A DNA stretch of 64,000 bases from an uncultured delta proteobacterium (lineage in GTDB: Bacteria; Desulfobacterota; Binatia; UBA9968), in assembly GCA_963847445.1 (NCBI GenBank), contig CAWJZV010000002.1, forward strand, positions 64,001-128,000. Direction: 5' to 3'. The notes below the pieces were generated by a model, which searched no databases, was not told where the DNA came from, and worked only from the letters and a program-made list of their open reading frames with translations. A program made the translations under genes and the position numbers. Below are positions 1-64,000 of the stretch, in pieces (position 1 is the first letter of the stretch; the number at the start of each line of letters is the position of its first letter).

Positions 1-863
1 GCGTTGGCGGTTGGCCGGCCGTCCAGCGCCCAGCCTGGGCGAATCGCATCGTAGACATAGCTGGCTTCATCCTGGCTCAGCGCCAACTGCTTCATCAACA
101 CCGGCACGGTCTTATCCTTTTGATTGACGATCACGCGGATGGCATCGAGCACGGCCTGGACGCCCGGACGTAGGAAGTCACGGCGGCTTTGCATGCTGCC
201 GAGCGACATGCCCAAGCCGCTTTGCGGCAGCTCCAGATCATCGCTCGCCCGGCCCAGGACATGAAATCCGGCTTTGACCATGCGCACGGTCTCGACGCTG
301 TTGAGCACCGCCACCTGCACCGCGCCGCCGCTCAACGCCGCGGCGCGCGCCGTCCCGGCGTTGACGACTTTGTAGTCATCGAGTTTAAAGCCGCGCCGGC
401 GCATCATTTCATGGAGCACGACATTGACTGTCCCCTGCGGCGTGTAGGCGCCGATCACCCGGCCGCGCAGCTGTTCGAAGCTGGCAATGTCCTTGGTCGC
501 GACCACCGAGAAGTCGGGGCGATTGAGCGCCACCAGGCCGACGCGCACCGGCAAACCGCGCAGCGCAGCGCGGGCGGTGGAACCGATGGCGGTGTAGAAA
601 TCCAATTCTCCCGCCAGCAGGGCCGCCAAACCGGCGCGCGGTTCCAGGACCAACACACGGGCGTCAAAGCCGTAGCTCTCAAAGATACCCAGGTGCTTGG
701 CCACATAGATCGCCGTCATGGTCACCGAATTGTTGGCCAGGGCGATATGCAGGGGCTTAAGCTTGGGTTTTTGCTGGGCGAAGGCCGAACTGGAACAAAA
801 TGGCCAGGTCAAAACAACGGCCACGAATCCAGCGACAAGGGCAACCCGCGTGATGCGAAACAT
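1..863 (-). CDS. ABC transporter substrate-binding protein, NMT1/THI5 (NitT/TauT-like) family; 3' end runs off the window
   Basis: Manual translation from ATG at 863 (RBS GAAGGAGG): MFRITRVALVAGFVAVVLTWPFCSSSAFAQQKPKLKPLHIALANNSVTMTAIYVAKHLGIFESYG. Signal peptide followed by the typical AIYVAKxxGxF motif. Confidence 0.75.
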   Translation of the reverse strand, partial: MFRITRVALVAGFVAVVLTWPFCSSSAFAQQKPKLKPLHIALANNSVTMTAIYVAKHLGIFESYGFDARVLVLEPRAGLAALLAGELDFYTAIGSTARAALRGLPVRVGLVALNRPDFSVVATKDIASFEQLRGRVIGAYTPQGTVNVVLHEMMRRRGFKLDDYKVVNAGTARAAALSGGAVQVAVLNSVETVRMVKAGFHVLGRASDDLELPQSGLGMSLGSMQSRRDFLRPGVQAVLDAIRVIVNQKDKTVPVLMKQLALSQDEASYVYDAIRPGWALDGRPTAN

Positions 864-955
864 TCCGCCTCCTTCAGTCCTCTTCCTCATACCCGCGTCG
901 AATCGATGCTGTCAAGGTAAAGAGCTGGCGCAGTGAGGATTAAGATCGGAACTTT

Positions 956-1260
956 CACCACGAAGGACCCAGCGCGGCACAGCAGCAACCAAATTTCGGA
1001 ATATCTCGCGCAAAGCACGCAAAGGGCGCAAAGGAAGAACGTTGTCATTTCGAACGGAGAGAGAAATCCTTCTTAGATCTTTTGCAGTCGCTCAGGATGA
1101 CAGGCCTCAGGCCTGTCACTTCGCGATCTTGGCGGCCTTGGCGCGAGGAATATCCGAATCCGAGGCGTCTCGGCTCCCGGACAATTTGCGCAAACCACGC
1201 AAATTATCTCGGATAATAGTACGAAGGGTTCGGCAAGGTATTTCGCCAAACTTCGTGACC
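956..1260. repeat. Nested composite of palindromic repeat elements
   Basis: Outer CACCACGAAG...CTTCGTG element; middle inverted repeat TTCGGAATATCTCGCGCAAAG (995) / CTTGGCGCGAGGAATATCCGAA (ends 1158); inner TGTCAT...ATGACA palindrome at 1043-1102. Confidence 0.7.
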
Positions 1261-1376
1261 TCCTTGGAAAATACCGGTCGGCTGTTTGTCGGATCTGGTG
1301 ACCAAAGGGAACCGCATCGTCGGTGCGTCGCGCGTGCTGGATGGGCTGCGCATGCTCACCACATCCTACGGGTTTG

Positions 1377-1456
1377 GTCATTTTGATTGTCGTAGTGTGT
1401 GTCAGCGCATGAGACAGAAACAAACAAACCTGGATGGCGGTTTTCACCGGCATGAC
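1377..1456. repeat. Degenerate GTCAT...ATGAC-type REP element
   Basis: Right half CTGGATGGCGGTTTTCACCGGCATGAC resembles the element at 18938-19006. Confidence 0.5.
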
Positions 1457-1484
1457 GGAGCTTGGCAAAACACCGCCGAACTAC

Positions 1485-3056
1485 TCAGTTCGACAGTTCG
1501 AATCGGCCATCTTTATCCTGTTTGATCCTGCCGTCCTCATACAAGCGCGCCACCGCATGAGCGACGGTTTTGTAATCCGCCTTGGGGAACTTCTCCAGCA
1601 GATCGGCGAAGAAGCAGTGTGACTTGCCCAGCGTCGCGACGATTTTTTCGCTCAAGGTTGCAACGGTCTCCTCCGGCTTGATTTGGGCTTCGGCTTTGGC
1701 GGTTATTTCAGCTGCGCCCAGGTAGTCGCTCAACTTGATCTTGTCCTGGTTGAAATAGACGATCCGCTTGTAGCGCTCGGCTGGAATATTTTCCGGAATC
1801 GTCGCATCGATGCCCATCTTCGCCGTCGTCGGCACTTTGCCGTGCAGCGGCAATGGCAGGGACGGATCGAGGGGCTTCGATCTGGCGTTGGAAATAATCA
1901 CCACGTCGCGGTCGGCCTGCACCCGGGTGGCGACGGCCCACTCGACGTCGACCGGGTCGAATACATCGATGTCGTCATCGACGATGGTGACATGTTTGAT
2001 GTCGGCGATGGAGAGCAGCGCCATGATCGCGTTCTTGCCGTCGCCCGGCACCTTCTTGATCGACGCGACGATATGCCAATGGCAGCAGCCGCCGGGGGTG
2101 ACGTTGATCGCCACCGTCTGCACGCCGGCCTCGAACAACACCCGGCGCGCCGCGGCTTCGTAGATCGGCGCTGACATCCAGATGTTTTCCCAAGGCATTT
2201 GCAGGGCGTAGTAGATGGCGTCTTTGCGATGCATGATCGACTTGATGCGCACCCGCGGGTTCATGTGCATGCCGCCCATGAGCCGGTTGAACTCCGAAAA
2301 CGGTCCTTCGGTGTGGACCCAGCCTTCGGGAAGGATTTCGCCTTCCAGGACAATTTCCGCATCGGCGATGCACGGCACCGGCACGGTTTCGCCGTCGGCC
2401 AGCCGCAGCGCTTCATTGCGCAAGCCGCCGGCGAAGGTCAGTTCGTTGACGCCTAGGTTTGCTTTGAAAGTCGCCGCGACCAGTTCGTACGGGTGGGTGC
2501 CGATGGAGATCGATATCGGCAGCGGTTGTTTTTTCGCCAGGGCGCGCTCGGCGAACTTGCGCATGTTGTTGGGCGTGACGATGTCGATGCCGGTGATGTT
2601 GCGCTCTTTGAGCATCAGGCGATAGATGCCGGCGTTGATGCCGAACTCGGGGTCTTCGGCGATGACTACGCCGCCGGTGATCATCGGCCCGCCATCCATA
2701 ATCGAGAAGACCGGCACCGGCAGGTCGAAGAGATTGATTTTTTTGCCGGTGATCCTGACCTCTTTCACCGGCGCGTTGGCGACCCGCCGCGGCGCGATCG
2801 GCTTGTCCATCGCTTTGCCCAGCTTATCGGCGATGTTTTCATAGGCGACGCCCATGCCCAGCGCGATGCGGTTACGCGATTGCAGCAGTCCGGAAACCAA
2901 AGACATGGAATAACCCGGCAGGTTTTTGAACAGCAAAGCTTTTTCCGACTGCGCCACCAGCGCCGCGACATCGCGCAGGTCCACCGGCTTGGTGATTTCC
3001 AGCAGCTCGTTGTTCTTGCGCAAGGTATCGACGTAGTCGCGAAAGCTCGCCTTCAT
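1485..3056 (-). CDS. UbiD family (prFMN-dependent) decarboxylase with C-terminal extension
   Basis: GIYRL, EGPFSE and DDDIDVFD..VEWAVATR motifs, plus an extra ~60-aa C-terminal domain. Confidence 0.9.
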   Translation of the reverse strand: MKASFRDYVDTLRKNNELLEITKPVDLRDVAALVAQSEKALLFKNLPGYSMSLVSGLLQSRNRIALGMGVAYENIADKLGKAMDKPIAPRRVANAPVKEVRITGKKINLFDLPVPVFSIMDGGPMITGGVVIAEDPEFGINAGIYRLMLKERNITGIDIVTPNNMRKFAERALAKKQPLPISISIGTHPYELVAATFKANLGVNELTFAGGLRNEALRLADGETVPVPCIADAEIVLEGEILPEGWVHTEGPFSEFNRLMGGMHMNPRVRIKSIMHRKDAIYYALQMPWENIWMSAPIYEAAARRVLFEAGVQTVAINVTPGGCCHWHIVASIKKVPGDGKNAIMALLSIADIKHVTIVDDDIDVFDPVDVEWAVATRVQADRDVVIISNARSKPLDPSLPLPLHGKVPTTAKMGIDATIPENIPAERYKRIVYFNQDKIKLSDYLGAAEITAKAEAQIKPEETVATLSEKIVATLGKSHCFFADLLEKFPKADYKTVAHAVARLYEDGRIKQDKDGRFELSN

Positions 3057-3160
3057 GGATTTACTCCCAGGGATTTATTTCGAGGAGACTTAACACGGCG
3101 ATACGGCTAATTCCAATCACACGGTGTCAACACGTCGATCTAACTGCAGAGGATCGTTCT

Positions 3161-3239
3161 CACCACGAAGGCACGAAGCACACGAAGGTTTAGGATAATT
3201 AAGAATTCGTACTTCGTGCCCTTCGTGTCCTTCGTGGTG
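3161..3239. repeat. CACGAAG-unit inverted repeat element
   Basis: CACCACGAAGGCACGAAGCACACGAAG ... CTTCGTGCCCTTCGTGTCCTTCGTGGTG. Confidence 0.8.
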
Positions 3240-3327
3240 CGAGCAATTTCCCGCTCTCCGCATATTTCGCAAACCCGACACCATGTGTTATAACGCGGGC
3301 GAACTTAGGCAATTCGAAAGGCGATCT

Positions 3328-4326
3328 ATGGCTTCATTTGGACTGACTTTGGCGAACCGCGGCGTGATCATCGGCGCGGTCACGGTACCGGAACTGTTCG
3401 ACATGGCGAAACGGGGCGAGGACTCCGGCGCATTTAGCGCTGTCTGGGTCGGCGATAGTCTGCTTGCCAAGCCGCGGCTGGAATCGATCACCTTGCTGTC
3501 GGCTCTGGCCGTGGTGACGAAAAAAGTCCAACTCGCGGTCGGCTGCATGGCGACCTTCCCGCACCGCCATCCGGCGCTGCTGGCGCAGCAATGGGCGAGC
3601 TTGGACGTGATCTCCGGCGGCCGCTCCTGGCTGGCGGTCTGTCTCGGCGGTCCCAACGAGCAGAGCCCGGCTCAAGCCCTCGAGCATAAAGTCATGGGCA
3701 TCAAGGACACCGAGCGCGTCGCCCGCCTCGAAGAGGGCATCGTCATTTTGAAAAAACTCTTCCATGAAGAGAAGGCATCGCATAAGGGGCGCTTCTATGA
3801 ATTCGAGGGCGTGACCATTCAACCGCGCCCGATTCAGAATCCTCTGCCGATCTGGATCGCCAGCAATCCCACCGGCCTGACGTGGAAAGATGGCGCCAGC
3901 GCGCCATCGCCTGCCGTCGAAAAAGGTCTACGGCGGGTGGCGAAATACGCCGACGGCTGGATGACCAACAAGGTTACACCTGAAGAATTCAAGTCCCAGT
4001 GGACGCGTATCTTGGCAATGGCCAAGGAAGAAGGCCGCGATCCGTCGAAAATCGGCAGCTCGCTGTACCACAACATCAACATCAACGAGAACCGCCAGGC
4101 GGCATTGGACGAGAGCAAGGCATTTCTCGATAAATACTACACGTCGAACTTCAGCATGAAGTTCGTCGAGGGCTTCACCACCGCCGGCAGCCCGAAACAG
4201 TGCATCGACGAACTCAAAGCCTATTTCGCCGCCGGCATCGAGCATGTGACGCTGCGCATGACGTCATGGGATCAGAACGGCCAGCTCAAGCGTTTTCTCG
4301 ATGAAGTCGTACCGGCGTTCAAATAA
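3328..4326 (+). CDS. LLM class flavin-dependent oxidoreductase (luciferase-like)
   Basis: FSAVWVGDS, QWASLDVISGGR, PIWIA and RRVAKYADGW motifs. Confidence 0.9.
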   Translation: MASFGLTLANRGVIIGAVTVPELFDMAKRGEDSGAFSAVWVGDSLLAKPRLESITLLSALAVVTKKVQLAVGCMATFPHRHPALLAQQWASLDVISGGRSWLAVCLGGPNEQSPAQALEHKVMGIKDTERVARLEEGIVILKKLFHEEKASHKGRFYEFEGVTIQPRPIQNPLPIWIASNPTGLTWKDGASAPSPAVEKGLRRVAKYADGWMTNKVTPEEFKSQWTRILAMAKEEGRDPSKIGSSLYHNININENRQAALDESKAFLDKYYTSNFSMKFVEGFTTAGSPKQCIDELKAYFAAGIEHVTLRMTSWDQNGQLKRFLDEVVPAFK

Positions 4327-4332
4327 AGAAGG

Positions 4333-4420
4333 TATTGGAGTAATGGAGTGTTGGAGTGATGGAGTAATGGGTCGGCCGAAGACCGTTCAGGTCCAACATT
4401 CCAGTAATCCATCACTCCAT
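4333..4420. repeat. TGGAGTRW octamer tandem/inverted repeat element
   Basis: TTGGAGTAATGGAGTGTTGGAGTGATGGAGTAATGG ... TCCAACATTCCAGTAATCCATCACTCCAT. Confidence 0.75.
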
Positions 4421-4431
4421 CCCCGGTCTTC

Positions 4432-5217
4432 ATGATTCTCGGCATCGATCATCTCGTCATCGTCGTCAATGATCTCGACCAGGCGGCGCGCGACTACCAG
4501 CAGCTCGGCTTCACCGTGGTGCCCGGCGGCCAACATCCGGTGGGCAGCCACAATGTCTTGATCTCGTTCGCCGATGGTTCCTATCTGGAAATCATCGCGT
4601 TTTACCGCGAAGCGATCGATCATCGCTGGTGGGACCCCTTGCAAAAGGGCGAGCGTTTGGTCGATTTTTGCTTTCAAACCGACGATCTGCGCGGCGACAC
4701 CAAGAAATTGCAGGATGCCGCTGTCGCGATCAACAACCCCGTGCCCTGGTCGCGCAAACGGCCGGACGGCTATGAACTCAAGTGGCTCCTGTCACTGGCC
4801 ACCGGCAGCCACCGCGGCGTGGCGCCATTTCTGATCGAAGACGTGACCCCGCGCAGCGAGCGGATTCCGCAGCAGTTCGTTCATGCCAATCAAACAGCCG
4901 GCATCGAAAAATTGCTCGTCGCGGTCGGCGAGCTTGGGCAAATCGGCAAATGGTATGGCGCGCTCCTCGGCGTCAAAGGCGAACCCTTTGCCGACGCTAC
5001 CCTCGGCGCCGACGGCCTGCGCTTCCAAGTGGGCGCCCATACCTTGGACTTTGTCAGCCCGCGTGCAGCCCATAGCCCGCTGGTTCATTGGCTGCGTGAA
5101 TTTGGTCCGTCGCCCTATGCGGCAGTCTTGAACTCGGCCAGGGATGGGGCAAAGTCACTCGATAACGGCCTCAGCCATGGCGCACAATTACTGGTTCGCG
5201 AGAATCTGCCACGGTGA
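4432..5217 (+). CDS. VOC family (glyoxalase-like) protein
   Basis: IDHLVIVV..L..A..Y..LGF, GGQHPxGSHN, YLEII and PFLIED motifs. Confidence 0.85.
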   Translation: MILGIDHLVIVVNDLDQAARDYQQLGFTVVPGGQHPVGSHNVLISFADGSYLEIIAFYREAIDHRWWDPLQKGERLVDFCFQTDDLRGDTKKLQDAAVAINNPVPWSRKRPDGYELKWLLSLATGSHRGVAPFLIEDVTPRSERIPQQFVHANQTAGIEKLLVAVGELGQIGKWYGALLGVKGEPFADATLGADGLRFQVGAHTLDFVSPRAAHSPLVHWLREFGPSPYAAVLNSARDGAKSLDNGLSHGAQLLVRENLPR

Positions 5218-5392
5218 CAAGCAGAATGCGTCGATGAAACTGCACGGACAAGTGTTTACGCCGCTGGATGGTGGTCGACGGAGTGGCGCGCCATCATCCC
5301 AGGCGGGTCAAACAATCTCGACACACATGACGACTTGGAGAGCTTACTCAAGTGCGATCTTTTAGTTAACCGTTCCGGGGAGAATCATCCTC

Positions 5393-6085
5393 ATGACCAT
5401 ACAAGAGAAACTGGCATTGGCCTGCCGCATCCTGGCCATGCAGGGCCACAACGACATGATCTACGGCCATGTTTCGGCGCGCAGCGAAAATCCGCAGCAG
5501 TATTGGATCAAGGGCTCAGGCATCGGCCTGGAAGAGGCCACCGCCGAGGATATGGTGCTGATCGATTTCGAGGGCAATACCCTGGCCGGCAAGCGCAAAC
5601 GCCACAACGAATTCCCGATCCACAGCGAGGTCTACCGGACCAATCCGGGAATCCAGTGCGTGATTCACACCCACCCGACCTACTCGACGATCATCGCCTC
5701 GTCCGACAAATCGATCCTGCCGATCACCAACCTGAGCTGCGCGTTTTATCCGCCGGCCATCGACAAGTTCGAGGAATCCTCCGATTTGATCGTCAGTCCC
5801 GCGCAAGGCATATCGGTGGCCAAACTGTTGGGCGAACATCAAATCGTGCTGCTGCGCAATCACGGCATCGTCGTTGCCGGTCCGAACATCGAAGAGACCT
5901 GCATCCGCGGCGTGCTGCTCGAACATAGCGCCAAGACCCAGGTCATAGCCGCGTCCATGGGTCCATTCACCTGGGCCACCGACGCCGACGCGCTGCTTAA
6001 ACGAAAACGAATTTACCGGCCCGACGCGATGATAAATTTATGGGAATATTATCTGCGCATGTTGCGCAAGCATGAAAGCAAGTAG
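5393..6085 (+). CDS. Class II aldolase/adducin family protein
   Basis: GHVSAR, EFPIHSEVYR, VIHTHP and LLRNHG motifs. Confidence 0.9.
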   Translation: MTIQEKLALACRILAMQGHNDMIYGHVSARSENPQQYWIKGSGIGLEEATAEDMVLIDFEGNTLAGKRKRHNEFPIHSEVYRTNPGIQCVIHTHPTYSTIIASSDKSILPITNLSCAFYPPAIDKFEESSDLIVSPAQGISVAKLLGEHQIVLLRNHGIVVAGPNIEETCIRGVLLEHSAKTQVIAASMGPFTWATDADALLKRKRIYRPDAMINLWEYYLRMLRKHESK

Positions 6086-6087
6086 CC

Positions 6088-6190
6088 GTTCAACCGGCTG
6101 ACAGACAGCCTCTGTTCAAAACGTTCAAGTCGTTCAAATCCGTTTCCTTCGGACGTTTTGAACGACTTGAACTGCTTGAACGTTTTGAAC
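6088..6190. repeat. GTTCAA nonamer tandem/inverted repeat between convergent genes
   Basis: GTTCAAAAC GTTCAAGTC GTTCAAATC ... GTTTTGAAC GACTTGAAC TGCTTGAAC GTTTTGAAC. Confidence 0.8.
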
Positions 6191-6196
6191 GCAGGT

Positions 6197-7388
6197 TTAC
6201 CGGTGAATCCCCAGGAACGCAAAAACCTTCGCTGCGTTGAAGACGTTATTTAACGCCACCAGATCGTGATCGGTGTGTTGAAAGCGGATGTCGCGGGCGC
6301 CGTAATTGATCGCCTGGATGCCGCGATGGTTGAATAGTCCGGTGTCGTTGGCGGCGGTTGAGTAGCAGAACTTCGGCTCATAGTTGAGCATCGTCCGGAT
6401 CCCCTGTTCGAGCACCTGCACCACTTCGGCGTCTTTCGCCACTTCGCTGGGATACATAAAATCGCGCGGCTGCACTTCGATCTCGAAGGGCTCGATCTTG
6501 CCGATGGCGTCTTTCATCTGCTCGATCGCTTTGGCCGGATCGTCGCCGGGCAAGAGCCGGCGGTCGAACATGATGCGGCATTCGCTCTGGATCGTGTGGG
6601 TCGCCTTGGGAAAACTTTCGATGGCGTTAGTCGTCAGGCTGACGTTGCCCAACTCGGGATGACGTTTATCCTCAGGGTGTCGGCATCAGCGGCTTCAACC
6701 GCTCCAACACCTGCATGGCGCCGTCGATGGCATTGATACCTTCCCAGGGCCGGCTGCTATGGGCCTGCTTGCCTTTGACGACGACCAGCACGTCAACCCT
6801 GCCCTTGTTACCCAGTTGAATCTCCGGCGGGCCGTCGATGACGCACCACTCCGCTTGCACGTTGCCATGATCGAGCACATGAACCAGCGAATCATGCTTG
6901 CCGGTCTCGCCGGCGGTGCTGACGATAAAATAAAGATCGCTGGGCAATTCGACTTTGTGGCTGCCGATGAATTTCACCGCCGCCATCATCGCCGCCAAAC
7001 TGCCCTTCTGTTCGCAGGCGCCGCGTCCCCAGACGCACTCGCCGTCGAGTCTGTAGGGCGTGCCGTCGACGATGGCGCCGGAATAGGGATTTTCCATCGT
7101 GCTCGGCGCCGCGCACATGGCATAACCGACCAGCATCAAACGGCCCTTAGGCTGGCGTCCCTTGATGACAAGAATCAGATTGCCCATCTTATCGAGGAAT
7201 GGTTTTAGCCCTGACTGCTGCAGCTCAGCCATGATCACGTCTTTGATCAGCGCGAGCACCTGCGGCTCCGCTTCGAGCAGCCGCGTCTGCGGACTGGCAT
7301 GTTGCACCAGCTTCACCGTCAGCCGCTTGACCTCGTCGTAGCTGAGATTCTTGTCAATTAATTTTTTGGCGGTGCCCGCGTCCAGCAT
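6197..7388 (-). CDS. M20/M25/M40 family metallo-hydrolase (ArgE/DapE-like); one frameshift near 6670
   Basis: ORFs 6672-7388 (WGRGACEQKG, GKQAHSSRPWEGINAI) and 6197-6652 (FDRRLLPG, HTDHD) join into one protein. Confidence 0.8.
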
Positions 7389-7409
7389 ATTTCTTCCTCA
7401 AATCTTATA

Positions 7410-9179
7410 TCAATGTCCCTCAAAGTCGCCGCCGACTTTGCCGATCCGGCGGGCGATCAAGATCAGCGTCATGCACACCAAGCTCACCACCAACGCCAAC
7501 GAACACATGGGCCCCAAATTGCCGTCGACGTAGAAGTGATAGAGCAACGGCCCCAACGGTTCGGCTCCCGGAGAATAGAGAAAGACCGAGGTGCTGAACT
7601 CGCGCAGAAAGATCGACGCCAAAAGTATCCAGCCGGCAATAAACCCCGGACGCAACAACGGCAAAAGAATGCGCCGGAAAGTCGTCAGGAAACTGGCGCC
7701 GCAGACCATCGAGGCCTGCTGCAGGTCGTCGTGCAATTGCACGATGGTGCTGGTCATGGTGCGTAGACCATAGGGCAAGAACCGCGTGATGTAGCCGATC
7801 ATCAGAATCCACAACGTGCCGTAGATCGGCAGCGGGATATACACGTAGGTCCAAAGTAAACCGATCGCCAAGGCGGTGCCGGGAAACGCCCAAGGGATGA
7901 ACGTCAAGGCTTCGATGACGCCGCGGCCGACCGTTTTGGTCTTGGTGGTGACCCAGGCGGTGAGCGCCGCCAGGAGCATGCACAGCGTCGCGCCGACGAC
8001 GGCGAGAAACAAGCTATTTTGCAGCGCCCGGTAAGTGCGCGTATCGGAGAGATTGGTGATGTAGTTATCCAGCGTCAGCAGCTCCCAGGTCTTGGCGCTG
8101 GGAACGTGAACGTAGGTGATAAAAGACACGTAGATCATGACTAGTGACGGCAGAACCACGATCAGGACGAGAATGAGACCGGCCAGCGCCGACGCCGCAT
8201 AACGCCACTTGCCCAGGTCGATGATCATCGGCCGATAACCGCGTCCGGTGACCGTCACGTAACGCTCCGAGCGCGCGGTTAAGTGCCGATAATAATAGAC
8301 GAAGAACATGGTGATCAGCAGCAACGAGACCCCATAAGCCGCGGCGAGATTTTGATTTGGCGGGAAAGCGCCGATCGCCTCGCGGTAGATTTTCGTCGTA
8401 AAAACTTCAATGCGCGCCGGCAGTGCAATGATCGCCGGGGTATCGAAACTCTCGATGGCGCGCACGAAGTTGAGCATCGCCGAAGCCAGCAAGGCCGGGC
8501 GCACGATCGGCAGCGTGATGCGCCAGGCGATCTGCATGTTGCTCGAACCGGCCACTCGCGCCGATTCTTCCAGCGCAGGGTCCATCGAATAAAGCGCCGC
8601 CGACACCATCAAAAATGCCAGTGGCACGGTGATCAAAGCCTCGACGTAAACCATGCCCCAAAGCGAATACAGATTGAACGGCGCTTCCGATAGGTCGAAG
8701 AGCTGCATCAAGGAACGGTTGATCAAGCCGGTGCGCGGGCTTAACAACACCGTCCACGACACCGCCAGCATCACCGGCGGAAAGATATTCGGCACGATGG
8801 CGGTTATTTCAAACAGCCTGCGCAACGGCGCGTTGGTGCGAATCGAGATCCAGGCCAATGTCGCCGCCAATGCGGTGGCGAGCAAGGCGGAACCGCCGGC
8901 GAAGACGAACGAATTGAACAACAGCTGATAAGTGAGCGGATCGCTGTAAGCGCTGATGTAATGCGCCAGGGTGAATTCTCCCGGCACGCCGAGCGGCTTG
9001 CTGCGAAAGCTGCCGTAGAAAAGCATCAGCGTCGGCGAGAGGCTCAGGTAGGCGATCACCACGCCGACGAAGACGACCACCGCGAGCTGCGGATTTTGCC
9101 GAAAGGCTCGCAGCGGGCGATCAAAAAGGCGGCTCGGAGCCACCGCATCAGTTAACGCCGTGTCTTTCACTTCCGTCAC
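7410..9179 (-). CDS. Iron(III)-type ABC transporter permease (FbpB-like, two TM modules)
   Basis: Multiple TM segments and two EAA-like loops (LEESARVAGSS, LQQASMVCGAS). Confidence 0.9.
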   Translation of the reverse strand: MTEVKDTALTDAVAPSRLFDRPLRAFRQNPQLAVVVFVGVVIAYLSLSPTLMLFYGSFRSKPLGVPGEFTLAHYISAYSDPLTYQLLFNSFVFAGGSALLATALAATLAWISIRTNAPLRRLFEITAIVPNIFPPVMLAVSWTVLLSPRTGLINRSLMQLFDLSEAPFNLYSLWGMVYVEALITVPLAFLMVSAALYSMDPALEESARVAGSSNMQIAWRITLPIVRPALLASAMLNFVRAIESFDTPAIIALPARIEVFTTKIYREAIGAFPPNQNLAAAYGVSLLLITMFFVYYYRHLTARSERYVTVTGRGYRPMIIDLGKWRYAASALAGLILVLIVVLPSLVMIYVSFITYVHVPSAKTWELLTLDNYITNLSDTRTYRALQNSLFLAVVGATLCMLLAALTAWVTTKTKTVGRGVIEALTFIPWAFPGTALAIGLLWTYVYIPLPIYGTLWILMIGYITRFLPYGLRTMTSTIVQLHDDLQQASMVCGASFLTTFRRILLPLLRPGFIAGWILLASIFLREFSTSVFLYSPGAEPLGPLLYHFYVDGNLGPMCSLALVVSLVCMTLILIARRIGKVGGDFEGH

Positions 9180-9269
9180 TAAAACAAAAAGAGGACCGGC
9201 CGCGCGCGCCTTTCGCGCACAGGCCAGCCCTCTTGTGCTGCAATCGATTCAGAGCGATCCCGCTACCAG

Positions 9270-10286
9270 CTATTTGCCGAAGAAAATTTCCCGAAAGGTG
9301 TTGCTCATCAGTTTTTTAAACTCATCCTCGGATGGGTTATCCATAAAAATCATATTGGGAGCGACTTTTTCCGCGTCTTTGATCGGCGGAAAAATTCCCG
9401 GATACATCACGAACTCGCCTTCCTCGGCCACCAGTTTTTGGCCCTCCTCCGAGCATATGAACTCAAGATATAACTTCGCCGCGTTCGGATGAGACGCCTT
9501 GGCGCCGAGACTCATATAATTCGGATCGGTCAAATATTTGTCCATCAAGGCGTAGGCAACCGGCCCTTTGTACTGTTTTACATATTTGATGTAGGTAATG
9601 CCCACCGGCGCCTCGCCCTTGATAATCGTGGTCGTAACCGGAGCCAAAGATTCGACCAGAAGCGGTTGCTGTTTGGCCAGTGCTCTGACCAGATCCAACC
9701 ATTTATCGCCTTTGAACTTGCTCAGATTCCACAGAAACTGCGCCGTCGTGGTGTGCCGGGTAGGATCGGGCATGGTCAATTTGCGGCTCCATTTGGGACT
9801 CGCAAGCTCGTCGAAGGTCTTCGGAATATCGCCCGACTTGACCATATCCGTGTTGTACAAAATACTGATTGGCAGCACCCGCCAGGGCGTGATCATGCCG
9901 TCTTTTTCCTTGAACTGGGCCGGAAACTTCTCAGACGATGGCGGGATGTATTTTTGGAATAGCCCGTCGTCCCGCATGATCAGCTGAACTCCGCGATTGC
10001 CTTCGACGACATCGAAGCCGGGTTTACCCGCCCGCCATTCGGTCAGCGCCCGTTCCGACACTTGTGTCGAGGAACCTCGCCAATATTCGGCGGTTATGCC
10101 ATATTTTTTTTCAAATGCGCTGTGCAGCGGCTTCATGGCTTGAGGCACCTGGGCACCGTATACGACGACTTTGCCTTCCTTCTTGGCCGCCTCGACGTTG
10201 ACCGCTTGCGCCCACAGCGGCGCAGCGCCTAGCAGGATAGCGGTAAGGCTGAGAAACAGTAACCAAAGTGTCTTGCCGTTTTTCAT
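9270..10286 (-). CDS. ABC transporter extracellular solute-binding protein (Fe3+/thiamine-like family)
   Basis: Signal peptide, AAKKEGKVVVY, YNTDMV..PKTFDEL..PKW and HPNAAKLYLEF..SEEGQ. Confidence 0.9.
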   Translation of the reverse strand: MKNGKTLWLLFLSLTAILLGAAPLWAQAVNVEAAKKEGKVVVYGAQVPQAMKPLHSAFEKKYGITAEYWRGSSTQVSERALTEWRAGKPGFDVVEGNRGVQLIMRDDGLFQKYIPPSSEKFPAQFKEKDGMITPWRVLPISILYNTDMVKSGDIPKTFDELASPKWSRKLTMPDPTRHTTTAQFLWNLSKFKGDKWLDLVRALAKQQPLLVESLAPVTTTIIKGEAPVGITYIKYVKQYKGPVAYALMDKYLTDPNYMSLGAKASHPNAAKLYLEFICSEEGQKLVAEEGEFVMYPGIFPPIKDAEKVAPNMIFMDNPSEDEFKKLMSNTFREIFFGK

Positions 10287-10367
10287 CGGTTCCTCCATTT
10301 TGTCCGAGCCGTTCAATAGGTATCGACCGTAACCGGCTAAGTCAAGCCGGGATGTCCCTGCGAAAAG

Positions 10368-11504
10368 CTATTTCGCCATGAACAACTGGCGAAAATCGCC
10401 AAGGAGTTTCTGCAGCTGTTCGGAGCTCGGATCGTCGAGCAATGTCAGATTGGCCATGATCCGGTCGGCGCCCTTGATCGCCGGATAGACGCCTGGCGAA
10501 AGCACGAACTCATGAGTCTCGGCGACTTTCTTCTGCCCTTCGGGAGAACACAGATAATCGACCAGGAAGCGCGCCGCATTGGGATTGACGGCTTTGGCGC
10601 TGATCGCCGAGTCGCTTGGATCGGCGAAGGGTTGATCGATCGGCGCGAAGCCGATGGGTCCTTTGGTCTGCGGCACGTACTGGATATACGAGATGCCGAG
10701 CGCGGCTTCGCCGCGCACGATGGCATTGGGCACCGAAGAATAGGACTCAACCAAGAGTGGTCTTTGCTTGGCCAGGGCGCGCACGAAGTCGAGCCACTTG
10801 TCGCCTTTGATCTTCTGGAGGTTCCACAAAAATGTCGCCGTGCTGGCGTGGCGCGACGGGTCGGGCATGCTGATCTTGCCCTGCCACTTGGGATCGAGCA
10901 AATCATCCCAGCTCTTCGGAACGTCGTTGGCTTTTACCAAGTCAGTATTGGTGAGAATCCCCACCGGAGTGACGCGCCATGCGGTCAGTTGGCCATCCTT
11001 GTCGCGGAACTTGGCGGGAAAATTCGCCGCGCTCGCCGGGGTAAACTTCGCGTAGACCCCGTCGGCTTTGGCCAGCGACAATGGGCCGCGCGCGCCGATC
11101 ACCATGTCGAATCCTGGTCTGCCGGCGCGCCATTCGGTCAACACCCGGTCGACCACCTTGGTCGCATCACCGCGCCAGTACTCGATGTTGACGCCATACT
11201 TCGCTTCGAACCCCGCTTCGATGAGTTTCATCACCTGGGGGACGATCGTGCCGTAGACCACGACTTTGCCTTCCTTCTTGGCCGCCTCGAGGCTGACGCC
11301 CTGGGCCGAAGCTTGCGACGGCAGCGCGAAAAAGAGCAAAAGCAAAGTTGGCAAGGCACCGTGCGCAAGTGAACGCCCGCTAGTTAAAAATCTCCCCTGT
11401 CCGCTCTTTTTCAAAGAGGGGTAATCTTCGCTCCCATCCGATTTCGCCCTTTGGAAAAGGGGGAGCAAGGGGGATTTTCTTTTGACAGCAACGAAAGTTT
11501 CCAT
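10368..11504 (-). CDS. ABC transporter extracellular solute-binding protein (paralogue) with repeat-derived N-terminal insertion
   Basis: Close paralogue of the adjacent SBP; RBS GAGGTG before ATG at 11504. Confidence 0.85.
   Translation of the reverse strand: METFVAVKRKSPLLPLFQRAKSDGSEDYPSLKKSGQGRFLTSGRSLAHGALPTLLLLFFALPSQASAQGVSLEAAKKEGKVVVYGTIVPQVMKLIEAGFEAKYGVNIEYWRGDATKVVDRVLTEWRAGRPGFDMVIGARGPLSLAKADGVYAKFTPASAANFPAKFRDKDGQLTAWRVTPVGILTNTDLVKANDVPKSWDDLLDPKWQGKISMPDPSRHASTATFLWNLQKIKGDKWLDFVRALAKQRPLLVESYSSVPNAIVRGEAALGISYIQYVPQTKGPIGFAPIDQPFADPSDSAISAKAVNPNAARFLVDYLCSPEGQKKVAETHEFVLSPGVYPAIKGADRIMANLTLLDDPSSEQLQKLLGDFRQLFMAK
11387..11478. repeat. Double-hairpin palindromic repeat (CCCCTTT..AAAGGGG type) inside the SBP coding sequence
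   Basis: AAAATCTCCCCTGTCCGCTCTTTTTCAAAGAGGGG ... CCCTTTGGAAAAGGGGGAGCAAGGGGGATTTT. Confidence 0.7.
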
Positions 11505-11577
11505 GTGCACCTCTATTCAATAAATCGTTATGCGGTTTAAACGATCGCTTTCAGAAATAATATCGCGCTAATAATTC

Positions 11578-12562
11578 TTATCCAACAATCTCGCGCGCCA
11601 TGCGCACCACCCGCTTGCGCGCCTCCTGGGTGCCGGTGGGCAGCACGATCGGCAGCTCCAGTCCGCCCTTGGTGAAAGCTTCGAGCTGTTTGGCACAATC
11701 GCCTGGCGTGCCGGCCACCGAATGGGCGAAGACAACTTCGTCGCTGATGAATTTCTTTGCCGCTTCCCAGTCGCGTTTTGCCACCGCGGCGGCGAGTCCT
11801 TCCTGGTCAACCTTGCCGCCGCCCAGGCGAATATTTTCGGCGTGGTGCACGTTACGAAAAATATAGGCGAGAAAATGTTTGTTGGCATCGATGGCTTCCT
11901 TGGCGCTGTCCGACACTGCCGCCGTGACAAAGCCGGCGACATCGACATTCTCGGCGGACTTGCCGCCCTTGATAGCGCCTACGGCGATGTCATCGGCGCA
12001 TTTGCGGATGTAGCCAGGCGCGCATCCGGCCGAGAGCAAAACGCCGTCGCCGATCTCGCCGCCCAATTGCAGCATGCGTGAGCGCACCGCGGTGATATAC
12101 ATTTTAATTGGCGTCGACGGTAGGAAACCCATCTTGGCGCCGTTGATGTGAAACATCTTGCCGTGAAAGTTGACGGTGTCGCCTTGCAAATAACCGCGCA
12201 AAATCTTCGACATACTCGCGCATGGTTTGGAGCGGATGAGGCGACTCCATGCCGGCTTCCTTGAGCGCCGCCGCGTTGCCTGTGCCGGGGCTGCCGATCA
12301 CTCGGCCCGGCGCGAATTCGTCCATGGTCGCGATCGCCATCGCGGTGATCATCGGATTGCGCGAATAGGGGCTCGCCGGCGCAGCCGCCACTTTGATCTT
12401 GTTGGTGGACGCGAGCAGCGCCATCGCAGTGGTGAAGGAATCGCGAAAGCATAGATGATCCGACATCCAAATCGAATCCATGCCGATATCGTCAGCCAGT
12501 TGCGCCAACTCGATCATCTCTTGGATCGAATAAAACCCGTCAAAGCAAAGTCCGACACGCAT
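11578..12562 (-). CDS. LLM class oxidoreductase (Mer/F420-like); one frameshift near 12205
   Basis: ORFs 12104-12562 (DSIWMSDH, NPMITAMAIATMDE) and 11578-12213 (MLQLGGEIGDGVLL) join. Confidence 0.8.
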
Positions 12563-12570
12563 AAGAACTC

Positions 12571-13677
12571 CTAAAAGCCATCGGCAAGCAGTGCCGGCAG
12601 CGCTTGCGGCGCTATGCCGGCCAGCCCCATCTTATCCAGGGTCAATCCGTCGCGGCGAAAATCCACCCCGAGCGCCGTCGACGCCAGCGTGATCAGCGCG
12701 TCCATCACCGGGGTCCTGACGCCCAGCAGTTTGCCGACCTCCGCCATCGGCACCAGTCCATAGCCGACATCTTCGCGAATATAGCGATGATCGAGCGACG
12801 GCGGCGCTTTGATGGTAAAGTTAGGCTCGCTGTGGTGAATCGCCTGATATGCGGAACCAGTATCGCGCGCTTCAGCGGTTGTCAGTCCGGCTTGATGAAA
12901 AATGTCGACGAAGCGTAGCGGTTGTAAGCCAAGCCGTCGGACGATTTCCAGTCGCTCCTGATCGACGGCGTCGATCCATGCGCCGATCGCCGGCGTGATG
13001 CCCTCGCGGTAATAGAGAAACTCGCCGCTGGTCTTTTCAATCCAGCCCGCGTTGCCGAGCATGCCCGCTGGATGCATGATCGCATTGATATTGGAAAAAC
13101 CGGTCTCCATCACATTGGCAGCCGGGACGACGTTGGGAAAGACGCTGTGAATTTCTCGCACCAACGCCGCCGTGTGCTTAGCCGGGAATGCCGCACAACG
13201 CAGGTTGGTCGTGCGCCGGTAGATTTCCACCCGGCCGAACTGCGGCATGCGGCAAATGTAAGTGAGCGTCACCGTCTCGCAAAGCTTCACGTCGGCCGTA
13301 CAACCAGCTTGGCGCAACAAGTTGGCAAAGTGCAGCGCGCCACCGGTGTGGCCGGGATTCAAAAGAACCTTCTGACCGTCGGTTAAGTAGCTGGCGATTC
13401 CCTTGGCTAAATACTCGTGGCCGACCGCCGGCGTCGTGACAACGATCAGATCCACGCCCTGCACCACCGGCGGCAAATGCGGGCTCAAGAAAAACGGCGC
13501 GGCCTTCTTGCTCACGCCGCCTTCGATTAATTCGATTTCGCCGAGCTTGCCGAGTTTGACCGTGGTGCTTTCCGAACGCGAGAATAGTCGGACCTGAAAA
13601 CCGCGCAACGTTAGATCGGCGGCCGCCGCACAGCCGCCGTTGCCGGCGCCGAGTATTGCGATCTTATGAATGGCCAT
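12571..13677 (-). CDS. NAD/NADP octopine/nopaline (opine) dehydrogenase family protein
   Basis: GAGNGG Rossmann motif, LNPGHTGGA, NINAIMHP and HRYIREDVGYGLVP. Confidence 0.9.
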   Translation of the reverse strand: MAIHKIAILGAGNGGCAAAADLTLRGFQVRLFSRSESTTVKLGKLGEIELIEGGVSKKAAPFFLSPHLPPVVQGVDLIVVTTPAVGHEYLAKGIASYLTDGQKVLLNPGHTGGALHFANLLRQAGCTADVKLCETVTLTYICRMPQFGRVEIYRRTTNLRCAAFPAKHTAALVREIHSVFPNVVPAANVMETGFSNINAIMHPAGMLGNAGWIEKTSGEFLYYREGITPAIGAWIDAVDQERLEIVRRLGLQPLRFVDIFHQAGLTTAEARDTGSAYQAIHHSEPNFTIKAPPSLDHRYIREDVGYGLVPMAEVGKLLGVRTPVMDALITLASTALGVDFRRDGLTLDKMGLAGIAPQALPALLADGF

Positions 13678-13691
13678 TGAAATGTGGTCGT

Positions 13692-13719
13692 GTAGGGGCG
13701 ATTCATGAATCGCCCCTAC
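13692..13719. repeat. GTAG-type REP (RAYT-associated)
   Basis: Perfect palindrome GTAGGGGCGATTCATGAATCGCCCCTAC. Confidence 0.9.
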
Positions 13720-13724
13720 GGTCT

Positions 13725-14881
13725 CTATGAAATCCGGTAATGTTTTATCTTATCTTCGTCCAGCTCGATGCCGAGCCCAGGCTTGGATGAGACGATGACA
13801 TCGCCGTCGGCGTAGTCGAACGCTTCGGTGATGACATCGTCTTGATAGTAAATGCCGGCGATGCCGCCCTTGCCTTTTCCCTTCGGCGTCGACACCGGCA
13901 CGACGCAACCGTAGGTCACCACGCCGGTGGATGCCGCGAGATGAATGTTGGCGGCATTGCCGACTCCGGTTTCCACCGAACCGTTGACGTTGCATTTCAA
14001 ACCCGCCGCCTCGGCGACCGCGGCGACTTTCTTGCCTTTGAACATGCCGCCCGGTTTGGTCGTGTAGATCGAGATCACATCGGCGGCTTTCTTGTGAATG
14101 ATCTCGATGACATCCTGCGCCGTCCAGGCGCTTTCATCGGCCATGATCGGCGTATCGACGCGGCGCGCCACTTCGGCCATTTGATCGATGCCTTCCACCG
14201 GCTGTTCCATGTAGAGGAGGTTATATATTTCCATCTCCCTAATGATCTTCACCGCTGCCTTGGCCGTCGGATAACCTTGGTTGGCGTCGACGCAGATATT
14301 CAAGTCGGGACCGATGGCCTTGACGAATCTGCTTGACCAGCTCGACATCGCGCTTGTGCTCGACGCCGCCCTTGAGCTTGATGGTTTTCACGCCTTCAGC
14401 CTTCGCTTGCAGCGCTTCGTCCACCGCCTTTTCGATCTCCATCAAACCCAGGCTGTGAGCAATCGGAATCCGCTCACGATACAAACCGCCGAGCAATTGG
14501 TACGCCGGGACATTGAGGGCCTTGCCGACGACATCATAGAGTGCCGCGTCGATGGCGGCTTTGCAGTAAGGATAACCCTTCACCGCCTTATCCATCAGCG
14601 CGTGAATCATTTCGAAACGGCTGGGATCTTGGCCGGCCAACGCCGGCGCGAGAATATCGCCGATGATATGCGCCGTCGTCTGCGGCGTCTCGCCGAAATA
14701 CTTGCCATGATCGCCGCCCCAATCTTTCAACACCGGCGCTTCGCCGAGGCCGATCAAGCCCTTCGTCGGTGTGAAGCTTGATGATGACGTAAACACCGAT
14801 CGGCGTGGTGAGACTCGCCCACTGGTGCACGCGCCGGGTCGGTAACTGGATTGGAATGGTTTCGATCTTGGTGATTTTCAT
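13725..14881 (-). CDS. Enolase superfamily, mandelate racemase/muconate lactonizing enzyme family; frameshifts near 14765 and 14330
   Basis: MKITKIETIP, GLGEA, AAIDAALYD, KLK, VDANQG, EQP and ADES motifs spread over three ORFs. Confidence 0.8.
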
Positions 14882-14895
14882 TTGTCTCCGAAACA

Positions 14896-14928
14896 CCCTC
14901 GCCCACCGGGAGAGGGCAAGGGTGAGGG
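14896..14928. repeat. CCCTC..GGGAGAGGG-type REP
   Basis: CCCTCGCCCACCGGGAGAGGGCAAGGGTGAGGG. Confidence 0.65.
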
Positions 14929-14935
14929 CTCTGAA

Positions 14936-16049
14936 TTATCCCACTCTCAACAGCGTATCCGTCGGCGTCACATCGGAAAGCAGCTCACAGCCCTTGTCCG
15001 TCACGCAAAACATGTCTTTGTTCTGCATGCCGAAGCGGCCAGGAATATAAACCAAAGGTTCGAACGCGCCGACCATGCCGGCTTCGACGATCTCATTGCC
15101 GTAGCGCCCCATGTACGGCTCTTCATGAAGGTGTAGGCCGATGCCATGGGCGACGAAACTGATCGGCGCGAAGCCCAGCTGGCTGAACTTCTCAAGAAAC
15201 TTTCGGTAGATTTCCGCGCAGCTCGCCCCGGGTTTAATTAAATCCATGACCAGATATTTGCACTCGATCAAATTAGACCAAATCTTGTACTGCTCCGGCG
15301 TCGCCTCGCCAACCACCGCGGTGCGGCAAACGCCGGTGAGGTAGCCGCTCTTCTGGCCGAAAATTTCCATGCGAATGATGTCGCCAGGTTTAAGCTTACG
15401 CTCGCTCGGTCCGACGTTGGGGAACTCGCTGCGCTCGCCGGAAGCGATGATCATTAACTTATAACTCTCAGCACCGCCGGCGAACAGCGTCGTCAGCAAC
15501 GTGCCCGCCAGCTCCATCTCGCTCATGCCGATCTTAGCGGAGCGCAAAGCCGTGCCAATCGCGTTATCCGTGAGCTTGCTCAGCGAGCGCAGCAACGCGA
15601 GTTCACCGGGCGTCTTGATTTGCCGCGCCTTGTTGAAGACTCCATCCGCCGCCAGCCATTGCACCCGGGGCAAACTCTTTTGCAGCGTGGCGAAATCCTT
15701 TGCCGGCAAAAACTCCAACTCGATGGCGACCTTGCTATGATCGAGCTTTAAATCTTTCAATGCCTCCGCCAGCTTATCCATCGGATCGTCGCTGAACTCG
15801 CGATAGATGCGCAAATCATCGATGCCGGCGTGAGCCTTTACCGTAGTCGCCTCCATGTCGATGGCGATCATAGAAATCCTACCGTCCGCCGTGACAATAC
15901 AAGCCGCATGCCGCCAGCGCATCAGCGACTGCGACGGCACGACCAAACCGGAAACATAGGTGACGTTTTCCGGCGACATGGCAACGATGGCATCGACCCC
16001 CTCGGCGATGACGCCGTTTTTTTAGCCGTGAGATTATTTCTTGATCCAT
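14936..16049 (-). CDS. M24 family Xaa-Pro peptidase/creatinase-like protein; frameshift near the 5' end
   Basis: SPENVTYVSG, ARQIKTPGE, HGIGLHLHEEP and AFEP motifs. Confidence 0.85.
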
Positions 16050-16118
16050 AAAGTTATCGGCGAGAATATCGACTGGTTACCGGAGGGTCAAGTCAAAGCG
16101 CGCGGGATTCGCTCAAGA

Positions 16119-17121
16119 TTATCGCTTGGTGGCATCGACAGCCGTGCCGCCATCGGCGCTTCTGGTTAAATTGAATTCCACCGGCGGGCTACCCTTGTCG
16201 TCGAAGACTCGCAGTTGGATTTCGTCTCCCAGGAGCTTGCCCTCGTAGCGGTTCAAACGGGTGCGCGAGTCGCCGCCGCTGACTTCTTCATACCTGACTC
16301 TGAATAGAATCGTCTCGCCGGTGATCTGCCCCTCTTCGATGGCCCGCTTCGAAGCGAGAAACGTCGCGATGCCAAATAACTTCGCTCCCTCGGCCGTGAA
16401 CAGGAATCTTTCGCTGTACTTATCACCCCATGGGTAGGTCACGTCCCCTCTCCAGGTACCGGACACTGCCGCGGCGATCTTGGCGGCGGCAGTTTGTTGC
16501 GCATTACTCGACGGCGGCACGGCATCTTTGCGCCACTGCCACCAGGCGGCGAAGCTGACGAGCAAAAGGATCAATGGAATCTTCCAGACCAGCCGCCGCC
16601 GCAATCGTTGGCGCAAGTCGGCTTTCCATTGATCGGCTGGTTGGCGAGTTGGTTTGCGCCAGTCCCGGCAGCGCTTCGAGCGCCTTGATCAGCTTAGCGA
16701 CATCGCCTGGGAAATCGTCATCGCCGATCGTCATCGCGTTGCGCTGCGCCAAGGGTTTTAAATCACCGCGCAGCTCGGCGGCTTTGGGCATGCTCGCGCC
16801 TTCGACCAGCACAGGAATGACGAGGATGCGGCGCTGTAAAGCGAGTGCGATCTCGCGGCTGACCAGATCGTCGGGGTCGCCGAGGCGCAACTGGCCCTCG
16901 CTGTTGCGGGTGGTGAGCCACTGTTTGCCGATCACCGCTAGCAGCGCGTCGCAAGCGCCAATCTTGGCGCCGATATGGGCGGCGAAGTCTGCCCCCGGCG
17001 GAATGTCATCGACATCCATGAAAACTCGGTCCGCGCCAAAATGCTGGCTCAGCCGGTCGCACAACCGGCCGGCATAGGGCGCACTGTCTTCACGCCGATA
17101 ACTGATGAAGATGCCGGACAT
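16119..17121 (-). CDS. TIR domain (TIR_2) protein with a TM helix and C-terminal beta-rich domain; frameshift near 16615
   Basis: IFISYRREDS, VFMDVDDIPPG, VSREI and VIPVLV, then hydrophobic IPLILLLVSFAAWW in the downstream frame. Confidence 0.8.
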
Positions 17122-17136
17122 TGGTGCGTGACTGCG

Positions 17137-18865
17137 TCATCCGCGCAGCGCGAGGCGCAGCTTTCCTGTGGCCGCTAGATCGACCGATGTCGTCGCTGGG
17201 TCGATCGCCACGCCGTAGTCATCGCGAGCGCCTTGTAGCGACACATAGCCGTCCAGGACGTCACCCAGCACCGCCTCTGGATCGCGCTCGAGCGGATCGC
17301 CATAACCGCCGCCAGCATTCATATTGACCTGAACGGTGTCGCCGGGCGCGAGCACCGCTTCGCGCACGGTTTCTGACAGCTCGTCGCCATTGAGCGCATA
17401 GAACCCAGTGCGCGCCGACTTGCCGCCGAGCACGCCCCAGGGCGGACATTTGCTGCGCATGTCGCCTTTGCCGCGCACTCGCACCGCGGCGTCGTCGAGC
17501 AACTGATATTCGCGGATGCAACCGAGTCCGCCGCGAAACTTGCCCGGTCCGCCGGAATCGGCGCGCACGTCGAATCGGGTCACGCGCATGGGAAATTCGG
17601 TTTCATGAATTTCAATCGGGCCGGGACGGAATTGGCCGACGCCGAGGGTGCCGTGAATCAACGATATGCCGTCTTGCACGCTGCTTGCGCCTAATGCGGT
17701 ATCGAGCAGTTCCATGAACACCCAGGGCTTGCCGCTCTTACCGCCGGAGCTGGCGATGCGCACGCCGCCGCCGCCGCCGGATGAACCGACCGCTCTTTCG
17801 GGAATGAATTTTCCCAGCGCGTGAAGCACGACATCGGCAGTGAGATAGGCCAAGGGCACATAATAGGAAACCGGCGCGCCGTGGCGCGGACAGACCACCG
17901 TGCCCTCTTTGAATCTGGTTTGGACCACGTCGACGAAACCGTGATTGAACGGCAAGCTCGCGTCGGTCATCGCCATCAAGCCGAAGTAGCAGGTGTTCTT
18001 GATCAACGCTGAAGTGACGTTGACCGGCCCGCGCGCCTGCTCGTCCGAAGCGCTGAAGTCGAAAAGAATCTCCCGGCCTTTCTTCGTCACTAGCGACATG
18101 GACGCGGCGCTGGCGCTCGTAGCCGATGCCGTCGTGGTCGAGAAAACCTTCGGCTTCTCGAGTGCCGTCAGGTATGGCGTCGAGGGCATCGCGCAATTGC
18201 CCGGCGACCCGCGCCATCAACTCGCCACAGCCATCGCGAACCGTTTCAATGCCGAACCGTTCACAGAGTTCCTGAACCCGTTGGGCGCCGACACGGCAAG
18301 CCGCAACTTGGCCGCGTAAGTCACCGAGGGTTTCCACCGGTATCCGGCTATTGGCGGCGATAAATCTTTCAATCTCGGGATTGACCTTGCCGCGCGAATA
18401 GAGCTTGGTCGGTGGAATCACCAACCCTTCTTCCCAGATATCCTGCGCCACATGCGCCGCGCGCGGCCCGCCTAAATCGGCTTTATGCGCCAGCGTCGCG
18501 GTGAAGGCGACCAGCTGCCCCTGGGCGAACACCGGCATCAGCACCACCGTGTCGTTGGGGTGAGTCACATTGCCGGCGTAAGGGTGGTTAAAAACGACGA
18601 CGTCGCCGTCGGCGAAGTCATCCATCTGGTAATATTCGCCGAGATGATCGGCCACCGCGGCAAACGAGCCGAAATGGAGCGGCAGCTTTTTCGATACCGA
18701 TACCGTGCGCAACCGGGCGTCCAACAGACCGGCGCTGCCGTCTTCGGATTCTCGCAGGACGGTCGAGTAACCGCTGTGAAACAGCACGATGCGCATCTCT
18801 TCGATGACGCTCGTCACTTTCGAATGGATTAATTCCAAAGTAATCGGATCGAGTTTAGCCGTCAT
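17137..18865 (-). CDS. Hydantoinase B/oxoprolinase family protein; frameshift near 18090
   Basis: LDPITLE, SGYSTVLRE, NHPY, EEGLVIPP, DSGGPGKFRGGLG and GGGYGDPLERDP. Confidence 0.85.
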
Positions 18866-18937
18866 AAGTTCTCCGTGTGCCAGTGCTGAATGGAGTAGCC
18901 CATTACGCATCCCTGATACTGACCAGCCTGCCCAATC

Positions 18938-19006
18938 CGTCATTCCGGCGGAGGCCGGAATCCATCTTCCGAGTTCGGATGGATACCGGCTTTCGCCGGT
19001 ATGACG
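18938..19006. repeat. GTCATTCCGGC-type REP doublet
   Basis: CGTCATTCCGGCGGAGGCCGGAATCCA ... TGGATACCGGCTTTCGCCGGTATGACG. Confidence 0.85.
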
Positions 19007-19048
19007 AACCGCCGTCATGTAATGGTTCGCTATCAGTTGGAATCACGG

Positions 19049-21097
19049 TCATGCCAATTCGATGATGATGTTGCCGAAGCGGTCGATGTGCGCCGCTTGC
19101 CCCGGATGAACCACGGTGGTCGAATCCATCTGTTCGATGATCGCCGGCCCGCGCAGGCGATTTCCCGAACGCAACTTTGCGCGATCGTACACCGGCGTGT
19201 CGTGCCAGCCGTCGAAGTAGGCCCGGCGCCGCGCTTTGATCGCCGCGTCGCAAGCCGCGCCTTGCGCCGGCAATTCGGCGACCTTAGGTTTCGGCACGAT
19301 CACCTTGGTCGTGAGCCGGTAATTGACCAATTCAACTTTTTGATCCTCGGCGCGCGAACCGAAATGTTTTTCATGAATTTCATCGAAAGCTCGGCGCCAG
19401 GCGGAAATCGCGTCCGGTTTCAGGCCGGCACGCGCCACCGGCACCGGCAATTCGTATTTTTGAATGCTGTAGCGCAGATCGATGGCGCGCTCATGGACGA
19501 TCTGCTCGGGCGGTATTCCCTGAGACTCGAACTCCTGCTGCGCCAGCGCTTCCATGGCGTCGAAGCGCTGCTGCAGCTCGCCGACGTCGACGGATTCCAG
19601 GTCGGCAAAATGGGTTTGGACGTAATCGCGCTTCAAGTCGGACACCAGCAATCCCATCGCCGCATGCACCCCCGGAGCGGCTGGGACGATCACCCTGGGA
19701 ATTTTCAATTCTTGCGCGAGCAGCGCGGCATGCACCGGTCCGGCGCCGCCAAAGGCGACCAAGACATACTCGCGCGGATCTTCGCCGCGCGACACGGTGA
19801 CCAACCGCAACGCCTCGACCATGCCGGAGCTGACGATCTTGATGATGCCGCTCGCCGCTTCGATGGTTGCCAGTTTTAGCGGCGCAGCGATGTGGTCGGC
19901 AATCGCGCGCTCCGCCGCCTTGGGATTGAGATGAAACTTGCCGCCGACAAAGAATTCCGGATTGAGCCAACCGAGCGTCACGTCGGCGTCGGTCACCGTC
20001 GGCAGCGCGCCGCCGTTGGGATAACAGGCCGGTCCGGGATCGGCCCCCGCGCTGCGCGGCCCGACTTTGAGCAGCCCGCTCTTGTCGATCCAAGCGATGC
20101 TGCCGCCACCGGCGCCGATCTCGACCAGATCGAGCGACGGCGTCGAGATCAGCCACTCGCCCGCTTGAAAACGCGGCACGATGCGCGGCTCGCCGTCTTG
20201 GACGATGCCCGCCTTCGCCGTCGTCCCGCCCATGTCGAAGGAAATGATTTTGAGCTGCTTGGTCATGCGCCCGATATGCGCCGCGCCGAGCACGCCGGCC
20301 GCCGGCCCGGACTCGATCATGCGCACGGGAATGCTTTTGAGCGCGCCGCCGGTCAAGCTGCCGCCATTGGACTGCATGATGTAAAGCGGCTTGGTGATGC
20401 GCCGCGATCTGAGCGCTTCTTCGAGCCGGTGAATGTAGCGGTTCACCACCGGCGCGACGTAGGCGTTGACCACCGTCGTGGTCAATCGCGGGTACTCGCG
20501 AATCTGCGGCAAGGTCTCGCAGGATAAATAGACCTGGACGTCGGGCACCACCTCGGCGACCAGCTCGCGCAGCCGCTGCTCATGGGCGGCATTCATGAAC
20601 GAGAACAACAAACAGACCGCCACCGATTCGACGCCCGTGCCTTTGAGCCGGGCCAAGCGCCGGCGGGTTTCGGTTTCGTCGAGCGCTTTGAGCACATTGC
20701 CGCGAAAGTCGACCCGCTCGGGAATTTGCATCGTCTCACGCTGGCGCACCAGCATCGGCGGCTTGGGATAGGAAAGATAATCGTAGGTCGCGCTGCGCGT
20801 CTCGCCGAGCTCCGGCGTTTCATAAACGCCGGTAAAGCCTTCGGTGATCAGCAGCCAGGTCTTGGCGCCCTTGCGCTCCAACAGCGCATTGGTCGCCACC
20901 GTCGTCGCGTGAAAGAGAAAGCTAACATCCTCCGGCAATCGCCCATCGCCAAAGAACTCGTCGAGCGCCTGCATCACCCCCTCGGTCAAATCCGCCGGCG
21001 TGCTCAGCACTTTGGAATTGACAACCTCGCCGCTCTGCTCATCGAGCACGGAAAAATCCGTAAACGTCCCGCCAATATCGATACCGACTCTGTACAT
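19049..21097 (-). CDS. Hydantoinase A/oxoprolinase family protein
   Basis: GIDIGGTFTD, HATTVATNA, SGPAAG, DMGGTT, GAGGGS and SAGADPGPACY. Confidence 0.95.
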   Translation of the reverse strand: MYRVGIDIGGTFTDFSVLDEQSGEVVNSKVLSTPADLTEGVMQALDEFFGDGRLPEDVSFLFHATTVATNALLERKGAKTWLLITEGFTGVYETPELGETRSATYDYLSYPKPPMLVRQRETMQIPERVDFRGNVLKALDETETRRRLARLKGTGVESVAVCLLFSFMNAAHEQRLRELVAEVVPDVQVYLSCETLPQIREYPRLTTTVVNAYVAPVVNRYIHRLEEALRSRRITKPLYIMQSNGGSLTGGALKSIPVRMIESGPAAGVLGAAHIGRMTKQLKIISFDMGGTTAKAGIVQDGEPRIVPRFQAGEWLISTPSLDLVEIGAGGGSIAWIDKSGLLKVGPRSAGADPGPACYPNGGALPTVTDADVTLGWLNPEFFVGGKFHLNPKAAERAIADHIAAPLKLATIEAASGIIKIVSSGMVEALRLVTVSRGEDPREYVLVAFGGAGPVHAALLAQELKIPRVIVPAAPGVHAAMGLLVSDLKRDYVQTHFADLESVDVGELQQRFDAMEALAQQEFESQGIPPEQIVHERAIDLRYSIQKYELPVPVARAGLKPDAISAWRRAFDEIHEKHFGSRAEDQKVELVNYRLTTKVIVPKPKVAELPAQGAACDAAIKARRRAYFDGWHDTPVYDRAKLRSGNRLRGPAIIEQMDSTTVVHPGQAAHIDRFGNIIIELA

Positions 21098-21174
21098 ATT
21101 CTTTCAATGACCTCTAGGTGGTTAATAGCACGACTTCTGTAAAAATGAACCGACCTGCGTTTTGCGATCGGCTC

Positions 21175-21303
21175 GTTCAAATAGTTCAAAACGTTCAAGC
21201 CGTTCAAATCGTTTCCGGAACCGTTCAAGAACTTGAAAAGAGTAACAGCAGTTCAAACCTCCGAGACGGCTTGAACGATTTTAACGTTTTGAACGGCTTG
21301 AAC
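21175..21303. repeat. GTTCAA nonamer tandem/inverted repeat
   Basis: Same family as 6088-6190. Confidence 0.8.
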
Positions 21304-21307
21304 GAGT

Positions 21308-22764
21308 TCAATTCGTTACGCCCAATAAGTCGTCCGGTCGATGGGAATATGCTGCAAGACTTCGCCCGGGCACGAAATCTTCAATTCGAATTCGCGCCAT
21401 GGCATCGTCGGGACATTTCGACACCGGCGAGAACGGCCGGTCCAATGGCTTCGTGGCATCGACGATCATCGCCGAGGTCTTGCGCGCGTCGACCATCGAC
21501 GGGTCGATCAAGCTGCCGCGCATGATCTCCTTGATGATCGACACTTGCAGGTGCGGCTGCACTCTGGTCGCGATCGCCCAGAGGATCTCCGTCGGATCGT
21601 AGACGTTGATGTCTTCGTCGAAGACAAAGACATTCTTGCACCAGTCCCAGGTCAACACCGCCGCCGCGGCGCGGCCGGGATCGCCCTCGGAGATTTTTTT
21701 CATCGAAATAAAAACGTTGAGCAGCGCATGCCGCCCGCTGGTGCAGACCGCCAGCACGCTCGGCACCGCTTCGCTGGCGCGGCGCAGGTAAGCGCCCTCG
21801 CGCGCCAGGTCCATCCACGGCTTGTCCCCTTCCGGCGTCAGGATCGACGTGTGCAGCGCACCGCGCCGCCGGGTGATGGCGCGCACTTCGTAGTGCGCCG
21901 ATTGCTGATAACCTTGCACGCCGAGATAACCATTCACTTCGCCGAACGGTCCTTCGACCATGCGCTTGCCGGGAAGCAGCGCGCCTTCGATGACGATTTC
22001 CGCATCGGCCGGTACCAGCAGGCGTTCGCCCCAGGTTTCCGACGGCGTCAGGCGCAGCGGCTCCTGCATGTAGCCGCCGATGATATCGTACTCGCTGATA
22101 TCGAACGGACCACCAAAACAGGCGCCCATTTGATAGGCCGGATGATGGCCGATCACCGTCGCCACCGGACATTCCTCGCCGGCTTCTTCGTGACCGCGAA
22201 AAATCCGCCACATATGTTGCAGCGTCATCAGGAAGCCGGTGTGGTTGCGGTCCTTCACTTCCATGCGGTGATAGGAGCAGTTGTAAACGCCGGTGTTGCG
22301 GTCTTTGGCGACGCTCGACATGTCGATATAAGGCCCGCCGTCCATCTCGTGATGCTTGAGCAATGGAAGTTCGTAGAGATCGACTTGATCGCCGGTTTGA
22401 ATAATCTCCTTCACCGGCGCCGCATCTTTACTGACGATCACCGGCCCGATCTTCCCCGCCTCCCGGCGCAAACATTCCCGCGCCATCTCCGCCCGCTTCA
22501 TGTCCGCCGGCAGCCCCAGCGCCACCTGAATCTTCTTCTGCGAATTCTCCGCGCTCATGACCACCTTCATGTCCGTCGGCTGCCCATGGGCGTTGAGCGG
22601 ATGTCTCGAAGATCAAAACCGGAAACTTCTTAAGCGCGCCAAGCTGCTTGACGATGGCGGTGATGTCGTAGGTGAGCGGATTGACGGGCTTGGAAATCGA
22701 AACGACTTCGCTCGGATAGCTCCGGCGCAAAGTCGTCAAGGAAGGTTCTTAGACTCTTAGGCAT
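21308..22764 (-). CDS. UbiD family decarboxylase; frameshifts near both ends
   Basis: DGGPY, SYHRM, PADAEIVIEG, EGPFGE and DEDINVYD..EILWAIATR. Confidence 0.85.
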
Positions 22765-22783
22765 GGAATTGATTCCCAATCAC

Positions 22784-22811
22784 GGACGGGCGATTCATGA
22801 ATCGCCCCTAC
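22784..22811. repeat. GTAG-type REP at the 3' end of the RAYT
   Basis: Reverse strand reads GTAGGGGCGATTCATGAATCGCCCGTCC. Confidence 0.85.
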
Positions 22812-23373
22812 GTTCCGATGCAACCGCGGCAAGGATTTTCATGGTCAAATTCCCACTGTGCCGGGTTGTCGGAAATGTATTGTCGAATGCGGATTAAGGA
22901 TTCATCGTCACGGATGACGTGTTCGTAGTAATTACGTTGCCACAGAGGCTGGCCTGACGATCCGCGTAGTGCATTGATCTGTTTTGCCGTAACCATTTTG
23001 AACCTGCCGAGAATCTTCGATAACAGCATGCGCCGGCGTTTCGCAATGGGCACCGGTGGTAGGGGCGATTCACGAATCGCCCCTACGGGTTCACCAATCA
23101 AGATAACCCCATGCAGGTGATTGGGCATGATCACGAATGCATCCAGTTCCATGCCTTTATAAAATTGCGGCAAACTATCCCATACCGCCTGAATGATCTG
23201 TCCCACCTCGTTCAATTGCATTTGCCTATTCACACGTCGCCAAACAAGCATTCACGATCCCTTGTGCAGACTGTAACGTAATAGGCTCCGGCCTGAGAAT
23301 AATCATATCCTTGCAGACGAATCGACCGACGGTTTCGCCCCTGCCCGGCTGGATCTTTTGCGGTTAGCTTCAG
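22808..23373 (-). mobile_element. REP-associated tyrosine transposase (RAYT, HUH/Y1); frameshift near 23235, start uncertain
   Basis: RRSIRLQGYDYSQAGAYYVTVCT, HUH motif MPNHLHG and WQRNYYEHVIR; flanked by GTAG REPs. Confidence 0.9.
23059..23086. repeat. GTAG-type REP in frame inside the RAYT gene
   Basis: GTAGGGGCGATTCACGAATCGCCCCTAC encodes VGAIRESPL. Confidence 0.9.
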
Positions 23374-23409
23374 GTGTCCTCCGTTGCACAATCGGTATTT
23401 TTATCGCAT

Positions 23410-23433
23410 GTAGGGGCGATTCACGAATCGCCC
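23410..23433. repeat. GTAG-type REP upstream of the RAYT
   Basis: GTAGGGGCGATTCACGAATCGCCC. Confidence 0.85.
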
Positions 23434-23578
23434 TTCCCGATTATCATCCCAATCTCATCTCAGCAGCCCCATCACCTCTTTCATGCTAGCTTCCTACCAC
23501 GCAAAGAATCATTCAGACAATACTATCGACAAGTTGCCGCAAAACAAACGACGCGGGACGTCGATGCTCTTTAGATTG

Positions 23579-23606
23579 TCCATTATCAATTATCCATTCT
23601 CCATTG
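23579..23606. repeat. Heptamer tandem repeat (TCMATTN x4)
   Basis: TCCATTA TCAATTA TCCATTC TCCATTG. Confidence 0.55.
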
Positions 23607-23669
23607 CACTCTTGCACTCCGCCCCGCGACTGAGTTATTTGAATAGAAAGAAGAAAAGGAGCAAAACCT

Positions 23670-24725
23670 ATGGGTATTCTCGAAAGAACCTACGGCAAAG
23701 ATAACAACGTCACGATCAACGAAGTCCTGATCTCGTCGGACTCCCACGTCATCGAACCGGCGGGGCTGTGGCAACGGGAGCTGCCGAAACAATTCGCCGA
23801 CCGGGCGCCGGACTTCGGCGGGCAGCGGCCCAACGACACACCGGGCGGCGCCCAGGACAAGAACAAGCGGGTCGCCGAGATGGCCGCTGACGGCGTCAGC
23901 GCTGAGGTTCTCTACGCCACCCACGGCTTGAAGTGTTTGAGCCTCGACGATCATGAGTTGGAGGCCGCCTGCGCGCGCGTCTACAACGATTGGCTGATCG
24001 ACTATTGCAGCGCCGCGCCGGACCGGCTCATCGGCATCGCCATGCTGTCGATGTACGACATGGACGGCGCAGTAAAAGAACTGGAACGCTGCCGCAAAGC
24101 CGGCATGCGCGGCTCGGTCATCTGGCAGGTGCCGCCGCCCGAGCTGCCGTTCTCTTCGCCGCACTACGACAAGTTTTGGGCCGCGTCTCAGGATCTCAAC
24201 ATGCCGGTCAACCTGCATATCTTGAGCGGCCATGGCTACAGCCGCAGCCGTTCCTTCGGCCAGGGCGACACGCCCACCGGCATGACCGCAGAGCACAACA
24301 GCGTCAACATGAAACTGTTCCAGTCGGTCGACAGCCTTTACGACCTGATCTATTCCGGCGTGTTGGAGCGCTTTCCTAAACTAAAAATTGTCCTGGTCGA
24401 AAACGAGCTCGGCTGGATTCCGTTCGTCTTGGAGCAGTGGGACTACTACTTCAAACGCCACGGCGCCAATCGCGCGGGCCTAGCGATCAAGAAGCTGCCG
24501 AGCGAATACTTCCACGGCCAGATCTACACGACCTTCTTCAACGACGCCGTCGGCGGCCACACGCTGACCTGGTGGGGCCAGGACAACTGCATGTGGTCCA
24601 ATGACTTTCCGCACGGCAACTCGACGTGGCCCAAGTCGCGCGAGGTCATCGCCCGCGATCTAGGCAACCTGCCCGCAGAGGTGCGCGCCAAACTGGTGCG
24701 TGAAAACGTCGCTAAGGTTGTATAA
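23670..24725 (+). CDS. Amidohydrolase family 2 protein (probable terminal frameshift; true end about 24753)
   Basis: ISSDSHVIEP, YNDWL, PVNLH, GVLERFPKLKIVLVE and MWSNDFPH. Confidence 0.9.
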   Translation: MGILERTYGKDNNVTINEVLISSDSHVIEPAGLWQRELPKQFADRAPDFGGQRPNDTPGGAQDKNKRVAEMAADGVSAEVLYATHGLKCLSLDDHELEAACARVYNDWLIDYCSAAPDRLIGIAMLSMYDMDGAVKELERCRKAGMRGSVIWQVPPPELPFSSPHYDKFWAASQDLNMPVNLHILSGHGYSRSRSFGQGDTPTGMTAEHNSVNMKLFQSVDSLYDLIYSGVLERFPKLKIVLVENELGWIPFVLEQWDYYFKRHGANRAGLAIKKLPSEYFHGQIYTTFFNDAVGGHTLTWWGQDNCMWSNDFPHGNSTWPKSREVIARDLGNLPAEVRAKLVRENVAKVV

Positions 24726-24765
24726 CATTCCGGTACCGACGCCGGTTCAGTAACTTGGAAAACAG

Positions 24766-24801
24766 GTCAGTACCGGTTCGTTACGACGGGCCGGTACTGA
24801 C
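24766..24801. repeat. Palindrome (REP-like or terminator hairpin)
   Basis: GTCAGTACCGGTTCG TTACGA CGGGCCGGTACTGAC. Confidence 0.6.
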
Positions 24802-24918
24802 TCATCCTTCAGCAAATCTCATTTCAGCCGCCGCGAAACTCTGGGATAGAGACAAGAACCGGCACTGAAATCGCATTTCCTGACAATTAGCCCGGTTGCC
24901 GACAATTTCAGAGGCAAG

Positions 24919-24947
24919 TTGACCAATTTAGCTGTAATAGCTAAAAT
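24919..24947 (+). promoter_or_regulatory. Sigma70 promoter with overlapping palindromic operator of the TA operon
   Basis: TTGACC-17 bp-TAAAAT; inverted repeat TTTAGCT-N5-AGCTAAA at 24927-24945. Confidence 0.65.
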
Positions 24948-24967
24948 GGTCGATATGGAGGATTGCC

Positions 24968-25351
24968 ATGTCATCTCTAGGGTTCAGAAATAGCCGGGGT
25001 GCCTGGGTTACGGTATCCACCGTCGCCGCTACCACAGTTAAGAACGAATTTGGCACGATCCTCGACAGGGCCATGCGGGACGGCGCCGTCGCGATCACGC
25101 GCCACGACACCGCAAGGGCGGTGCTGCTGTCTTACGAGGAGTTCGAGTCGCTTACGAAGGCCCGCTCGCGTAACTTGGACAGCCTCAGCGATGAGTTCGA
25201 TGATTTACTGGAAACGATGCAGAGCCCAAAGGCTAAGAAAGCCATGATGGCGGCGTTTGAGTCTTCGCCCGCGGAGCTCGGTCGCAGCGCCGTCAAAGCA
25301 GCGGCCAAAGGTTCCCTGACTCGAAAGCCGCGCAGATCGCGCGCTGCCTAA
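24968..25351 (+). CDS. Phd/YefM family antitoxin
   Basis: TVAATTVKNEFGTILDRA...AVAITRHD...AVLLSYEEF. Confidence 0.85.
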   Translation: MSSLGFRNSRGAWVTVSTVAATTVKNEFGTILDRAMRDGAVAITRHDTARAVLLSYEEFESLTKARSRNLDSLSDEFDDLLETMQSPKAKKAMMAAFESSPAELGRSAVKAAAKGSLTRKPRRSRAA

Positions 25352-25370
25352 ACGACATCCCAACTCTTGC

Positions 25371-26021
25371 ATGGCCGCCGCCAGAGGATCGAGCATCTAC
25401 GTCATCGCCGGCGTCAACGGCGCCGGCAAGAGCAGCATCGGCGGTGCAAGAGTTCGCGATCTCGGCACCGATTACTACAACCCCGACGAAGCGGCGAGCC
25501 GCCTGTTGGCGCGCGACCCGAGCCTATCTCAATCGGACGCCAACAGCGCAGCCTGGCACCAAGGCGTCAGACTGTTGCGCCGAGCCATCGCTGAGCGCAA
25601 AGATTTCATCTTCGAGACCACGCTCGGCGCCAACACGATCCCCCGTCTGCTTCTGGAAGCGGCAGCACAAAGTATCGAGATTCATGTTTGGTACGTTGGC
25701 CTGGCCAATGCCCAACTACACATCGAGCGAGTTGAAGCTCGCGTCCGCCGCGGCGGCCACGCCATCGCACCGGAGCTGATTGAGCGCCGCTTCGAGCAAA
25801 GCCGGATCAACCTGATAGAGTTGCTGCCACATTTAAGCGAACTGCGCGTCTACGACAACAGCGTCGATGCCGATCCAGCAACCGGGAAGTGCCCCAAACC
25901 CAAACTACTGCTGCACATGAAAGCCGGCAGAATCCTGAACTTCGAAAACCTCAACGACACTCCCCATTGGGCTAAGCCGATCGTCGCCGCGGCATTGAAG
26001 CTCCACAAGTCCAAACGCTGA
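25371..26021 (+). CDS. Zeta toxin-like/AAA P-loop kinase (putative toxin)
   Basis: AGVNGAGKSS Walker A, NPDE, FETTL, RVEARVRRGGH and VYDNS. Confidence 0.8.
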   Translation: MAAARGSSIYVIAGVNGAGKSSIGGARVRDLGTDYYNPDEAASRLLARDPSLSQSDANSAAWHQGVRLLRRAIAERKDFIFETTLGANTIPRLLLEAAAQSIEIHVWYVGLANAQLHIERVEARVRRGGHAIAPELIERRFEQSRINLIELLPHLSELRVYDNSVDADPATGKCPKPKLLLHMKAGRILNFENLNDTPHWAKPIVAAALKLHKSKR

Positions 26022-26172
26022 TACGTGATCAGAATGTTGCGAATATCAAAAAGCTACTAGAGGTGTCGAGACTATTCCGGTCTCTTCACCGGAACTAGAA
26101 TGCTACAGGCAAGAAGGCAAGGCCAGAGCCCCAAATCCATCGACTGCTCGATCAGCCAATCGTAGCTTATCA

Positions 26173-26288
26173 ATCAAGTTAATATAGTGAGCTGGGTTCG
26201 AACCCCGCTCACGACCAAAGGGGATGCTCGTCCCCCTTTGGAAACCCCATCAATATTGTGCCCGCCCCAAGGGACGGGGAAAACTTGA
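26173..26288 (-). mobile_element. Non-autonomous three-hairpin element (diverged copy, 116 bp)
   Basis: Same architecture and ends as the copies at 35069, 49044 and 56330. Confidence 0.7.
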
Positions 26289-26289
26289 T

Positions 26290-27720
26290 TCAACTAATAC
26301 CCGCCAGGTCCTTCGCCAATCTAACGAACGGGCTTAGATCGTAGGCACTCACGAGCCTCTGTTTGTTGGTGGCCAGGCTGGCGACGTTGTACATCTCAAA
26401 TAGCAGCTGGCGGGAACCAAACGAGTCGCAGGCATACTCCCACGCCAGCTTCAACATGCGAAACATTTCTTGCGTGCGCTCGTTCTCCCCCACGAAATAG
26501 CGCTGGATTTGCTGACCGACCTCGGGATTATTCATATCGGCCTGGCTCGGTGACATCAGGATACCGGAGCCGCACAGCTCCCGTATCAACTGTAACATCT
26601 GGGGATAGCCCTCTATCGAGAAGATGCGGGCTGCTTGCGCCGGTGTCCAGTTAGGCAGGGTCAAGCCCGATTGAGAGCGAATAGGGTTCATTTCCGCGGC
26701 ATGGATGAATGCTCTCAACGTCTCCATGTAGACGATGGCGTCGGCCAAGGCTATTTGCACATGCGGTTGTTTGGAAGTGCCGAGATATTCGGCCATCGCC
26801 GCGCAGATGCCGAGCAACACCTCCGCTTTGACCGCCAGCCGAACTAGAACATACCATGGCCCGATGCCCATGGCTCCTTGGAAGAGCCGCGCGTACAGAC
26901 CAGGATCTTCGGGATGGGATTGACGCAAATAGAAGACCCGATCCCAAGGGATAAACACGTTGTCGAACAGCACCATGGCGTCCATCTCGTCCCAGTGCGG
27001 ACTCAGCGGATGGTCCTCAGGGTTGGGTGGCGTCATGGATTGGCGGCAAACGAGCTGGATGCCTTGGGCATTCACCGGCACTGCGAAATAGACCACCTCA
27101 TCGGGCTGAAGGTTGGGTCGTGGCTGGGTCAGGCAGAGGATTTCATTGGCGTAGGGTGCCTGGGTTCCCACGCCTTTGGCCCCGCGCACGACGATGCCGT
27201 CGGATCGCCGCTCCACCACCCTCAAGTATTCTTGCTTGGATTCCGGATGGCTTCGGTGATGAAACGGATCGTTGAAAATGGTGGCGATGCTCAAATCGTT
27301 TTCGCGGCAATACTCGAAGTAGCGCGTGACATTCTCCGCGAAAACCGGATTCTCGTGGCCGAAGATGTCGCGGCTGTCGTGCAGCCCCAAAATAACCGTA
27401 GCCAAGTGCTGCGGCAGACGAGCCGCCACACCTCCAGCACGGCGCACTAGGAACTCGTACATCTTGCGCTGCCGGGTCAGATCGTCCACCGATTGCGGCA
27501 GCAGGTAAGCCAGACTTACCCGCTCGCCCGTCACCGGCGAAGGCATCGTCAGCAGCTCCTGATGGGCCGGATCATGCTGCAGGTCATAAACCGCGGCAAC
27601 GCTGCGAGCACAGCCAGCCAAACTCGGATGCGCCGTGACGTCCACCAATTCGCCTTGCAGCCACACCCGACGCCCGTCTCTAAGACTTTCGAGATACCCT
27701 TCTCCACGACGTATAGACAT
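26290..27720 (-). CDS. 4-hydroxyphenylacetate 3-hydroxylase (HpaB/PvcC) family FADH2-dependent monooxygenase
   Basis: GEGYLESLRDGR, DGIVVRGAK, DHPLS..DEMDA..FDNVFIPW and FGSRQ. Confidence 0.9.
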   Translation of the reverse strand: MSIRRGEGYLESLRDGRRVWLQGELVDVTAHPSLAGCARSVAAVYDLQHDPAHQELLTMPSPVTGERVSLAYLLPQSVDDLTRQRKMYEFLVRRAGGVAARLPQHLATVILGLHDSRDIFGHENPVFAENVTRYFEYCRENDLSIATIFNDPFHHRSHPESKQEYLRVVERRSDGIVVRGAKGVGTQAPYANEILCLTQPRPNLQPDEVVYFAVPVNAQGIQLVCRQSMTPPNPEDHPLSPHWDEMDAMVLFDNVFIPWDRVFYLRQSHPEDPGLYARLFQGAMGIGPWYVLVRLAVKAEVLLGICAAMAEYLGTSKQPHVQIALADAIVYMETLRAFIHAAEMNPIRSQSGLTLPNWTPAQAARIFSIEGYPQMLQLIRELCGSGILMSPSQADMNNPEVGQQIQRYFVGENERTQEMFRMLKLAWEYACDSFGSRQLLFEMYNVASLATNKQRLVSAYDLSPFVRLAKDLAGIS

Positions 27721-28068
27721 TTACACAACTCTCAGTCAAAAATTGCGGTTACCAAAAATGAATGCGACCCGTGTTAGCGGCGAGCCCTTCAGCTCGGTCG
27801 AAACTATCCGATAACTTGAAACAATGTCAATTTGCCGGGAAAGCGAGGCCGGATGGAAGGCGGCCCCGACTGCGCCAGTGTGCTATTGAAAACTCGCTTG
27901 TGGGCTAAACCGAGTCTATACGGAACTTAACGTTCAGCATAAGCGGCCGCGATAGCGCTTCGTCCTATTGCTGTTGTTCGGAAGCAGTTGACATACTCAA
28001 CGAGTATCATTCAAAACGCATAAAGCTTCCTGTGTCGCTATGGCCAGGATCGCCAAGGATCGGTCTTG

Positions 28069-28466
28069 TTATCGCCCAAAATCTTCCGCCCTCAATTCAA
28101 TCGGTTTGCCATGCGGCGTTCGCTGCATCGCGCGCTCCCAGGCTTGAAAATGTTCGGTAAGCGCTTGCGTCGACGCCGCGCCTTTTGCCGCGACCATGCG
28201 TTCGAGGGTCGCGAGCCAATGGTGGTAGTAGGTTTCGCCGGTGTCGGGATCGCCGGCGGCCTGGGCTTTTTTAATTTCCTCGCCAAGCATCGCGGACCAC
28301 TCGGGCCAGACGAACAGACCTTTTTCGTGCAGCGCCAGCGCCATGGCGAACGCATGGGCTTCCCAGGGCGCGCGAAAGACTGGGCCGTTTGCGTCGCGCG
28401 GAATGCCGGGAACGGCTTCGGCGGCGCGCCGCGCGGATTCTGGTTCAAGTACAACGTTTCAGACAT
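28069..28466 (-). CDS. Nitrile hydratase accessory protein (P14K/NhlE-like); frameshifted
   Basis: F.WPEWS..LGEEI, YYHHWLATLE and RTPHGKPIEL; ATG overlaps the beta-subunit stop. Confidence 0.8.
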
Positions 28467-29117
28467 GTTCGAGATAAGGTTCAAAGGCTTCGATGGAGAC
28501 TTTCGACTTTGGCTCGGCGTCCGCGCCCCAGAGCTCTTGAGCATCGAAGCGCACGGTGTAAAGCCACTGCGGATCGTCGCCTTTACCGGCGGCTACCGAA
28601 TCGGGAAAGGCGTGGGTGCCATGCAGGCGCTCGACGACGCCTACGTGGCCACGCGCATAGCGCGGCAGGCGCGTGTGTGTTTGGGATGAATGTTCTTCGT
28701 GCGCACGCGGTCGCCGAGCTTGAATTTGGCCGGTCCTTGGGCCGGCCGGTAAAACGAGCCGCGTTTGGTGACCTTGTCGACATCGTCCAGTGAGAATGGC
28801 CCACGAGTTAAATTTTTCGCCGGACGCAGGGCGCGGCCCGCCTCGACTTCGTCAGCGTCGATGAGACCGCGCTCGATGAGCAGGTTTTGATTGCGGACAA
28901 ACCATTTCTCGTAGTAGGGCCGACTTAGATAAAAAGCCGGCGCCATCATCTCGATGGCATAGCGGCTGGTGTCGATGGTCCAGGCGCGGAAGACGCCAAT
29001 CGCCCGGCTCATCGCCAGCACGCGTCCCTCCCAGCGATGATGAAAAACCGGCTCGTTGGGCTCGGGCTCGACCTTGCCGAAACCGTCCATGCCGCCCATG
29101 TCGTGGACGCCGTCCAT
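28459..29117 (-). CDS. nthB: Nitrile hydratase subunit beta; frameshifted in the 3' third
   Basis: MDGVHDMGGMDGFG, FHHRWEGR, YYEKW and PQWLYTVRF..ELWG..EPYLE. Confidence 0.9.
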
Positions 29118-29743
29118 CAGGCCACCTCGCTTGGGTTTTTCGGCAGGCCGGTGCCGACCATACTGTCGCGCGTAATCAACTTGGCAAGCTGCGCCTCGCT
29201 CCAGCCTTCGGTTCCAGCCGGACGCATGGGCACAACCAGGTATCGGGTCTCTGCCGTCGAATCCCAAACCCGGACCTCTGTCTCAGCAGGCAAGGTTACA
29301 CCGAAATCCGCCAGGACCGCGCGCGGTTCTTTCACCACGCGCGAGCGATAAGCGAAGGACTTGTACCAGGTCGGCGGCAGGCCGAGCACATCGGTCGGAT
29401 AACAGGAGCACAGCGTGCAGACGATCATATTGTGCTGCTGCGGCGTGTTCTCGACGGCAATCAGGTGCTCGCCCACGCGCCCGACTTGTTGCGCTATCGT
29501 CGCCACCGCCTTGCTCGCGTCGTCGAGAAGAGCTTGGCGAAACCCAGGATCGCACCACGCCTTGGCGATCACCTGCGCGCCGATATGCGGGCCGATTTTG
29601 GTTTCGTAAAGCTCGACGATGCGGTCGAGCGCGGCGGGTTCGATATAGCCCTTATCGACGAGAATCGTTTCCAGCGCGCGCACCCGGAGATCCATCTCGG
29701 TTAGATTGGAGCCCTCATCGTGATCATGTTCATGTTCAGCCAT
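29117..29743 (-). CDS. nthA: Nitrile hydratase subunit alpha, cobalt type
   Basis: Metal-binding motif VCTLCSCY (Thr/Tyr indicates Co type), LGLPPTWYKS and VWDSTAE. Confidence 0.95.
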   Translation of the reverse strand: MAEHEHDHDEGSNLTEMDLRVRALETILVDKGYIEPAALDRIVELYETKIGPHIGAQVIAKAWCDPGFRQALLDDASKAVATIAQQVGRVGEHLIAVENTPQQHNMIVCTLCSCYPTDVLGLPPTWYKSFAYRSRVVKEPRAVLADFGVTLPAETEVRVWDSTAETRYLVVPMRPAGTEGWSEAQLAKLITRDSMVGTGLPKNPSEVA

Positions 29744-30000
29744 GGGCGAAATATAGCCAACGAAAGCTTCGGCGTCTACCAGAAAACGAAAGCGCGGATA
29801 CCAGCCACCTAATCAAGGGACCCGGTCAGGTCTAGATTCGCGACCGCCAACAGGCGATTTTTTGACGACGATCGGGATCGCACGCCTCTCTTGAAATAGA
29901 TCTCATTTCGTCTGAATGTTTGGTACTTGCCCAAAACTATCCAAGCGTTGTATGATTATGACATTCGAACCATCCACGACTAGAACTTGTGCGTTAAATT

Positions 30001-30276
30001 ATGACCGATAAACAATTGATCTCCCGGGTGCGAGTCGATCCGAGGATCTGCTCGGGCCGTCCCTATATTTACGGCACCAGAATACATATCGCGATCATTC
30101 TCGACGCGCTCAGCGAAGGCCTTGCTCCGGAAGAAGTCCTCGAACACTACCCCGATCTTGAGACGGACGATCTGCGCGCCGCCGTCGCCTACGCCTGCAA
30201 GCTCGCTGAGGAGAATGGCGGGTTGGCGGTGCTTCACCCGCAACGCAGCATCAAAGAGTGCTGTCAGCTAAGATGA
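30001..30276 (+). CDS. DUF433 domain protein (antitoxin-like HTH)
   Basis: RVRVDPRICSGRPYIYGTRI...EEVLEHYPDL..DDLRAAVAY. Confidence 0.85.
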   Translation: MTDKQLISRVRVDPRICSGRPYIYGTRIHIAIILDALSEGLAPEEVLEHYPDLETDDLRAAVAYACKLAEENGGLAVLHPQRSIKECCQLR

Positions 30277-30671
30277 CATGAATCGCGCTGGGTTCTAGCC
30301 AAACCGTCACCGTGGACTCCCTCACTCAGGTCGCAGAACTGACCGCGCGGCCGTTCTACCGAGCCGACAAGTTCAAACCCAGGGCAATCGATAACCATGC
30401 GGTGATGTTCGCGGGCGCTGAAGATCTCCCGGATCTTTCCGTCAAATCTAAGTGGGCTACCCTGACCTGGCCCGGACGACGCGACACGCACAGCGTTGGC
30501 GCGGATAGAGAGATTTACCCGCGATCCCACGAGAAATTTCTCCGATACCAGTATAGCTAGCGCACCGATCGCAACTCTGGTGGATTTTCCATCCGACGCT
30601 CCGACGGTTCCGGCGAGGCAATTTTCCAAGCCGACTATTGCGGCGACCAGATCGTTTGAAACTACTATCAC
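30264..30671 (-). pseudogene. Remnant of the C-terminal TOBE-like region of an ABC ATPase (ModC/WtpC-like)
   Basis: VAAIVGLENCL.G.V and SIRANAV pattern; no N-terminal ATPase domain upstream. Confidence 0.4.
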
Positions 30672-30744
30672 ACAAACTCACGCGCTTCCGCCGGCGGCGT
30701 GCGGCTGTCTGAGCCGGTAGATCATCGTCCGTGACATGTGCGCC

Positions 30745-31528
30745 CTACACCGGCCCACGCTCGCCAAAGATCCAGTGCCGCTTCATCTGCGCGCCATAGG
30801 TCAAACCGAAGCGGCGCTTGGCCACCTCGGTGATCACACTGACCGCCTCGTCGGCGGAGTCGGTGACGGTGATCCGTTCAAGATCGATAGCGTCGATGGT
30901 CCGCGCCTTGACCAACCGCTCGGACATGAATTCGAGCAACGGCGCCCAAAACTCCTTGCCCATCAGAACCAACGGAAACTCACGAATCTTCGCGTTCTGA
31001 ATCAAGGTCGCGGTCTCAAAAATCTCATCCATGGTGCCAAAGCCGCCGGGCAAGGCGATGAACGCATAGGAGTATTTCACCAGCATGACTTTGCGCACGA
31101 AGAAATAACGGAAGGTAACCCAGTGGTCGAGATAAGGATTATGCTCCTGCTCCTGAGGCAGGACGATATTGCAGCCGATCGAGCGGCCGCCAACATCTTT
31201 GGCGCCGCGATTGGCCGCTTCCATGATCCCTGGGCCGCCGCCGGTCATCACCGTGAAACCCGCGGTGGCCAGATCCGGCGCCCACCTGGCGCGCCATGCG
31301 ATAGTAAGGATTGACTTCGGTAAAGCGCGCCGAGCCGAACACGGTGACGCACGGGCCGGCAAAATGAAGCGCGCGAAAGCCGCGGATAAACTCGCAAAAG
31401 ATCCGCGCCGCCCGCGCCACCTCGGTTAAGCGGCGCTGCGGCCCCTCGAGAAAGCGCACAACCTCCGGCGATCCGGGGGTTACGCCCCAACCATCGATCG
31501 CGACGATCTCATCGTTCTCATTCGACAT
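30745..31528 (-). CDS. LOG family protein (TIGR00730-like); frameshift near 31285
   Basis: CVTVFGSAR, TGGGPGIMEAANRGA, FFVRK and PGGFGTMDE. Confidence 0.9.
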
Positions 31529-31600
31529 CGCTTCACAACTCCTGCGCTAGCTAGACTTTTTGACGGCCGATTCGCCAACGGCAAGAAACCGTCGAGAAAC

Positions 31601-34594
<2,994 letters not shown>

Positions 34595-34615
34595 GGCTCA
34601 CCTCCGCGCCGAAGT

Positions 34616-34644
34616 AAAAAAAAACCCAGACCTGGGCCTGGGTT
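34616..34644 (-). terminator. Intrinsic terminator-like hairpin in the guaB 5' leader
   Basis: Minus strand AACCCAGGC-CCAG-GTCTGGGTT followed by a T run, about 20 nt before the guaB start. Confidence 0.65.
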
Positions 34645-34682
34645 GTGGACGCACACCGATTGTTTCAAAGCAAACATGAAGT

Positions 34683-34711
34683 CTTATACCAAGAAATATT
34701 TTTCACGGCAA
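34683..34711 (-). promoter_or_regulatory. Putative sigma70 promoter of guaBA
   Basis: TTGCCG-17 bp-TATAAG on the minus strand. Confidence 0.55.
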
Positions 34712-34764
34712 GAACAGCCAAGATTGAGCCACTGTCATCAATATGGTAGCTAAAGACACCGAAC

Positions 34765-34971
34765 ATGCCGCTTTACGAATACGAATGCACCAAGGGCCAT
34801 CGCTTCGAAGCGATCCAGAAGGTCTCCGACAAGCCGCTCAAGAAGTGCGACAAGTGCCGCGCCGGCGCCAAACGAGCGGTGTCGCAGACCACCTTGCTGC
34901 ACAATCACGGCGTCCATGTCTTCGACCGGGTCACCGGCGACGATGTCCTGCGCGGCCGCCCGTCATCCTGA
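34765..34971 (+). CDS. FmdB family zinc ribbon protein
   Basis: MPLYEYEC..GHRFE..Q...D.PL..C..C. Confidence 0.85.
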   Translation: MPLYEYECTKGHRFEAIQKVSDKPLKKCDKCRAGAKRAVSQTTLLHNHGVHVFDRVTGDDVLRGRPSS

Positions 34972-35068
34972 AGTCCTTCAAGAAAGACAAGTTCTAGCGC
35001 ACTCGCAAAAGCAGCGGCGCAGCTAACGTGGCCCAATCCGCCATTTTCCGTCTCGTATCAATTATCCG

Positions 35069-35185
35069 ATCAACCGAGCATTTCGCGATCGGGGTATGAA
35101 CTCCGCTCGCGACCAAATGGGATGTTCAACCCCCTTTGGAAACCCCAGCAATTTTGTGCCGCAGCAAGCTGCGGGGAAGATTAGA
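35069..35185 (-). mobile_element. Non-autonomous three-hairpin element (117 bp)
   Basis: Near-identical to the copies at 49044 and 56330. Confidence 0.8.
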
Positions 35186-35250
35186 TTCAAAAGAATCCGT
35201 TTGTGCTCGAGAGCCGCCTTTGTTAGCGTACGGGCGCTTCTCAACCGGTT

Positions 35251-36775
35251 ATGCTCGCCAAGGTCAACAGCGCCGCTCTTTATGGTATCGATGCACTCCG
35301 CGTCGAAGTCGAGATCGATCTCGCTTCCGGCTTGCCGCAACTGGCAACCGTCGGCTTGCCCGAAGGCGCGGTCAAAGAAAGCAAAGACCGCATCCGCGCC
35401 GCGGTGAAAAATTGCGGCTACACCTTTCCCGCCAAGCGCATCACCATCAACCTCGCGCCCGCCGACATCAAAAAAGAAGGCTCGGCCTACGACCTGCCGA
35501 TGGCCATCGGCATTCTCGCCGCCGAGGGCACTTTCGAGAAAACTCTCCTCGACGACTATTTTCTCATCGGCGAGCTTTCCCTCGACGGCTCGGTCAAACC
35601 GGTGCGCGGCGCGCTGTCGATCGCCATGGCCGCCAAGAAAGAAAAAGTCCGCGGCCTGATACTCGCCCGAGCAAAACGCCTCGGAAGCCGCTGTGGTAAG
35701 CGAAGTCGAAGTGCTGGGCGTGCGCGATCTGCCGCAGGTCGTGGAATTTTTGAACGGCACCCGAACCATCACCCCCACCAGCGCCAACCTCGACGATCTG
35801 TTCAGCCAGCACTCGCAATACAACGCCGACTTCAACGACGTCAAAGGCCAGCAGCATGTCAAACGCGCCCTCGAAGTGGCCGCCGCCGGCGGCCACAACG
35901 TCATCCTCGTCGGCCCGCCCGGCTCGGGCAAAACCATGCTGGCCAAACGGCTGCCGACCATTCTCCCCGATCTGACCTTGGCCGAAGCCCTGGAGACCAC
36001 CAAGATCCACAGCGTCATGGGCACGCTCGGCGGCCAAGCGATCATCGCCACCCGGCCGTTCCGCTCGCCGCACCACACGATCTCCGACGCCGGTCTCGTC
36101 GGCGGCGGCACGGTGCCGAAGCCGGGAGAAGTCTCGCTCGCGCACAACGGCGTCTTGTTCCTCGACGAGCTGCCGGAGTTTCGCCGCAATGTTCTTAGAA
36201 GTCATGCGCCAGCCTTTGGAAGACGGCAACATCACCGTCTCCCGCGCCATGGGCTCGATCAACTACCCGGCGAGCTTCATGCTGGTCGCCGCGATGAACC
36301 CCTGCGTCTGCGGATTTTTTACCGATCCCCAGAAGGAATGCACCTGCACGCCGCTGCAGATCCAACGCTACCGCTCGAAAGTCTCCGGCCCGCTCTTGGA
36401 CCGCATCGACATCCAAGTCGAAGTCCCCGGCCTGCGCTATCAAGAGCTCGCCAGCAAAGATGCCGGCGAACGTCGAACGTCATTCGCCAGCGCGTCAACG
36501 ACGCGCGCAAGATACAACTGCAACGCTTCGAGAAAACCAAGCTCCACGCCAACGCCCAGATGGGCGCCAAAGAGATCAAGCGCTACTGCGCGGTGAAAGA
36601 AGATGCCGAGAAGCTGCTGGAGACCGCGATCAACAAACTCGGCTTGAGCGCGCGCGCCTACAGTCGAGTCTTAAAAGTCGGACGAACCATTGCCGACCTC
36701 GCCGGCGCGGAAAGTATCGAATCGTCGCACATCGCCGAGGCGATTCAGTATCGGAGTTTGGATCGGAGCATGTAA
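35251..36775 (+). CDS. comM: YifB/ComM family Mg-chelatase-like AAA+ ATPase; several frameshifts
   Basis: [50 protein letters not shown] and ARAY.R..KV.RTIADL. Confidence 0.92.
36715..36775 (+). repeat. Direct repeat copy 1 (comM 3' end; attL-like)
   Basis: 60 of 61 nt identical to 42017-42077. Confidence 0.9.
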
Positions 36776-37224
36776 AGATCACCCTCGACACCTGTTTATC
36801 CTTGGCGCCGCACCCACTTTCAGTTCGCTCCTCGTCGGGAACGACTCTGCAACCAAAAAATCGCAACATGATCCGCGCGACCTTATACCCGGCCAGCCTG
36901 TGGTGATGTCGTCGAACCAATGGTGGATCGATCCGACGCGGACAAGTCGCGCCAAGAGATTGCATCAGGGGGAGGCCTAACCAAGTTGTTTTCCTTAGTG
37001 TAGACCGGCGTCTTCTCCGACCCTTCCGGCACGAACGGCTGAGACAGCGCCGCGCAGGGACAGACTTTGCGCAGCTCACGACTCTCCGGCTCTCGGAATT
37101 CGCGTGAGAGACAATCTGCCGAAAAGTGCTGAGGCTGCGCAGCGTTTAGTTTTGAGCATTTCAAAGCCGCGCAACCGTACTCGTATTATTGCCATTTTTG
37201 TGGTTACAGTTGCTTCAATCAATT

Positions 37225-38568
37225 CTAATTTCTCTTAGTTTGTTGTAATGCCTGTGTTATGTCTCGAATCGAGGAGAGTTTTTGGATTGCCTGTACAGAT
37301 TCGATGATTGTGCATTGTTGAACATCAGTGAGTAGTGTACCTACGGAATCTCTGAACTTCGTGACTGTTTGATCCCAGCCTTTCAAATCGCTGGGGACCA
37401 GAAGTGGTTCATCGAGTCGCGAGCCGTTTCTGAGTACCACGATTAGCGAAGGTGCATCGGCGATATGCCGACAACGATCGATTAACCCGACGATTGCCGG
37501 CTCTTGCAAACGTCGGTCGCTGAAGTCGTTAGGTCGGAGACGTCTATAAACAAGAGCGTTAGCAAGGCAAAACGGCATACTGAAGCGTCCTTCAAAACCT
37601 CGTTTAGGGTTCTGCCGAACCAGTGGGTATGGCTTCAAGTCAGCTTCGATTAGTTCAACATCGGCCGCACTCACGGCATGCTTCTCGACGAGTCTGAGCA
37701 TCGCCTCGACGGATGCATGGCTAGCGGTGCATGACGCGAACGGTTTAATTTTAATATCGCGCTCCAGTTCAAACTTGTCGCCAAGATGTTCTCCGAGGCC
37801 CATCAACACTTCTTCAGGAATAGGTCCGAGCGCTTCGAGAAGACCATATCGTCCTTCTAGAGCAGTCTCGTCTGACGTGAATCCTTCTGCTGCGAGAAGC
37901 GCGCAAGTAATTCCAGTCGCAGCGGCATGGCCGACACGAAACGGCTTGGCCATCGTTCCGCCGTCTCTGGTGAGTGCGCCGCACGATCCCGCGGCTAAGC
38001 CGATCGCTGCTGAAGTCTGGTCCACGTCCAGACCCAATACCTTACTTGCGGCACATGTCGAAGCTATCGGCCCCAAGATGCCATTCGAATGCCAACCTTT
38101 CGCGCCCGGACCAATGCCGCTCGAGCGCTTCGAGAATAGCCCGTCGAGCGCCGCGCGAACTTCTCGGCCGACAACAAAAGCCTCTAGTGCTTTAGCGCCG
38201 GATGAATCGAATTCCTCGGCCGCAGCGATCGAGACCGCCAGAGTATAAGTCGAGGCGTGATTTCTGTCATCATAGTCCAGGGCGTGCGCCAGCGTTCCGT
38301 TCAACAGTACGGCATCGCGCATATTCGAACGAAGCGGAGTACCCCAGATTGTACAAGAACCGGGTGCGGCATTCTTGCCGGCGAAACGCACTAGCTTCTC
38401 ACCGATCTCCTGCGACGCAGCTAGTACCGCCACCCCGAGACAATCGAGAATCGCTATCTTGGCATTATCCACTGCTTTTTGCGGGACTTTCTGCAAAGTC
38501 AGGCCAGCTGAGAACTTGGCCAACTTAGTGGACAAGCCGCTACGTAAGTCCATACTTTGTTGATCCAT
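37225..38568 (-). CDS. MmgE/PrpD family protein
   Basis: ILDCLGV, NGTLAHALDYDD, GWHS, MAKPF..G and FSMPFCLA. Confidence 0.9.
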   Translation of the reverse strand: MDQQSMDLRSGLSTKLAKFSAGLTLQKVPQKAVDNAKIAILDCLGVAVLAASQEIGEKLVRFAGKNAAPGSCTIWGTPLRSNMRDAVLLNGTLAHALDYDDRNHASTYTLAVSIAAAEEFDSSGAKALEAFVVGREVRAALDGLFSKRSSGIGPGAKGWHSNGILGPIASTCAASKVLGLDVDQTSAAIGLAAGSCGALTRDGGTMAKPFRVGHAAATGITCALLAAEGFTSDETALEGRYGLLEALGPIPEEVLMGLGEHLGDKFELERDIKIKPFASCTASHASVEAMLRLVEKHAVSAADVELIEADLKPYPLVRQNPKRGFEGRFSMPFCLANALVYRRLRPNDFSDRRLQEPAIVGLIDRCRHIADAPSLIVVLRNGSRLDEPLLVPSDLKGWDQTVTKFRDSVGTLLTDVQQCTIIESVQAIQKLSSIRDITQALQQTKRN

Positions 38569-38623
38569 CTGTGAATTGCCCCTCGAACTCCAGTCGAATC
38601 CTTCGCTCATGAACAGCGCTGGA

Positions 38624-39679
38624 TCAGCTCATGCCTAGAAGTTTTCTTAAGCGCATCTTCGCCTCTTCCGGTACATCCAAGATTTGCTTGACCGTTTGTT
38701 GAACCTTATCGCCGGGCAGCGGCTCGTCGTCCGGGAACCCCGCTTTCTTGGAATCGGCGATATATTCGGCATCGTGAACGGTGTCCCAAAAAGCCTTGCG
38801 CAAAAGTTTGACGATATCATCGGGAAGTCCGGGAGGACCCAGCATCGGGTAAGCGTTCTCATAAGTGAAGCTGATAGTCTCAGCCACGCTGCGCCACGAT
38901 TTGTCCGGTGCAAGCTCGATCAACGTAGAGACATCGGGAAGGTCGCGGATCCGCTTCTCGGCGATCTGAACGATCACGGCCGCAAAAGGTTTGCTGCTGC
39001 CGAATTGTTTAAACCAGGTAGAATGTCTCGCTCTCGCAGAACTCCAGATAAGACCGCACCTCATATCGGCTTCGCCGCGTTCAATGGCGAGGTCGATGGC
39101 CGACCCGCCCGCATAGCCGGACACAACCTGCAGATTTAGGCCAGTGAACTGTTTCACGAGTAAGGCAACCACCGCACCGATGCTGGAGCCACCGGACTCC
39201 GCGTTGCGCAGCAGCGTGCCTGCGGAGCGCTTGATCGCTTCTTGGAGCGTACCGCCGCCTCGATCGATGCGCACGGCACAAACCGCGTCTCCCGTTGTTA
39301 GATTACCAATCCAATGAAACCGATCGGCTTTGTATTTAACGTTTGGATCTCCAATGGCCTCCTGGATCTCCGTTCCCCTAAGAATCTGTGCGATCGTCAG
39401 ACCGTCCGGTTTAACGAGATTATACAAATGGTTTCTCGCTCGAAGACCACCCGCACCGGGCATATTTTCAACGACCACAGTGGGGCTTCCCGGCAGATAT
39501 TTCGGCGCATGCCTAGCAAAAATGCGCGTCTTCAAGTCATTACCGGCGCCCGGTCCGGATCCAACGAGAATCTGCAGCGTTTTGCCTTTATAGAAACCTT
39601 CCTGCTGCGCCGAGGCTGAATGGCCAAAAATAAACACACCGACGACTGCTATCGCGAGGATGTATCCAGACAATCTCAT
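38624..39679 (-). CDS. Tripartite tricarboxylate transporter substrate-binding protein (Bug/TctC family)
   Basis: FYKGKT..ILVG..PG, ENMPGAGG, KPDGLTI, GY.GG..I.LAIERGE and PPGLP. Confidence 0.88.
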   Translation of the reverse strand: MRLSGYILAIAVVGVFIFGHSASAQQEGFYKGKTLQILVGSGPGAGNDLKTRIFARHAPKYLPGSPTVVVENMPGAGGLRARNHLYNLVKPDGLTIAQILRGTEIQEAIGDPNVKYKADRFHWIGNLTTGDAVCAVRIDRGGGTLQEAIKRSAGTLLRNAESGGSSIGAVVALLVKQFTGLNLQVVSGYAGGSAIDLAIERGEADMRCGLIWSSARARHSTWFKQFGSSKPFAAVIVQIAEKRIRDLPDVSTLIELAPDKSWRSVAETISFTYENAYPMLGPPGLPDDIVKLLRKAFWDTVHDAEYIADSKKAGFPDDEPLPGDKVQQTVKQILDVPEEAKMRLRKLLGMS

Positions 39680-39700
39680 AATAACTCCGGAGATTCGCAC

Positions 39701-40846
39701 TCATTCAACGCCGTAAAACTTTGCAGCGTTCTTCCAGGTTAAGTTTCGCCTTATCTCATCGGACACACCCTGGAACTGAGCCTTAATGATATCTTTGGAG
39801 TGCGGCCAAGTCGCGCCGCCGTGCGGGTAGTCGCTCGCCCACATCACGTTATCAACTAGATTGAGGGCTTGTGAACCGAGAACACCGACGCGATCGTCCT
39901 GAAATGTAATGAAAACCTGCCGTCTGATACACTCGGTCGGTAGCGCTTCGATGGTCGGTGATTCGGGCGCCTCTGAACGCGCTCGGGCGACGGACCCATC
40001 CATTTTGGCAAAAAATGGGTACAACCAGGACAATTCGTACTCGGCAAAAACGAACCGAAGCTTCGGAAATCGATTGAGTACGCCACCAAACACAAGGTCC
40101 GTGAGCAGGGCCAGAGGCTCCAGGATTGCGCGCCTGACTGCATTGCGGCCCTGCTGTAACTGAGTGATAACTTTCATACGAGCGGCCATTCGATCTCTGC
40201 CCTGCAATATATTCACGTGAAAATGGATGGGATAATCTAAATCTTGGGCGACTGCCCACAACCGATCGAATTCCGGATCAGCGTAACTCATGCCATCCGG
40301 AAGGCCTGACGGTAGCACGACACCCTTATGCCCGAGCTTCACGCAACGTTTCATTTCGTCAATCGACCATGCGAGATCGAGAGCAGACAAGAGACCAAGA
40401 CCGAGGAGCCGATCCGGCGCCGCCTCGCAGTAGTCGCATAACCAATCGTTGTACGATCTGAGCCCGGCTTGCTGGAGCGGAACCTCTTCGCCTTTCAAGC
40501 TATAAAAATTGCGCGCCATGCTCGGATAAAGAACCTCCATTTTGACTCCATCGAGATCCATATCGCTCAATCGCGCCAACGGATCCCAGGGCCCGCGCCA
40601 GTTCTCCCACTTAAAATTCTCAATTACTTTGCGAACCCCGCCGCCCTCTTTCTCAACTCCTGCCGTAAACGTCATACCCACGGGATCAGGCTCATGGCCG
40701 TCGAACACCATGTATAGACCTTTACGGCCGGGCGGATCTTGAACGAAATGAGGACCGTGAGCGCGCAACTGTTTAGGGATACGCTCCCATGCTGCGGGTG
40801 GTTCGTTAACGTGTGAATCAGCCGAGAAATTTGTCGCCTCGTCCAT
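39701..40846 (-). CDS. Amidohydrolase family 2 protein
   Basis: SADSHVNEP, DMDLDGV..EVLYPS, YNDWL and MWASDYPH; RBS GGAGG before ATG at 40846. Confidence 0.9.
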   Translation of the reverse strand: MDEATNFSADSHVNEPPAAWERIPKQLRAHGPHFVQDPPGRKGLYMVFDGHEPDPVGMTFTAGVEKEGGGVRKVIENFKWENWRGPWDPLARLSDMDLDGVKMEVLYPSMARNFYSLKGEEVPLQQAGLRSYNDWLCDYCEAAPDRLLGLGLLSALDLAWSIDEMKRCVKLGHKGVVLPSGLPDGMSYADPEFDRLWAVAQDLDYPIHFHVNILQGRDRMAARMKVITQLQQGRNAVRRAILEPLALLTDLVFGGVLNRFPKLRFVFAEYELSWLYPFFAKMDGSVARARSEAPESPTIEALPTECIRRQVFITFQDDRVGVLGSQALNLVDNVMWASDYPHGGATWPHSKDIIKAQFQGVSDEIRRNLTWKNAAKFYGVE

Positions 40847-40912
40847 GATATGCCTCCTAGTATTCAGCTGCGATATTTTGCTGGACGCTAGATCAGAACC
40901 CTTATCAAGTAT

Positions 40913-40960
40913 TTGCAAATATTCTTTCAAATCGGTATCAAAATGAAATAATTCTGTCAA
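40913..40960. promoter_or_regulatory. Two imperfect palindromic boxes in the divergent promoter (candidate RpiR operators)
   Basis: TTGCAAATATTCTTTCAA and TGAAATAATTCTGTCAA, about 30 bp apart. Confidence 0.4.
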
Positions 40961-41009
40961 TTGAGAAAACAGGGACGACCCAAACGACGAATCGAAAGAC
41001 ACTATTATC

Positions 41010-41867
41010 GTGGACCTAATCAACCGAGTTCAGCATCGCTATAACACGCTAAGTAAAATCCAACGGAAGATTGCCAACTATCTTGCGAGTGATGGAATTG
41101 CGGCATCGTTTGATTCCATCACGGAGCTGGCTCCGAAAATCGGCGTAAGTGAAGCGTCGTTGGTCAGGTTCGCCAAGCAGCTTGGATACAAAGGCTATCC
41201 GAGTTTTCGCAAGGAACTTCAAGCCGAATTCAGAAAAACAACCGGAAACGTCTCGCGCTTTCGCCACGCGGTCACGAGCGTTTCGGACGAACGCTTTCCG
41301 GAGTCGCTATTTCAAAGCGACATTGAACTGATCGAGGAGACGCGATCGAAGTTGACTGAAGCTGCGTTTACCGAAGCTGTTGACATGGTCGGCCGCGCGA
41401 ATAAAATTTTTATCATCGGGTTTCGCGCGGCTTTTTCACTCGCTTATTTTCTGTATTTTCGTTTTGTCCGGCTTCGAATGGACGTGCGGCTTATCACCGT
41501 AACCGGCGGTACATCTCTAGTTGAGCAGCTCGCGTTACTCGAAAAAGGCGATCTAGTCATTGCCCTCGGGTTTGACGAAATCCCACGGGAAACAAGGGTG
41601 ACCATCGATTTTGCGGTGAAGCATCGAATTCCGGTGCTAGGGGTTAGTCACATTCCGACATCGGAAATCGCGCGAACCTCGACGCTATGCCTAGTGGGTT
41701 GTCGCCGGCCCCACCGAACTCAGTCCCTCGCGCCTTCGATGTCACTGCTGAATGTTTTAGCTATAGCCGTCGCAGCGCGCAACAAGCCCAAGGCGGTTCG
41801 CGCGCTTCGCCGTTTGGACGCGATCGAGCAGCGTTACCTCAAAGCGAAACACGCGCGAGGCTTATAA
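41010..41867 (+). CDS. MurR/RpiR family transcriptional regulator
   Basis: LSKIQRKIANY, SITELA..IGVSEASLVRFAKQLGYKGY and a SIS domain. Confidence 0.92.
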   Translation: MDLINRVQHRYNTLSKIQRKIANYLASDGIAASFDSITELAPKIGVSEASLVRFAKQLGYKGYPSFRKELQAEFRKTTGNVSRFRHAVTSVSDERFPESLFQSDIELIEETRSKLTEAAFTEAVDMVGRANKIFIIGFRAAFSLAYFLYFRFVRLRMDVRLITVTGGTSLVEQLALLEKGDLVIALGFDEIPRETRVTIDFAVKHRIPVLGVSHIPTSEIARTSTLCLVGCRRPHRTQSLAPSMSLLNVLAIAVAARNKPKAVRALRRLDAIEQRYLKAKHARGL

Positions 41868-42016
41868 AGCGAAAAGGTTACTTTCTTTCCGGTCTGCGGG
41901 CGGTCATGCGGGTCGCAATGATCGCTCTGCGCGCCTGGCCCCGGGGGAAAAAACGGGGTGAGCGTCCCTGTTTGAATGAACATGCATCTCGACGACGGAT
42001 CTAGCGGGGCGGAGCA

Positions 42017-42077
42017 TATCGAATCGTCGCACATCGCCGAGGCGATCCAGTATCGGAGTTTGGATCGGAGCATGTAA
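42017..42077 (+). repeat. Direct repeat copy 2 (comM 3' end; attR-like)
   Basis: Encodes [19 protein letters not shown] with no upstream gene. Confidence 0.9.
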
Positions 42078-42773
42078 TCGGCCCTCGTGCGGTCCCCTGG
42101 CTCGCTAACTATCTGACGCGGAGTCGGCAGCGACCACAAATTTAAACACATCATCAATAGCATTCGCTTCTTTTCGAGTCGTGCGCCGTCAAGCGCAAAC
42201 GATCAGCGTTTACGACTCCGCCATCGCCACAGCGCGAGGCGTATTCCCACGCACAGTTTAATAACGGCTTGACACCCAGTGTTAGGGCCAGTCTAGCGCG
42301 GAACGATGCCGACGTAGCTGTCCGCGGTCGCGCTATCCTATTTTTTTTCGCGCTGATTCGCCGTAGGTATTCAAGCAGACTGAGAATTGAGTGGCCCTAC
42401 AGTTGCTGTAAGAACCTCTCGCGCATGGGACATAGGGGACCGTAGAAATTGTCCAGCCTGCAATTCCGCATTTGTGGCTTAGGAGGGATTAAGGTTTTCT
42501 TGATTGTCCTACGATTACTCACGAGGACAACTTCACGCTCGGATGAGAGGGCGCTGAAGCTGATACAGAGCACAAACCAGAATTGCCCTTTTGTATCGGC
42601 CACCATTGCGGTTCGGGTCATTATGAGGTCACCGACTCCCCAGTCCCTAGCAACGGGTAGGTGCTATTACATTTCGATATTAATAAATCGGTGAAGATCC
42701 CACTGTGCATATGACGGCTGGTAACTGAAGTCGCGTTTCAATCGGATAGAATCCAATCCAATGTTCGGCCCAT

Positions 42774-44345
42774 ATGTATAATCGTCACTTTGGTTTCCTG
42801 GAATCACCTTTTGGCATGGCCCCCGATCCGCGTTTCTTTTACGGCAATCCGGTCTACCTGGAAGCCTATGCCAACCTCCGCTACGGCATCGAGGCAAAAA
42901 AAGGCTTCATCGCCATCACCGGCGAAGTAGGAACAGGAAAAACCATGTTGTTGCGCAAATTAATGCGCAGCTTCGAGGACACGATCGATTTCGTTTTCAT
43001 CTTTAATACCAATCTGACGTTCAACGACCTGCTTCGCGCCATATTGCATGACCTGGGCTTAGATACGCAGGGAAAAGACAAATTGGCGATGTTTGATGCA
43101 CTCAACACCTATTTGGTCGAGCAGGGCAAGAAAGACCATATCGTTTGTGTGCTGATCGATGAAGTCCAGAACTTGAGCGATGAATCGCTCGAAGGATTGA
43201 GGCTCCTCTCTAATCTCGAGACCGATAATGAAAAGCTATTGCAAATCGTGATGATGGGCCAGCCCGAGTTCAAGGCAAAACTAAAGCAGTCTAACCTGCG
43301 CCAGCTTAAGCAGCGAATCGCACTTCAATTCGAGCTTGCTCCTCTTACGGACGAAGAGGTTGGTTCTTATATCAATTTTCGGCTCCAATCCGCCGGTTGT
43401 AAAAGAAAAGACCTGTTCCATCCCGACGCTGTTCAGAAGATCGTACTTTATTCCAAGGGCATCCCACGGCTGATCAATGTCATCTGTGACAATGCGCTGA
43501 TTACGGCCTTTGCAGCCTCCCAAAAAACAGTTTCAGCAACTATGATCCAAGAAGTGGCTGACGATCTCGACTTAGATTCGAAAACCCGGCCTGTCGAAAC
43601 CACCAACGTTTATATTGCACCACCATCCGACACGGAAGCAGCACATCTGATTCGTGAAGCGCCTAACCGTGGGGTTCAGCAAAATCTGAGTCGACCGATA
43701 AATGCTCTGGTCGGAACGTTTTTAGTCATTCTCGTCGTTGTCCTCATATCTGTCGTTACCGACCCGCAAAGCTTTTTTTCACTTACCCGGAAAGCTTTTG
43801 AATCGTCTAAAGATAACTCTATCAAACGGGTTCTGGCCGTTCACCAAGACGCCAGCCCGCAGATGACTAATGCGGAAGCCGATAATGCAGGTGGCCGGAA
43901 CCCATCAACTGAGTTCAAATGGAACCAGCCGGTGATCATTCAATACGGTTCCACCATTTATGAAATCGCGAATCATACCTATGGATCGAATGCGATTCTT
44001 GGTATGGACTTGATCAAAGATTTTAATCCTCAAATCAAAGACCTCAATTGGGTCTCCGCCGGCCACAAGCTCATACTGCCTGCTCTCACGCGGGAAACGT
44101 TGGTACGAAAGCATGGCGATGGTTCGTATCGTTTTATCGTAGCGTCATATATCAAGCGAACGGAAGCCGATGAATTGGCCAGTCGCATAGCCCAGGAAGG
44201 GTATCAAGTTATTATCACACGGAGAAAAGTTTCGAACGATCTGTTGCTCCATCGGCTTGAAATTGACGGTTTAAAAACCCTCGAAGAGGTTACAGAAAGC
44301 CTGAAAACCGGACTAAAGAAAAAATGGTTTACATTGTCTGGCTAG
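42774..44345 (+). CDS. ExeA/GspA-like AAA ATPase with TM helix and LysM-like and SPOR-like C-terminal domains
   Basis: MY..HFG..E.PF...PDPRF, GEVGTGKT, IDEVQNL, GQPE and GIPRLINVICD. Confidence 0.88.
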   Translation: MYNRHFGFLESPFGMAPDPRFFYGNPVYLEAYANLRYGIEAKKGFIAITGEVGTGKTMLLRKLMRSFEDTIDFVFIFNTNLTFNDLLRAILHDLGLDTQGKDKLAMFDALNTYLVEQGKKDHIVCVLIDEVQNLSDESLEGLRLLSNLETDNEKLLQIVMMGQPEFKAKLKQSNLRQLKQRIALQFELAPLTDEEVGSYINFRLQSAGCKRKDLFHPDAVQKIVLYSKGIPRLINVICDNALITAFAASQKTVSATMIQEVADDLDLDSKTRPVETTNVYIAPPSDTEAAHLIREAPNRGVQQNLSRPINALVGTFLVILVVVLISVVTDPQSFFSLTRKAFESSKDNSIKRVLAVHQDASPQMTNAEADNAGGRNPSTEFKWNQPVIIQYGSTIYEIANHTYGSNAILGMDLIKDFNPQIKDLNWVSAGHKLILPALTRETLVRKHGDGSYRFIVASYIKRTEADELASRIAQEGYQVIITRRKVSNDLLLHRLEIDGLKTLEEVTESLKTGLKKKWFTLSG

Positions 44346-44512
44346 GCATCGAATACAGAGTGAGCCGTCGACGTAGCAGTGGTTGTAGACAAACGGTCGC
44401 TCATGGGACCTGTTCGTTTACCGCCGAGCGGAACAATCTTAAATTATCCAGCGCTTGATCGCTTGACCGATAAATGGGTTGCTAACAACACCGAAGCTTG
44501 TTCCACGTCGGT

Positions 44513-45892
44513 TCATTCCAACGGCTTCAACTCGCCGAGCATGGTCGGTATCAATTCCGTAACGGTTGGATGAATATGCATGGCGCGCTGGATCACGGTA
44601 TAGGGCGCTTTGGCATACATCACATCCAGGATCGAATGGATCACCTCATCGCACTCAATGCCGAGGAGCGACGCGCCGAGGATTTCTTTGCTCTCAGCGT
44701 CGATAAGAACTTTCATAAATCCTTGGGTCTCGCCTTTCTCCACAGCGCGGCCAACCCGGGTCATCGGGCGTTTCCCAAGTAAAGCTTTGCGCCCGGTTTT
44801 GCGCACTTCCGCCTCGGTCATTCCGGCTCGCCCCAACGGCGGATCGATGTAGAGCGCGTAGGCGGTGATGCGGTCACTCACCCGGCGCGGGTCGCCGTCC
44901 AGGAGATTGGCGGCGACGATTTCGTAGTCGTTGTATGCCGTATGCGTGAATGCTCCTCGCCCATTGCAATCGCCCAGGGCGTAGAGGCCGGAGACGTTGG
45001 TGCGGAGTTGATCGTCCACCTCGATGTAGCCACGCTGATCGATCGTGACCCCCGCGTTTTTCAGTCCGAGGTCGTCGGTGTTCGGCACCCGGCCCATGGC
45101 GAGAAGTAAATGCGAACCGACGACGGTCTTATCGCCGCCGCTGCAATCGACGTTGACGGCCACCTTGTCGCCGCGCTTTTCCAAGGCGATGCATTGGGCG
45201 CTCAGTCGAAGGTTGATGCCTTCGGCTTCAAGGATTGCGCCGATGGCTTGGGAAACGTCCACATCCTCGCGCTGTATCAAGCGCGGCGCCATTTCGACTA
45301 TCGTCACCTCACTGCCAAAGCGGCGGTACATCTGGGCGAACTCCAAACCGATATAGCTGCCGCCGATGACGATCAGATGCTCGGGCACAAAGTCTACATC
45401 CATCATGGTCGAGTTGGTGAAATAGCTGACCTGATCGTGGCCGGGCAACGCGGGAGTTGCGGCGCGCCCGCCAACGTTGATGAAAATTCTCTCGGCTTCG
45501 ATAATCTCATCGCCGACACGCACCTGATGCGCATCTTCAAAGCGCCCGTGGCCTTGGTAGATCGTCACATTCTCAGTGCCTCTCAACCACTGCTCCAGGC
45601 CTTCATTGGAGCGGCGGACCACCGCATCCTTGCGCGCTTTGACTTTCTTCATGTCGACGGTGATCGAACCATCGATCGTCACGCCAAATTCCTCGCCGCG
45701 GCGCGCGACATGCGCCGCGCGCGCGCTGGCGATCAGCGTCTTGGTTGGAATGCAGCCGTTGTTGACACAGGTGCCACCGAAGCGTTTGCGTTCGATGATC
45801 GCCACTTTCATTCCGGCGCCGGCTAATCGCCCGGCAAGCGATGGACCGGCCTGGCCAGTGCCGATAATGATAGCGTCATATTTAGTTGCCAT
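44513..45892 (-). CDS. FAD-dependent pyridine nucleotide-disulfide oxidoreductase (mercuric reductase/RclA-like)
   Basis: GTGQAG, GGTCVNNGCIPTK, GGSYIGLE and HIHPT; no MerA C-terminal Cys pair. Confidence 0.92.
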   Translation of the reverse strand: MATKYDAIIIGTGQAGPSLAGRLAGAGMKVAIIERKRFGGTCVNNGCIPTKTLIASARAAHVARRGEEFGVTIDGSITVDMKKVKARKDAVVRRSNEGLEQWLRGTENVTIYQGHGRFEDAHQVRVGDEIIEAERIFINVGGRAATPALPGHDQVSYFTNSTMMDVDFVPEHLIVIGGSYIGLEFAQMYRRFGSEVTIVEMAPRLIQREDVDVSQAIGAILEAEGINLRLSAQCIALEKRGDKVAVNVDCSGGDKTVVGSHLLLAMGRVPNTDDLGLKNAGVTIDQRGYIEVDDQLRTNVSGLYALGDCNGRGAFTHTAYNDYEIVAANLLDGDPRRVSDRITAYALYIDPPLGRAGMTEAEVRKTGRKALLGKRPMTRVGRAVEKGETQGFMKVLIDAESKEILGASLLGIECDEVIHSILDVMYAKAPYTVIQRAMHIHPTVTELIPTMLGELKPLE

Positions 45893-46229
45893 TGTATTGG
45901 ACCTCCAAATCGTCGAACCGAGTCAATATCTCTACGATATGCTTAGCAGCTGCTGAAAAAAAAGTTCGGAATGCTTCGACGGCCTCGGCCTGAACGGAAA
46001 GTCTTCAATGAGATCGATGCCTCTCCGTTCGTCCACTCTGCCTGTCGCCGTGATGGCATCCAGCTTGGCCTGGTCGGTGTGGTTATTTTGCATCGTGAAA
46101 AATAATTCCCAAAGTGTATCGCTCGCCGGAACGCACGGTGCTGACGCCGTGACGAAGGTTGGCCCGGTAGTAGCCGCGCGCGCCAATGGTCGATGGCATT
46201 GTCATCGGAAATTTCTCGCAGCAATTTAT

Positions 46230-46727
46230 TTATACAACAGTGGAACGGGTTTCGAGAGCCAGAAGCGCGGCTTTCGTGGCGATCCCGCCGGCAAAGCCGG
46301 TAAGCGATCCGTCCGCGCCGACGACCCGGTGACAGGGCACGATGATCGACAAAGGATTCTTGCTGTTGGCGGCGCCGACGGCGCGAGCGGCTTTGGCAGA
46401 ACCGATCGCCTTGGCCAGATCGAGATAGCTCCTGGTTTGACCGAACGGTATCTCTCTCAAGGCGCGCCAGACCTTCTTCTGAAACTCGCTGCCGCCGGGC
46501 TGAAGCGGAAGATCGAAGCAGGTTCTTGCGCCGGAGAAATATTCCCTAAGCTGGCGCTCTGCCTCCAACAAGATGGGCTGCTGCGGCGCCAACGTTGCGA
46601 TATCAAGCTTTACTCGGTTTGGCTGCTCGCGTTCCCAGAGAACCGCCACCAAAGCGTTGGAGTTTGCGACCAGTTTGAGCTTGCCGACGGGGGATTCGAA
46701 CTCTTTGTAAAGTAGCGTCATGGTCAT
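46230..46727 (-). CDS. ogt: Methylated-DNA--protein-cysteine methyltransferase
   Basis: SPVGKL, FQKKVW, IPFGQTRSY, RAVGAAN and PCHRV. Confidence 0.92.
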   Translation of the reverse strand: MTMTLLYKEFESPVGKLKLVANSNALVAVLWEREQPNRVKLDIATLAPQQPILLEAERQLREYFSGARTCFDLPLQPGGSEFQKKVWRALREIPFGQTRSYLDLAKAIGSAKAARAVGAANSKNPLSIIVPCHRVVGADGSLTGFAGGIATKAALLALETRSTVV

Positions 46728-47656
46728 TCTCCTTTTTGCTTTTCGACAGGCTTCGAGCGAATTCCTGCCACAGATACGTCGCCGCGTAGGCTCGCCAGGG
46801 TTTGATCAGTGCCAAATCCAGCTCAGGATGAAGCAAAAGCGCGCGCTTAAGAATCAAATCCGTCTTGGGAAACGCGTCCGTGTCACCGATGGCCCGCAGG
46901 CTGATATATTCAGCCGACCAGGGGCCGAGACCTTTGGTGTCGAGCAGCGCCTTGCGGAACGCTGCGCGATCTTGAGTTTCGCCAAGAGAAATAGCGCCGC
47001 TCAGCACGCGCCGGCTGAAGTCGCGTATCGCCTCCCGGCGCGCGATCGTGGTTCTCACCGCGCTCAGATCGGCGTTCGCCAAGACTGCGGCTTCGGGAAA
47101 CAAGCGGATATTTTCTCCCGACGAAGGATGCGCGATCGCCGCTCCATAATTGAGCACGAGTTGGCCGATCAGATTCGCCCTTTGCTGTGCTGAAACCAAT
47201 TGCCCCAGGATCGAGCAGATCGCCGTTTCGAACGGATCCCACCCTCGCGGCAGTCGCAAACCCGGAGAGCGCTGGCAAAGCGCTGCGAGCAGAGGAATTC
47301 GCCTAAAGCTTTTCCTCAATCACCATGGGATCACAGTCCAAATCGAACATTTTTCTTACTCTCTCGACGACATCTGCTCTTATCTCGGGCTGGTCGGGTG
47401 CAATGCGAACTTTGAGCTGCGCCACGCCGACCACTGATTCTATGCGAACAATTCCGGTTCGGCCTGCTATGTGAAACACTCGCTCGAAGGAGTTTGCCGT
47501 GACCCGTTCCAGCCCTGGAATCAGATGCGATTGGTAAAATCGCATGATCGCCTGCCAATCGTAGGGTGATTTAAACGGCAGATCGATCTCGATGTCGTCC
47601 GTGTCACCAGCCTTGGAGCGCTTCGCCCGTCCTGTCCGTTGGAGTCTCAAGGTCAA
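46603..47656 (-). CDS. alkA: DNA-3-methyladenine glycosylase II (AlkA N-terminal plus HhH-GPD); frameshift near 47310, true 3' end probably near 46725
   Basis: LPFKSPYDW, MFDLD.DP, PGLRLP..WDPFE, ILGQ, GLGPWSAEY, DAFP and PWRAYA. Confidence 0.85.
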
Positions 47657-47659
47657 TCT

Positions 47660-48469
47660 CTAATCCGGCTGACAGATTTTGCACGCGCGCATGCCGGCTC
47701 GTTTCGCCTCTCTAGCATCGGCGAAATACAAGATGCGCGCTCGGTCGACGCGCGCGGCGGTCCGGCAATTGACCCGGCAGTAGATTTTGCTTCCTTGGTG
47801 GCCCCAGACGACGTTGTCGGGAAGGCGCACAGCCGCCTGCGCCAGCGCAAAACCCTCGCTGCGCAGTAGTTGCAACTTACGCGGGATGCCCCCGCCATAG
47901 CCGCCGATCCCGCCGTCCGAGGCGATCACGCGGTGGCATGGAACATAGATCGGCACCGGATTATTGTGCATTGCATTACCGACCGCTCTCGCTCCCTTGG
48001 GCGCCCCGGCGGCGGCGCCCAAAGCCTGGTAGCTGACCACAGCGCCGCGCGGGACTTCCTGGAGCTTATGCAAAATATTCTTTTGGAACGTAGTGGCCAC
48101 CAGTGTCAAGTCGACTTTTTGGCGCAGCGCTTTTGCCTCTCCGGCGAGATAACGACGAATCTCTTCGCCGACCTCGCTAATCGTCCGTCGATCGTCGACG
48201 AGATCGAGTTCGCATCGAAGTTTTGCCATCGTAACCGCCAGGTCGTCACCGTCGAGCAAGTAATGATTGAGCGCGATGCCTCGGCCAGTCATGGCCACGA
48301 GCAGATCACCCAACGGTGATTTCACGATGCCCACCGCCGCGTCCGGGCGCCGAATCTGTTTCAGCGCATGATCGACCCGGCTGCGGGATTGACGCAACAA
48401 TGCATCGATTCCATGTTCTTCTTGGTTTCTGCCGATTGACCCGATGAGCTTTTCGATTTTCATAAACAT
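47660..48469 (-). CDS. Methylated-DNA--protein-cysteine methyltransferase with N-terminal extension and C-terminal Ada zinc-binding domain
   Basis: PCHRV active site; C-terminal IYCRVNC...GMRACKICQP matches the Ada four-Cys motif. Confidence 0.88.
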   Translation of the reverse strand: MFMKIEKLIGSIGRNQEEHGIDALLRQSRSRVDHALKQIRRPDAAVGIVKSPLGDLLVAMTGRGIALNHYLLDGDDLAVTMAKLRCELDLVDDRRTISEVGEEIRRYLAGEAKALRQKVDLTLVATTFQKNILHKLQEVPRGAVVSYQALGAAAGAPKGARAVGNAMHNNPVPIYVPCHRVIASDGGIGGYGGGIPRKLQLLRSEGFALAQAAVRLPDNVVWGHQGSKIYCRVNCRTAARVDRARILYFADAREAKRAGMRACKICQPD

Positions 48470-48990
48470 CACCACATCGACTTGATTTTTCTGATCGCCT
48501 GGGAAACATTCGCGCGCGCGCCCTGGGCCGAGCAGTCCATCGCGGCAGCTATCTCCGCGTAGTCCAGACCGGCGAAGCAGCGCAGCTGCAGCGCTTCGCG
48601 TTGTTTCGGCGGCAGTGAGCCAATCAGCTCGCGCATGCGCACAACCGCGTAACCGTCGTTTTCACTAAACCCACGATGATGAGCTTTGCCGAGCCGATCC
48701 GGCTGCGGATTTTTCTTTTCGACAACAACGATCACCCGCGCTCGGCGCGCACGGTCACGCGCCCGATTACGACACAGGTTGATAGCGATGGCGTATAGCC
48801 ACGGCCTGACGTCGCTCTCCGGCTCAAGCCGCGGATAGGCGCGATAGGCGCGCAGCCAGGTTTCCTGAAACAAGTCCGCGGCGTCGGCGCCGTTGCCCGA
48901 CAAGCGCAGCAGATAGCGCAGGATCTCCCGTTGGTGGCGTTGCATGATCTGCTCGAAGGGAAGCGGTATTGGTAATTTCTCGCGCGCCAT
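48469..48990 (-). CDS. ECF-type RNA polymerase sigma factor
   Basis: DAADLFQETWLRA, WLYAIAIN and LPPKQREAL.L..F.GLDY.EIA; stop overlaps the next ATG (TGATG). Confidence 0.92.
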   Translation of the reverse strand: MAREKLPIPLPFEQIMQRHQREILRYLLRLSGNGADAADLFQETWLRAYRAYPRLEPESDVRPWLYAIAINLCRNRARDRARRARVIVVVEKKNPQPDRLGKAHHRGFSENDGYAVVRMRELIGSLPPKQREALQLRCFAGLDYAEIAAAMDCSAQGARANVSQAIRKIKSMW

Positions 48991-49043
48991 ATGTCTCTTT
49001 AAACCCCGCAAACGGGCAAATGTGAAAAATCTCCGTCCAAATA

Positions 49044-49161
49044 ATCAACCGGGCATTTCGCGATCGGGGTATGAACCCCGCTCGCGACCAAAGGGGATGT
49101 TCAACCCCCTTTGGAAACCCCAGCAATTTTGTGCCCGCAGCAAGCTGCGGGGAATATTGGA
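49044..49161 (-). mobile_element. Non-autonomous three-hairpin element (118 bp)
   Basis: Copy with the most complete hairpin pairing. Confidence 0.8.
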
Positions 49162-49182
49162 TTGAAAGTTGAACCGTCCGCA

Positions 49183-49881
49183 TCAGTTTAGATCGAACAG
49201 GATAATCTCAGCGTCTTCGACGGCCGTGAATTCCAATAGCTCTTCCTGACTGACGGCGGCGCCGTCGCCCGCCCGCAAAAGCGTGCCGTTGAGCGTGCCG
49301 GCGCCCCGCGCGATATGCGTCCAGGCGCGGCGGCTCGGCTTTAGGCGAAAACTTGCCTGCGCGCCGGAGGCAAAGCGCGCCGCCCAGATCTCGACATTCT
49401 GATGCACTGTGACCGATTCATCGCGTCCTGCTTCCGAACCGATGAGAATCCACTTGTTGCGCTGCTCAGCGAGCGGGAATGGCCGTTGCTCGTAAGCCGG
49501 CGCCAGCCCCGTCTTGTTTGGCATGATCCAGATTTGCAGGAAGTGCACCGGCTCGGTTGGCGACGCGTTGTATTCGCTGTGACTGATGCCGGTTCCCGCG
49601 CTCATCCGTTGGACATCGCCGACGTGAATGACCGAGCTCGTCCCCGTGCTGTCTTTATGCGCCAGCGCTCCTTCGAGCACGTAGGTGACGATATCCATGT
49701 CGCGGTGCGAGTGGGTCGGAAACCCGGCGCCGGCAGCGACGCGGTCCTCATTGATCACTCTGAGATCGCTGAAGCTCATGTGTTGCGGGTCGTGATAGTC
49801 ACCGAACGAGAAGGTGTGACGGCTGTCGAGCCAGTTCAGTTTAGTTCGTCCCCGATCATTACTGCGGCGCAGTTGGATCAT
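49183..49881 (-). CDS. Pirin family protein (YhhW-like)
   Basis: WLDSRHTFSF, LRVINED, GFPTHSHRDM, MSAGTGISHSE and FLQIW. Confidence 0.95.
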   Translation of the reverse strand: MIQLRRSNDRGRTKLNWLDSRHTFSFGDYHDPQHMSFSDLRVINEDRVAAGAGFPTHSHRDMDIVTYVLEGALAHKDSTGTSSVIHVGDVQRMSAGTGISHSEYNASPTEPVHFLQIWIMPNKTGLAPAYEQRPFPLAEQRNKWILIGSEAGRDESVTVHQNVEIWAARFASGAQASFRLKPSRRAWTHIARGAGTLNGTLLRAGDGAAVSQEELLEFTAVEDAEIILFDLN

Positions 49882-49990
49882 GTGAGCCTCCCGATGGAAT
49901 GATTTCGTTTATGTTCTTGTCAGGCAGCAGCGCCGCTCAGGACAATGCAAGTGAATAAGTTGCTACGCATAATATCCACCGGTGCTCGAG

Positions 49991-50510
49991 TTAGTGAAGC
50001 CATGAATGACAAAGCTGCACTAACGCCGGCATGACGATCCAAGTAAGACAGAGAACAATTGCCGCGGCGACGAGGGCAGAGCTCACGGGGTACGGAAGAC
50101 CGGAGAGATACGGTACGAGTACAACCGCGATAAGCGCACTGGTCGGCCAGACACCGACCCAGGTCAAAAGCGCCATCTTCCATCGCGGCGGCGAATCCGT
50201 GGTGTGAAACCAAGCCTCGAGACCATGCAGTTCTCGATAAGTCCGTTCTCCTTCGGTCAATGTGGCTACCTGCTTCTGCCATTGTCCGAACCGGTCCGAG
50301 CTATAGAACTCGTCTCGCTCATGCTCGTTGGTGAAAGTTCGCAGAACACCGTACTCGCGAGTGTTCGAGCCCTGCGGGCGGAGATATGAGATGCACCCCC
50401 AAGACTCCGTCACGGGCGAGCGAATCCTTGAACAATTCTCGCAGACTTTCCTCGAAGGCGCGCTCGCAACCGGGTTTTACTTTACGGGTGATCGCCACAT
50501 GGATTGGCAT
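49991..50510 (-). CDS. Antibiotic biosynthesis monooxygenase-like membrane protein; frameshifted
   Basis: HVAITRKVKPG.E..FE, GLEAWF and PPRWKMALLTW. Confidence 0.75.
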
Positions 50511-50547
50511 AGTCGTCCTCGTATATGACCGTTGTGTTTCAATCGCG

Positions 50548-50823
50548 TCAGACAAAGCATCCACAGCCGAACCACCAGGGGCTCGCCATGGCGCGGCGCG
50601 TGCCACAACTTCCCTCGGCGGCAAGTTTGGCCGAGGCGATCATATGACTCGTTCGCGCCGCTGCCGTGGTTGGAGAACCCGATCGCCAATGGCCGCCGTA
50701 ATTCTTAACCGGAGACCAGTCCGGCGACACGGGCAACGGCGGCGGCGCGAGCCGGTCGAACGGCGCCGCCGCGTACACGACTTTGCCGCCGACCATCGTC
50801 AACAAAACCGCAGCATGCCGCAT
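50548..50823 (-). pseudogene. 3' remnant of an amidohydrolase_3 (NfdA/YtcJ-like) gene
   Basis: LTMVGGKVVYA, PLPVSPDWSPV and terminal GCGCFV; N-terminal bulk missing. Confidence 0.6.
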
Positions 50824-50875
50824 TGGAGATTATTAATGTTGCTTGCCCGGCGCGACCCTTGCCTCAACGCTTCCG

Positions 50876-51901
50876 TTAGTGATCCATTGTCAGCACGGCG
50901 CGAAAACGCGCCTTGCCGCTCATCATGTGTTCGTAGGCTTCGGCGGCACGCTCCAGCGGAAAGATTTCATTCATCGCCCGCACGCCGGTGAGCACGCTGA
51001 AGGCGAGCGTATCCTGCGAATCGATGGAGCTGCCGGAGGGCCAGCCGATGATCGAGCGTCTTCCCAGCAGCAGCGGAATCGCCGGCACTTGCAGCGGCTC
51101 GGCGGCGGCACCGAGGATTATCAGTTTCCCGTTGACGCCGAGACCGCCCAACGACCGCGCTCATCGCTTCGCCGCTCGTCACGGTCGCGAGGATGACCTT
51201 CGCGCCGCCGAGCTTCAGCAACTCCGCGGCCGGATCTTGGGCTTGACTATCGATGTAGATGAGCCGCACCGAGCTTCCGCGCCAGCGGTTCCTTGTCCAT
51301 CCCTCGCGCGATGGCAACGGTTCTAAAACCCATCTTCGCGGCGAACTGAATCCCCAAATGGCCAAGGCCGCCGATTCCAAGTATGGCGACGAGATCGCCG
51401 GGCCGCGCGCCGCTGTTGCGCAGCGAGTTGAAAGTGGTGACGCCCGCGCACATCAGCGGCGCGGCCTCGACGGCTGAAAGTTCGTCCGGAATCAGCGCCA
51501 ACGCACCGGCCGGAGCGATCATGTATTCGGCGTAGCCGCCGTCGTAGGCGATGCCGGGCACTTGGAAGGCGATTTGGCAGGTAACAAAATCACCGCGCCG
51601 GCAGGAATCGCAGTAACCGCAGTTGCCACCGTGCCAACCGACTCCGACCCGTTGGCCCACTGTCCAGCCAACGACGCCTGTCCCCAGCGCATCGACAATT
51701 CCGGCGATCTCATGTCCAGGCACCCGCGGGTATTGAATACCCGGCCAGGCTGCCTTCCTTGGTAAAAGAATCGCTGTGGCAAACGCCGCAAGCTTCAACC
51801 TTGACGCGCACCGAACCGGCGCCGGGTTCCGGGATTTCGCGTTCAACAATTTCAAAGGGTCCATTCGGACGAGTGACTTGCGCTACACGCATCTTTGCCA
51901 T
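50876..51901 (-). CDS. Zinc-dependent alcohol dehydrogenase; multiple frameshifts
   Basis: ACGVCHSD, PGHE, C..C..C..G...C, APLMCAG, GIGGLGH and FRAVL. Confidence 0.85.
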
Positions 51902-51926
51902 AATTCCTCCTCGATTTATGCCAACC

Positions 51927-52985
51927 TCAAGCGATCGGGACCTTCGGCGGTTCCAACTGCTCGGGCTGGTTTCCTGAAATTGCGGCTCGAGAACCCTGGG
52001 TCTGCTCGTGCGGTGTGCCGAGCGCAACCTGACTGGTCTCATTGAGTCGCGCGAGCTGATTTTCCGCGAGTTGTAGGTTAAGGGCGCTTAGCGTCCCCGC
52101 GAGTTGTTCGGGCGTGCGCGGACCGAGGATTGGAATCAGCGCCGTCGTCGATTCTCGCGCCTTGTGCAGCAGCCAGGCGATGGCGACCTCCGTCGGCGAC
52201 GCTCCACCATCCTTCGCCACCGCCATCACCGCATCGAGGATCGCGCTCTCGCGCGCCGTCTTCTCGGTGTGGACCAATCTGGCAAGCACCGAGTTGATGC
52301 GCCCCGCGTCGCTCTGGCGATATTTGCCGGTGAGAAATCCGCCGCCGAGGGGCGACCATAGCGCGACTCCCAAGCCGAGCGCTTCGGCCATCGGCAATAG
52401 CTCGCGATCCGCCGTGCGCTCGGCAAGGCTATACTCGATCTGAATGCCGGCGAGCGGCGACCAGCCGCGCAATTCCGCCAAGAGATCGCCGCGGGCAACA
52501 CGCCAGGCGGGAAAGTTGGACAGACCGGCGTAGAGAATCTTGCCGGCGCGCACCAGGTCGTCGAAGCCGCGCAAGATTTCTTCCATCGGCGTCGTGCCGT
52601 CGGCGAAGTGCGCCCAGTAAAGATCGATGCGATCGGTCTTGAGCCGTTTAAGGCTGCCCTCGACGGAACGCACCATGTTCTTGCGGCTGTTGCCGGTGCG
52701 TGAAATGCCCTCACTGGCGGTGGTTCCCAAGGTATATTTCGTGGCGACGACGAAATAATCGCGATCCGACGCGATAAAATCACCGACCAACTCCTCGGAC
52801 TCGCCGAACTGGTAGCTATCGGCGGTGTCGATAAAGTTGCCGCCGGCTTCGACGTAGCCATCGAAGACTTTTTTCGCTTCCGCGCGCTCGGCGCCATGGC
52901 CCCAGCGGGTGCCGAAGTTGCCGGCGCCCAAGGCAAGCTCGGATACGCGCAAGCCGGTTCGGCGTCCAAAGATTTTGTATCGCAT
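51927..52985 (-). CDS. Aldo/keto reductase
   Basis: GLRVSELALG, NFIDTAD.Y, ATKY, SLKRLKTDRIDLY and WSPLGGG. Confidence 0.95.
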   Translation of the reverse strand: MRYKIFGRRTGLRVSELALGAGNFGTRWGHGAERAEAKKVFDGYVEAGGNFIDTADSYQFGESEELVGDFIASDRDYFVVATKYTLGTTASEGISRTGNSRKNMVRSVEGSLKRLKTDRIDLYWAHFADGTTPMEEILRGFDDLVRAGKILYAGLSNFPAWRVARGDLLAELRGWSPLAGIQIEYSLAERTADRELLPMAEALGLGVALWSPLGGGFLTGKYRQSDAGRINSVLARLVHTEKTARESAILDAVMAVAKDGGASPTEVAIAWLLHKARESTTALIPILGPRTPEQLAGTLSALNLQLAENQLARLNETSQVALGTPHEQTQGSRAAISGNQPEQLEPPKVPIA

Positions 52986-53093
52986 TGCACTACTCCTCAA
53001 TTTCAATCAAGCGTATCGCTGAAATCTTTTCGGCCAGTTGAACCAATTGATCTTGATCGACGGCTAGGATCCCTTCGCCAGCTAACTCCCGCA

Positions 53094-53250
53094 TCATGCG
53101 GCAAACCCGTCGTCGATTTTTAGACTGGCGCCGGTGACGAAAGCCGCTTCCGGACTCGCGATATAGGCAACCATGGCAGCGACTTCGTCCCCCTGGCCGT
53201 AGCGCCCCAGCGCGATCAAAATCATTGAACTGCTCCTCGTTGATTTGCAA
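53094..53250 (-). pseudogene. 3' remnant of an SDR oxidoreductase
   Basis: ALGRYGQ.DEVAAMVAYIASPEAAFVTGASLKID; 5' part missing. Confidence 0.6.
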
Positions 53251-53456
53251 CTATGCTGCCCGGACAATTTCAACTGTCGCTTGTGATTGATGAAGGCGAT
53301 TAATCTCACGCGCTCTGCGCATTGGACACCTGCGCAAAGTCCGTGGACTGCGCTAGCTTTCGCCACGCGGCGAACTCGCTCGCTACTTCGGCAAGTTTCG
53401 CCTCAACTCTACCTGGCAACCTGCCATTAACGATCATATTCGCCTGAGCGACCCAG

Positions 53457-54290
53457 CTACGCCTTGATGAACGCCAGCAAATCCTCGTTGATCTGATCCT
53501 TATGCGTCGTGCACATGCCATGCGGCAGGCCGGGATAAACTTTCAACGTGGAACCCTTGACGAGTTTGGCCGACAGCATCGCCGAAGCACCGATGGGCAC
53601 GATCTGGTCGTCGTCGCCGTGCATGATCAGGGTCGGCACGTCGATTTTTTTGAGATCTTCGGTGAGATCGGTTTCGGAGAAAGCCTTGATGCAAAAGTAG
53701 GCCGCCGGAAATCCGGCCATCATCCCCTGCAACCAGAACGAGTTTCGAACCCCTTCGGAAACCTTCGCTGCCGGCCGGTTGTAGCCGTAGAATGGCAACG
53801 TCAGCTCTTTGAAGAATTGCGAGCGGTCGGCGACGACGCCGGCGCGGATGCCATCGAAGACTTCCATAGGTAAGCCGCCGGGATTGGCCGCCGTCTTGAG
53901 CATCAGCGGCGGCACCGCGCCGATCAACACGGCTTTGGCCACGCGCTTGGTGCCGTGCCGGCCGATATAGCGGGTGACTTCACCGCCGCCGGTCGAGTGG
54001 CCGACGTGGATCGCGTTCTTCAAGTCGAGCGCTTCGACCAGCTTCGCCAGGTCGTCGGCGTAGGTGTCCATGTCGTTGCCGCTCCACGGCTGGCTCGATC
54101 GGCCGTGGCCGCGCCGGTCATGGGCGATGCAGCGAAAACCGCGCGATGCCAGATAGAACATCTGGTCTTCCCACGCATCCGCGCTCAGCGGCCAGCCGTG
54201 ACTGAAGACGACGGGCTGGCCGCTGCCCCAGTCGTTATAGTAGAGTTCGATGTCTTTAGAATGTTCTTTGCCGATGGTGATGTAGGGCAT
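53457..54290 (-). CDS. Alpha/beta hydrolase (non-heme chloroperoxidase family)
   Basis: [34 protein letters not shown] and PHG. Confidence 0.93.
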
Positions 54291-54346
54291 TAGCAATTCT
54301 CCTCTATATGATTAAATTAATGTCGATTTTAATAGCCAATCATTGT

Positions 54347-54604
54347 TTATTGGTGCTCCCGCATCATCCATTCCCGTATGTAGGGCGAGCAGTGCAGCAG
54401 TTCGACGTTGTGCTCTTCGCAGCCATTGAGAAACCGAACGACCTCGACGTCCACCAGCGTCACGCCGTCGAGGTCCAATCCAATGCCGTCCCAATCACCT
54501 GCCAATTGTGCTTTGAGTTCATCCAGATGCTCTGCTTGCAGCCGACCGCTCAGGTGGATGATCGTCTTTGGCCCGGCGGAAACTTTTTCAATTTTCAATG
54601 TCAT
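54347..54604 (-). CDS. Small STAS-like protein
   Basis: LSGRL....L..L...., LDL..VTLVD..VVRFL and YIREW. Confidence 0.7.
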   Translation of the reverse strand: MTLKIEKVSAGPKTIIHLSGRLQAEHLDELKAQLAGDWDGIGLDLDGVTLVDVEVVRFLNGCEEHNVELLHCSPYIREWMMREHQ

Positions 54605-54637
54605 TGCGATTTCTGTGACGGTAGCGACAAAACAGAA

Positions 54638-54734
54638 ATGCAATGAAGAGACCGCATGTAAGCTTCTGAAATATTTAGACTCAGAGATGAAGAGACTGCC
54701 GAACTTTCAGCATTTGCCGAATAATCGGCAAATG
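54638..54734 (-). promoter_or_regulatory. Putative sigma54 promoter with upstream activator palindrome
   Basis: CGGTCTCTTCATTGCA (GG-N10-GC) at 54654-54639; perfect inverted repeat CATTTGCCGA-ATAA-TCGGCAAATG at 54711-54734. Confidence 0.55.
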
Positions 54735-54804
54735 ATCAGGTCTGTCGACGCAGCGCTAAGGCACCAGAGCATTTAAGCGATCGGCGTCGAGCCGCCCTTT
54801 GTGG

Positions 54805-55476
54805 TCAATCATGTGAAGGCCCGGTTAGTTTCTCAAGCCGTTGCTGAAAATAGCTCTTCCAGCTTTGCGGAAGCGCCGCGACTTCAATGGCCTGGCGAAG
54901 CAATCCGATGTTGTGCTTTTCGTGCGTATAGAGGGCGGTGATATCGCTGAGCTTGAACCTGTCTTTGCTTGTTTCGATCAGTTCGATCGCGTCACCGCCG
55001 CCGACTTCACCCTCTTGCAGCACGGAAAAATAAAAACCCGTGCGCGCGCTCGCCATGAACCTCTTAACCATGTCAGAGCGGCCGAACTTGATGCCGAGCT
55101 TATAACAAGGCATACGGGGCTCGGTTACCATCACGGTGGCAGAGCCGACGCGAAACTTGTCGCCGATGTTTAGATCGGCTTCCAACACTCCCTTGGTCGT
55201 GAAGTTCTCACCGAACATGCCCCAGGGTAGTCTCATCTCAGGCAATTCGCGCTTCCAGTATTGGTAGTGCTCGGAGGGGTAAGCGTAGACCGCCTTGCTC
55301 GGTCCGCCGTGAACCGAGAGATCGGCCTGACGGTCGCCGTCGAGATTGAGGGTTCTCAGCACGACCCGGCCGGCCACCGGCTCTTTGAAAATTCCCGTTG
55401 ATATTGGATCGCCATTGCTCGTAACCACCCGGGGAAGACCAACATTAACGGAGACGAGCTTCATATCGGATTTCAT
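54805..55476 (-). CDS. MOSC domain protein (YiiM-like)
   Basis: TGIFKEPV, GDRQADLSVHGG..KAVY, FGEN, PRMPCYKL and TGFY. Confidence 0.93.
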   Translation of the reverse strand: MKSDMKLVSVNVGLPRVVTSNGDPISTGIFKEPVAGRVVLRTLNLDGDRQADLSVHGGPSKAVYAYPSEHYQYWKRELPEMRLPWGMFGENFTTKGVLEADLNIGDKFRVGSATVMVTEPRMPCYKLGIKFGRSDMVKRFMASARTGFYFSVLQEGEVGGGDAIELIETSKDRFKLSDITALYTHEKHNIGLLRQAIEVAALPQSWKSYFQQRLEKLTGPSHD

Positions 55477-55769
55477 AAACACCTCTTGTCCTGGTGACCA
55501 TCGTGTCGGCTTGTCTTGGTACGACTCGACGGCAAAATTCAACACCGTTGCCTCCACCCATGTATGTGCTGGAGTCCCATGACGATGAGCTAATAAATAC
55601 CGTGTTTCTTGAGCTGTAAATCCATATCTTTATTGGCGAAACCTTTGGAACCCTAATGCTCCTAGGCAACGATTTCGCCCGGTTGAGGCGCGAACTTATG
55701 TCACTCTCGCCATGGCTTCTGTCTAACGATCGTATGCAGGTGGCACCCTACGACTCTAGGTAGCACGAC

Positions 55770-56216
55770 CTATCTCTGAACGGGTGGCTCCACGAACGTC
55801 GCGATCGGCTGGCCTGTTTCGACGATATACGTCGACAGCATCTTCCCGGTTTCCGGGCCGATGTCTCGCGCATTATGAGGGGTCCGAGGGGGGATCAGAA
55901 ATCCATCCCCCGCATTCAGCACTACGGTGGCACGCCCCTGTACCATCATCTCTACCTGGCCTGCAATGATGTAGCCAACCTCTTCTCCTGGATGAACGTG
56001 CCATCCGGACTCGACTCCCGCCGGAATCAACGTCTCCACCTGCACCATCTCGCGGCTTGGAATCGATAACGGCGAGCGTTGGACCTCGCGCCGAGCAAGC
56101 TTGCCCGCCAGGTCGTCCCGTGTTCCCTTATCGGCCTGTCCAGATGCGGGGGCCATATAGGCGATCATGCCGGCCAGCGCCACAACCGCAACCAGCACGA
56201 AAACAATCCGTCTCAT
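55770..56216 (-). CDS. Secreted cupin domain protein
   Basis: Signal peptide; WHVHPGEE and IPPRTPHNA. Confidence 0.85.
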   Translation of the reverse strand: MRRIVFVLVAVVALAGMIAYMAPASGQADKGTRDDLAGKLARREVQRSPLSIPSREMVQVETLIPAGVESGWHVHPGEEVGYIIAGQVEMMVQGRATVVLNAGDGFLIPPRTPHNARDIGPETGKMLSTYIVETGQPIATFVEPPVQR

Positions 56217-56242
56217 AGCGTGCCTCCTAAACTCCGTCCGCG

Positions 56243-56671
56243 TTAGTGATGTTTTTCGGATGCGATCTTTTCGGGAATGACAAATGTGACCATGCCTTTG
56301 TCGAGTGGCTGATGGTTCGCGTCAACCAAATCAACCGGCCATTTCGCGATCGGGGTATGAACCCAGCTCGCGACCGAAGGGATGTTCAACCCCCTTTGGA
56401 AACCCCAGCAATTTTGTGCCCGCAGCAAGCTGCGGAGAATATCAGATTCAATCAGCACTTTGTGCGGACCGTGGAGAAGACCCTGCAGGATGATTGGCAG
56501 ACCACTCGCATCCGCCCACACCCATGAGGCATCGTCGACTCTCACATGAATGTGTCCGGCGCGCGGCGAGACCGTCAGAGCATTAGCGCCGAACACCGGC
56601 ACAATGTGCAGGTTCTCACTACAATATTGGATACCCACCACGCCGCGGGAGTCAAGCGGTTCGGCCAGCAC
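56243..56671 (-). CDS. DUF6130-like protein (5'-truncated) carrying an in-frame 117-bp element
   Basis: PVFG..AL.VSPR.GHIHV.VDD..W.WADASG and GPHKVLIE[39-aa insert]LVDANHQPLD. Confidence 0.7.
   Translation of the reverse strand: MLAEPLDSRGVVGIQYCSENLHIVPVFGANALTVSPRAGHIHVRVDDASWVWADASGLPIILQGLLHGPHKVLIESDILRSLLRAQNCWGFQRGLNIPSVASWVHTPIAKWPVDLVDANHQPLDKGMVTFVIPEKIASEKHH
56330..56446 (-). mobile_element. Non-autonomous three-hairpin element (117 bp), inserted in frame
   Basis: Removing it restores GTG CTG ATT GAA TTG GTT GAC (VLIELVD). Confidence 0.85.
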
Positions 56672-56740
56672 TGGCCAGGGCCAGGCAGAGCGACGTCAGC
56701 ATGACCGGACGAAAAACAAAAGATTCGTCGATCGCCTGTT

Positions 56741-57592
56741 TCAAAGCGATCCGCACCGACGCGACAGCAACATCTGCAGCTGTTCGGTGCGATTTATTCC
56801 CGCGGCTTGGAGGCTGGCGGCAAACGCCGAATTCGCGCCAACGAGTGGCGCGACGTCGCATTCGAGAAAACGCAAGCGGTCGGTTTCCACTTCGTGGATC
56901 AGGTCAATGCGTGCCGCCCAGTCAACCTCGAAGGTCCTGGCGATCTCCAATGCCGTACGGCGCACCCGCTCGGCGAGGCCGATGTCAGCAAGTGGCGCGC
57001 GGGGCGTTGGCCGCAGATACTTGCGGACGAAAGAATAAGGCGTTGCCTCGGGTAGGAAAATGCGTAGCGGCATTCCGGCCCGGCCGCGGAGTACGGCGAC
57101 CGTCAGCTCCACCCCGTGCACGTATTGCTGCGTGATGTAGCCGTCGGTTCGAGCATGCGCGGGAATCCGACCGTCCTTGAGGAGCCGCACGCCGATCGAA
57201 TCGGATCCGCGCCGCGGTTTGAGTATCATCGGAATCGACGTCATGCTCGACTCGCTGGCGAGCGCGGTTGCCGGGCAATCCACGCCGTGTGCAGTCGCGA
57301 TACGGTATGCCTCGTACTTATCGTAACAGCGTTCCATCACTGCGGCGCTGGGCCCGAGAAATTGCAACCCGGCGCGCGTGAGCGTCTGCACGGCGGTGAG
57401 CATGACCGGGTCGGAAACGCGCAGCACAAGCAGCCCGGAAGGCAGGTCGGAGACCGAGTCATCGCGGAATTGGACGAGTCGCACCGCGTACCCCGCGCGT
57501 CGCAATTCCTCGGCGAAGTAGCGCGCTTCGGCACGATGGATCCAGGCGAGCGGATGGGGCTGCCAGGATTCGCGAAGGACGGTGACGTTCAT
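56741..57592 (-). CDS. ATP-grasp domain protein (D-Ala-D-Ala ligase-like)
   Basis: G......C.DK, ILKP..GSDSIGV, QQYV.G.ELTV, ARIDL and FLE.D..P. Confidence 0.75.
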   Translation of the reverse strand: MNVTVLRESWQPHPLAWIHRAEARYFAEELRRAGYAVRLVQFRDDSVSDLPSGLLVLRVSDPVMLTAVQTLTRAGLQFLGPSAAVMERCYDKYEAYRIATAHGVDCPATALASESSMTSIPMILKPRRGSDSIGVRLLKDGRIPAHARTDGYITQQYVHGVELTVAVLRGRAGMPLRIFLPEATPYSFVRKYLRPTPRAPLADIGLAERVRRTALEIARTFEVDWAARIDLIHEVETDRLRFLECDVAPLVGANSAFAASLQAAGINRTEQLQMLLSRRCGSL

Positions 57593-57595
57593 CGA

Positions 57596-58003
57596 TTACC
57601 TCTTCTCGATCACCATAAACGCCACCACAGCACTGGTCAGCGTCGCAAGCACCAGCCGATGGCTGAAACCTAAACTGGACGATTCGATCAGGCCATTAAC
57701 GAGCGTGCCCAAGCCCTGCGTCGCCAGGGCGGCGCCGGGCCAATCCAGAGTGGTATCTACGTCGTCATCCCTGATTTCGGGCACGTGCAGCAAAGCAATC
57801 ACCAGGACGAGCACCGTCGCGTTGAGGTTTTTTTGCAACGCCGGCAGCGCGACGTTGACCGCCGTGCCATCGATAAAGGCCATGCTCGCCTCCAAAATGA
57901 TCGCCGCCAGAATCCACGGCTCGGACACGCGCGCGCATGGAACGATGGAATGGAGCGCTCGAATGACGCCTTCATCGCATGGCTGTGGAAAAAAATTCGT
58001 CAT
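57596..58003 (-). pseudogene. Internally deleted DHA2-type MFS transporter remnant
   Basis: SMAFIDGTAVNVALPALQ joined directly to HVPE.RD and LDWPGA.LAT.GLG. Confidence 0.7.
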
Positions 58004-58196
58004 CGCCTAAATTGCGCTCCGGTCAGTCAAGAACTTAGAATTATTTAAATAGTTCCAGACGTTCAAGGTGCCTGCTCGCACGAGCTCCGTAGCGGGGGGT
58101 TTTACCGAACCCGCGCTTAAGTTTCTTGCCACGGGCTGCTACGCTGCTGGCACCACTTCAGAGTTAGCTGACTCTGAGATTTCGAAGTAAACGATT

Positions 58197-58460
58197 ATGT
58201 GTCGAAGCATCAAAACGCTCTTCAACTTCCAACCGCCGGTGACGGAAGGAGAGATTCGCGCGGCCTCGTTACAATTTGTCAGAAAAGTGAGCGGCTTCAA
58301 CAAGCCATCGAAAGCCAACGAAGCGGCGTTCCTCGCTGCCGTTGACGAAATAGCGACGAGCTCCGCTAACCTTCTCGGTACGCTCGAGACGAACGCACCG
58401 CCGAGGAACCGCGCAGAAGAAACTGCCAAGGCAAGTACTCGCGGCTCAGAGGTTGCCTAG
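58197..58460 (+). CDS. DUF2277 family protein
   Basis: MCRSIKTLFNFQPP.T..EIRAASLQFVRKVSG. Confidence 0.85.
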   Translation: MCRSIKTLFNFQPPVTEGEIRAASLQFVRKVSGFNKPSKANEAAFLAAVDEIATSSANLLGTLETNAPPRNRAEETAKASTRGSEVA

Positions 58461-58594
58461 TTAATTGGCGCCACAACGTTGGACGTTGTGGCGCTATGTG
58501 TCGTTGCATGCTCTGGCTCTGGCTGTTTGATAATAAACTAAGACTCAGGACAGACTCCCAATTCGTCTTTTATTGTCAGGGTTGTCATCCTTCC

Positions 58595-58649
58595 ACCCTG
58601 ACATAATTACGTTGCCGTTAGACCCTGTCATAATCACTTTGCTACAACA
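58595..58649. repeat. Transposon-end-like structure: two 21-bp direct repeats abutting a ...ACAACA terminus
   Basis: ACCCTGACATAATTACGTTGC and ACCCTGTCATAATCACTTTGC (18 of 21 identical), then TACAACA. Confidence 0.5.
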
Positions 58650-58751
58650 CCGCGAATTATAATGGTTGACAAGACTCGGTTAGCTAATCGATATTGAACA
58701 AATCCAACGAAGACTACTGCCACCCGTCACCGACCAAAGGGGGAATATGAC

Positions 58752-59384
58752 ATGGATACGATAGACCGGAACGATGCCTACACCGTTACTTCGCTGGACG
58801 ATCTCGCGAAGATTTATGCCAAGCCGTTGCCCCACGTCGCCACCAAGGAAACCGACCACATCACCGAGGTCGGGCGCGCCTTCATCGCGGCATCGCCGTT
58901 CCTGGTGCTCGCCAGCTCGAACGGGACCAGCATCGACTGTTCGCCCAAGGGCGATGCGCCGGGCTTCGTGCAGCTGCTCGACGACCGCACACTGCTGATC
59001 CCCGACCGGCCAGGCAACAACCGCATCGACGGGATGAAGAACCTGCTCGTCAACCCGAAGGTCGGTATCATTTTCATGGTCCCGGGATCGAACGAAACCT
59101 ATCGCGTGACTGGCAGTGCGACGATCAGCACGGACCCGGAGTTGCTGAAGCGATTCGAGGTGCGCGGCAAGCCGCCGCGCGTGGTCATGGTCGTCGCTGT
59201 CGACGAAGCCTTCAATCACTGTCCCAAAGCCTTCGTGCGGGCGAAGCTGTGGGATGCGACGGCGCGGCCGAGCGGCGCGCCGAGCCACGGCGACTTCGCC
59301 GCCGCCCGCGACGGCAAGGACGCTGCCTACGCCAGGGATTATAACGAGAAATATGCCGAGCGCCTGAAGACCGAGCTTTACTGA
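58752..59384 (+). CDS. MSMEG_1061-like FMN-binding PPOX family protein
   Basis: FIAASPF, DCSPKGD.PGFV, IPDRPGNNRID and HCPKAF.RAKLW. Confidence 0.9.
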   Translation: MDTIDRNDAYTVTSLDDLAKIYAKPLPHVATKETDHITEVGRAFIAASPFLVLASSNGTSIDCSPKGDAPGFVQLLDDRTLLIPDRPGNNRIDGMKNLLVNPKVGIIFMVPGSNETYRVTGSATISTDPELLKRFEVRGKPPRVVMVVAVDEAFNHCPKAFVRAKLWDATARPSGAPSHGDFAAARDGKDAAYARDYNEKYAERLKTELY

Positions 59385-59703
59385 CCAGGCTGCGAAACGA
59401 GAGGCGGCGACCAGAAATCCGGGCCTTTGTGCGTGACTATATCGCTGCGCGTGTCGATGAATTCACTGTGATCACGCCAGAAGCACTGGACAACTTTGAA
59501 CTCGCCTTACGTGATATTGCTGATTCTGACATGGCCGCACTTCCCATGCGGACATTGCCGGGATCCGCGACTGAATTAATTACCACGAGAGTTTGCTGGC
59601 CACACTCTTAAAGCGCATTTGGAGTTCGATGCTTCCGACGCTAATGGAACTGCCGTTTAACAGCACGGCCCAGCCGTCGCCCTGCCCCTAAGTTCTACGC
59701 GTC

Positions 59704-60069
59704 ATGGCTTTCCGCATCCTCGCCGACCTCACAGTCGTCGTCCATCTGGGCTTCGTTCTGTTCGTCGTCCTCGGGGGCGTGCTGGTCGCGCGCTGGCCAC
59801 GGATCGCTTGGTTGCATCTTCCCGCGGCCGCTTGGGGCGCATGGGTCGAGTTCGCGGGCTGGTTATGCCCGCTCACACCGCTCGAGAACTGGTTTCGGCA
59901 GCAAGGCGGCGAGGCTGCCTACAGCGTCAGCTTCATCGAGCACTACCTCGTTCCCATCCTTTATCCGTCCTGGCTCCCGCGCGAGCTTCAGTGGGGACTG
60001 GGTGGCCTAGTGCTCTTGGTCAACCTGACCGTGTATCTGCTGGTCTTTCACCGTCGCGCTCGGCTGTAG
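59704..60069 (+). CDS. DUF2784 family membrane protein
   Basis: LADL.VVVHLGFVLFVV.GG, LHLP...WG, CPLTPLEN and FIEHY. Confidence 0.9.
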   Translation: MAFRILADLTVVVHLGFVLFVVLGGVLVARWPRIAWLHLPAAAWGAWVEFAGWLCPLTPLENWFRQQGGEAAYSVSFIEHYLVPILYPSWLPRELQWGLGGLVLLVNLTVYLLVFHRRARL

Positions 60070-60219
60070 CTATTTGGTGTGCAACGGTGGAGTTGCCTTT
60101 TCGCTTCAGACCGATCGCTAAGAGCGACGGCTAAGCGTTGTGTTAACCCTGAATTGAACTGATTTCTCCGACGGCTCATTCCTGCGAGATTTGAAATTGA
60201 ACCACAGTGAAGTCGCGGT

Positions 60220-60501
60220 TCATTGGCTAGACTTGTTTTTTGCGTGCTCCGCTATCGAGCCTATTTTCTCATGGCACTCCTCAATAGCTTCGTTTAGAAA
60301 TTGCTCAAGCTCGGCATCGAGAAAGTATTCAGGGATCGTCGTTTTATCTTTCGGGAGCGCAGCGTAAATCTTGCCGATCCATACAGCCCTGACAAAATCT
60401 TGAGCGATCTGCAAAATTTCAACCTCTCTCCCGGCCATTGGAATATCGCCAAAGGCAGCGGCAACTCTAGCGTTAATAGTTTTGTCAACGTCTGATTTCA
60501 T
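60220..60501 (-). CDS. Hypothetical protein
   Basis: 93-aa ORF with ATG start and plausible composition; no family recognised. Confidence 0.45.
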   Translation of the reverse strand: MKSDVDKTINARVAAAFGDIPMAGREVEILQIAQDFVRAVWIGKIYAALPKDKTTIPEYFLDAELEQFLNEAIEECHEKIGSIAEHAKNKSSQ

Positions 60502-60621
60502 TTGAACTGTATACTCGCGCCGATCTTCCCTTAGCAGTTCCCTTCTGAAGCATTTTCACAATTAAAAACCGCAGATCGGCGGGTCATAGCGACAGAATCT
60601 CCGTGCCGCTAACGTGGCGAG

Positions 60622-60840
60622 CTACGCCAGATACAGCCAACCAACAAAGTCCCGCACGAATCTCTTCGACGACGGCTGTGGCGGTAGGCGATTCCCGCGA
60701 ATCACTGCCCAGGCTATCCGATAGCGGCACCTAACACACTTACCATTGACTGCTTGCAAGGGAGTGTGTCCAGGTCGTTTAACGATTACCGCCATAGACC
60801 CGTAACAGCGAGGACAACTTCTCGGTAAGTAGCGGTCCAT
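60622..60840 (-). CDS. Small CxxC...CxxC zinc-ribbon protein
   Basis: Y.PRSCPRC...NGKCVRCRY..W; coupled to the upstream paralogue (TAATG). Confidence 0.65.
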   Translation of the reverse strand: MDRYLPRSCPRCYGSMAVIVKRPGHTPLQAVNGKCVRCRYRIAWAVIRGNRLPPQPSSKRFVRDFVGWLYLA

Positions 60841-61046
60841 TATTTGACGACCTTTAGGAGTCGGTCGAGATGGGCGTTGTCTGATCGCTTATGCCCCACG
60901 ATCAATCGCCAACCGTTCAAGGAATAACCGCATAAATCACAATGTGCGTTGATCGGATACTCTCCGTTGGAACGTGGAATCTGGCTAACTACGACCCAAA
61001 AATCGTCGCTGCATCGGGGACATGATCGAGCGATATACGTGGACAT
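60840..61046 (-). CDS. Small CxxC...CxxC zinc-ribbon protein (paralogue)
   Basis: Y.ARSCPRC...NAHCDLCGY...W. Confidence 0.65.
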   Translation of the reverse strand: MSTYIARSCPRCSDDFWVVVSQIPRSNGEYPINAHCDLCGYSLNGWRLIVGHKRSDNAHLDRLLKVVK

Positions 61047-61110
61047 GGTGGCGGACTCATATATAAAGCACGTTGTCCTGCTCGGGGATGTTTAATTCGA
61101 TTAAGACCCT

Positions 61111-61127
61111 GTGCAAAATCAATGCCT
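61111..61127 (-). promoter_or_regulatory. Putative sigma54 promoter of the zinc-ribbon pair
   Basis: AGGCATTGATTTTGCAC (GG-N10-GC) with an AT-rich tract upstream. Confidence 0.5.
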
Positions 61128-61655
61128 TATTACTTGTCGAGTTAAAGCGAATGATTTTAGTTATTTAAAATATGCCGTGTGAACGGACTAGATTTTAATG
61201 TGTCAAAAACGGGATTTGTCGCAGTAATGAGACGGTAGAAGATTCTAGATGACCGACAGGAATTAGCGCCATGAAACTGGGAGATAATCGTCGACTGTGT
61301 GAAAGTCTTTTTGCCAGCGCAGGCTAGTTGTGCCGGCTTGCAACTGTTACCTTACCTTGGTGGATTTCCGAACACTCCTGGTAATTCTCTTCGGCATAAT
61401 TCTGCCGGCTCTTTTCATAGTTTTTTACTTGCTCGGCCCGTAGAGCAAGATACGCCGACTTTCGGATTGTTGAAGCGGGTCATTGCTAACTAGATCACGG
61501 CTCATTTTTTCTGGGTGACTTTGTCTTGTACCGTGCGGTATCGCCCATCGAAAAAGATCGTCGGAACACAAGCCCGTAAGTTTTTGGTACACGCAATAAA
61601 TGGTGTACGACATCTGGACCTAGAAGAAATATTTCCGCCGCGTGGCGGAAGCCGT

Positions 61656-62780
61656 CTACTCGGGGATTGTGACCCGAGGCAGACGTACCACGAATCTCGT
61701 TCCGTCTTCCGCGGTGGAGGTTACGCTGATTTTCCCCGTATGCGCTTCGACAATCTCACGAGCAACGAACAGCCCAAGACCGAAATGGCTAGTGTATTTT
61801 TCTTGCTTGGCGGCACTAGAGAAAGGATCGAAAATTGTCTGAAGTTCGGATTGAGGTATCGGCACGCCATTGTTGTGTACTGTGAGGACAATTTCCTTCG
61901 ATTCCCCGTGTGCATCAATGCTCACGGGGGATGTCGGGTCACCATGCTGTATTGCGTTGGAAATAAGATTTGCAAGCATCTGGCTTATGCGAATGTCATC
62001 CAACGCGCCGTAGAGACCCGCGCCGCAATCTGAACGGATGGTACGCTCTGGATAGGCCGCGACAAATTCCGCGACTGTGTGCTGGCAAACTGGGGTAAAG
62101 TCTATTAACTCCCGTTTGACAACCACAGGCAGTCCAAAACGGGCCCGCGTAAAGTCAAGCAAGTTATCAATCAACTTGCTCATACGCATGCCACTATGAA
62201 CCATACTAGTGGCGAGATCCTCGACAACACCCTTATCGAAACCGGCTCTTTGAAGTATCTGCGCCGACGACACGATCGCGTTGAGTGGATTTCGCAGATC
62301 GTGCGCCATGACCGCAAGGGCTAAATCCCGGGAAGCATCTATTTCCTGCATGAATCGAGCAGTCGATTCGCTAAGCGCCTGATCAATCCCTTCGTTGAAC
62401 CTGATTAATTGGTCAATGTTAGAAGTGTCCCCCAAGTCCGGTGAACTGTCGATCCATAGCCGAATCACAGTCGCCCGAAGAGCCCGAAATTCCGACAATA
62501 GTTGGGCGTGGTTGAAGCCCAAGCCGAACCGATCCGCAGCATGGTATTCCGCAGCGCTTTCCTCCTGTGGACGTCGGCCGCGACCTGTGGATTTTTCTGC
62601 CTGCTCCGCTGCAGTTTGCGCAGTCTCCATATCCTTCGCAATCGCCATCAGGATTTTTTGCGCTGAATTCCTTAGTACGATTTTGGTGAATTTTGCGTCA
62701 GCTAAGACGGTGGCGGCAAAGGATTCCCATTGCGTGAGAATGTGCTCGAGGTTTAGGAGAATGAATTCTGACAAACGCAT
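61656..62780 (-). CDS. Cytoplasmic sensor histidine kinase with RsbRD_N-like N-terminal domain
   Basis: H-box AHDLRNPL, N-box NLISNAIQH and G-box GLGLF; N-terminal EFRALRATV...RFNEGIDQA. Confidence 0.92.
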   Translation of the reverse strand: MRLSEFILLNLEHILTQWESFAATVLADAKFTKIVLRNSAQKILMAIAKDMETAQTAAEQAEKSTGRGRRPQEESAAEYHAADRFGLGFNHAQLLSEFRALRATVIRLWIDSSPDLGDTSNIDQLIRFNEGIDQALSESTARFMQEIDASRDLALAVMAHDLRNPLNAIVSSAQILQRAGFDKGVVEDLATSMVHSGMRMSKLIDNLLDFTRARFGLPVVVKRELIDFTPVCQHTVAEFVAAYPERTIRSDCGAGLYGALDDIRISQMLANLISNAIQHGDPTSPVSIDAHGESKEIVLTVHNNGVPIPQSELQTIFDPFSSAAKQEKYTSHFGLGLFVAREIVEAHTGKISVTSTAEDGTRFVVRLPRVTIPE

Positions 62781-62856
62781 AACTTTTTGTAGCAGAGGTG
62801 ATGAATGGAATCTTAAAGAAAAATTAGAGGCGAGCGGTTGGTATGGCGCTGTTCAG

Positions 62857-63207
62857 TTACAGCAGCCGCTGAATATTCGATTTTAAATTATCGAATATAA
62901 CCGGCTTGCCCATGATTAAGGATTTCGGCATTTTGGATAGGTCAAGAGCGTCGTCAGGATAAGAGGTTAGAACAATAAAAGGGGTGTCTGCGGCGATAGA
63001 ACGTAGTCGCGTAATGACCGCAATGCCATCAACGCGGGGCAGACGGATATCTGAAATCACCAAATCAAATTGACAATTATTTAGGAGATCGAGAGCTTGA
63101 GCGCCATCTTTCGCTTCCTCGACCTCGTATCCCTCTCGACGCAAAAACATGCTGATAAGTTTTCGGCTGATTGGCTCATCCTCTGCGAAGAGAATTCGTT
63201 GTTGCAT
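62857..63207 (-). CDS. Single-domain response regulator (CheY-like)
   Basis: ILFAEDE, DLVISDIRLP.VDG, VLTS and KP. Confidence 0.92.
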   Translation of the reverse strand: MQQRILFAEDEPISRKLISMFLRREGYEVEEAKDGAQALDLLNNCQFDLVISDIRLPRVDGIAVITRLRSIAADTPFIVLTSYPDDALDLSKMPKSLIMGKPVIFDNLKSNIQRLL

Positions 63208-63391
63208 ACGCTACTTTTTCCTTTCGAAGCGACGGCTTTCAGCGCTCAAATTCATGCCATAGCTCTCATATTCGTCCACTGATTTTGCAAAACCAGACGC
63301 GGAGTTGCATGTCAATTTTGAACCGAACTCCGCCCAGCCACAATGCCCTCCTGGAAAATAATAGTAATGATGTCGTGCAAACTCGAGACGG

Positions 63392-63778
63392 TTAAGTAGG
63401 CATGCGCACGCCGCCGGTGACCCCTCGATTGCGATTGATAATTTCTAATGCCAGCGCGGCCTGATCGTCGGCTTCGACCAACAGCAGCATCTGCCCGACT
63501 CCGAGTTCCGGAATGCTGGGAATTTCTCCCGCAGGTATCGTGTGCACCTTAGTTTCGGTGATAAAGTCCTGCTGCGCCACGCTGTTTTGCATGGCGACGG
63601 CAATCCGATCGTCGGCAAAGCCGGCGCCTTTTAACTCTTTGACCGCCTTCCTGGCTTGCTCCAACTCACCGAACAACCCTGTAACGCGGGTATCGCCCAC
63701 CGTCGCGCCCTCAGCCATGCTCGTGGCTATCTCAGGACTAGTTGTTTTCGGATAATTGTTAAATTCTCGTAATTGCAT
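63392..63778 (-). CDS. Hypothetical protein, general stress protein (YflT)-like
   Basis: VTGLF....QA..AV.ELK.AGF....I.V pattern; RBS GAGGTG. Confidence 0.55.
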   Translation of the reverse strand: MQLREFNNYPKTTSPEIATSMAEGATVGDTRVTGLFGELEQARKAVKELKGAGFADDRIAVAMQNSVAQQDFITETKVHTIPAGEIPSIPELGVGQMLLLVEADDQAALALEIINRNRGVTGGVRMPT

Positions 63779-64000
63779 GCCTCACCTCGCAAATGAATTA
63801 ATCGACATATGAGTTACTCGCACCTTCCGGCATTCGATTTACCCTCGATAAAGCAACGAACGTACCAACCTATAGGTCCTGGCAGAATGGTGAAGTGTCT
63901 TGGATGTGACCCAAAAACCGATTAAATTTCCCGGAGATGAAACAAAGCACCGCCCTCGCGGACCGCTGAGATAACGAGGGTGAGATGCCGATAAAGCTCA

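What the first reader, a model, noticed from the sequence alone, without database searches (positions are those of the whole stretch)
26173..56446. Four-copy ~117-bp structured mobile element with fixed target and end motifs and no consistent TSD
Seen: copies at 26173-26288, 35069-35185, 49044-49161 and 56330-56446. On the minus strand each follows TTGAA (three copies) or TTCAA (one copy) and ends in TTGAT. Each has three hairpins (CCCGCAGC-TT-GCTGCGGG; CCAAAGGGG..CCCCTTTGG; TCGCGA..GGGG..CCCC..TCGCGA). The diverged 26-kb copy has different stem sequences that still pair (GTGAGC/GCTCAC, CCCGYCCC/GGGRCGGG). Known: IS200/IS605 HUH transposases insert 3' of a short motif without a TSD and recognise subterminal hairpins. 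Inference: an undescribed non-autonomous ssDNA transposon (PATE-like) or structured RNA, mobilised in trans and possibly abundant genome-wide.
Basis: partly seen in the sequence, partly recalled or inferred. Interest (0 to 1): 0.75.

Follow-up and report, generated by a model that had tools for sequence, protein, structure and literature searches.

The report
Hairpin-rich 117-base mobile DNA repeat
A 117-base stretch of DNA that folds into three hairpins has copied itself dozens of times through this soil bacterium's genome, always landing just after the letters TTNAA without duplicating its target, which is the signature of single-strand 'peel and paste' transposons, yet no matching transposase gene could be found.

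Summary
The four window copies are real, and their genome (a 7.19-Mb Syntrophobacter-like MAG) holds 49 near-full copies. Related genomes hold from none to roughly 280 candidate sites.

It is mobile. Seven G000 insertions are empty at the orthologous site in sister species. One soil-metagenome contig joins window 56328 directly to 56446, giving an exact 117-nt empty allele.

The element runs from TCTAAT to GGTTGAT. It sits 3' of TTNAA (51, 51, any base, 53, 50 of 53 unique sites) and is followed by T (47 of 53). It has no target duplication and no terminal inverted repeats.

Hairpins 1 and 3 covary strongly. The central hairpin 2 is nearly invariant across at least five subfamilies. The strand shown is the G-rich strand at 66 of 94 copies (p = 1e-4).

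This fits a non-autonomous IS200/IS605-like (PATE-like) element. The partner is missing. TnpB was found in 0 of 31 congeners. Canonical IS200 TnpA genes were few, did not track the element, and the six loci fetched did not match it. The only Y1 enzymes in G000 are two subclass-2.1-like proteins, and neither is linked to copies.

No Rfam family, plasmid or viral match was found, and my paper searches found no description. The mechanism is inferred, not shown.

The parts
49044..49161 (-). Copy c49k, subfamily A, 118 nt, TCCAAT...GGTTGAT; used as reference copy
49162..49166 (-). Left-flank target motif TTCAA of c49k (host DNA, not element)
   Evidence: other copies' contigs diverge at the N position (loose ends at 49163)
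49134..49151 (-). Hairpin 1 of c49k (CCCGCAGC-TT-GCTGCGGG), 10 nt from the 5' end; covaries across subfamilies
49088..49114 (-). Hairpin 2 of c49k (CCAAAGGGG-loop-CCCCTTTGG); nearly invariant in 92 diverse copies
49058..49087 (-). Hairpin 3 of c49k (TCGCGAGCGGGG-TTCATA-CCCCGATCGCGA), followed by a 14-nt tail ending TTGAT; covaries
56330..56446 (-). Copy c56k, subfamily A, 117 nt; exact empty allele seen in a public soil metagenome (joint 56328->56446, 1-nt ambiguity)
56447..56451 (-). Left-flank target motif TTGAA of c56k, retained in the empty allele
35069..35185 (-). Copy c35k, subfamily A, 117 nt; orthologous site empty in G003 and G014
35186..35190 (-). Left-flank target motif TTGAA of c35k
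26173..26288 (-). Copy c26k, diverged (about 83-85% to c49k), compensatory stem changes in hairpins 1 and 3; starts 5 nt after the TAG stop of the upstream ORF
26289..26293 (-). Left-flank target motif TTGAA of c26k

Best explanation
This is a family of short, non-coding, non-autonomous transposable elements that behave like IS200/IS605-type 'peel and paste' elements (PATE-like). Proposed mechanism: an HUH/Y1-type enzyme supplied in trans binds the folded hairpins on one strand, the strand written TCTAAT...GGTTGAT, when that strand is single-stranded, mainly on the lagging-strand template. It cuts 3' of the flanking TTNAA and 3' of the element's own TTGAT. It then releases a single-strand circle, reseals the donor, and re-inserts the circle 3' of another TTNAA(T) without duplicating the target. 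Shown here: mobility, exact boundaries, the target motif, absence of TSD and TIR, covarying subterminal hairpins, an invariant central hairpin, and a moderate strand bias relative to GC skew. Inferred: the enzyme class, the single-strand circle, and the role of each hairpin.
For: Mobility. Seven G000 insertions are empty at the orthologous site in G003 and/or G014: c35k, and the copies at C45:207480, C9:54967, C14:273135, C40:7974, C36:27258 and C27:63695. One insertion, C3:14641, is shared with G003. Copies are 95-99% alike within G000. Copies 97-98% alike sit at other sites in species whose orthologous flanks are 85-95% alike.

Boundaries. A contig of run X3 joins window 56328 to 56446 and skips 117 nt, with 1 nt fitting either side. 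The C40:7974 site in G003 gives the same solution.

Target. In 53 unique subfamily-A sites, positions -5 to -1 are T51, T51, N (A16, C5, G22, T10), A53 and A50, and +1 is T in 47. Nothing further out carries information. The 20 subfamily-B sites give the same motif.

Hairpins. Covariation score is 0.138 against 0.044 in shuffles (0 of 500 reach it) and at most 0.036 when partners are slid. 116 cells have changes on both sides, against 35.6 expected.

Strand bias. The shown strand is the G-rich strand at 33 of 49 copies in G000 and 33 of 45 in five other genomes. Together that is 66 of 94, p = 1.1e-4.

Literature. In IS200/IS605 the left end always inserts 3' of an element-specific tetra- or pentanucleotide, only the top strand is active, and the lagging-strand template is targeted (PMC5027513, passages). 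PATEs have no inverted terminal repeats, have near-terminal palindromes, cause no target duplication, and are too short to encode a transposase (PMC3119063, passages).
Against: No cognate transposase was found. G000 has no TnpB and the genus has none in 0 of 31 genomes. Y1_Tnp hits in G000 are two long subclass-2.1-like proteins plus two weak fragments, and their flanks show no similarity to the element. Matches of 145-176 aa scoring over 110 bits, typical of IS200 TnpA, occur in G014, G015, G018, G043 and G006, with one of 86 bits in G023. They do not track element presence, and the six loci I fetched do not match the element model. The closest relatives of the 275-aa Y1 protein (70-74% identity) are in genomes where I found no or almost no element. 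The two terminal hairpins are unlike each other, whereas homogeneous PATEs have similar ones. The strand bias is only 70%, and the copies are not independent. I could not find a convincing guide tetranucleotide 5' of hairpin 1 that pairs with TTNAA in the way AAAG pairs with TTAC in IS608. Three of the seven orthologous empty sites fit the boundary only to within 1 nt.
Confidence: 0.55

Rival explanations
1. The element is mobile and non-autonomous but is moved by an enzyme that is not an IS200/IS605-type Y1 transposase. Candidates are an IS91-like Y2 rolling-circle enzyme, an IS110- or IS607-type recombinase, or an undescribed enzyme. Any of these can also insert without a TSD next to a short motif.
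For: No Y1 partner with matching ends was found. G000 does carry one IS91-family Y2 transposase gene (C30:198155, 188 bits) and one IS110-type hit (C15:7104). Small mobile repeats about 110 bp long, without target duplication and with unknown mobilisation, are on record in Haloquadratum (PMC3119063, passages). The nearly invariant central hairpin is not a standard feature of IS200/IS605 ends.
Against: The IS91-like locus is single-copy and shows no similarity to the element. Only five to six target positions carry information, which is much less than I recall for IS110 elements. The orientation bias towards the G-rich strand is what replication-coupled single-strand insertion predicts. The left-flank motif plus fixed right end matches the Y1 geometry.
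Confidence: 0.22
2. The element is a REP/REPIN-like resident repeat that is serviced by a vertically inherited, domesticated Y1 enzyme. The candidates are the subclass-2.1 Y1+HTH proteins, which are the only Y1 proteins in G000. It would then be kept partly for a host function and would not be a conventional parasite with an IS parent.
For: Y1_Tnp genes are present in 26 of 31 congeners, mostly as proteins of about 300 aa. All 13 element-positive genomes have at least one, and the 5 genomes without any lack the element (Fisher one-sided p = 0.05). The G000 proteins carry the NHVH/NHYH and YI(H/V)LNP motifs, and the 275-aa one has a C-terminal HTH. That matches subclass 2.1, for which no associated repeat is known (PMC6006769, section 15 part 1). 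The element family is old, with at least five diverged subfamilies and spread across two families of the order.
Against: Thirteen genomes have such Y1 genes but no element. The five Y1-free genomes include the least complete ones (60-93%). The Y1 genes are not flanked by the element, although flanking is characteristic of REP/RAYT systems. The element has no GTAG or CGTC tag and is not a pair of inverted REPs (read from the sequence). The closest orthologues of one G000 Y1 protein are in genomes where I found no or almost no element.
Confidence: 0.13
3. The element is a structured RNA gene or RNA-level element, such as a small RNA, a UTR stability element or a retro-mobile RNA. In that case the hairpins are selected in RNA and the copies spread through an RNA intermediate.
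For: The fold is strong and covarying. G-T pairs slightly outnumber C-A in hairpin 1 on the shown strand (23 against 9). Six metatranscriptome runs hold about 6-9% of the words of a 1.6-kb query, which is roughly the element's share of it. I laid only one of them.
Against: There is no Rfam match at gathering thresholds, and the best E-value is 0.63 in permissive mode. There is no promoter-like or terminator-like site and no tRNA or tmRNA call. Orientation is unrelated to adjacent ORFs (26 against 21). In hairpin 3, G-T and C-A are balanced (19 against 22). The sharp motif-defined boundaries and exact empty allele fit DNA transposition. The relative excess of depth over the element in the RNA run is no larger than in the DNA runs.
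Confidence: 0.07

Closest known systems
PATEs (palindrome-associated transposable elements) of haloarchaea, non-autonomous relatives of IS605-type transposons (PMC3119063, passages read)
   Same: Both are too short to encode a protein. Both lack inverted terminal repeats and have palindromes close to both termini. Neither causes a target duplication. Both occur as homogeneous expansions of more than 90% identity alongside diverged subfamilies, have a conserved terminal oligonucleotide, and show core-deleted and truncated copies.
   Different: Here no IS605-type parent with related palindromes was found, and TnpB was found in 0 of 31 genomes of the genus. The 5' and 3' hairpins are unlike each other. 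A third, central hairpin is the most conserved part. The hosts are bacteria (Syntrophobacter-like deltaproteobacteria), not haloarchaea.
IS608 / ISDra2 (IS200/IS605 family, Y1 HUH TnpA; PMC5027513, passages read)
   Same: The left end lies 3' of a fixed tetra- or pentanucleotide that is not part of the element, and the right end is a fixed sequence inside the element. Both have subterminal hairpins, no TSD and no TIR. The orientation bias is in the direction expected for insertion of the active strand into the lagging-strand template.
   Different: This element carries no tnpA or tnpB. The target is TTNAA(T) rather than TTAC. From memory only, ISDra2 uses TTGAT and IS605 uses TTTAA. No guide-to-target pairing could be recognised, and the bias is only 70%.
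REP / REPIN elements with RAYT (TnpA-REP) genes (abstracts of PMC3337134 and PMC3733652 in the listing; PMC6006769 abstract and section 15 part 1)
   Same: Both are abundant intergenic palindromic repeats thought to be moved by a Y1 HUH enzyme acting in trans. Y1 genes of class 2 are present in the same genomes.
   Different: This element has no GTAG or CGTC tag and is not an inverted pair of REPs. It has three different hairpins in 117 nt. The Y1 genes are not flanked by the repeat. The Y1 proteins present look like subclass 2.1, for which no REPs are known.
Small mobile repeats (SMR-A) of Haloquadratum (PMC3119063, passages read)
   Same: Both are about 110 bp, cause no target duplication, reach many copies, have a strong target preference and have an unknown mobilising enzyme.
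   Different: SMR-A elements have prominent inverted terminal repeats and insert into PATE/IS605 palindromes. This element has no such repeats and inserts after TTNAA in ordinary intergenic DNA.

Membership tests
PATE / non-autonomous IS200/IS605-type element | Too short to encode a transposase | tested here: met
   117-118 nt
PATE / non-autonomous IS200/IS605-type element | No terminal inverted repeats | tested here: met
   The ends TCTAAT... and ...GGTTGAT are not inverted copies of each other. The AATC/GATT complementarity I tested, which reaches into the flanks on both sides, pairs in only 65% of cells across 92 copies.
PATE / non-autonomous IS200/IS605-type element | Palindromes (hairpins) close to both termini | tested here: met
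   Hairpin 1 starts 10 nt from the 5' end and hairpin 3 ends 14 nt from the 3' end. Both covary.
PATE / non-autonomous IS200/IS605-type element | No target-site duplication | tested here: met
   The exact empty allele skips 117 nt with 1 nt of ambiguity. Seven orthologous empty sites agree, three of them only to within 1 nt.
PATE / non-autonomous IS200/IS605-type element | Left end inserts 3' of an element-specific tetra- or pentanucleotide | tested here: met
   TTNAA: 51, 51, N, 53, 50 of 53 sites, and present in the empty sites
PATE / non-autonomous IS200/IS605-type element | Terminal palindromes related to those of an IS200/IS605 transposon (a cognate tnpA-bearing element) | tested here: not met
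   No match of the element model to four Y1 loci of G000 or to six IS200-type loci of relatives. TnpB was found in 0 of 31 genomes. MAGs often lack IS copies, so absence is not proven.
PATE / non-autonomous IS200/IS605-type element | Active strand preferentially on the lagging-strand template | tested here: inconclusive
   66 of 94 copies have the shown strand on the G-rich strand, p = 1.1e-4. GC skew is only a proxy, the contigs are not closed, and the bias is moderate.
PATE / non-autonomous IS200/IS605-type element | Guide sequence 5' of the hairpin foot that recognises the cleavage site | tested here: inconclusive
   I compared by eye the 4-6 nt 5' of hairpin 1 in subfamilies A-E with the flank motifs. 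No consistent pairing rule emerged.
PATE / non-autonomous IS200/IS605-type element | Excised single-strand circle with abutted right and left ends | not testable with these tools
   This needs raw reads or outward PCR. Assembled contigs are not expected to hold it.
REP / REPIN with RAYT | 20-40 bp palindromic unit carrying a GTAG or CGTC tag | tested here: not met
   The reference copy contains none of GTAG, CGTC or their complements (read). Definition taken from the abstract of PMC3733652 in the listing.
REP / REPIN with RAYT | Y1 (RAYT) gene flanked by the repeats | tested here: not met
   Adjacency in G031 is no more than expected at that copy density.
MITE of a DDE transposon | Terminal inverted repeats plus target-site duplication | tested here: not met
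Any Rfam RNA family | Score at or above the family's gathering threshold | tested here: not met
   0 matches in the window. Best E-value 0.63 in permissive mode.
IS91-type rolling-circle element | Ends shared with a Y2-transposase-bearing element | tested here: not met
   The single Y2_Tnp locus of G000 shows no similarity to the element. Other genomes were not tested.

The most novel reading that the evidence does not exclude
The element has HUH-style insertion geometry and recent activity, and it thrives across a bacterial order. TnpB was not found in the window's genus, and canonical IS200 TnpA there is sporadic and unlinked. The element would then be the long-sought DNA substrate of the orphan subclass-2.1 Y1+HTH proteins (TIRYT-like), or of a wholly unknown enzyme. 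Its invariant central hairpin would be the recognition module, and the covarying terminal hairpins would only position the two cleavage sites.
Probability: 0.15. Interest if true: 0.7.

Novelty: new variant of a known kind. Interest (0 to 1): 0.5.

Why it matters
The element shows that a compact three-hairpin DNA can spread with IS200/IS605-like precision in a lineage where I could find none of the usual machinery. Its target is short and well defined (TTNAA^T), its boundaries are exact, and it has many recent insertions. That makes it a ready substrate for testing which HUH enzyme, or other enzyme, moves it. The widespread subclass-2.1 Y1 proteins are one candidate, and their function is unknown (PMC6006769). 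In practice, the repeat explains contig breaks and depth spikes in Syntrophobacter-like MAGs. It also provides presence/absence markers that separate closely related strains.

Tried and rejected
Circle or tandem junction. An exact scan of metagenome contigs for right end abutting left end found nothing. Assemblies are not expected to hold single-strand circles, so this says little.

Plasmid and viral-contig searches found nothing.

Parent-element search in G000.
- Partial nhmmer hits at C33:131107, C2:133359, C30:188068 and C45:24528 are truncated or internally deleted copies, not ends of a longer element.
- A genome self-BLAST for multi-copy segments found GAF-domain paralogues and substrate-binding-protein genes, not IS elements.

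Right-end-only matches in G002 and G022 are 44-nt solo fragments between ordinary genes.

Y1 genes.
- Presence, orthologue distribution and neighbourhood gave no link.
- The IS91 and IS110 loci of G000 gave no link either.

c49k and c26k orthologous sites. The flanks are not collinear in G003, G044 and G014, so no clean empty site could be read. The C16:85824 site was also unclear.

Alternative boundary AATC...GGTT. It fits the C9:54967 site against G014 exactly, but the exact allele and the sites contradict it.

Strand assignment from G-T versus C-A pairs was inconclusive. RNAalifold on the gapped alignment recovered only part of the structure, so I counted the pairs on a structure that I supplied.

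RNA run X18 gave low, patchy cover, and no conclusion on expression can be drawn from it.

A closing stem (CTGGG/CCCGG) and an end-to-end stem (AATC/GATT) are not conserved, pairing in 63% and 65% of cells.

Papers. Searches found no description of this element. One search was a term-syntax error.

Full report
**1. What is in the window**

Their coordinates are 26173-26288, 35069-35185, 49044-49161 and 56330-56446.
- Three are preceded by TTGAA and one (49 kb) by TTCAA. All end in TTGAT.
- The 35-, 49- and 56-kb copies are nearly identical to one another.
- The 26-kb copy is diverged, but its stems still pair (CCCGTCCC/GGGGCGGG and GTGAGC/GCTCAC).
- The 49-kb copy folds far better than shuffled sequence, both as RNA (z = -5.6) and as DNA (z = -5.7).
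- Rfam finds nothing in the window at curated thresholds. In permissive mode it gives only chance-level hits, the best at E = 0.63.
- ARAGORN calls no tRNA or tmRNA.
- No promoter-like or terminator-like site lies in or beside the 49-kb copy.

**2. Abundance and distribution**

The window belongs to a 7.19-Mb assembly of 48 contigs with 57% G+C. Titles of public records that carry the element name Syntrophobacter sp. and delta-proteobacterial MAGs, plus one Binatia and one Spirochaetota MAG.

In the window's own genome:
- nhmmer finds 54 hits, and 49 of them cover at least 100 of 136 model positions.
- 28 matches are 91-100% identical to the 49-kb copy, itself included.
- By a crude ORF call, 43 of 49 copies lie outside ORFs.
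- Orientation is unrelated to the upstream ORF: 26 same and 21 opposite, p = 0.56.

Among 40 related genomes, 15 have a match: 12 of 24 congeners, 3 of 5 in a second family and 0 of 11 in a third. First-look candidate counts range from a handful to about 280 (G009) and 226-255 (G023). Genus tallies of 31 genomes include G005, which is flagged as unpublished.

At least five subfamilies exist, differing in end sequences and stem sequences. I label them A to E.

**3. It is mobile, and where it begins and ends**

I compared G000 loci with the closest species, G003 (flanks 90-96% identical) and G014. The element is absent from the orthologous site for seven insertions: c35k, C45:207480, C9:54967, C14:273135, C40:7974, C36:27258 and C27:63695. 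One insertion (C3:14641) has the same flanks as a G003 copy and so predates the split.

The sharpest evidence comes from public reads. A contig of soil-metagenome run X3 joins window 56328 directly to 56446. It skips exactly 117 nt, with one letter fitting on either side.
- In element orientation, the empty allele reads ...GATTGAA|TTGGTTGAC.
- The insert is therefore TCTGAT...GGTTGAT. TTGAA belongs to the host, and nothing is duplicated.
- The C40:7974 site gives the same solution (empty site CTTAAA|TGAGC).
- Four other sites fit at equal length near the junction. Three fit only to within one base in diverged intergenic DNA.
- A rival boundary, AATC...GGTT, fits one site exactly but is contradicted by the exact allele.

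**4. Target**

In 53 unique subfamily-A insertion sites drawn from all the genomes I held:

| Position | Counts |
|---|---|
| -5 | T 51 |
| -4 | T 51 |
| -3 | A 16, C 5, G 22, T 10 |
| -2 | A 53 |
| -1 | A 50 |
| +1 | T 47 |

- Positions further out carry no information.
- The 20 subfamily-B sites show the same motif.
- The variable third letter, among copies that are otherwise 97-99% alike, shows on its own that the motif is flank and not element.
- Subfamilies C and D appear to follow TTNAT instead. I read that by eye and did not check it with empty sites.

**5. Structure**

On an alignment of 92 copies less than 95% alike, I counted pairs for a three-hairpin structure that I supplied.
- 95.2% of cells pair, against 89.7% in shuffles (0 of 500 reach the observed value).
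- 116 cells have changes on both sides, against 35.6 expected.
- The covariation score is 0.138, against 0.044 in shuffles and at most 0.036 when partners are slid.

The three hairpins behave differently:
- Hairpin 1 and the outer part of hairpin 3 carry the compensatory changes. Examples are AU 49, CG 29 and UA 4 at one pair, and AU 55, UA 18, GC 9 and CG 2 at another.
- Hairpin 2 (stem CCAAAGGGG/CCCCTTTGG, loop of 8-9 nt) hardly varies in stem or loop across all subfamilies. Its sequence is therefore being read, not merely its shape.

G-T versus C-A counts do not settle which strand folds. A closing stem and an end-to-end stem are not conserved.

**6. Strand bias**

- The strand written TCTAAT...TTGAT is the locally G-rich strand at 33 of 49 copies in G000.
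- The same holds at 33 of 45 copies in G003, G004, G007, G014 and G021.
- Together this is 66 of 94, p = 1.1e-4.
- Agreement with the majority gene strand is weaker, at 30 of 49.

The G-rich strand has the sequence of the lagging-strand template. That is where IS608 and ISDra2 insert their active strand (PMC5027513, passages). The direction therefore fits. The bias is moderate, GC skew is only a proxy, and copies within a genome are not independent.

**7. The missing enzyme**

- G000 has no TnpB, and none of 31 congeners has one.
- Y1_Tnp hits in G000 are two proteins of 307 and 275 aa plus two weak fragments.
- These two proteins carry NHVH/NHYH and YI(H/V)LNP motifs, and the 275-aa one has a C-terminal HTH. 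This matches subclass 2.1 of Quentin et al., for which no associated repeats are known (PMC6006769, abstract and section 15 part 1). I did not run that paper's own profiles.
- Their flanks share nothing with the element.
- Across the genus, Y1 genes are in 26 of 31 genomes. All 13 element-positive genomes have one, and the 5 genomes without any lack the element. However, 13 genomes have Y1 genes and no element, and the Y1-free genomes include the least complete (Fisher p = 0.05).
- The closest orthologues of the 275-aa protein sit in genomes where I found no or almost no element.
- Matches typical of short IS200 TnpA occur in six congeners and do not track the element. The six loci I fetched do not match the element model.
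- The high-copy genomes of the second family have only the long Y1 type. Adjacency to element copies there is no more than their copy density predicts.
- G000's single IS91-type locus and its IS110-type hit are unrelated to the element.
- The assembly contains no multi-copy IS at all. That is common in MAGs and weakens every 'absent' statement above.

**8. Reading**

Several features together match how the IS200/IS605 literature describes its elements, and they meet the descriptive definition of PATEs:
- a left-flank motif that is not part of the element;
- a fixed right end inside the element;
- no duplication of the target;
- no inverted terminal repeats;
- subterminal hairpins;
- a replication-linked orientation bias.

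I therefore think an HUH-type single-strand mechanism is the most likely one (0.55). I do not file the element as a member of that family. The feature that ties PATEs to it, ends shared with a tnpA-bearing element, was tested and not met. The two terminal hairpins are also unlike each other.

Rivals are another enzyme class (0.22), a REP-like resident repeat serviced by the subclass-2.1 Y1 proteins (0.13), and an RNA-level element (0.07).

**9. Novelty**

- My paper searches found no description of this element.
- It matches no Rfam family and nothing in the plasmid or viral collections.
- Earlier notes of this scan hold no look-alike.
- ISfinder could not be consulted. Supplementary tables of PMC3119063 (PATE end sequences) and of PMC6006769 were not read and could bear on similarity to known ends.
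- The statements that IS605 targets TTTAA and ISDra2 targets TTGAT are recalled from memory and come from no call.

Noticed in passing
L139 (public MAG contig), about 230-330: A chimeric palindrome. The left half of a D-type copy and the reverse-complemented left half of an E-type copy share a single central hairpin 2. This suggests recombination or template switching at that hairpin.
   Followed up: no
L190 839-883 (G002:C463) and L191 1710-1753 (G022:C692): Solo 44-nt right ends (hairpin 3 plus the tail ending TTGAT, 95-98% like subfamily A). They lie between ordinary genes, and each is preceded by a flank ending in TTG.
   Followed up: partly
G000:C45:24440-24660 and G000:C2:133359-133428: Internally deleted copies in which hairpin 1 is joined almost directly to hairpin 3, with the central hairpin missing.
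   Followed up: partly
G000:C2:49258-50181, about 14 kb before the window's first base (L040 1468-2391): A gene for a 307-aa Y1_Tnp protein of the subclass-2.1 type (NHVH, YIHLNP). A 275-aa paralogue with a C-terminal HTH_23 lies at G000:C7:137859-138686.
   Followed up: yes
G000:C30:196860-198655: A possible integrase-like ORF (my reading of its start, not tested) directly followed by an IS91-family Y2 transposase ORF (188 bits, 302 aa). It is single-copy and next to a small ORF on the opposite strand.
   Followed up: partly
window 53155-54488: In all four laid runs, depth is 3-10 times that of neighbouring bins, with several joints and loose ends. This is another conserved or multi-copy segment, overlapping the minus-strand ORF 53457-54296.
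   Followed up: no
G000:C29:21688-21817 and G000:C8:150087-150217: Two element copies with the same flanks for at least 45 nt on each side, inside a duplicated segment of several kb (C8:147702-154957). This may be a real duplication or strain redundancy, since the assembly's contamination estimate is 6.9%.
   Followed up: no
G000:C9:133025-142948, C27:82926-86855, C8:172312-176223: The most repeated long segments of the genome encode GAF-domain proteins (paralogue arrays), not insertion sequences.
   Followed up: partly
window 26190-26215 (copy c26k, hairpin 3): The loop region reads GGGGTTCGAACCC, which resembles a tRNA T-arm. ARAGORN calls no tRNA there.
   Followed up: yes
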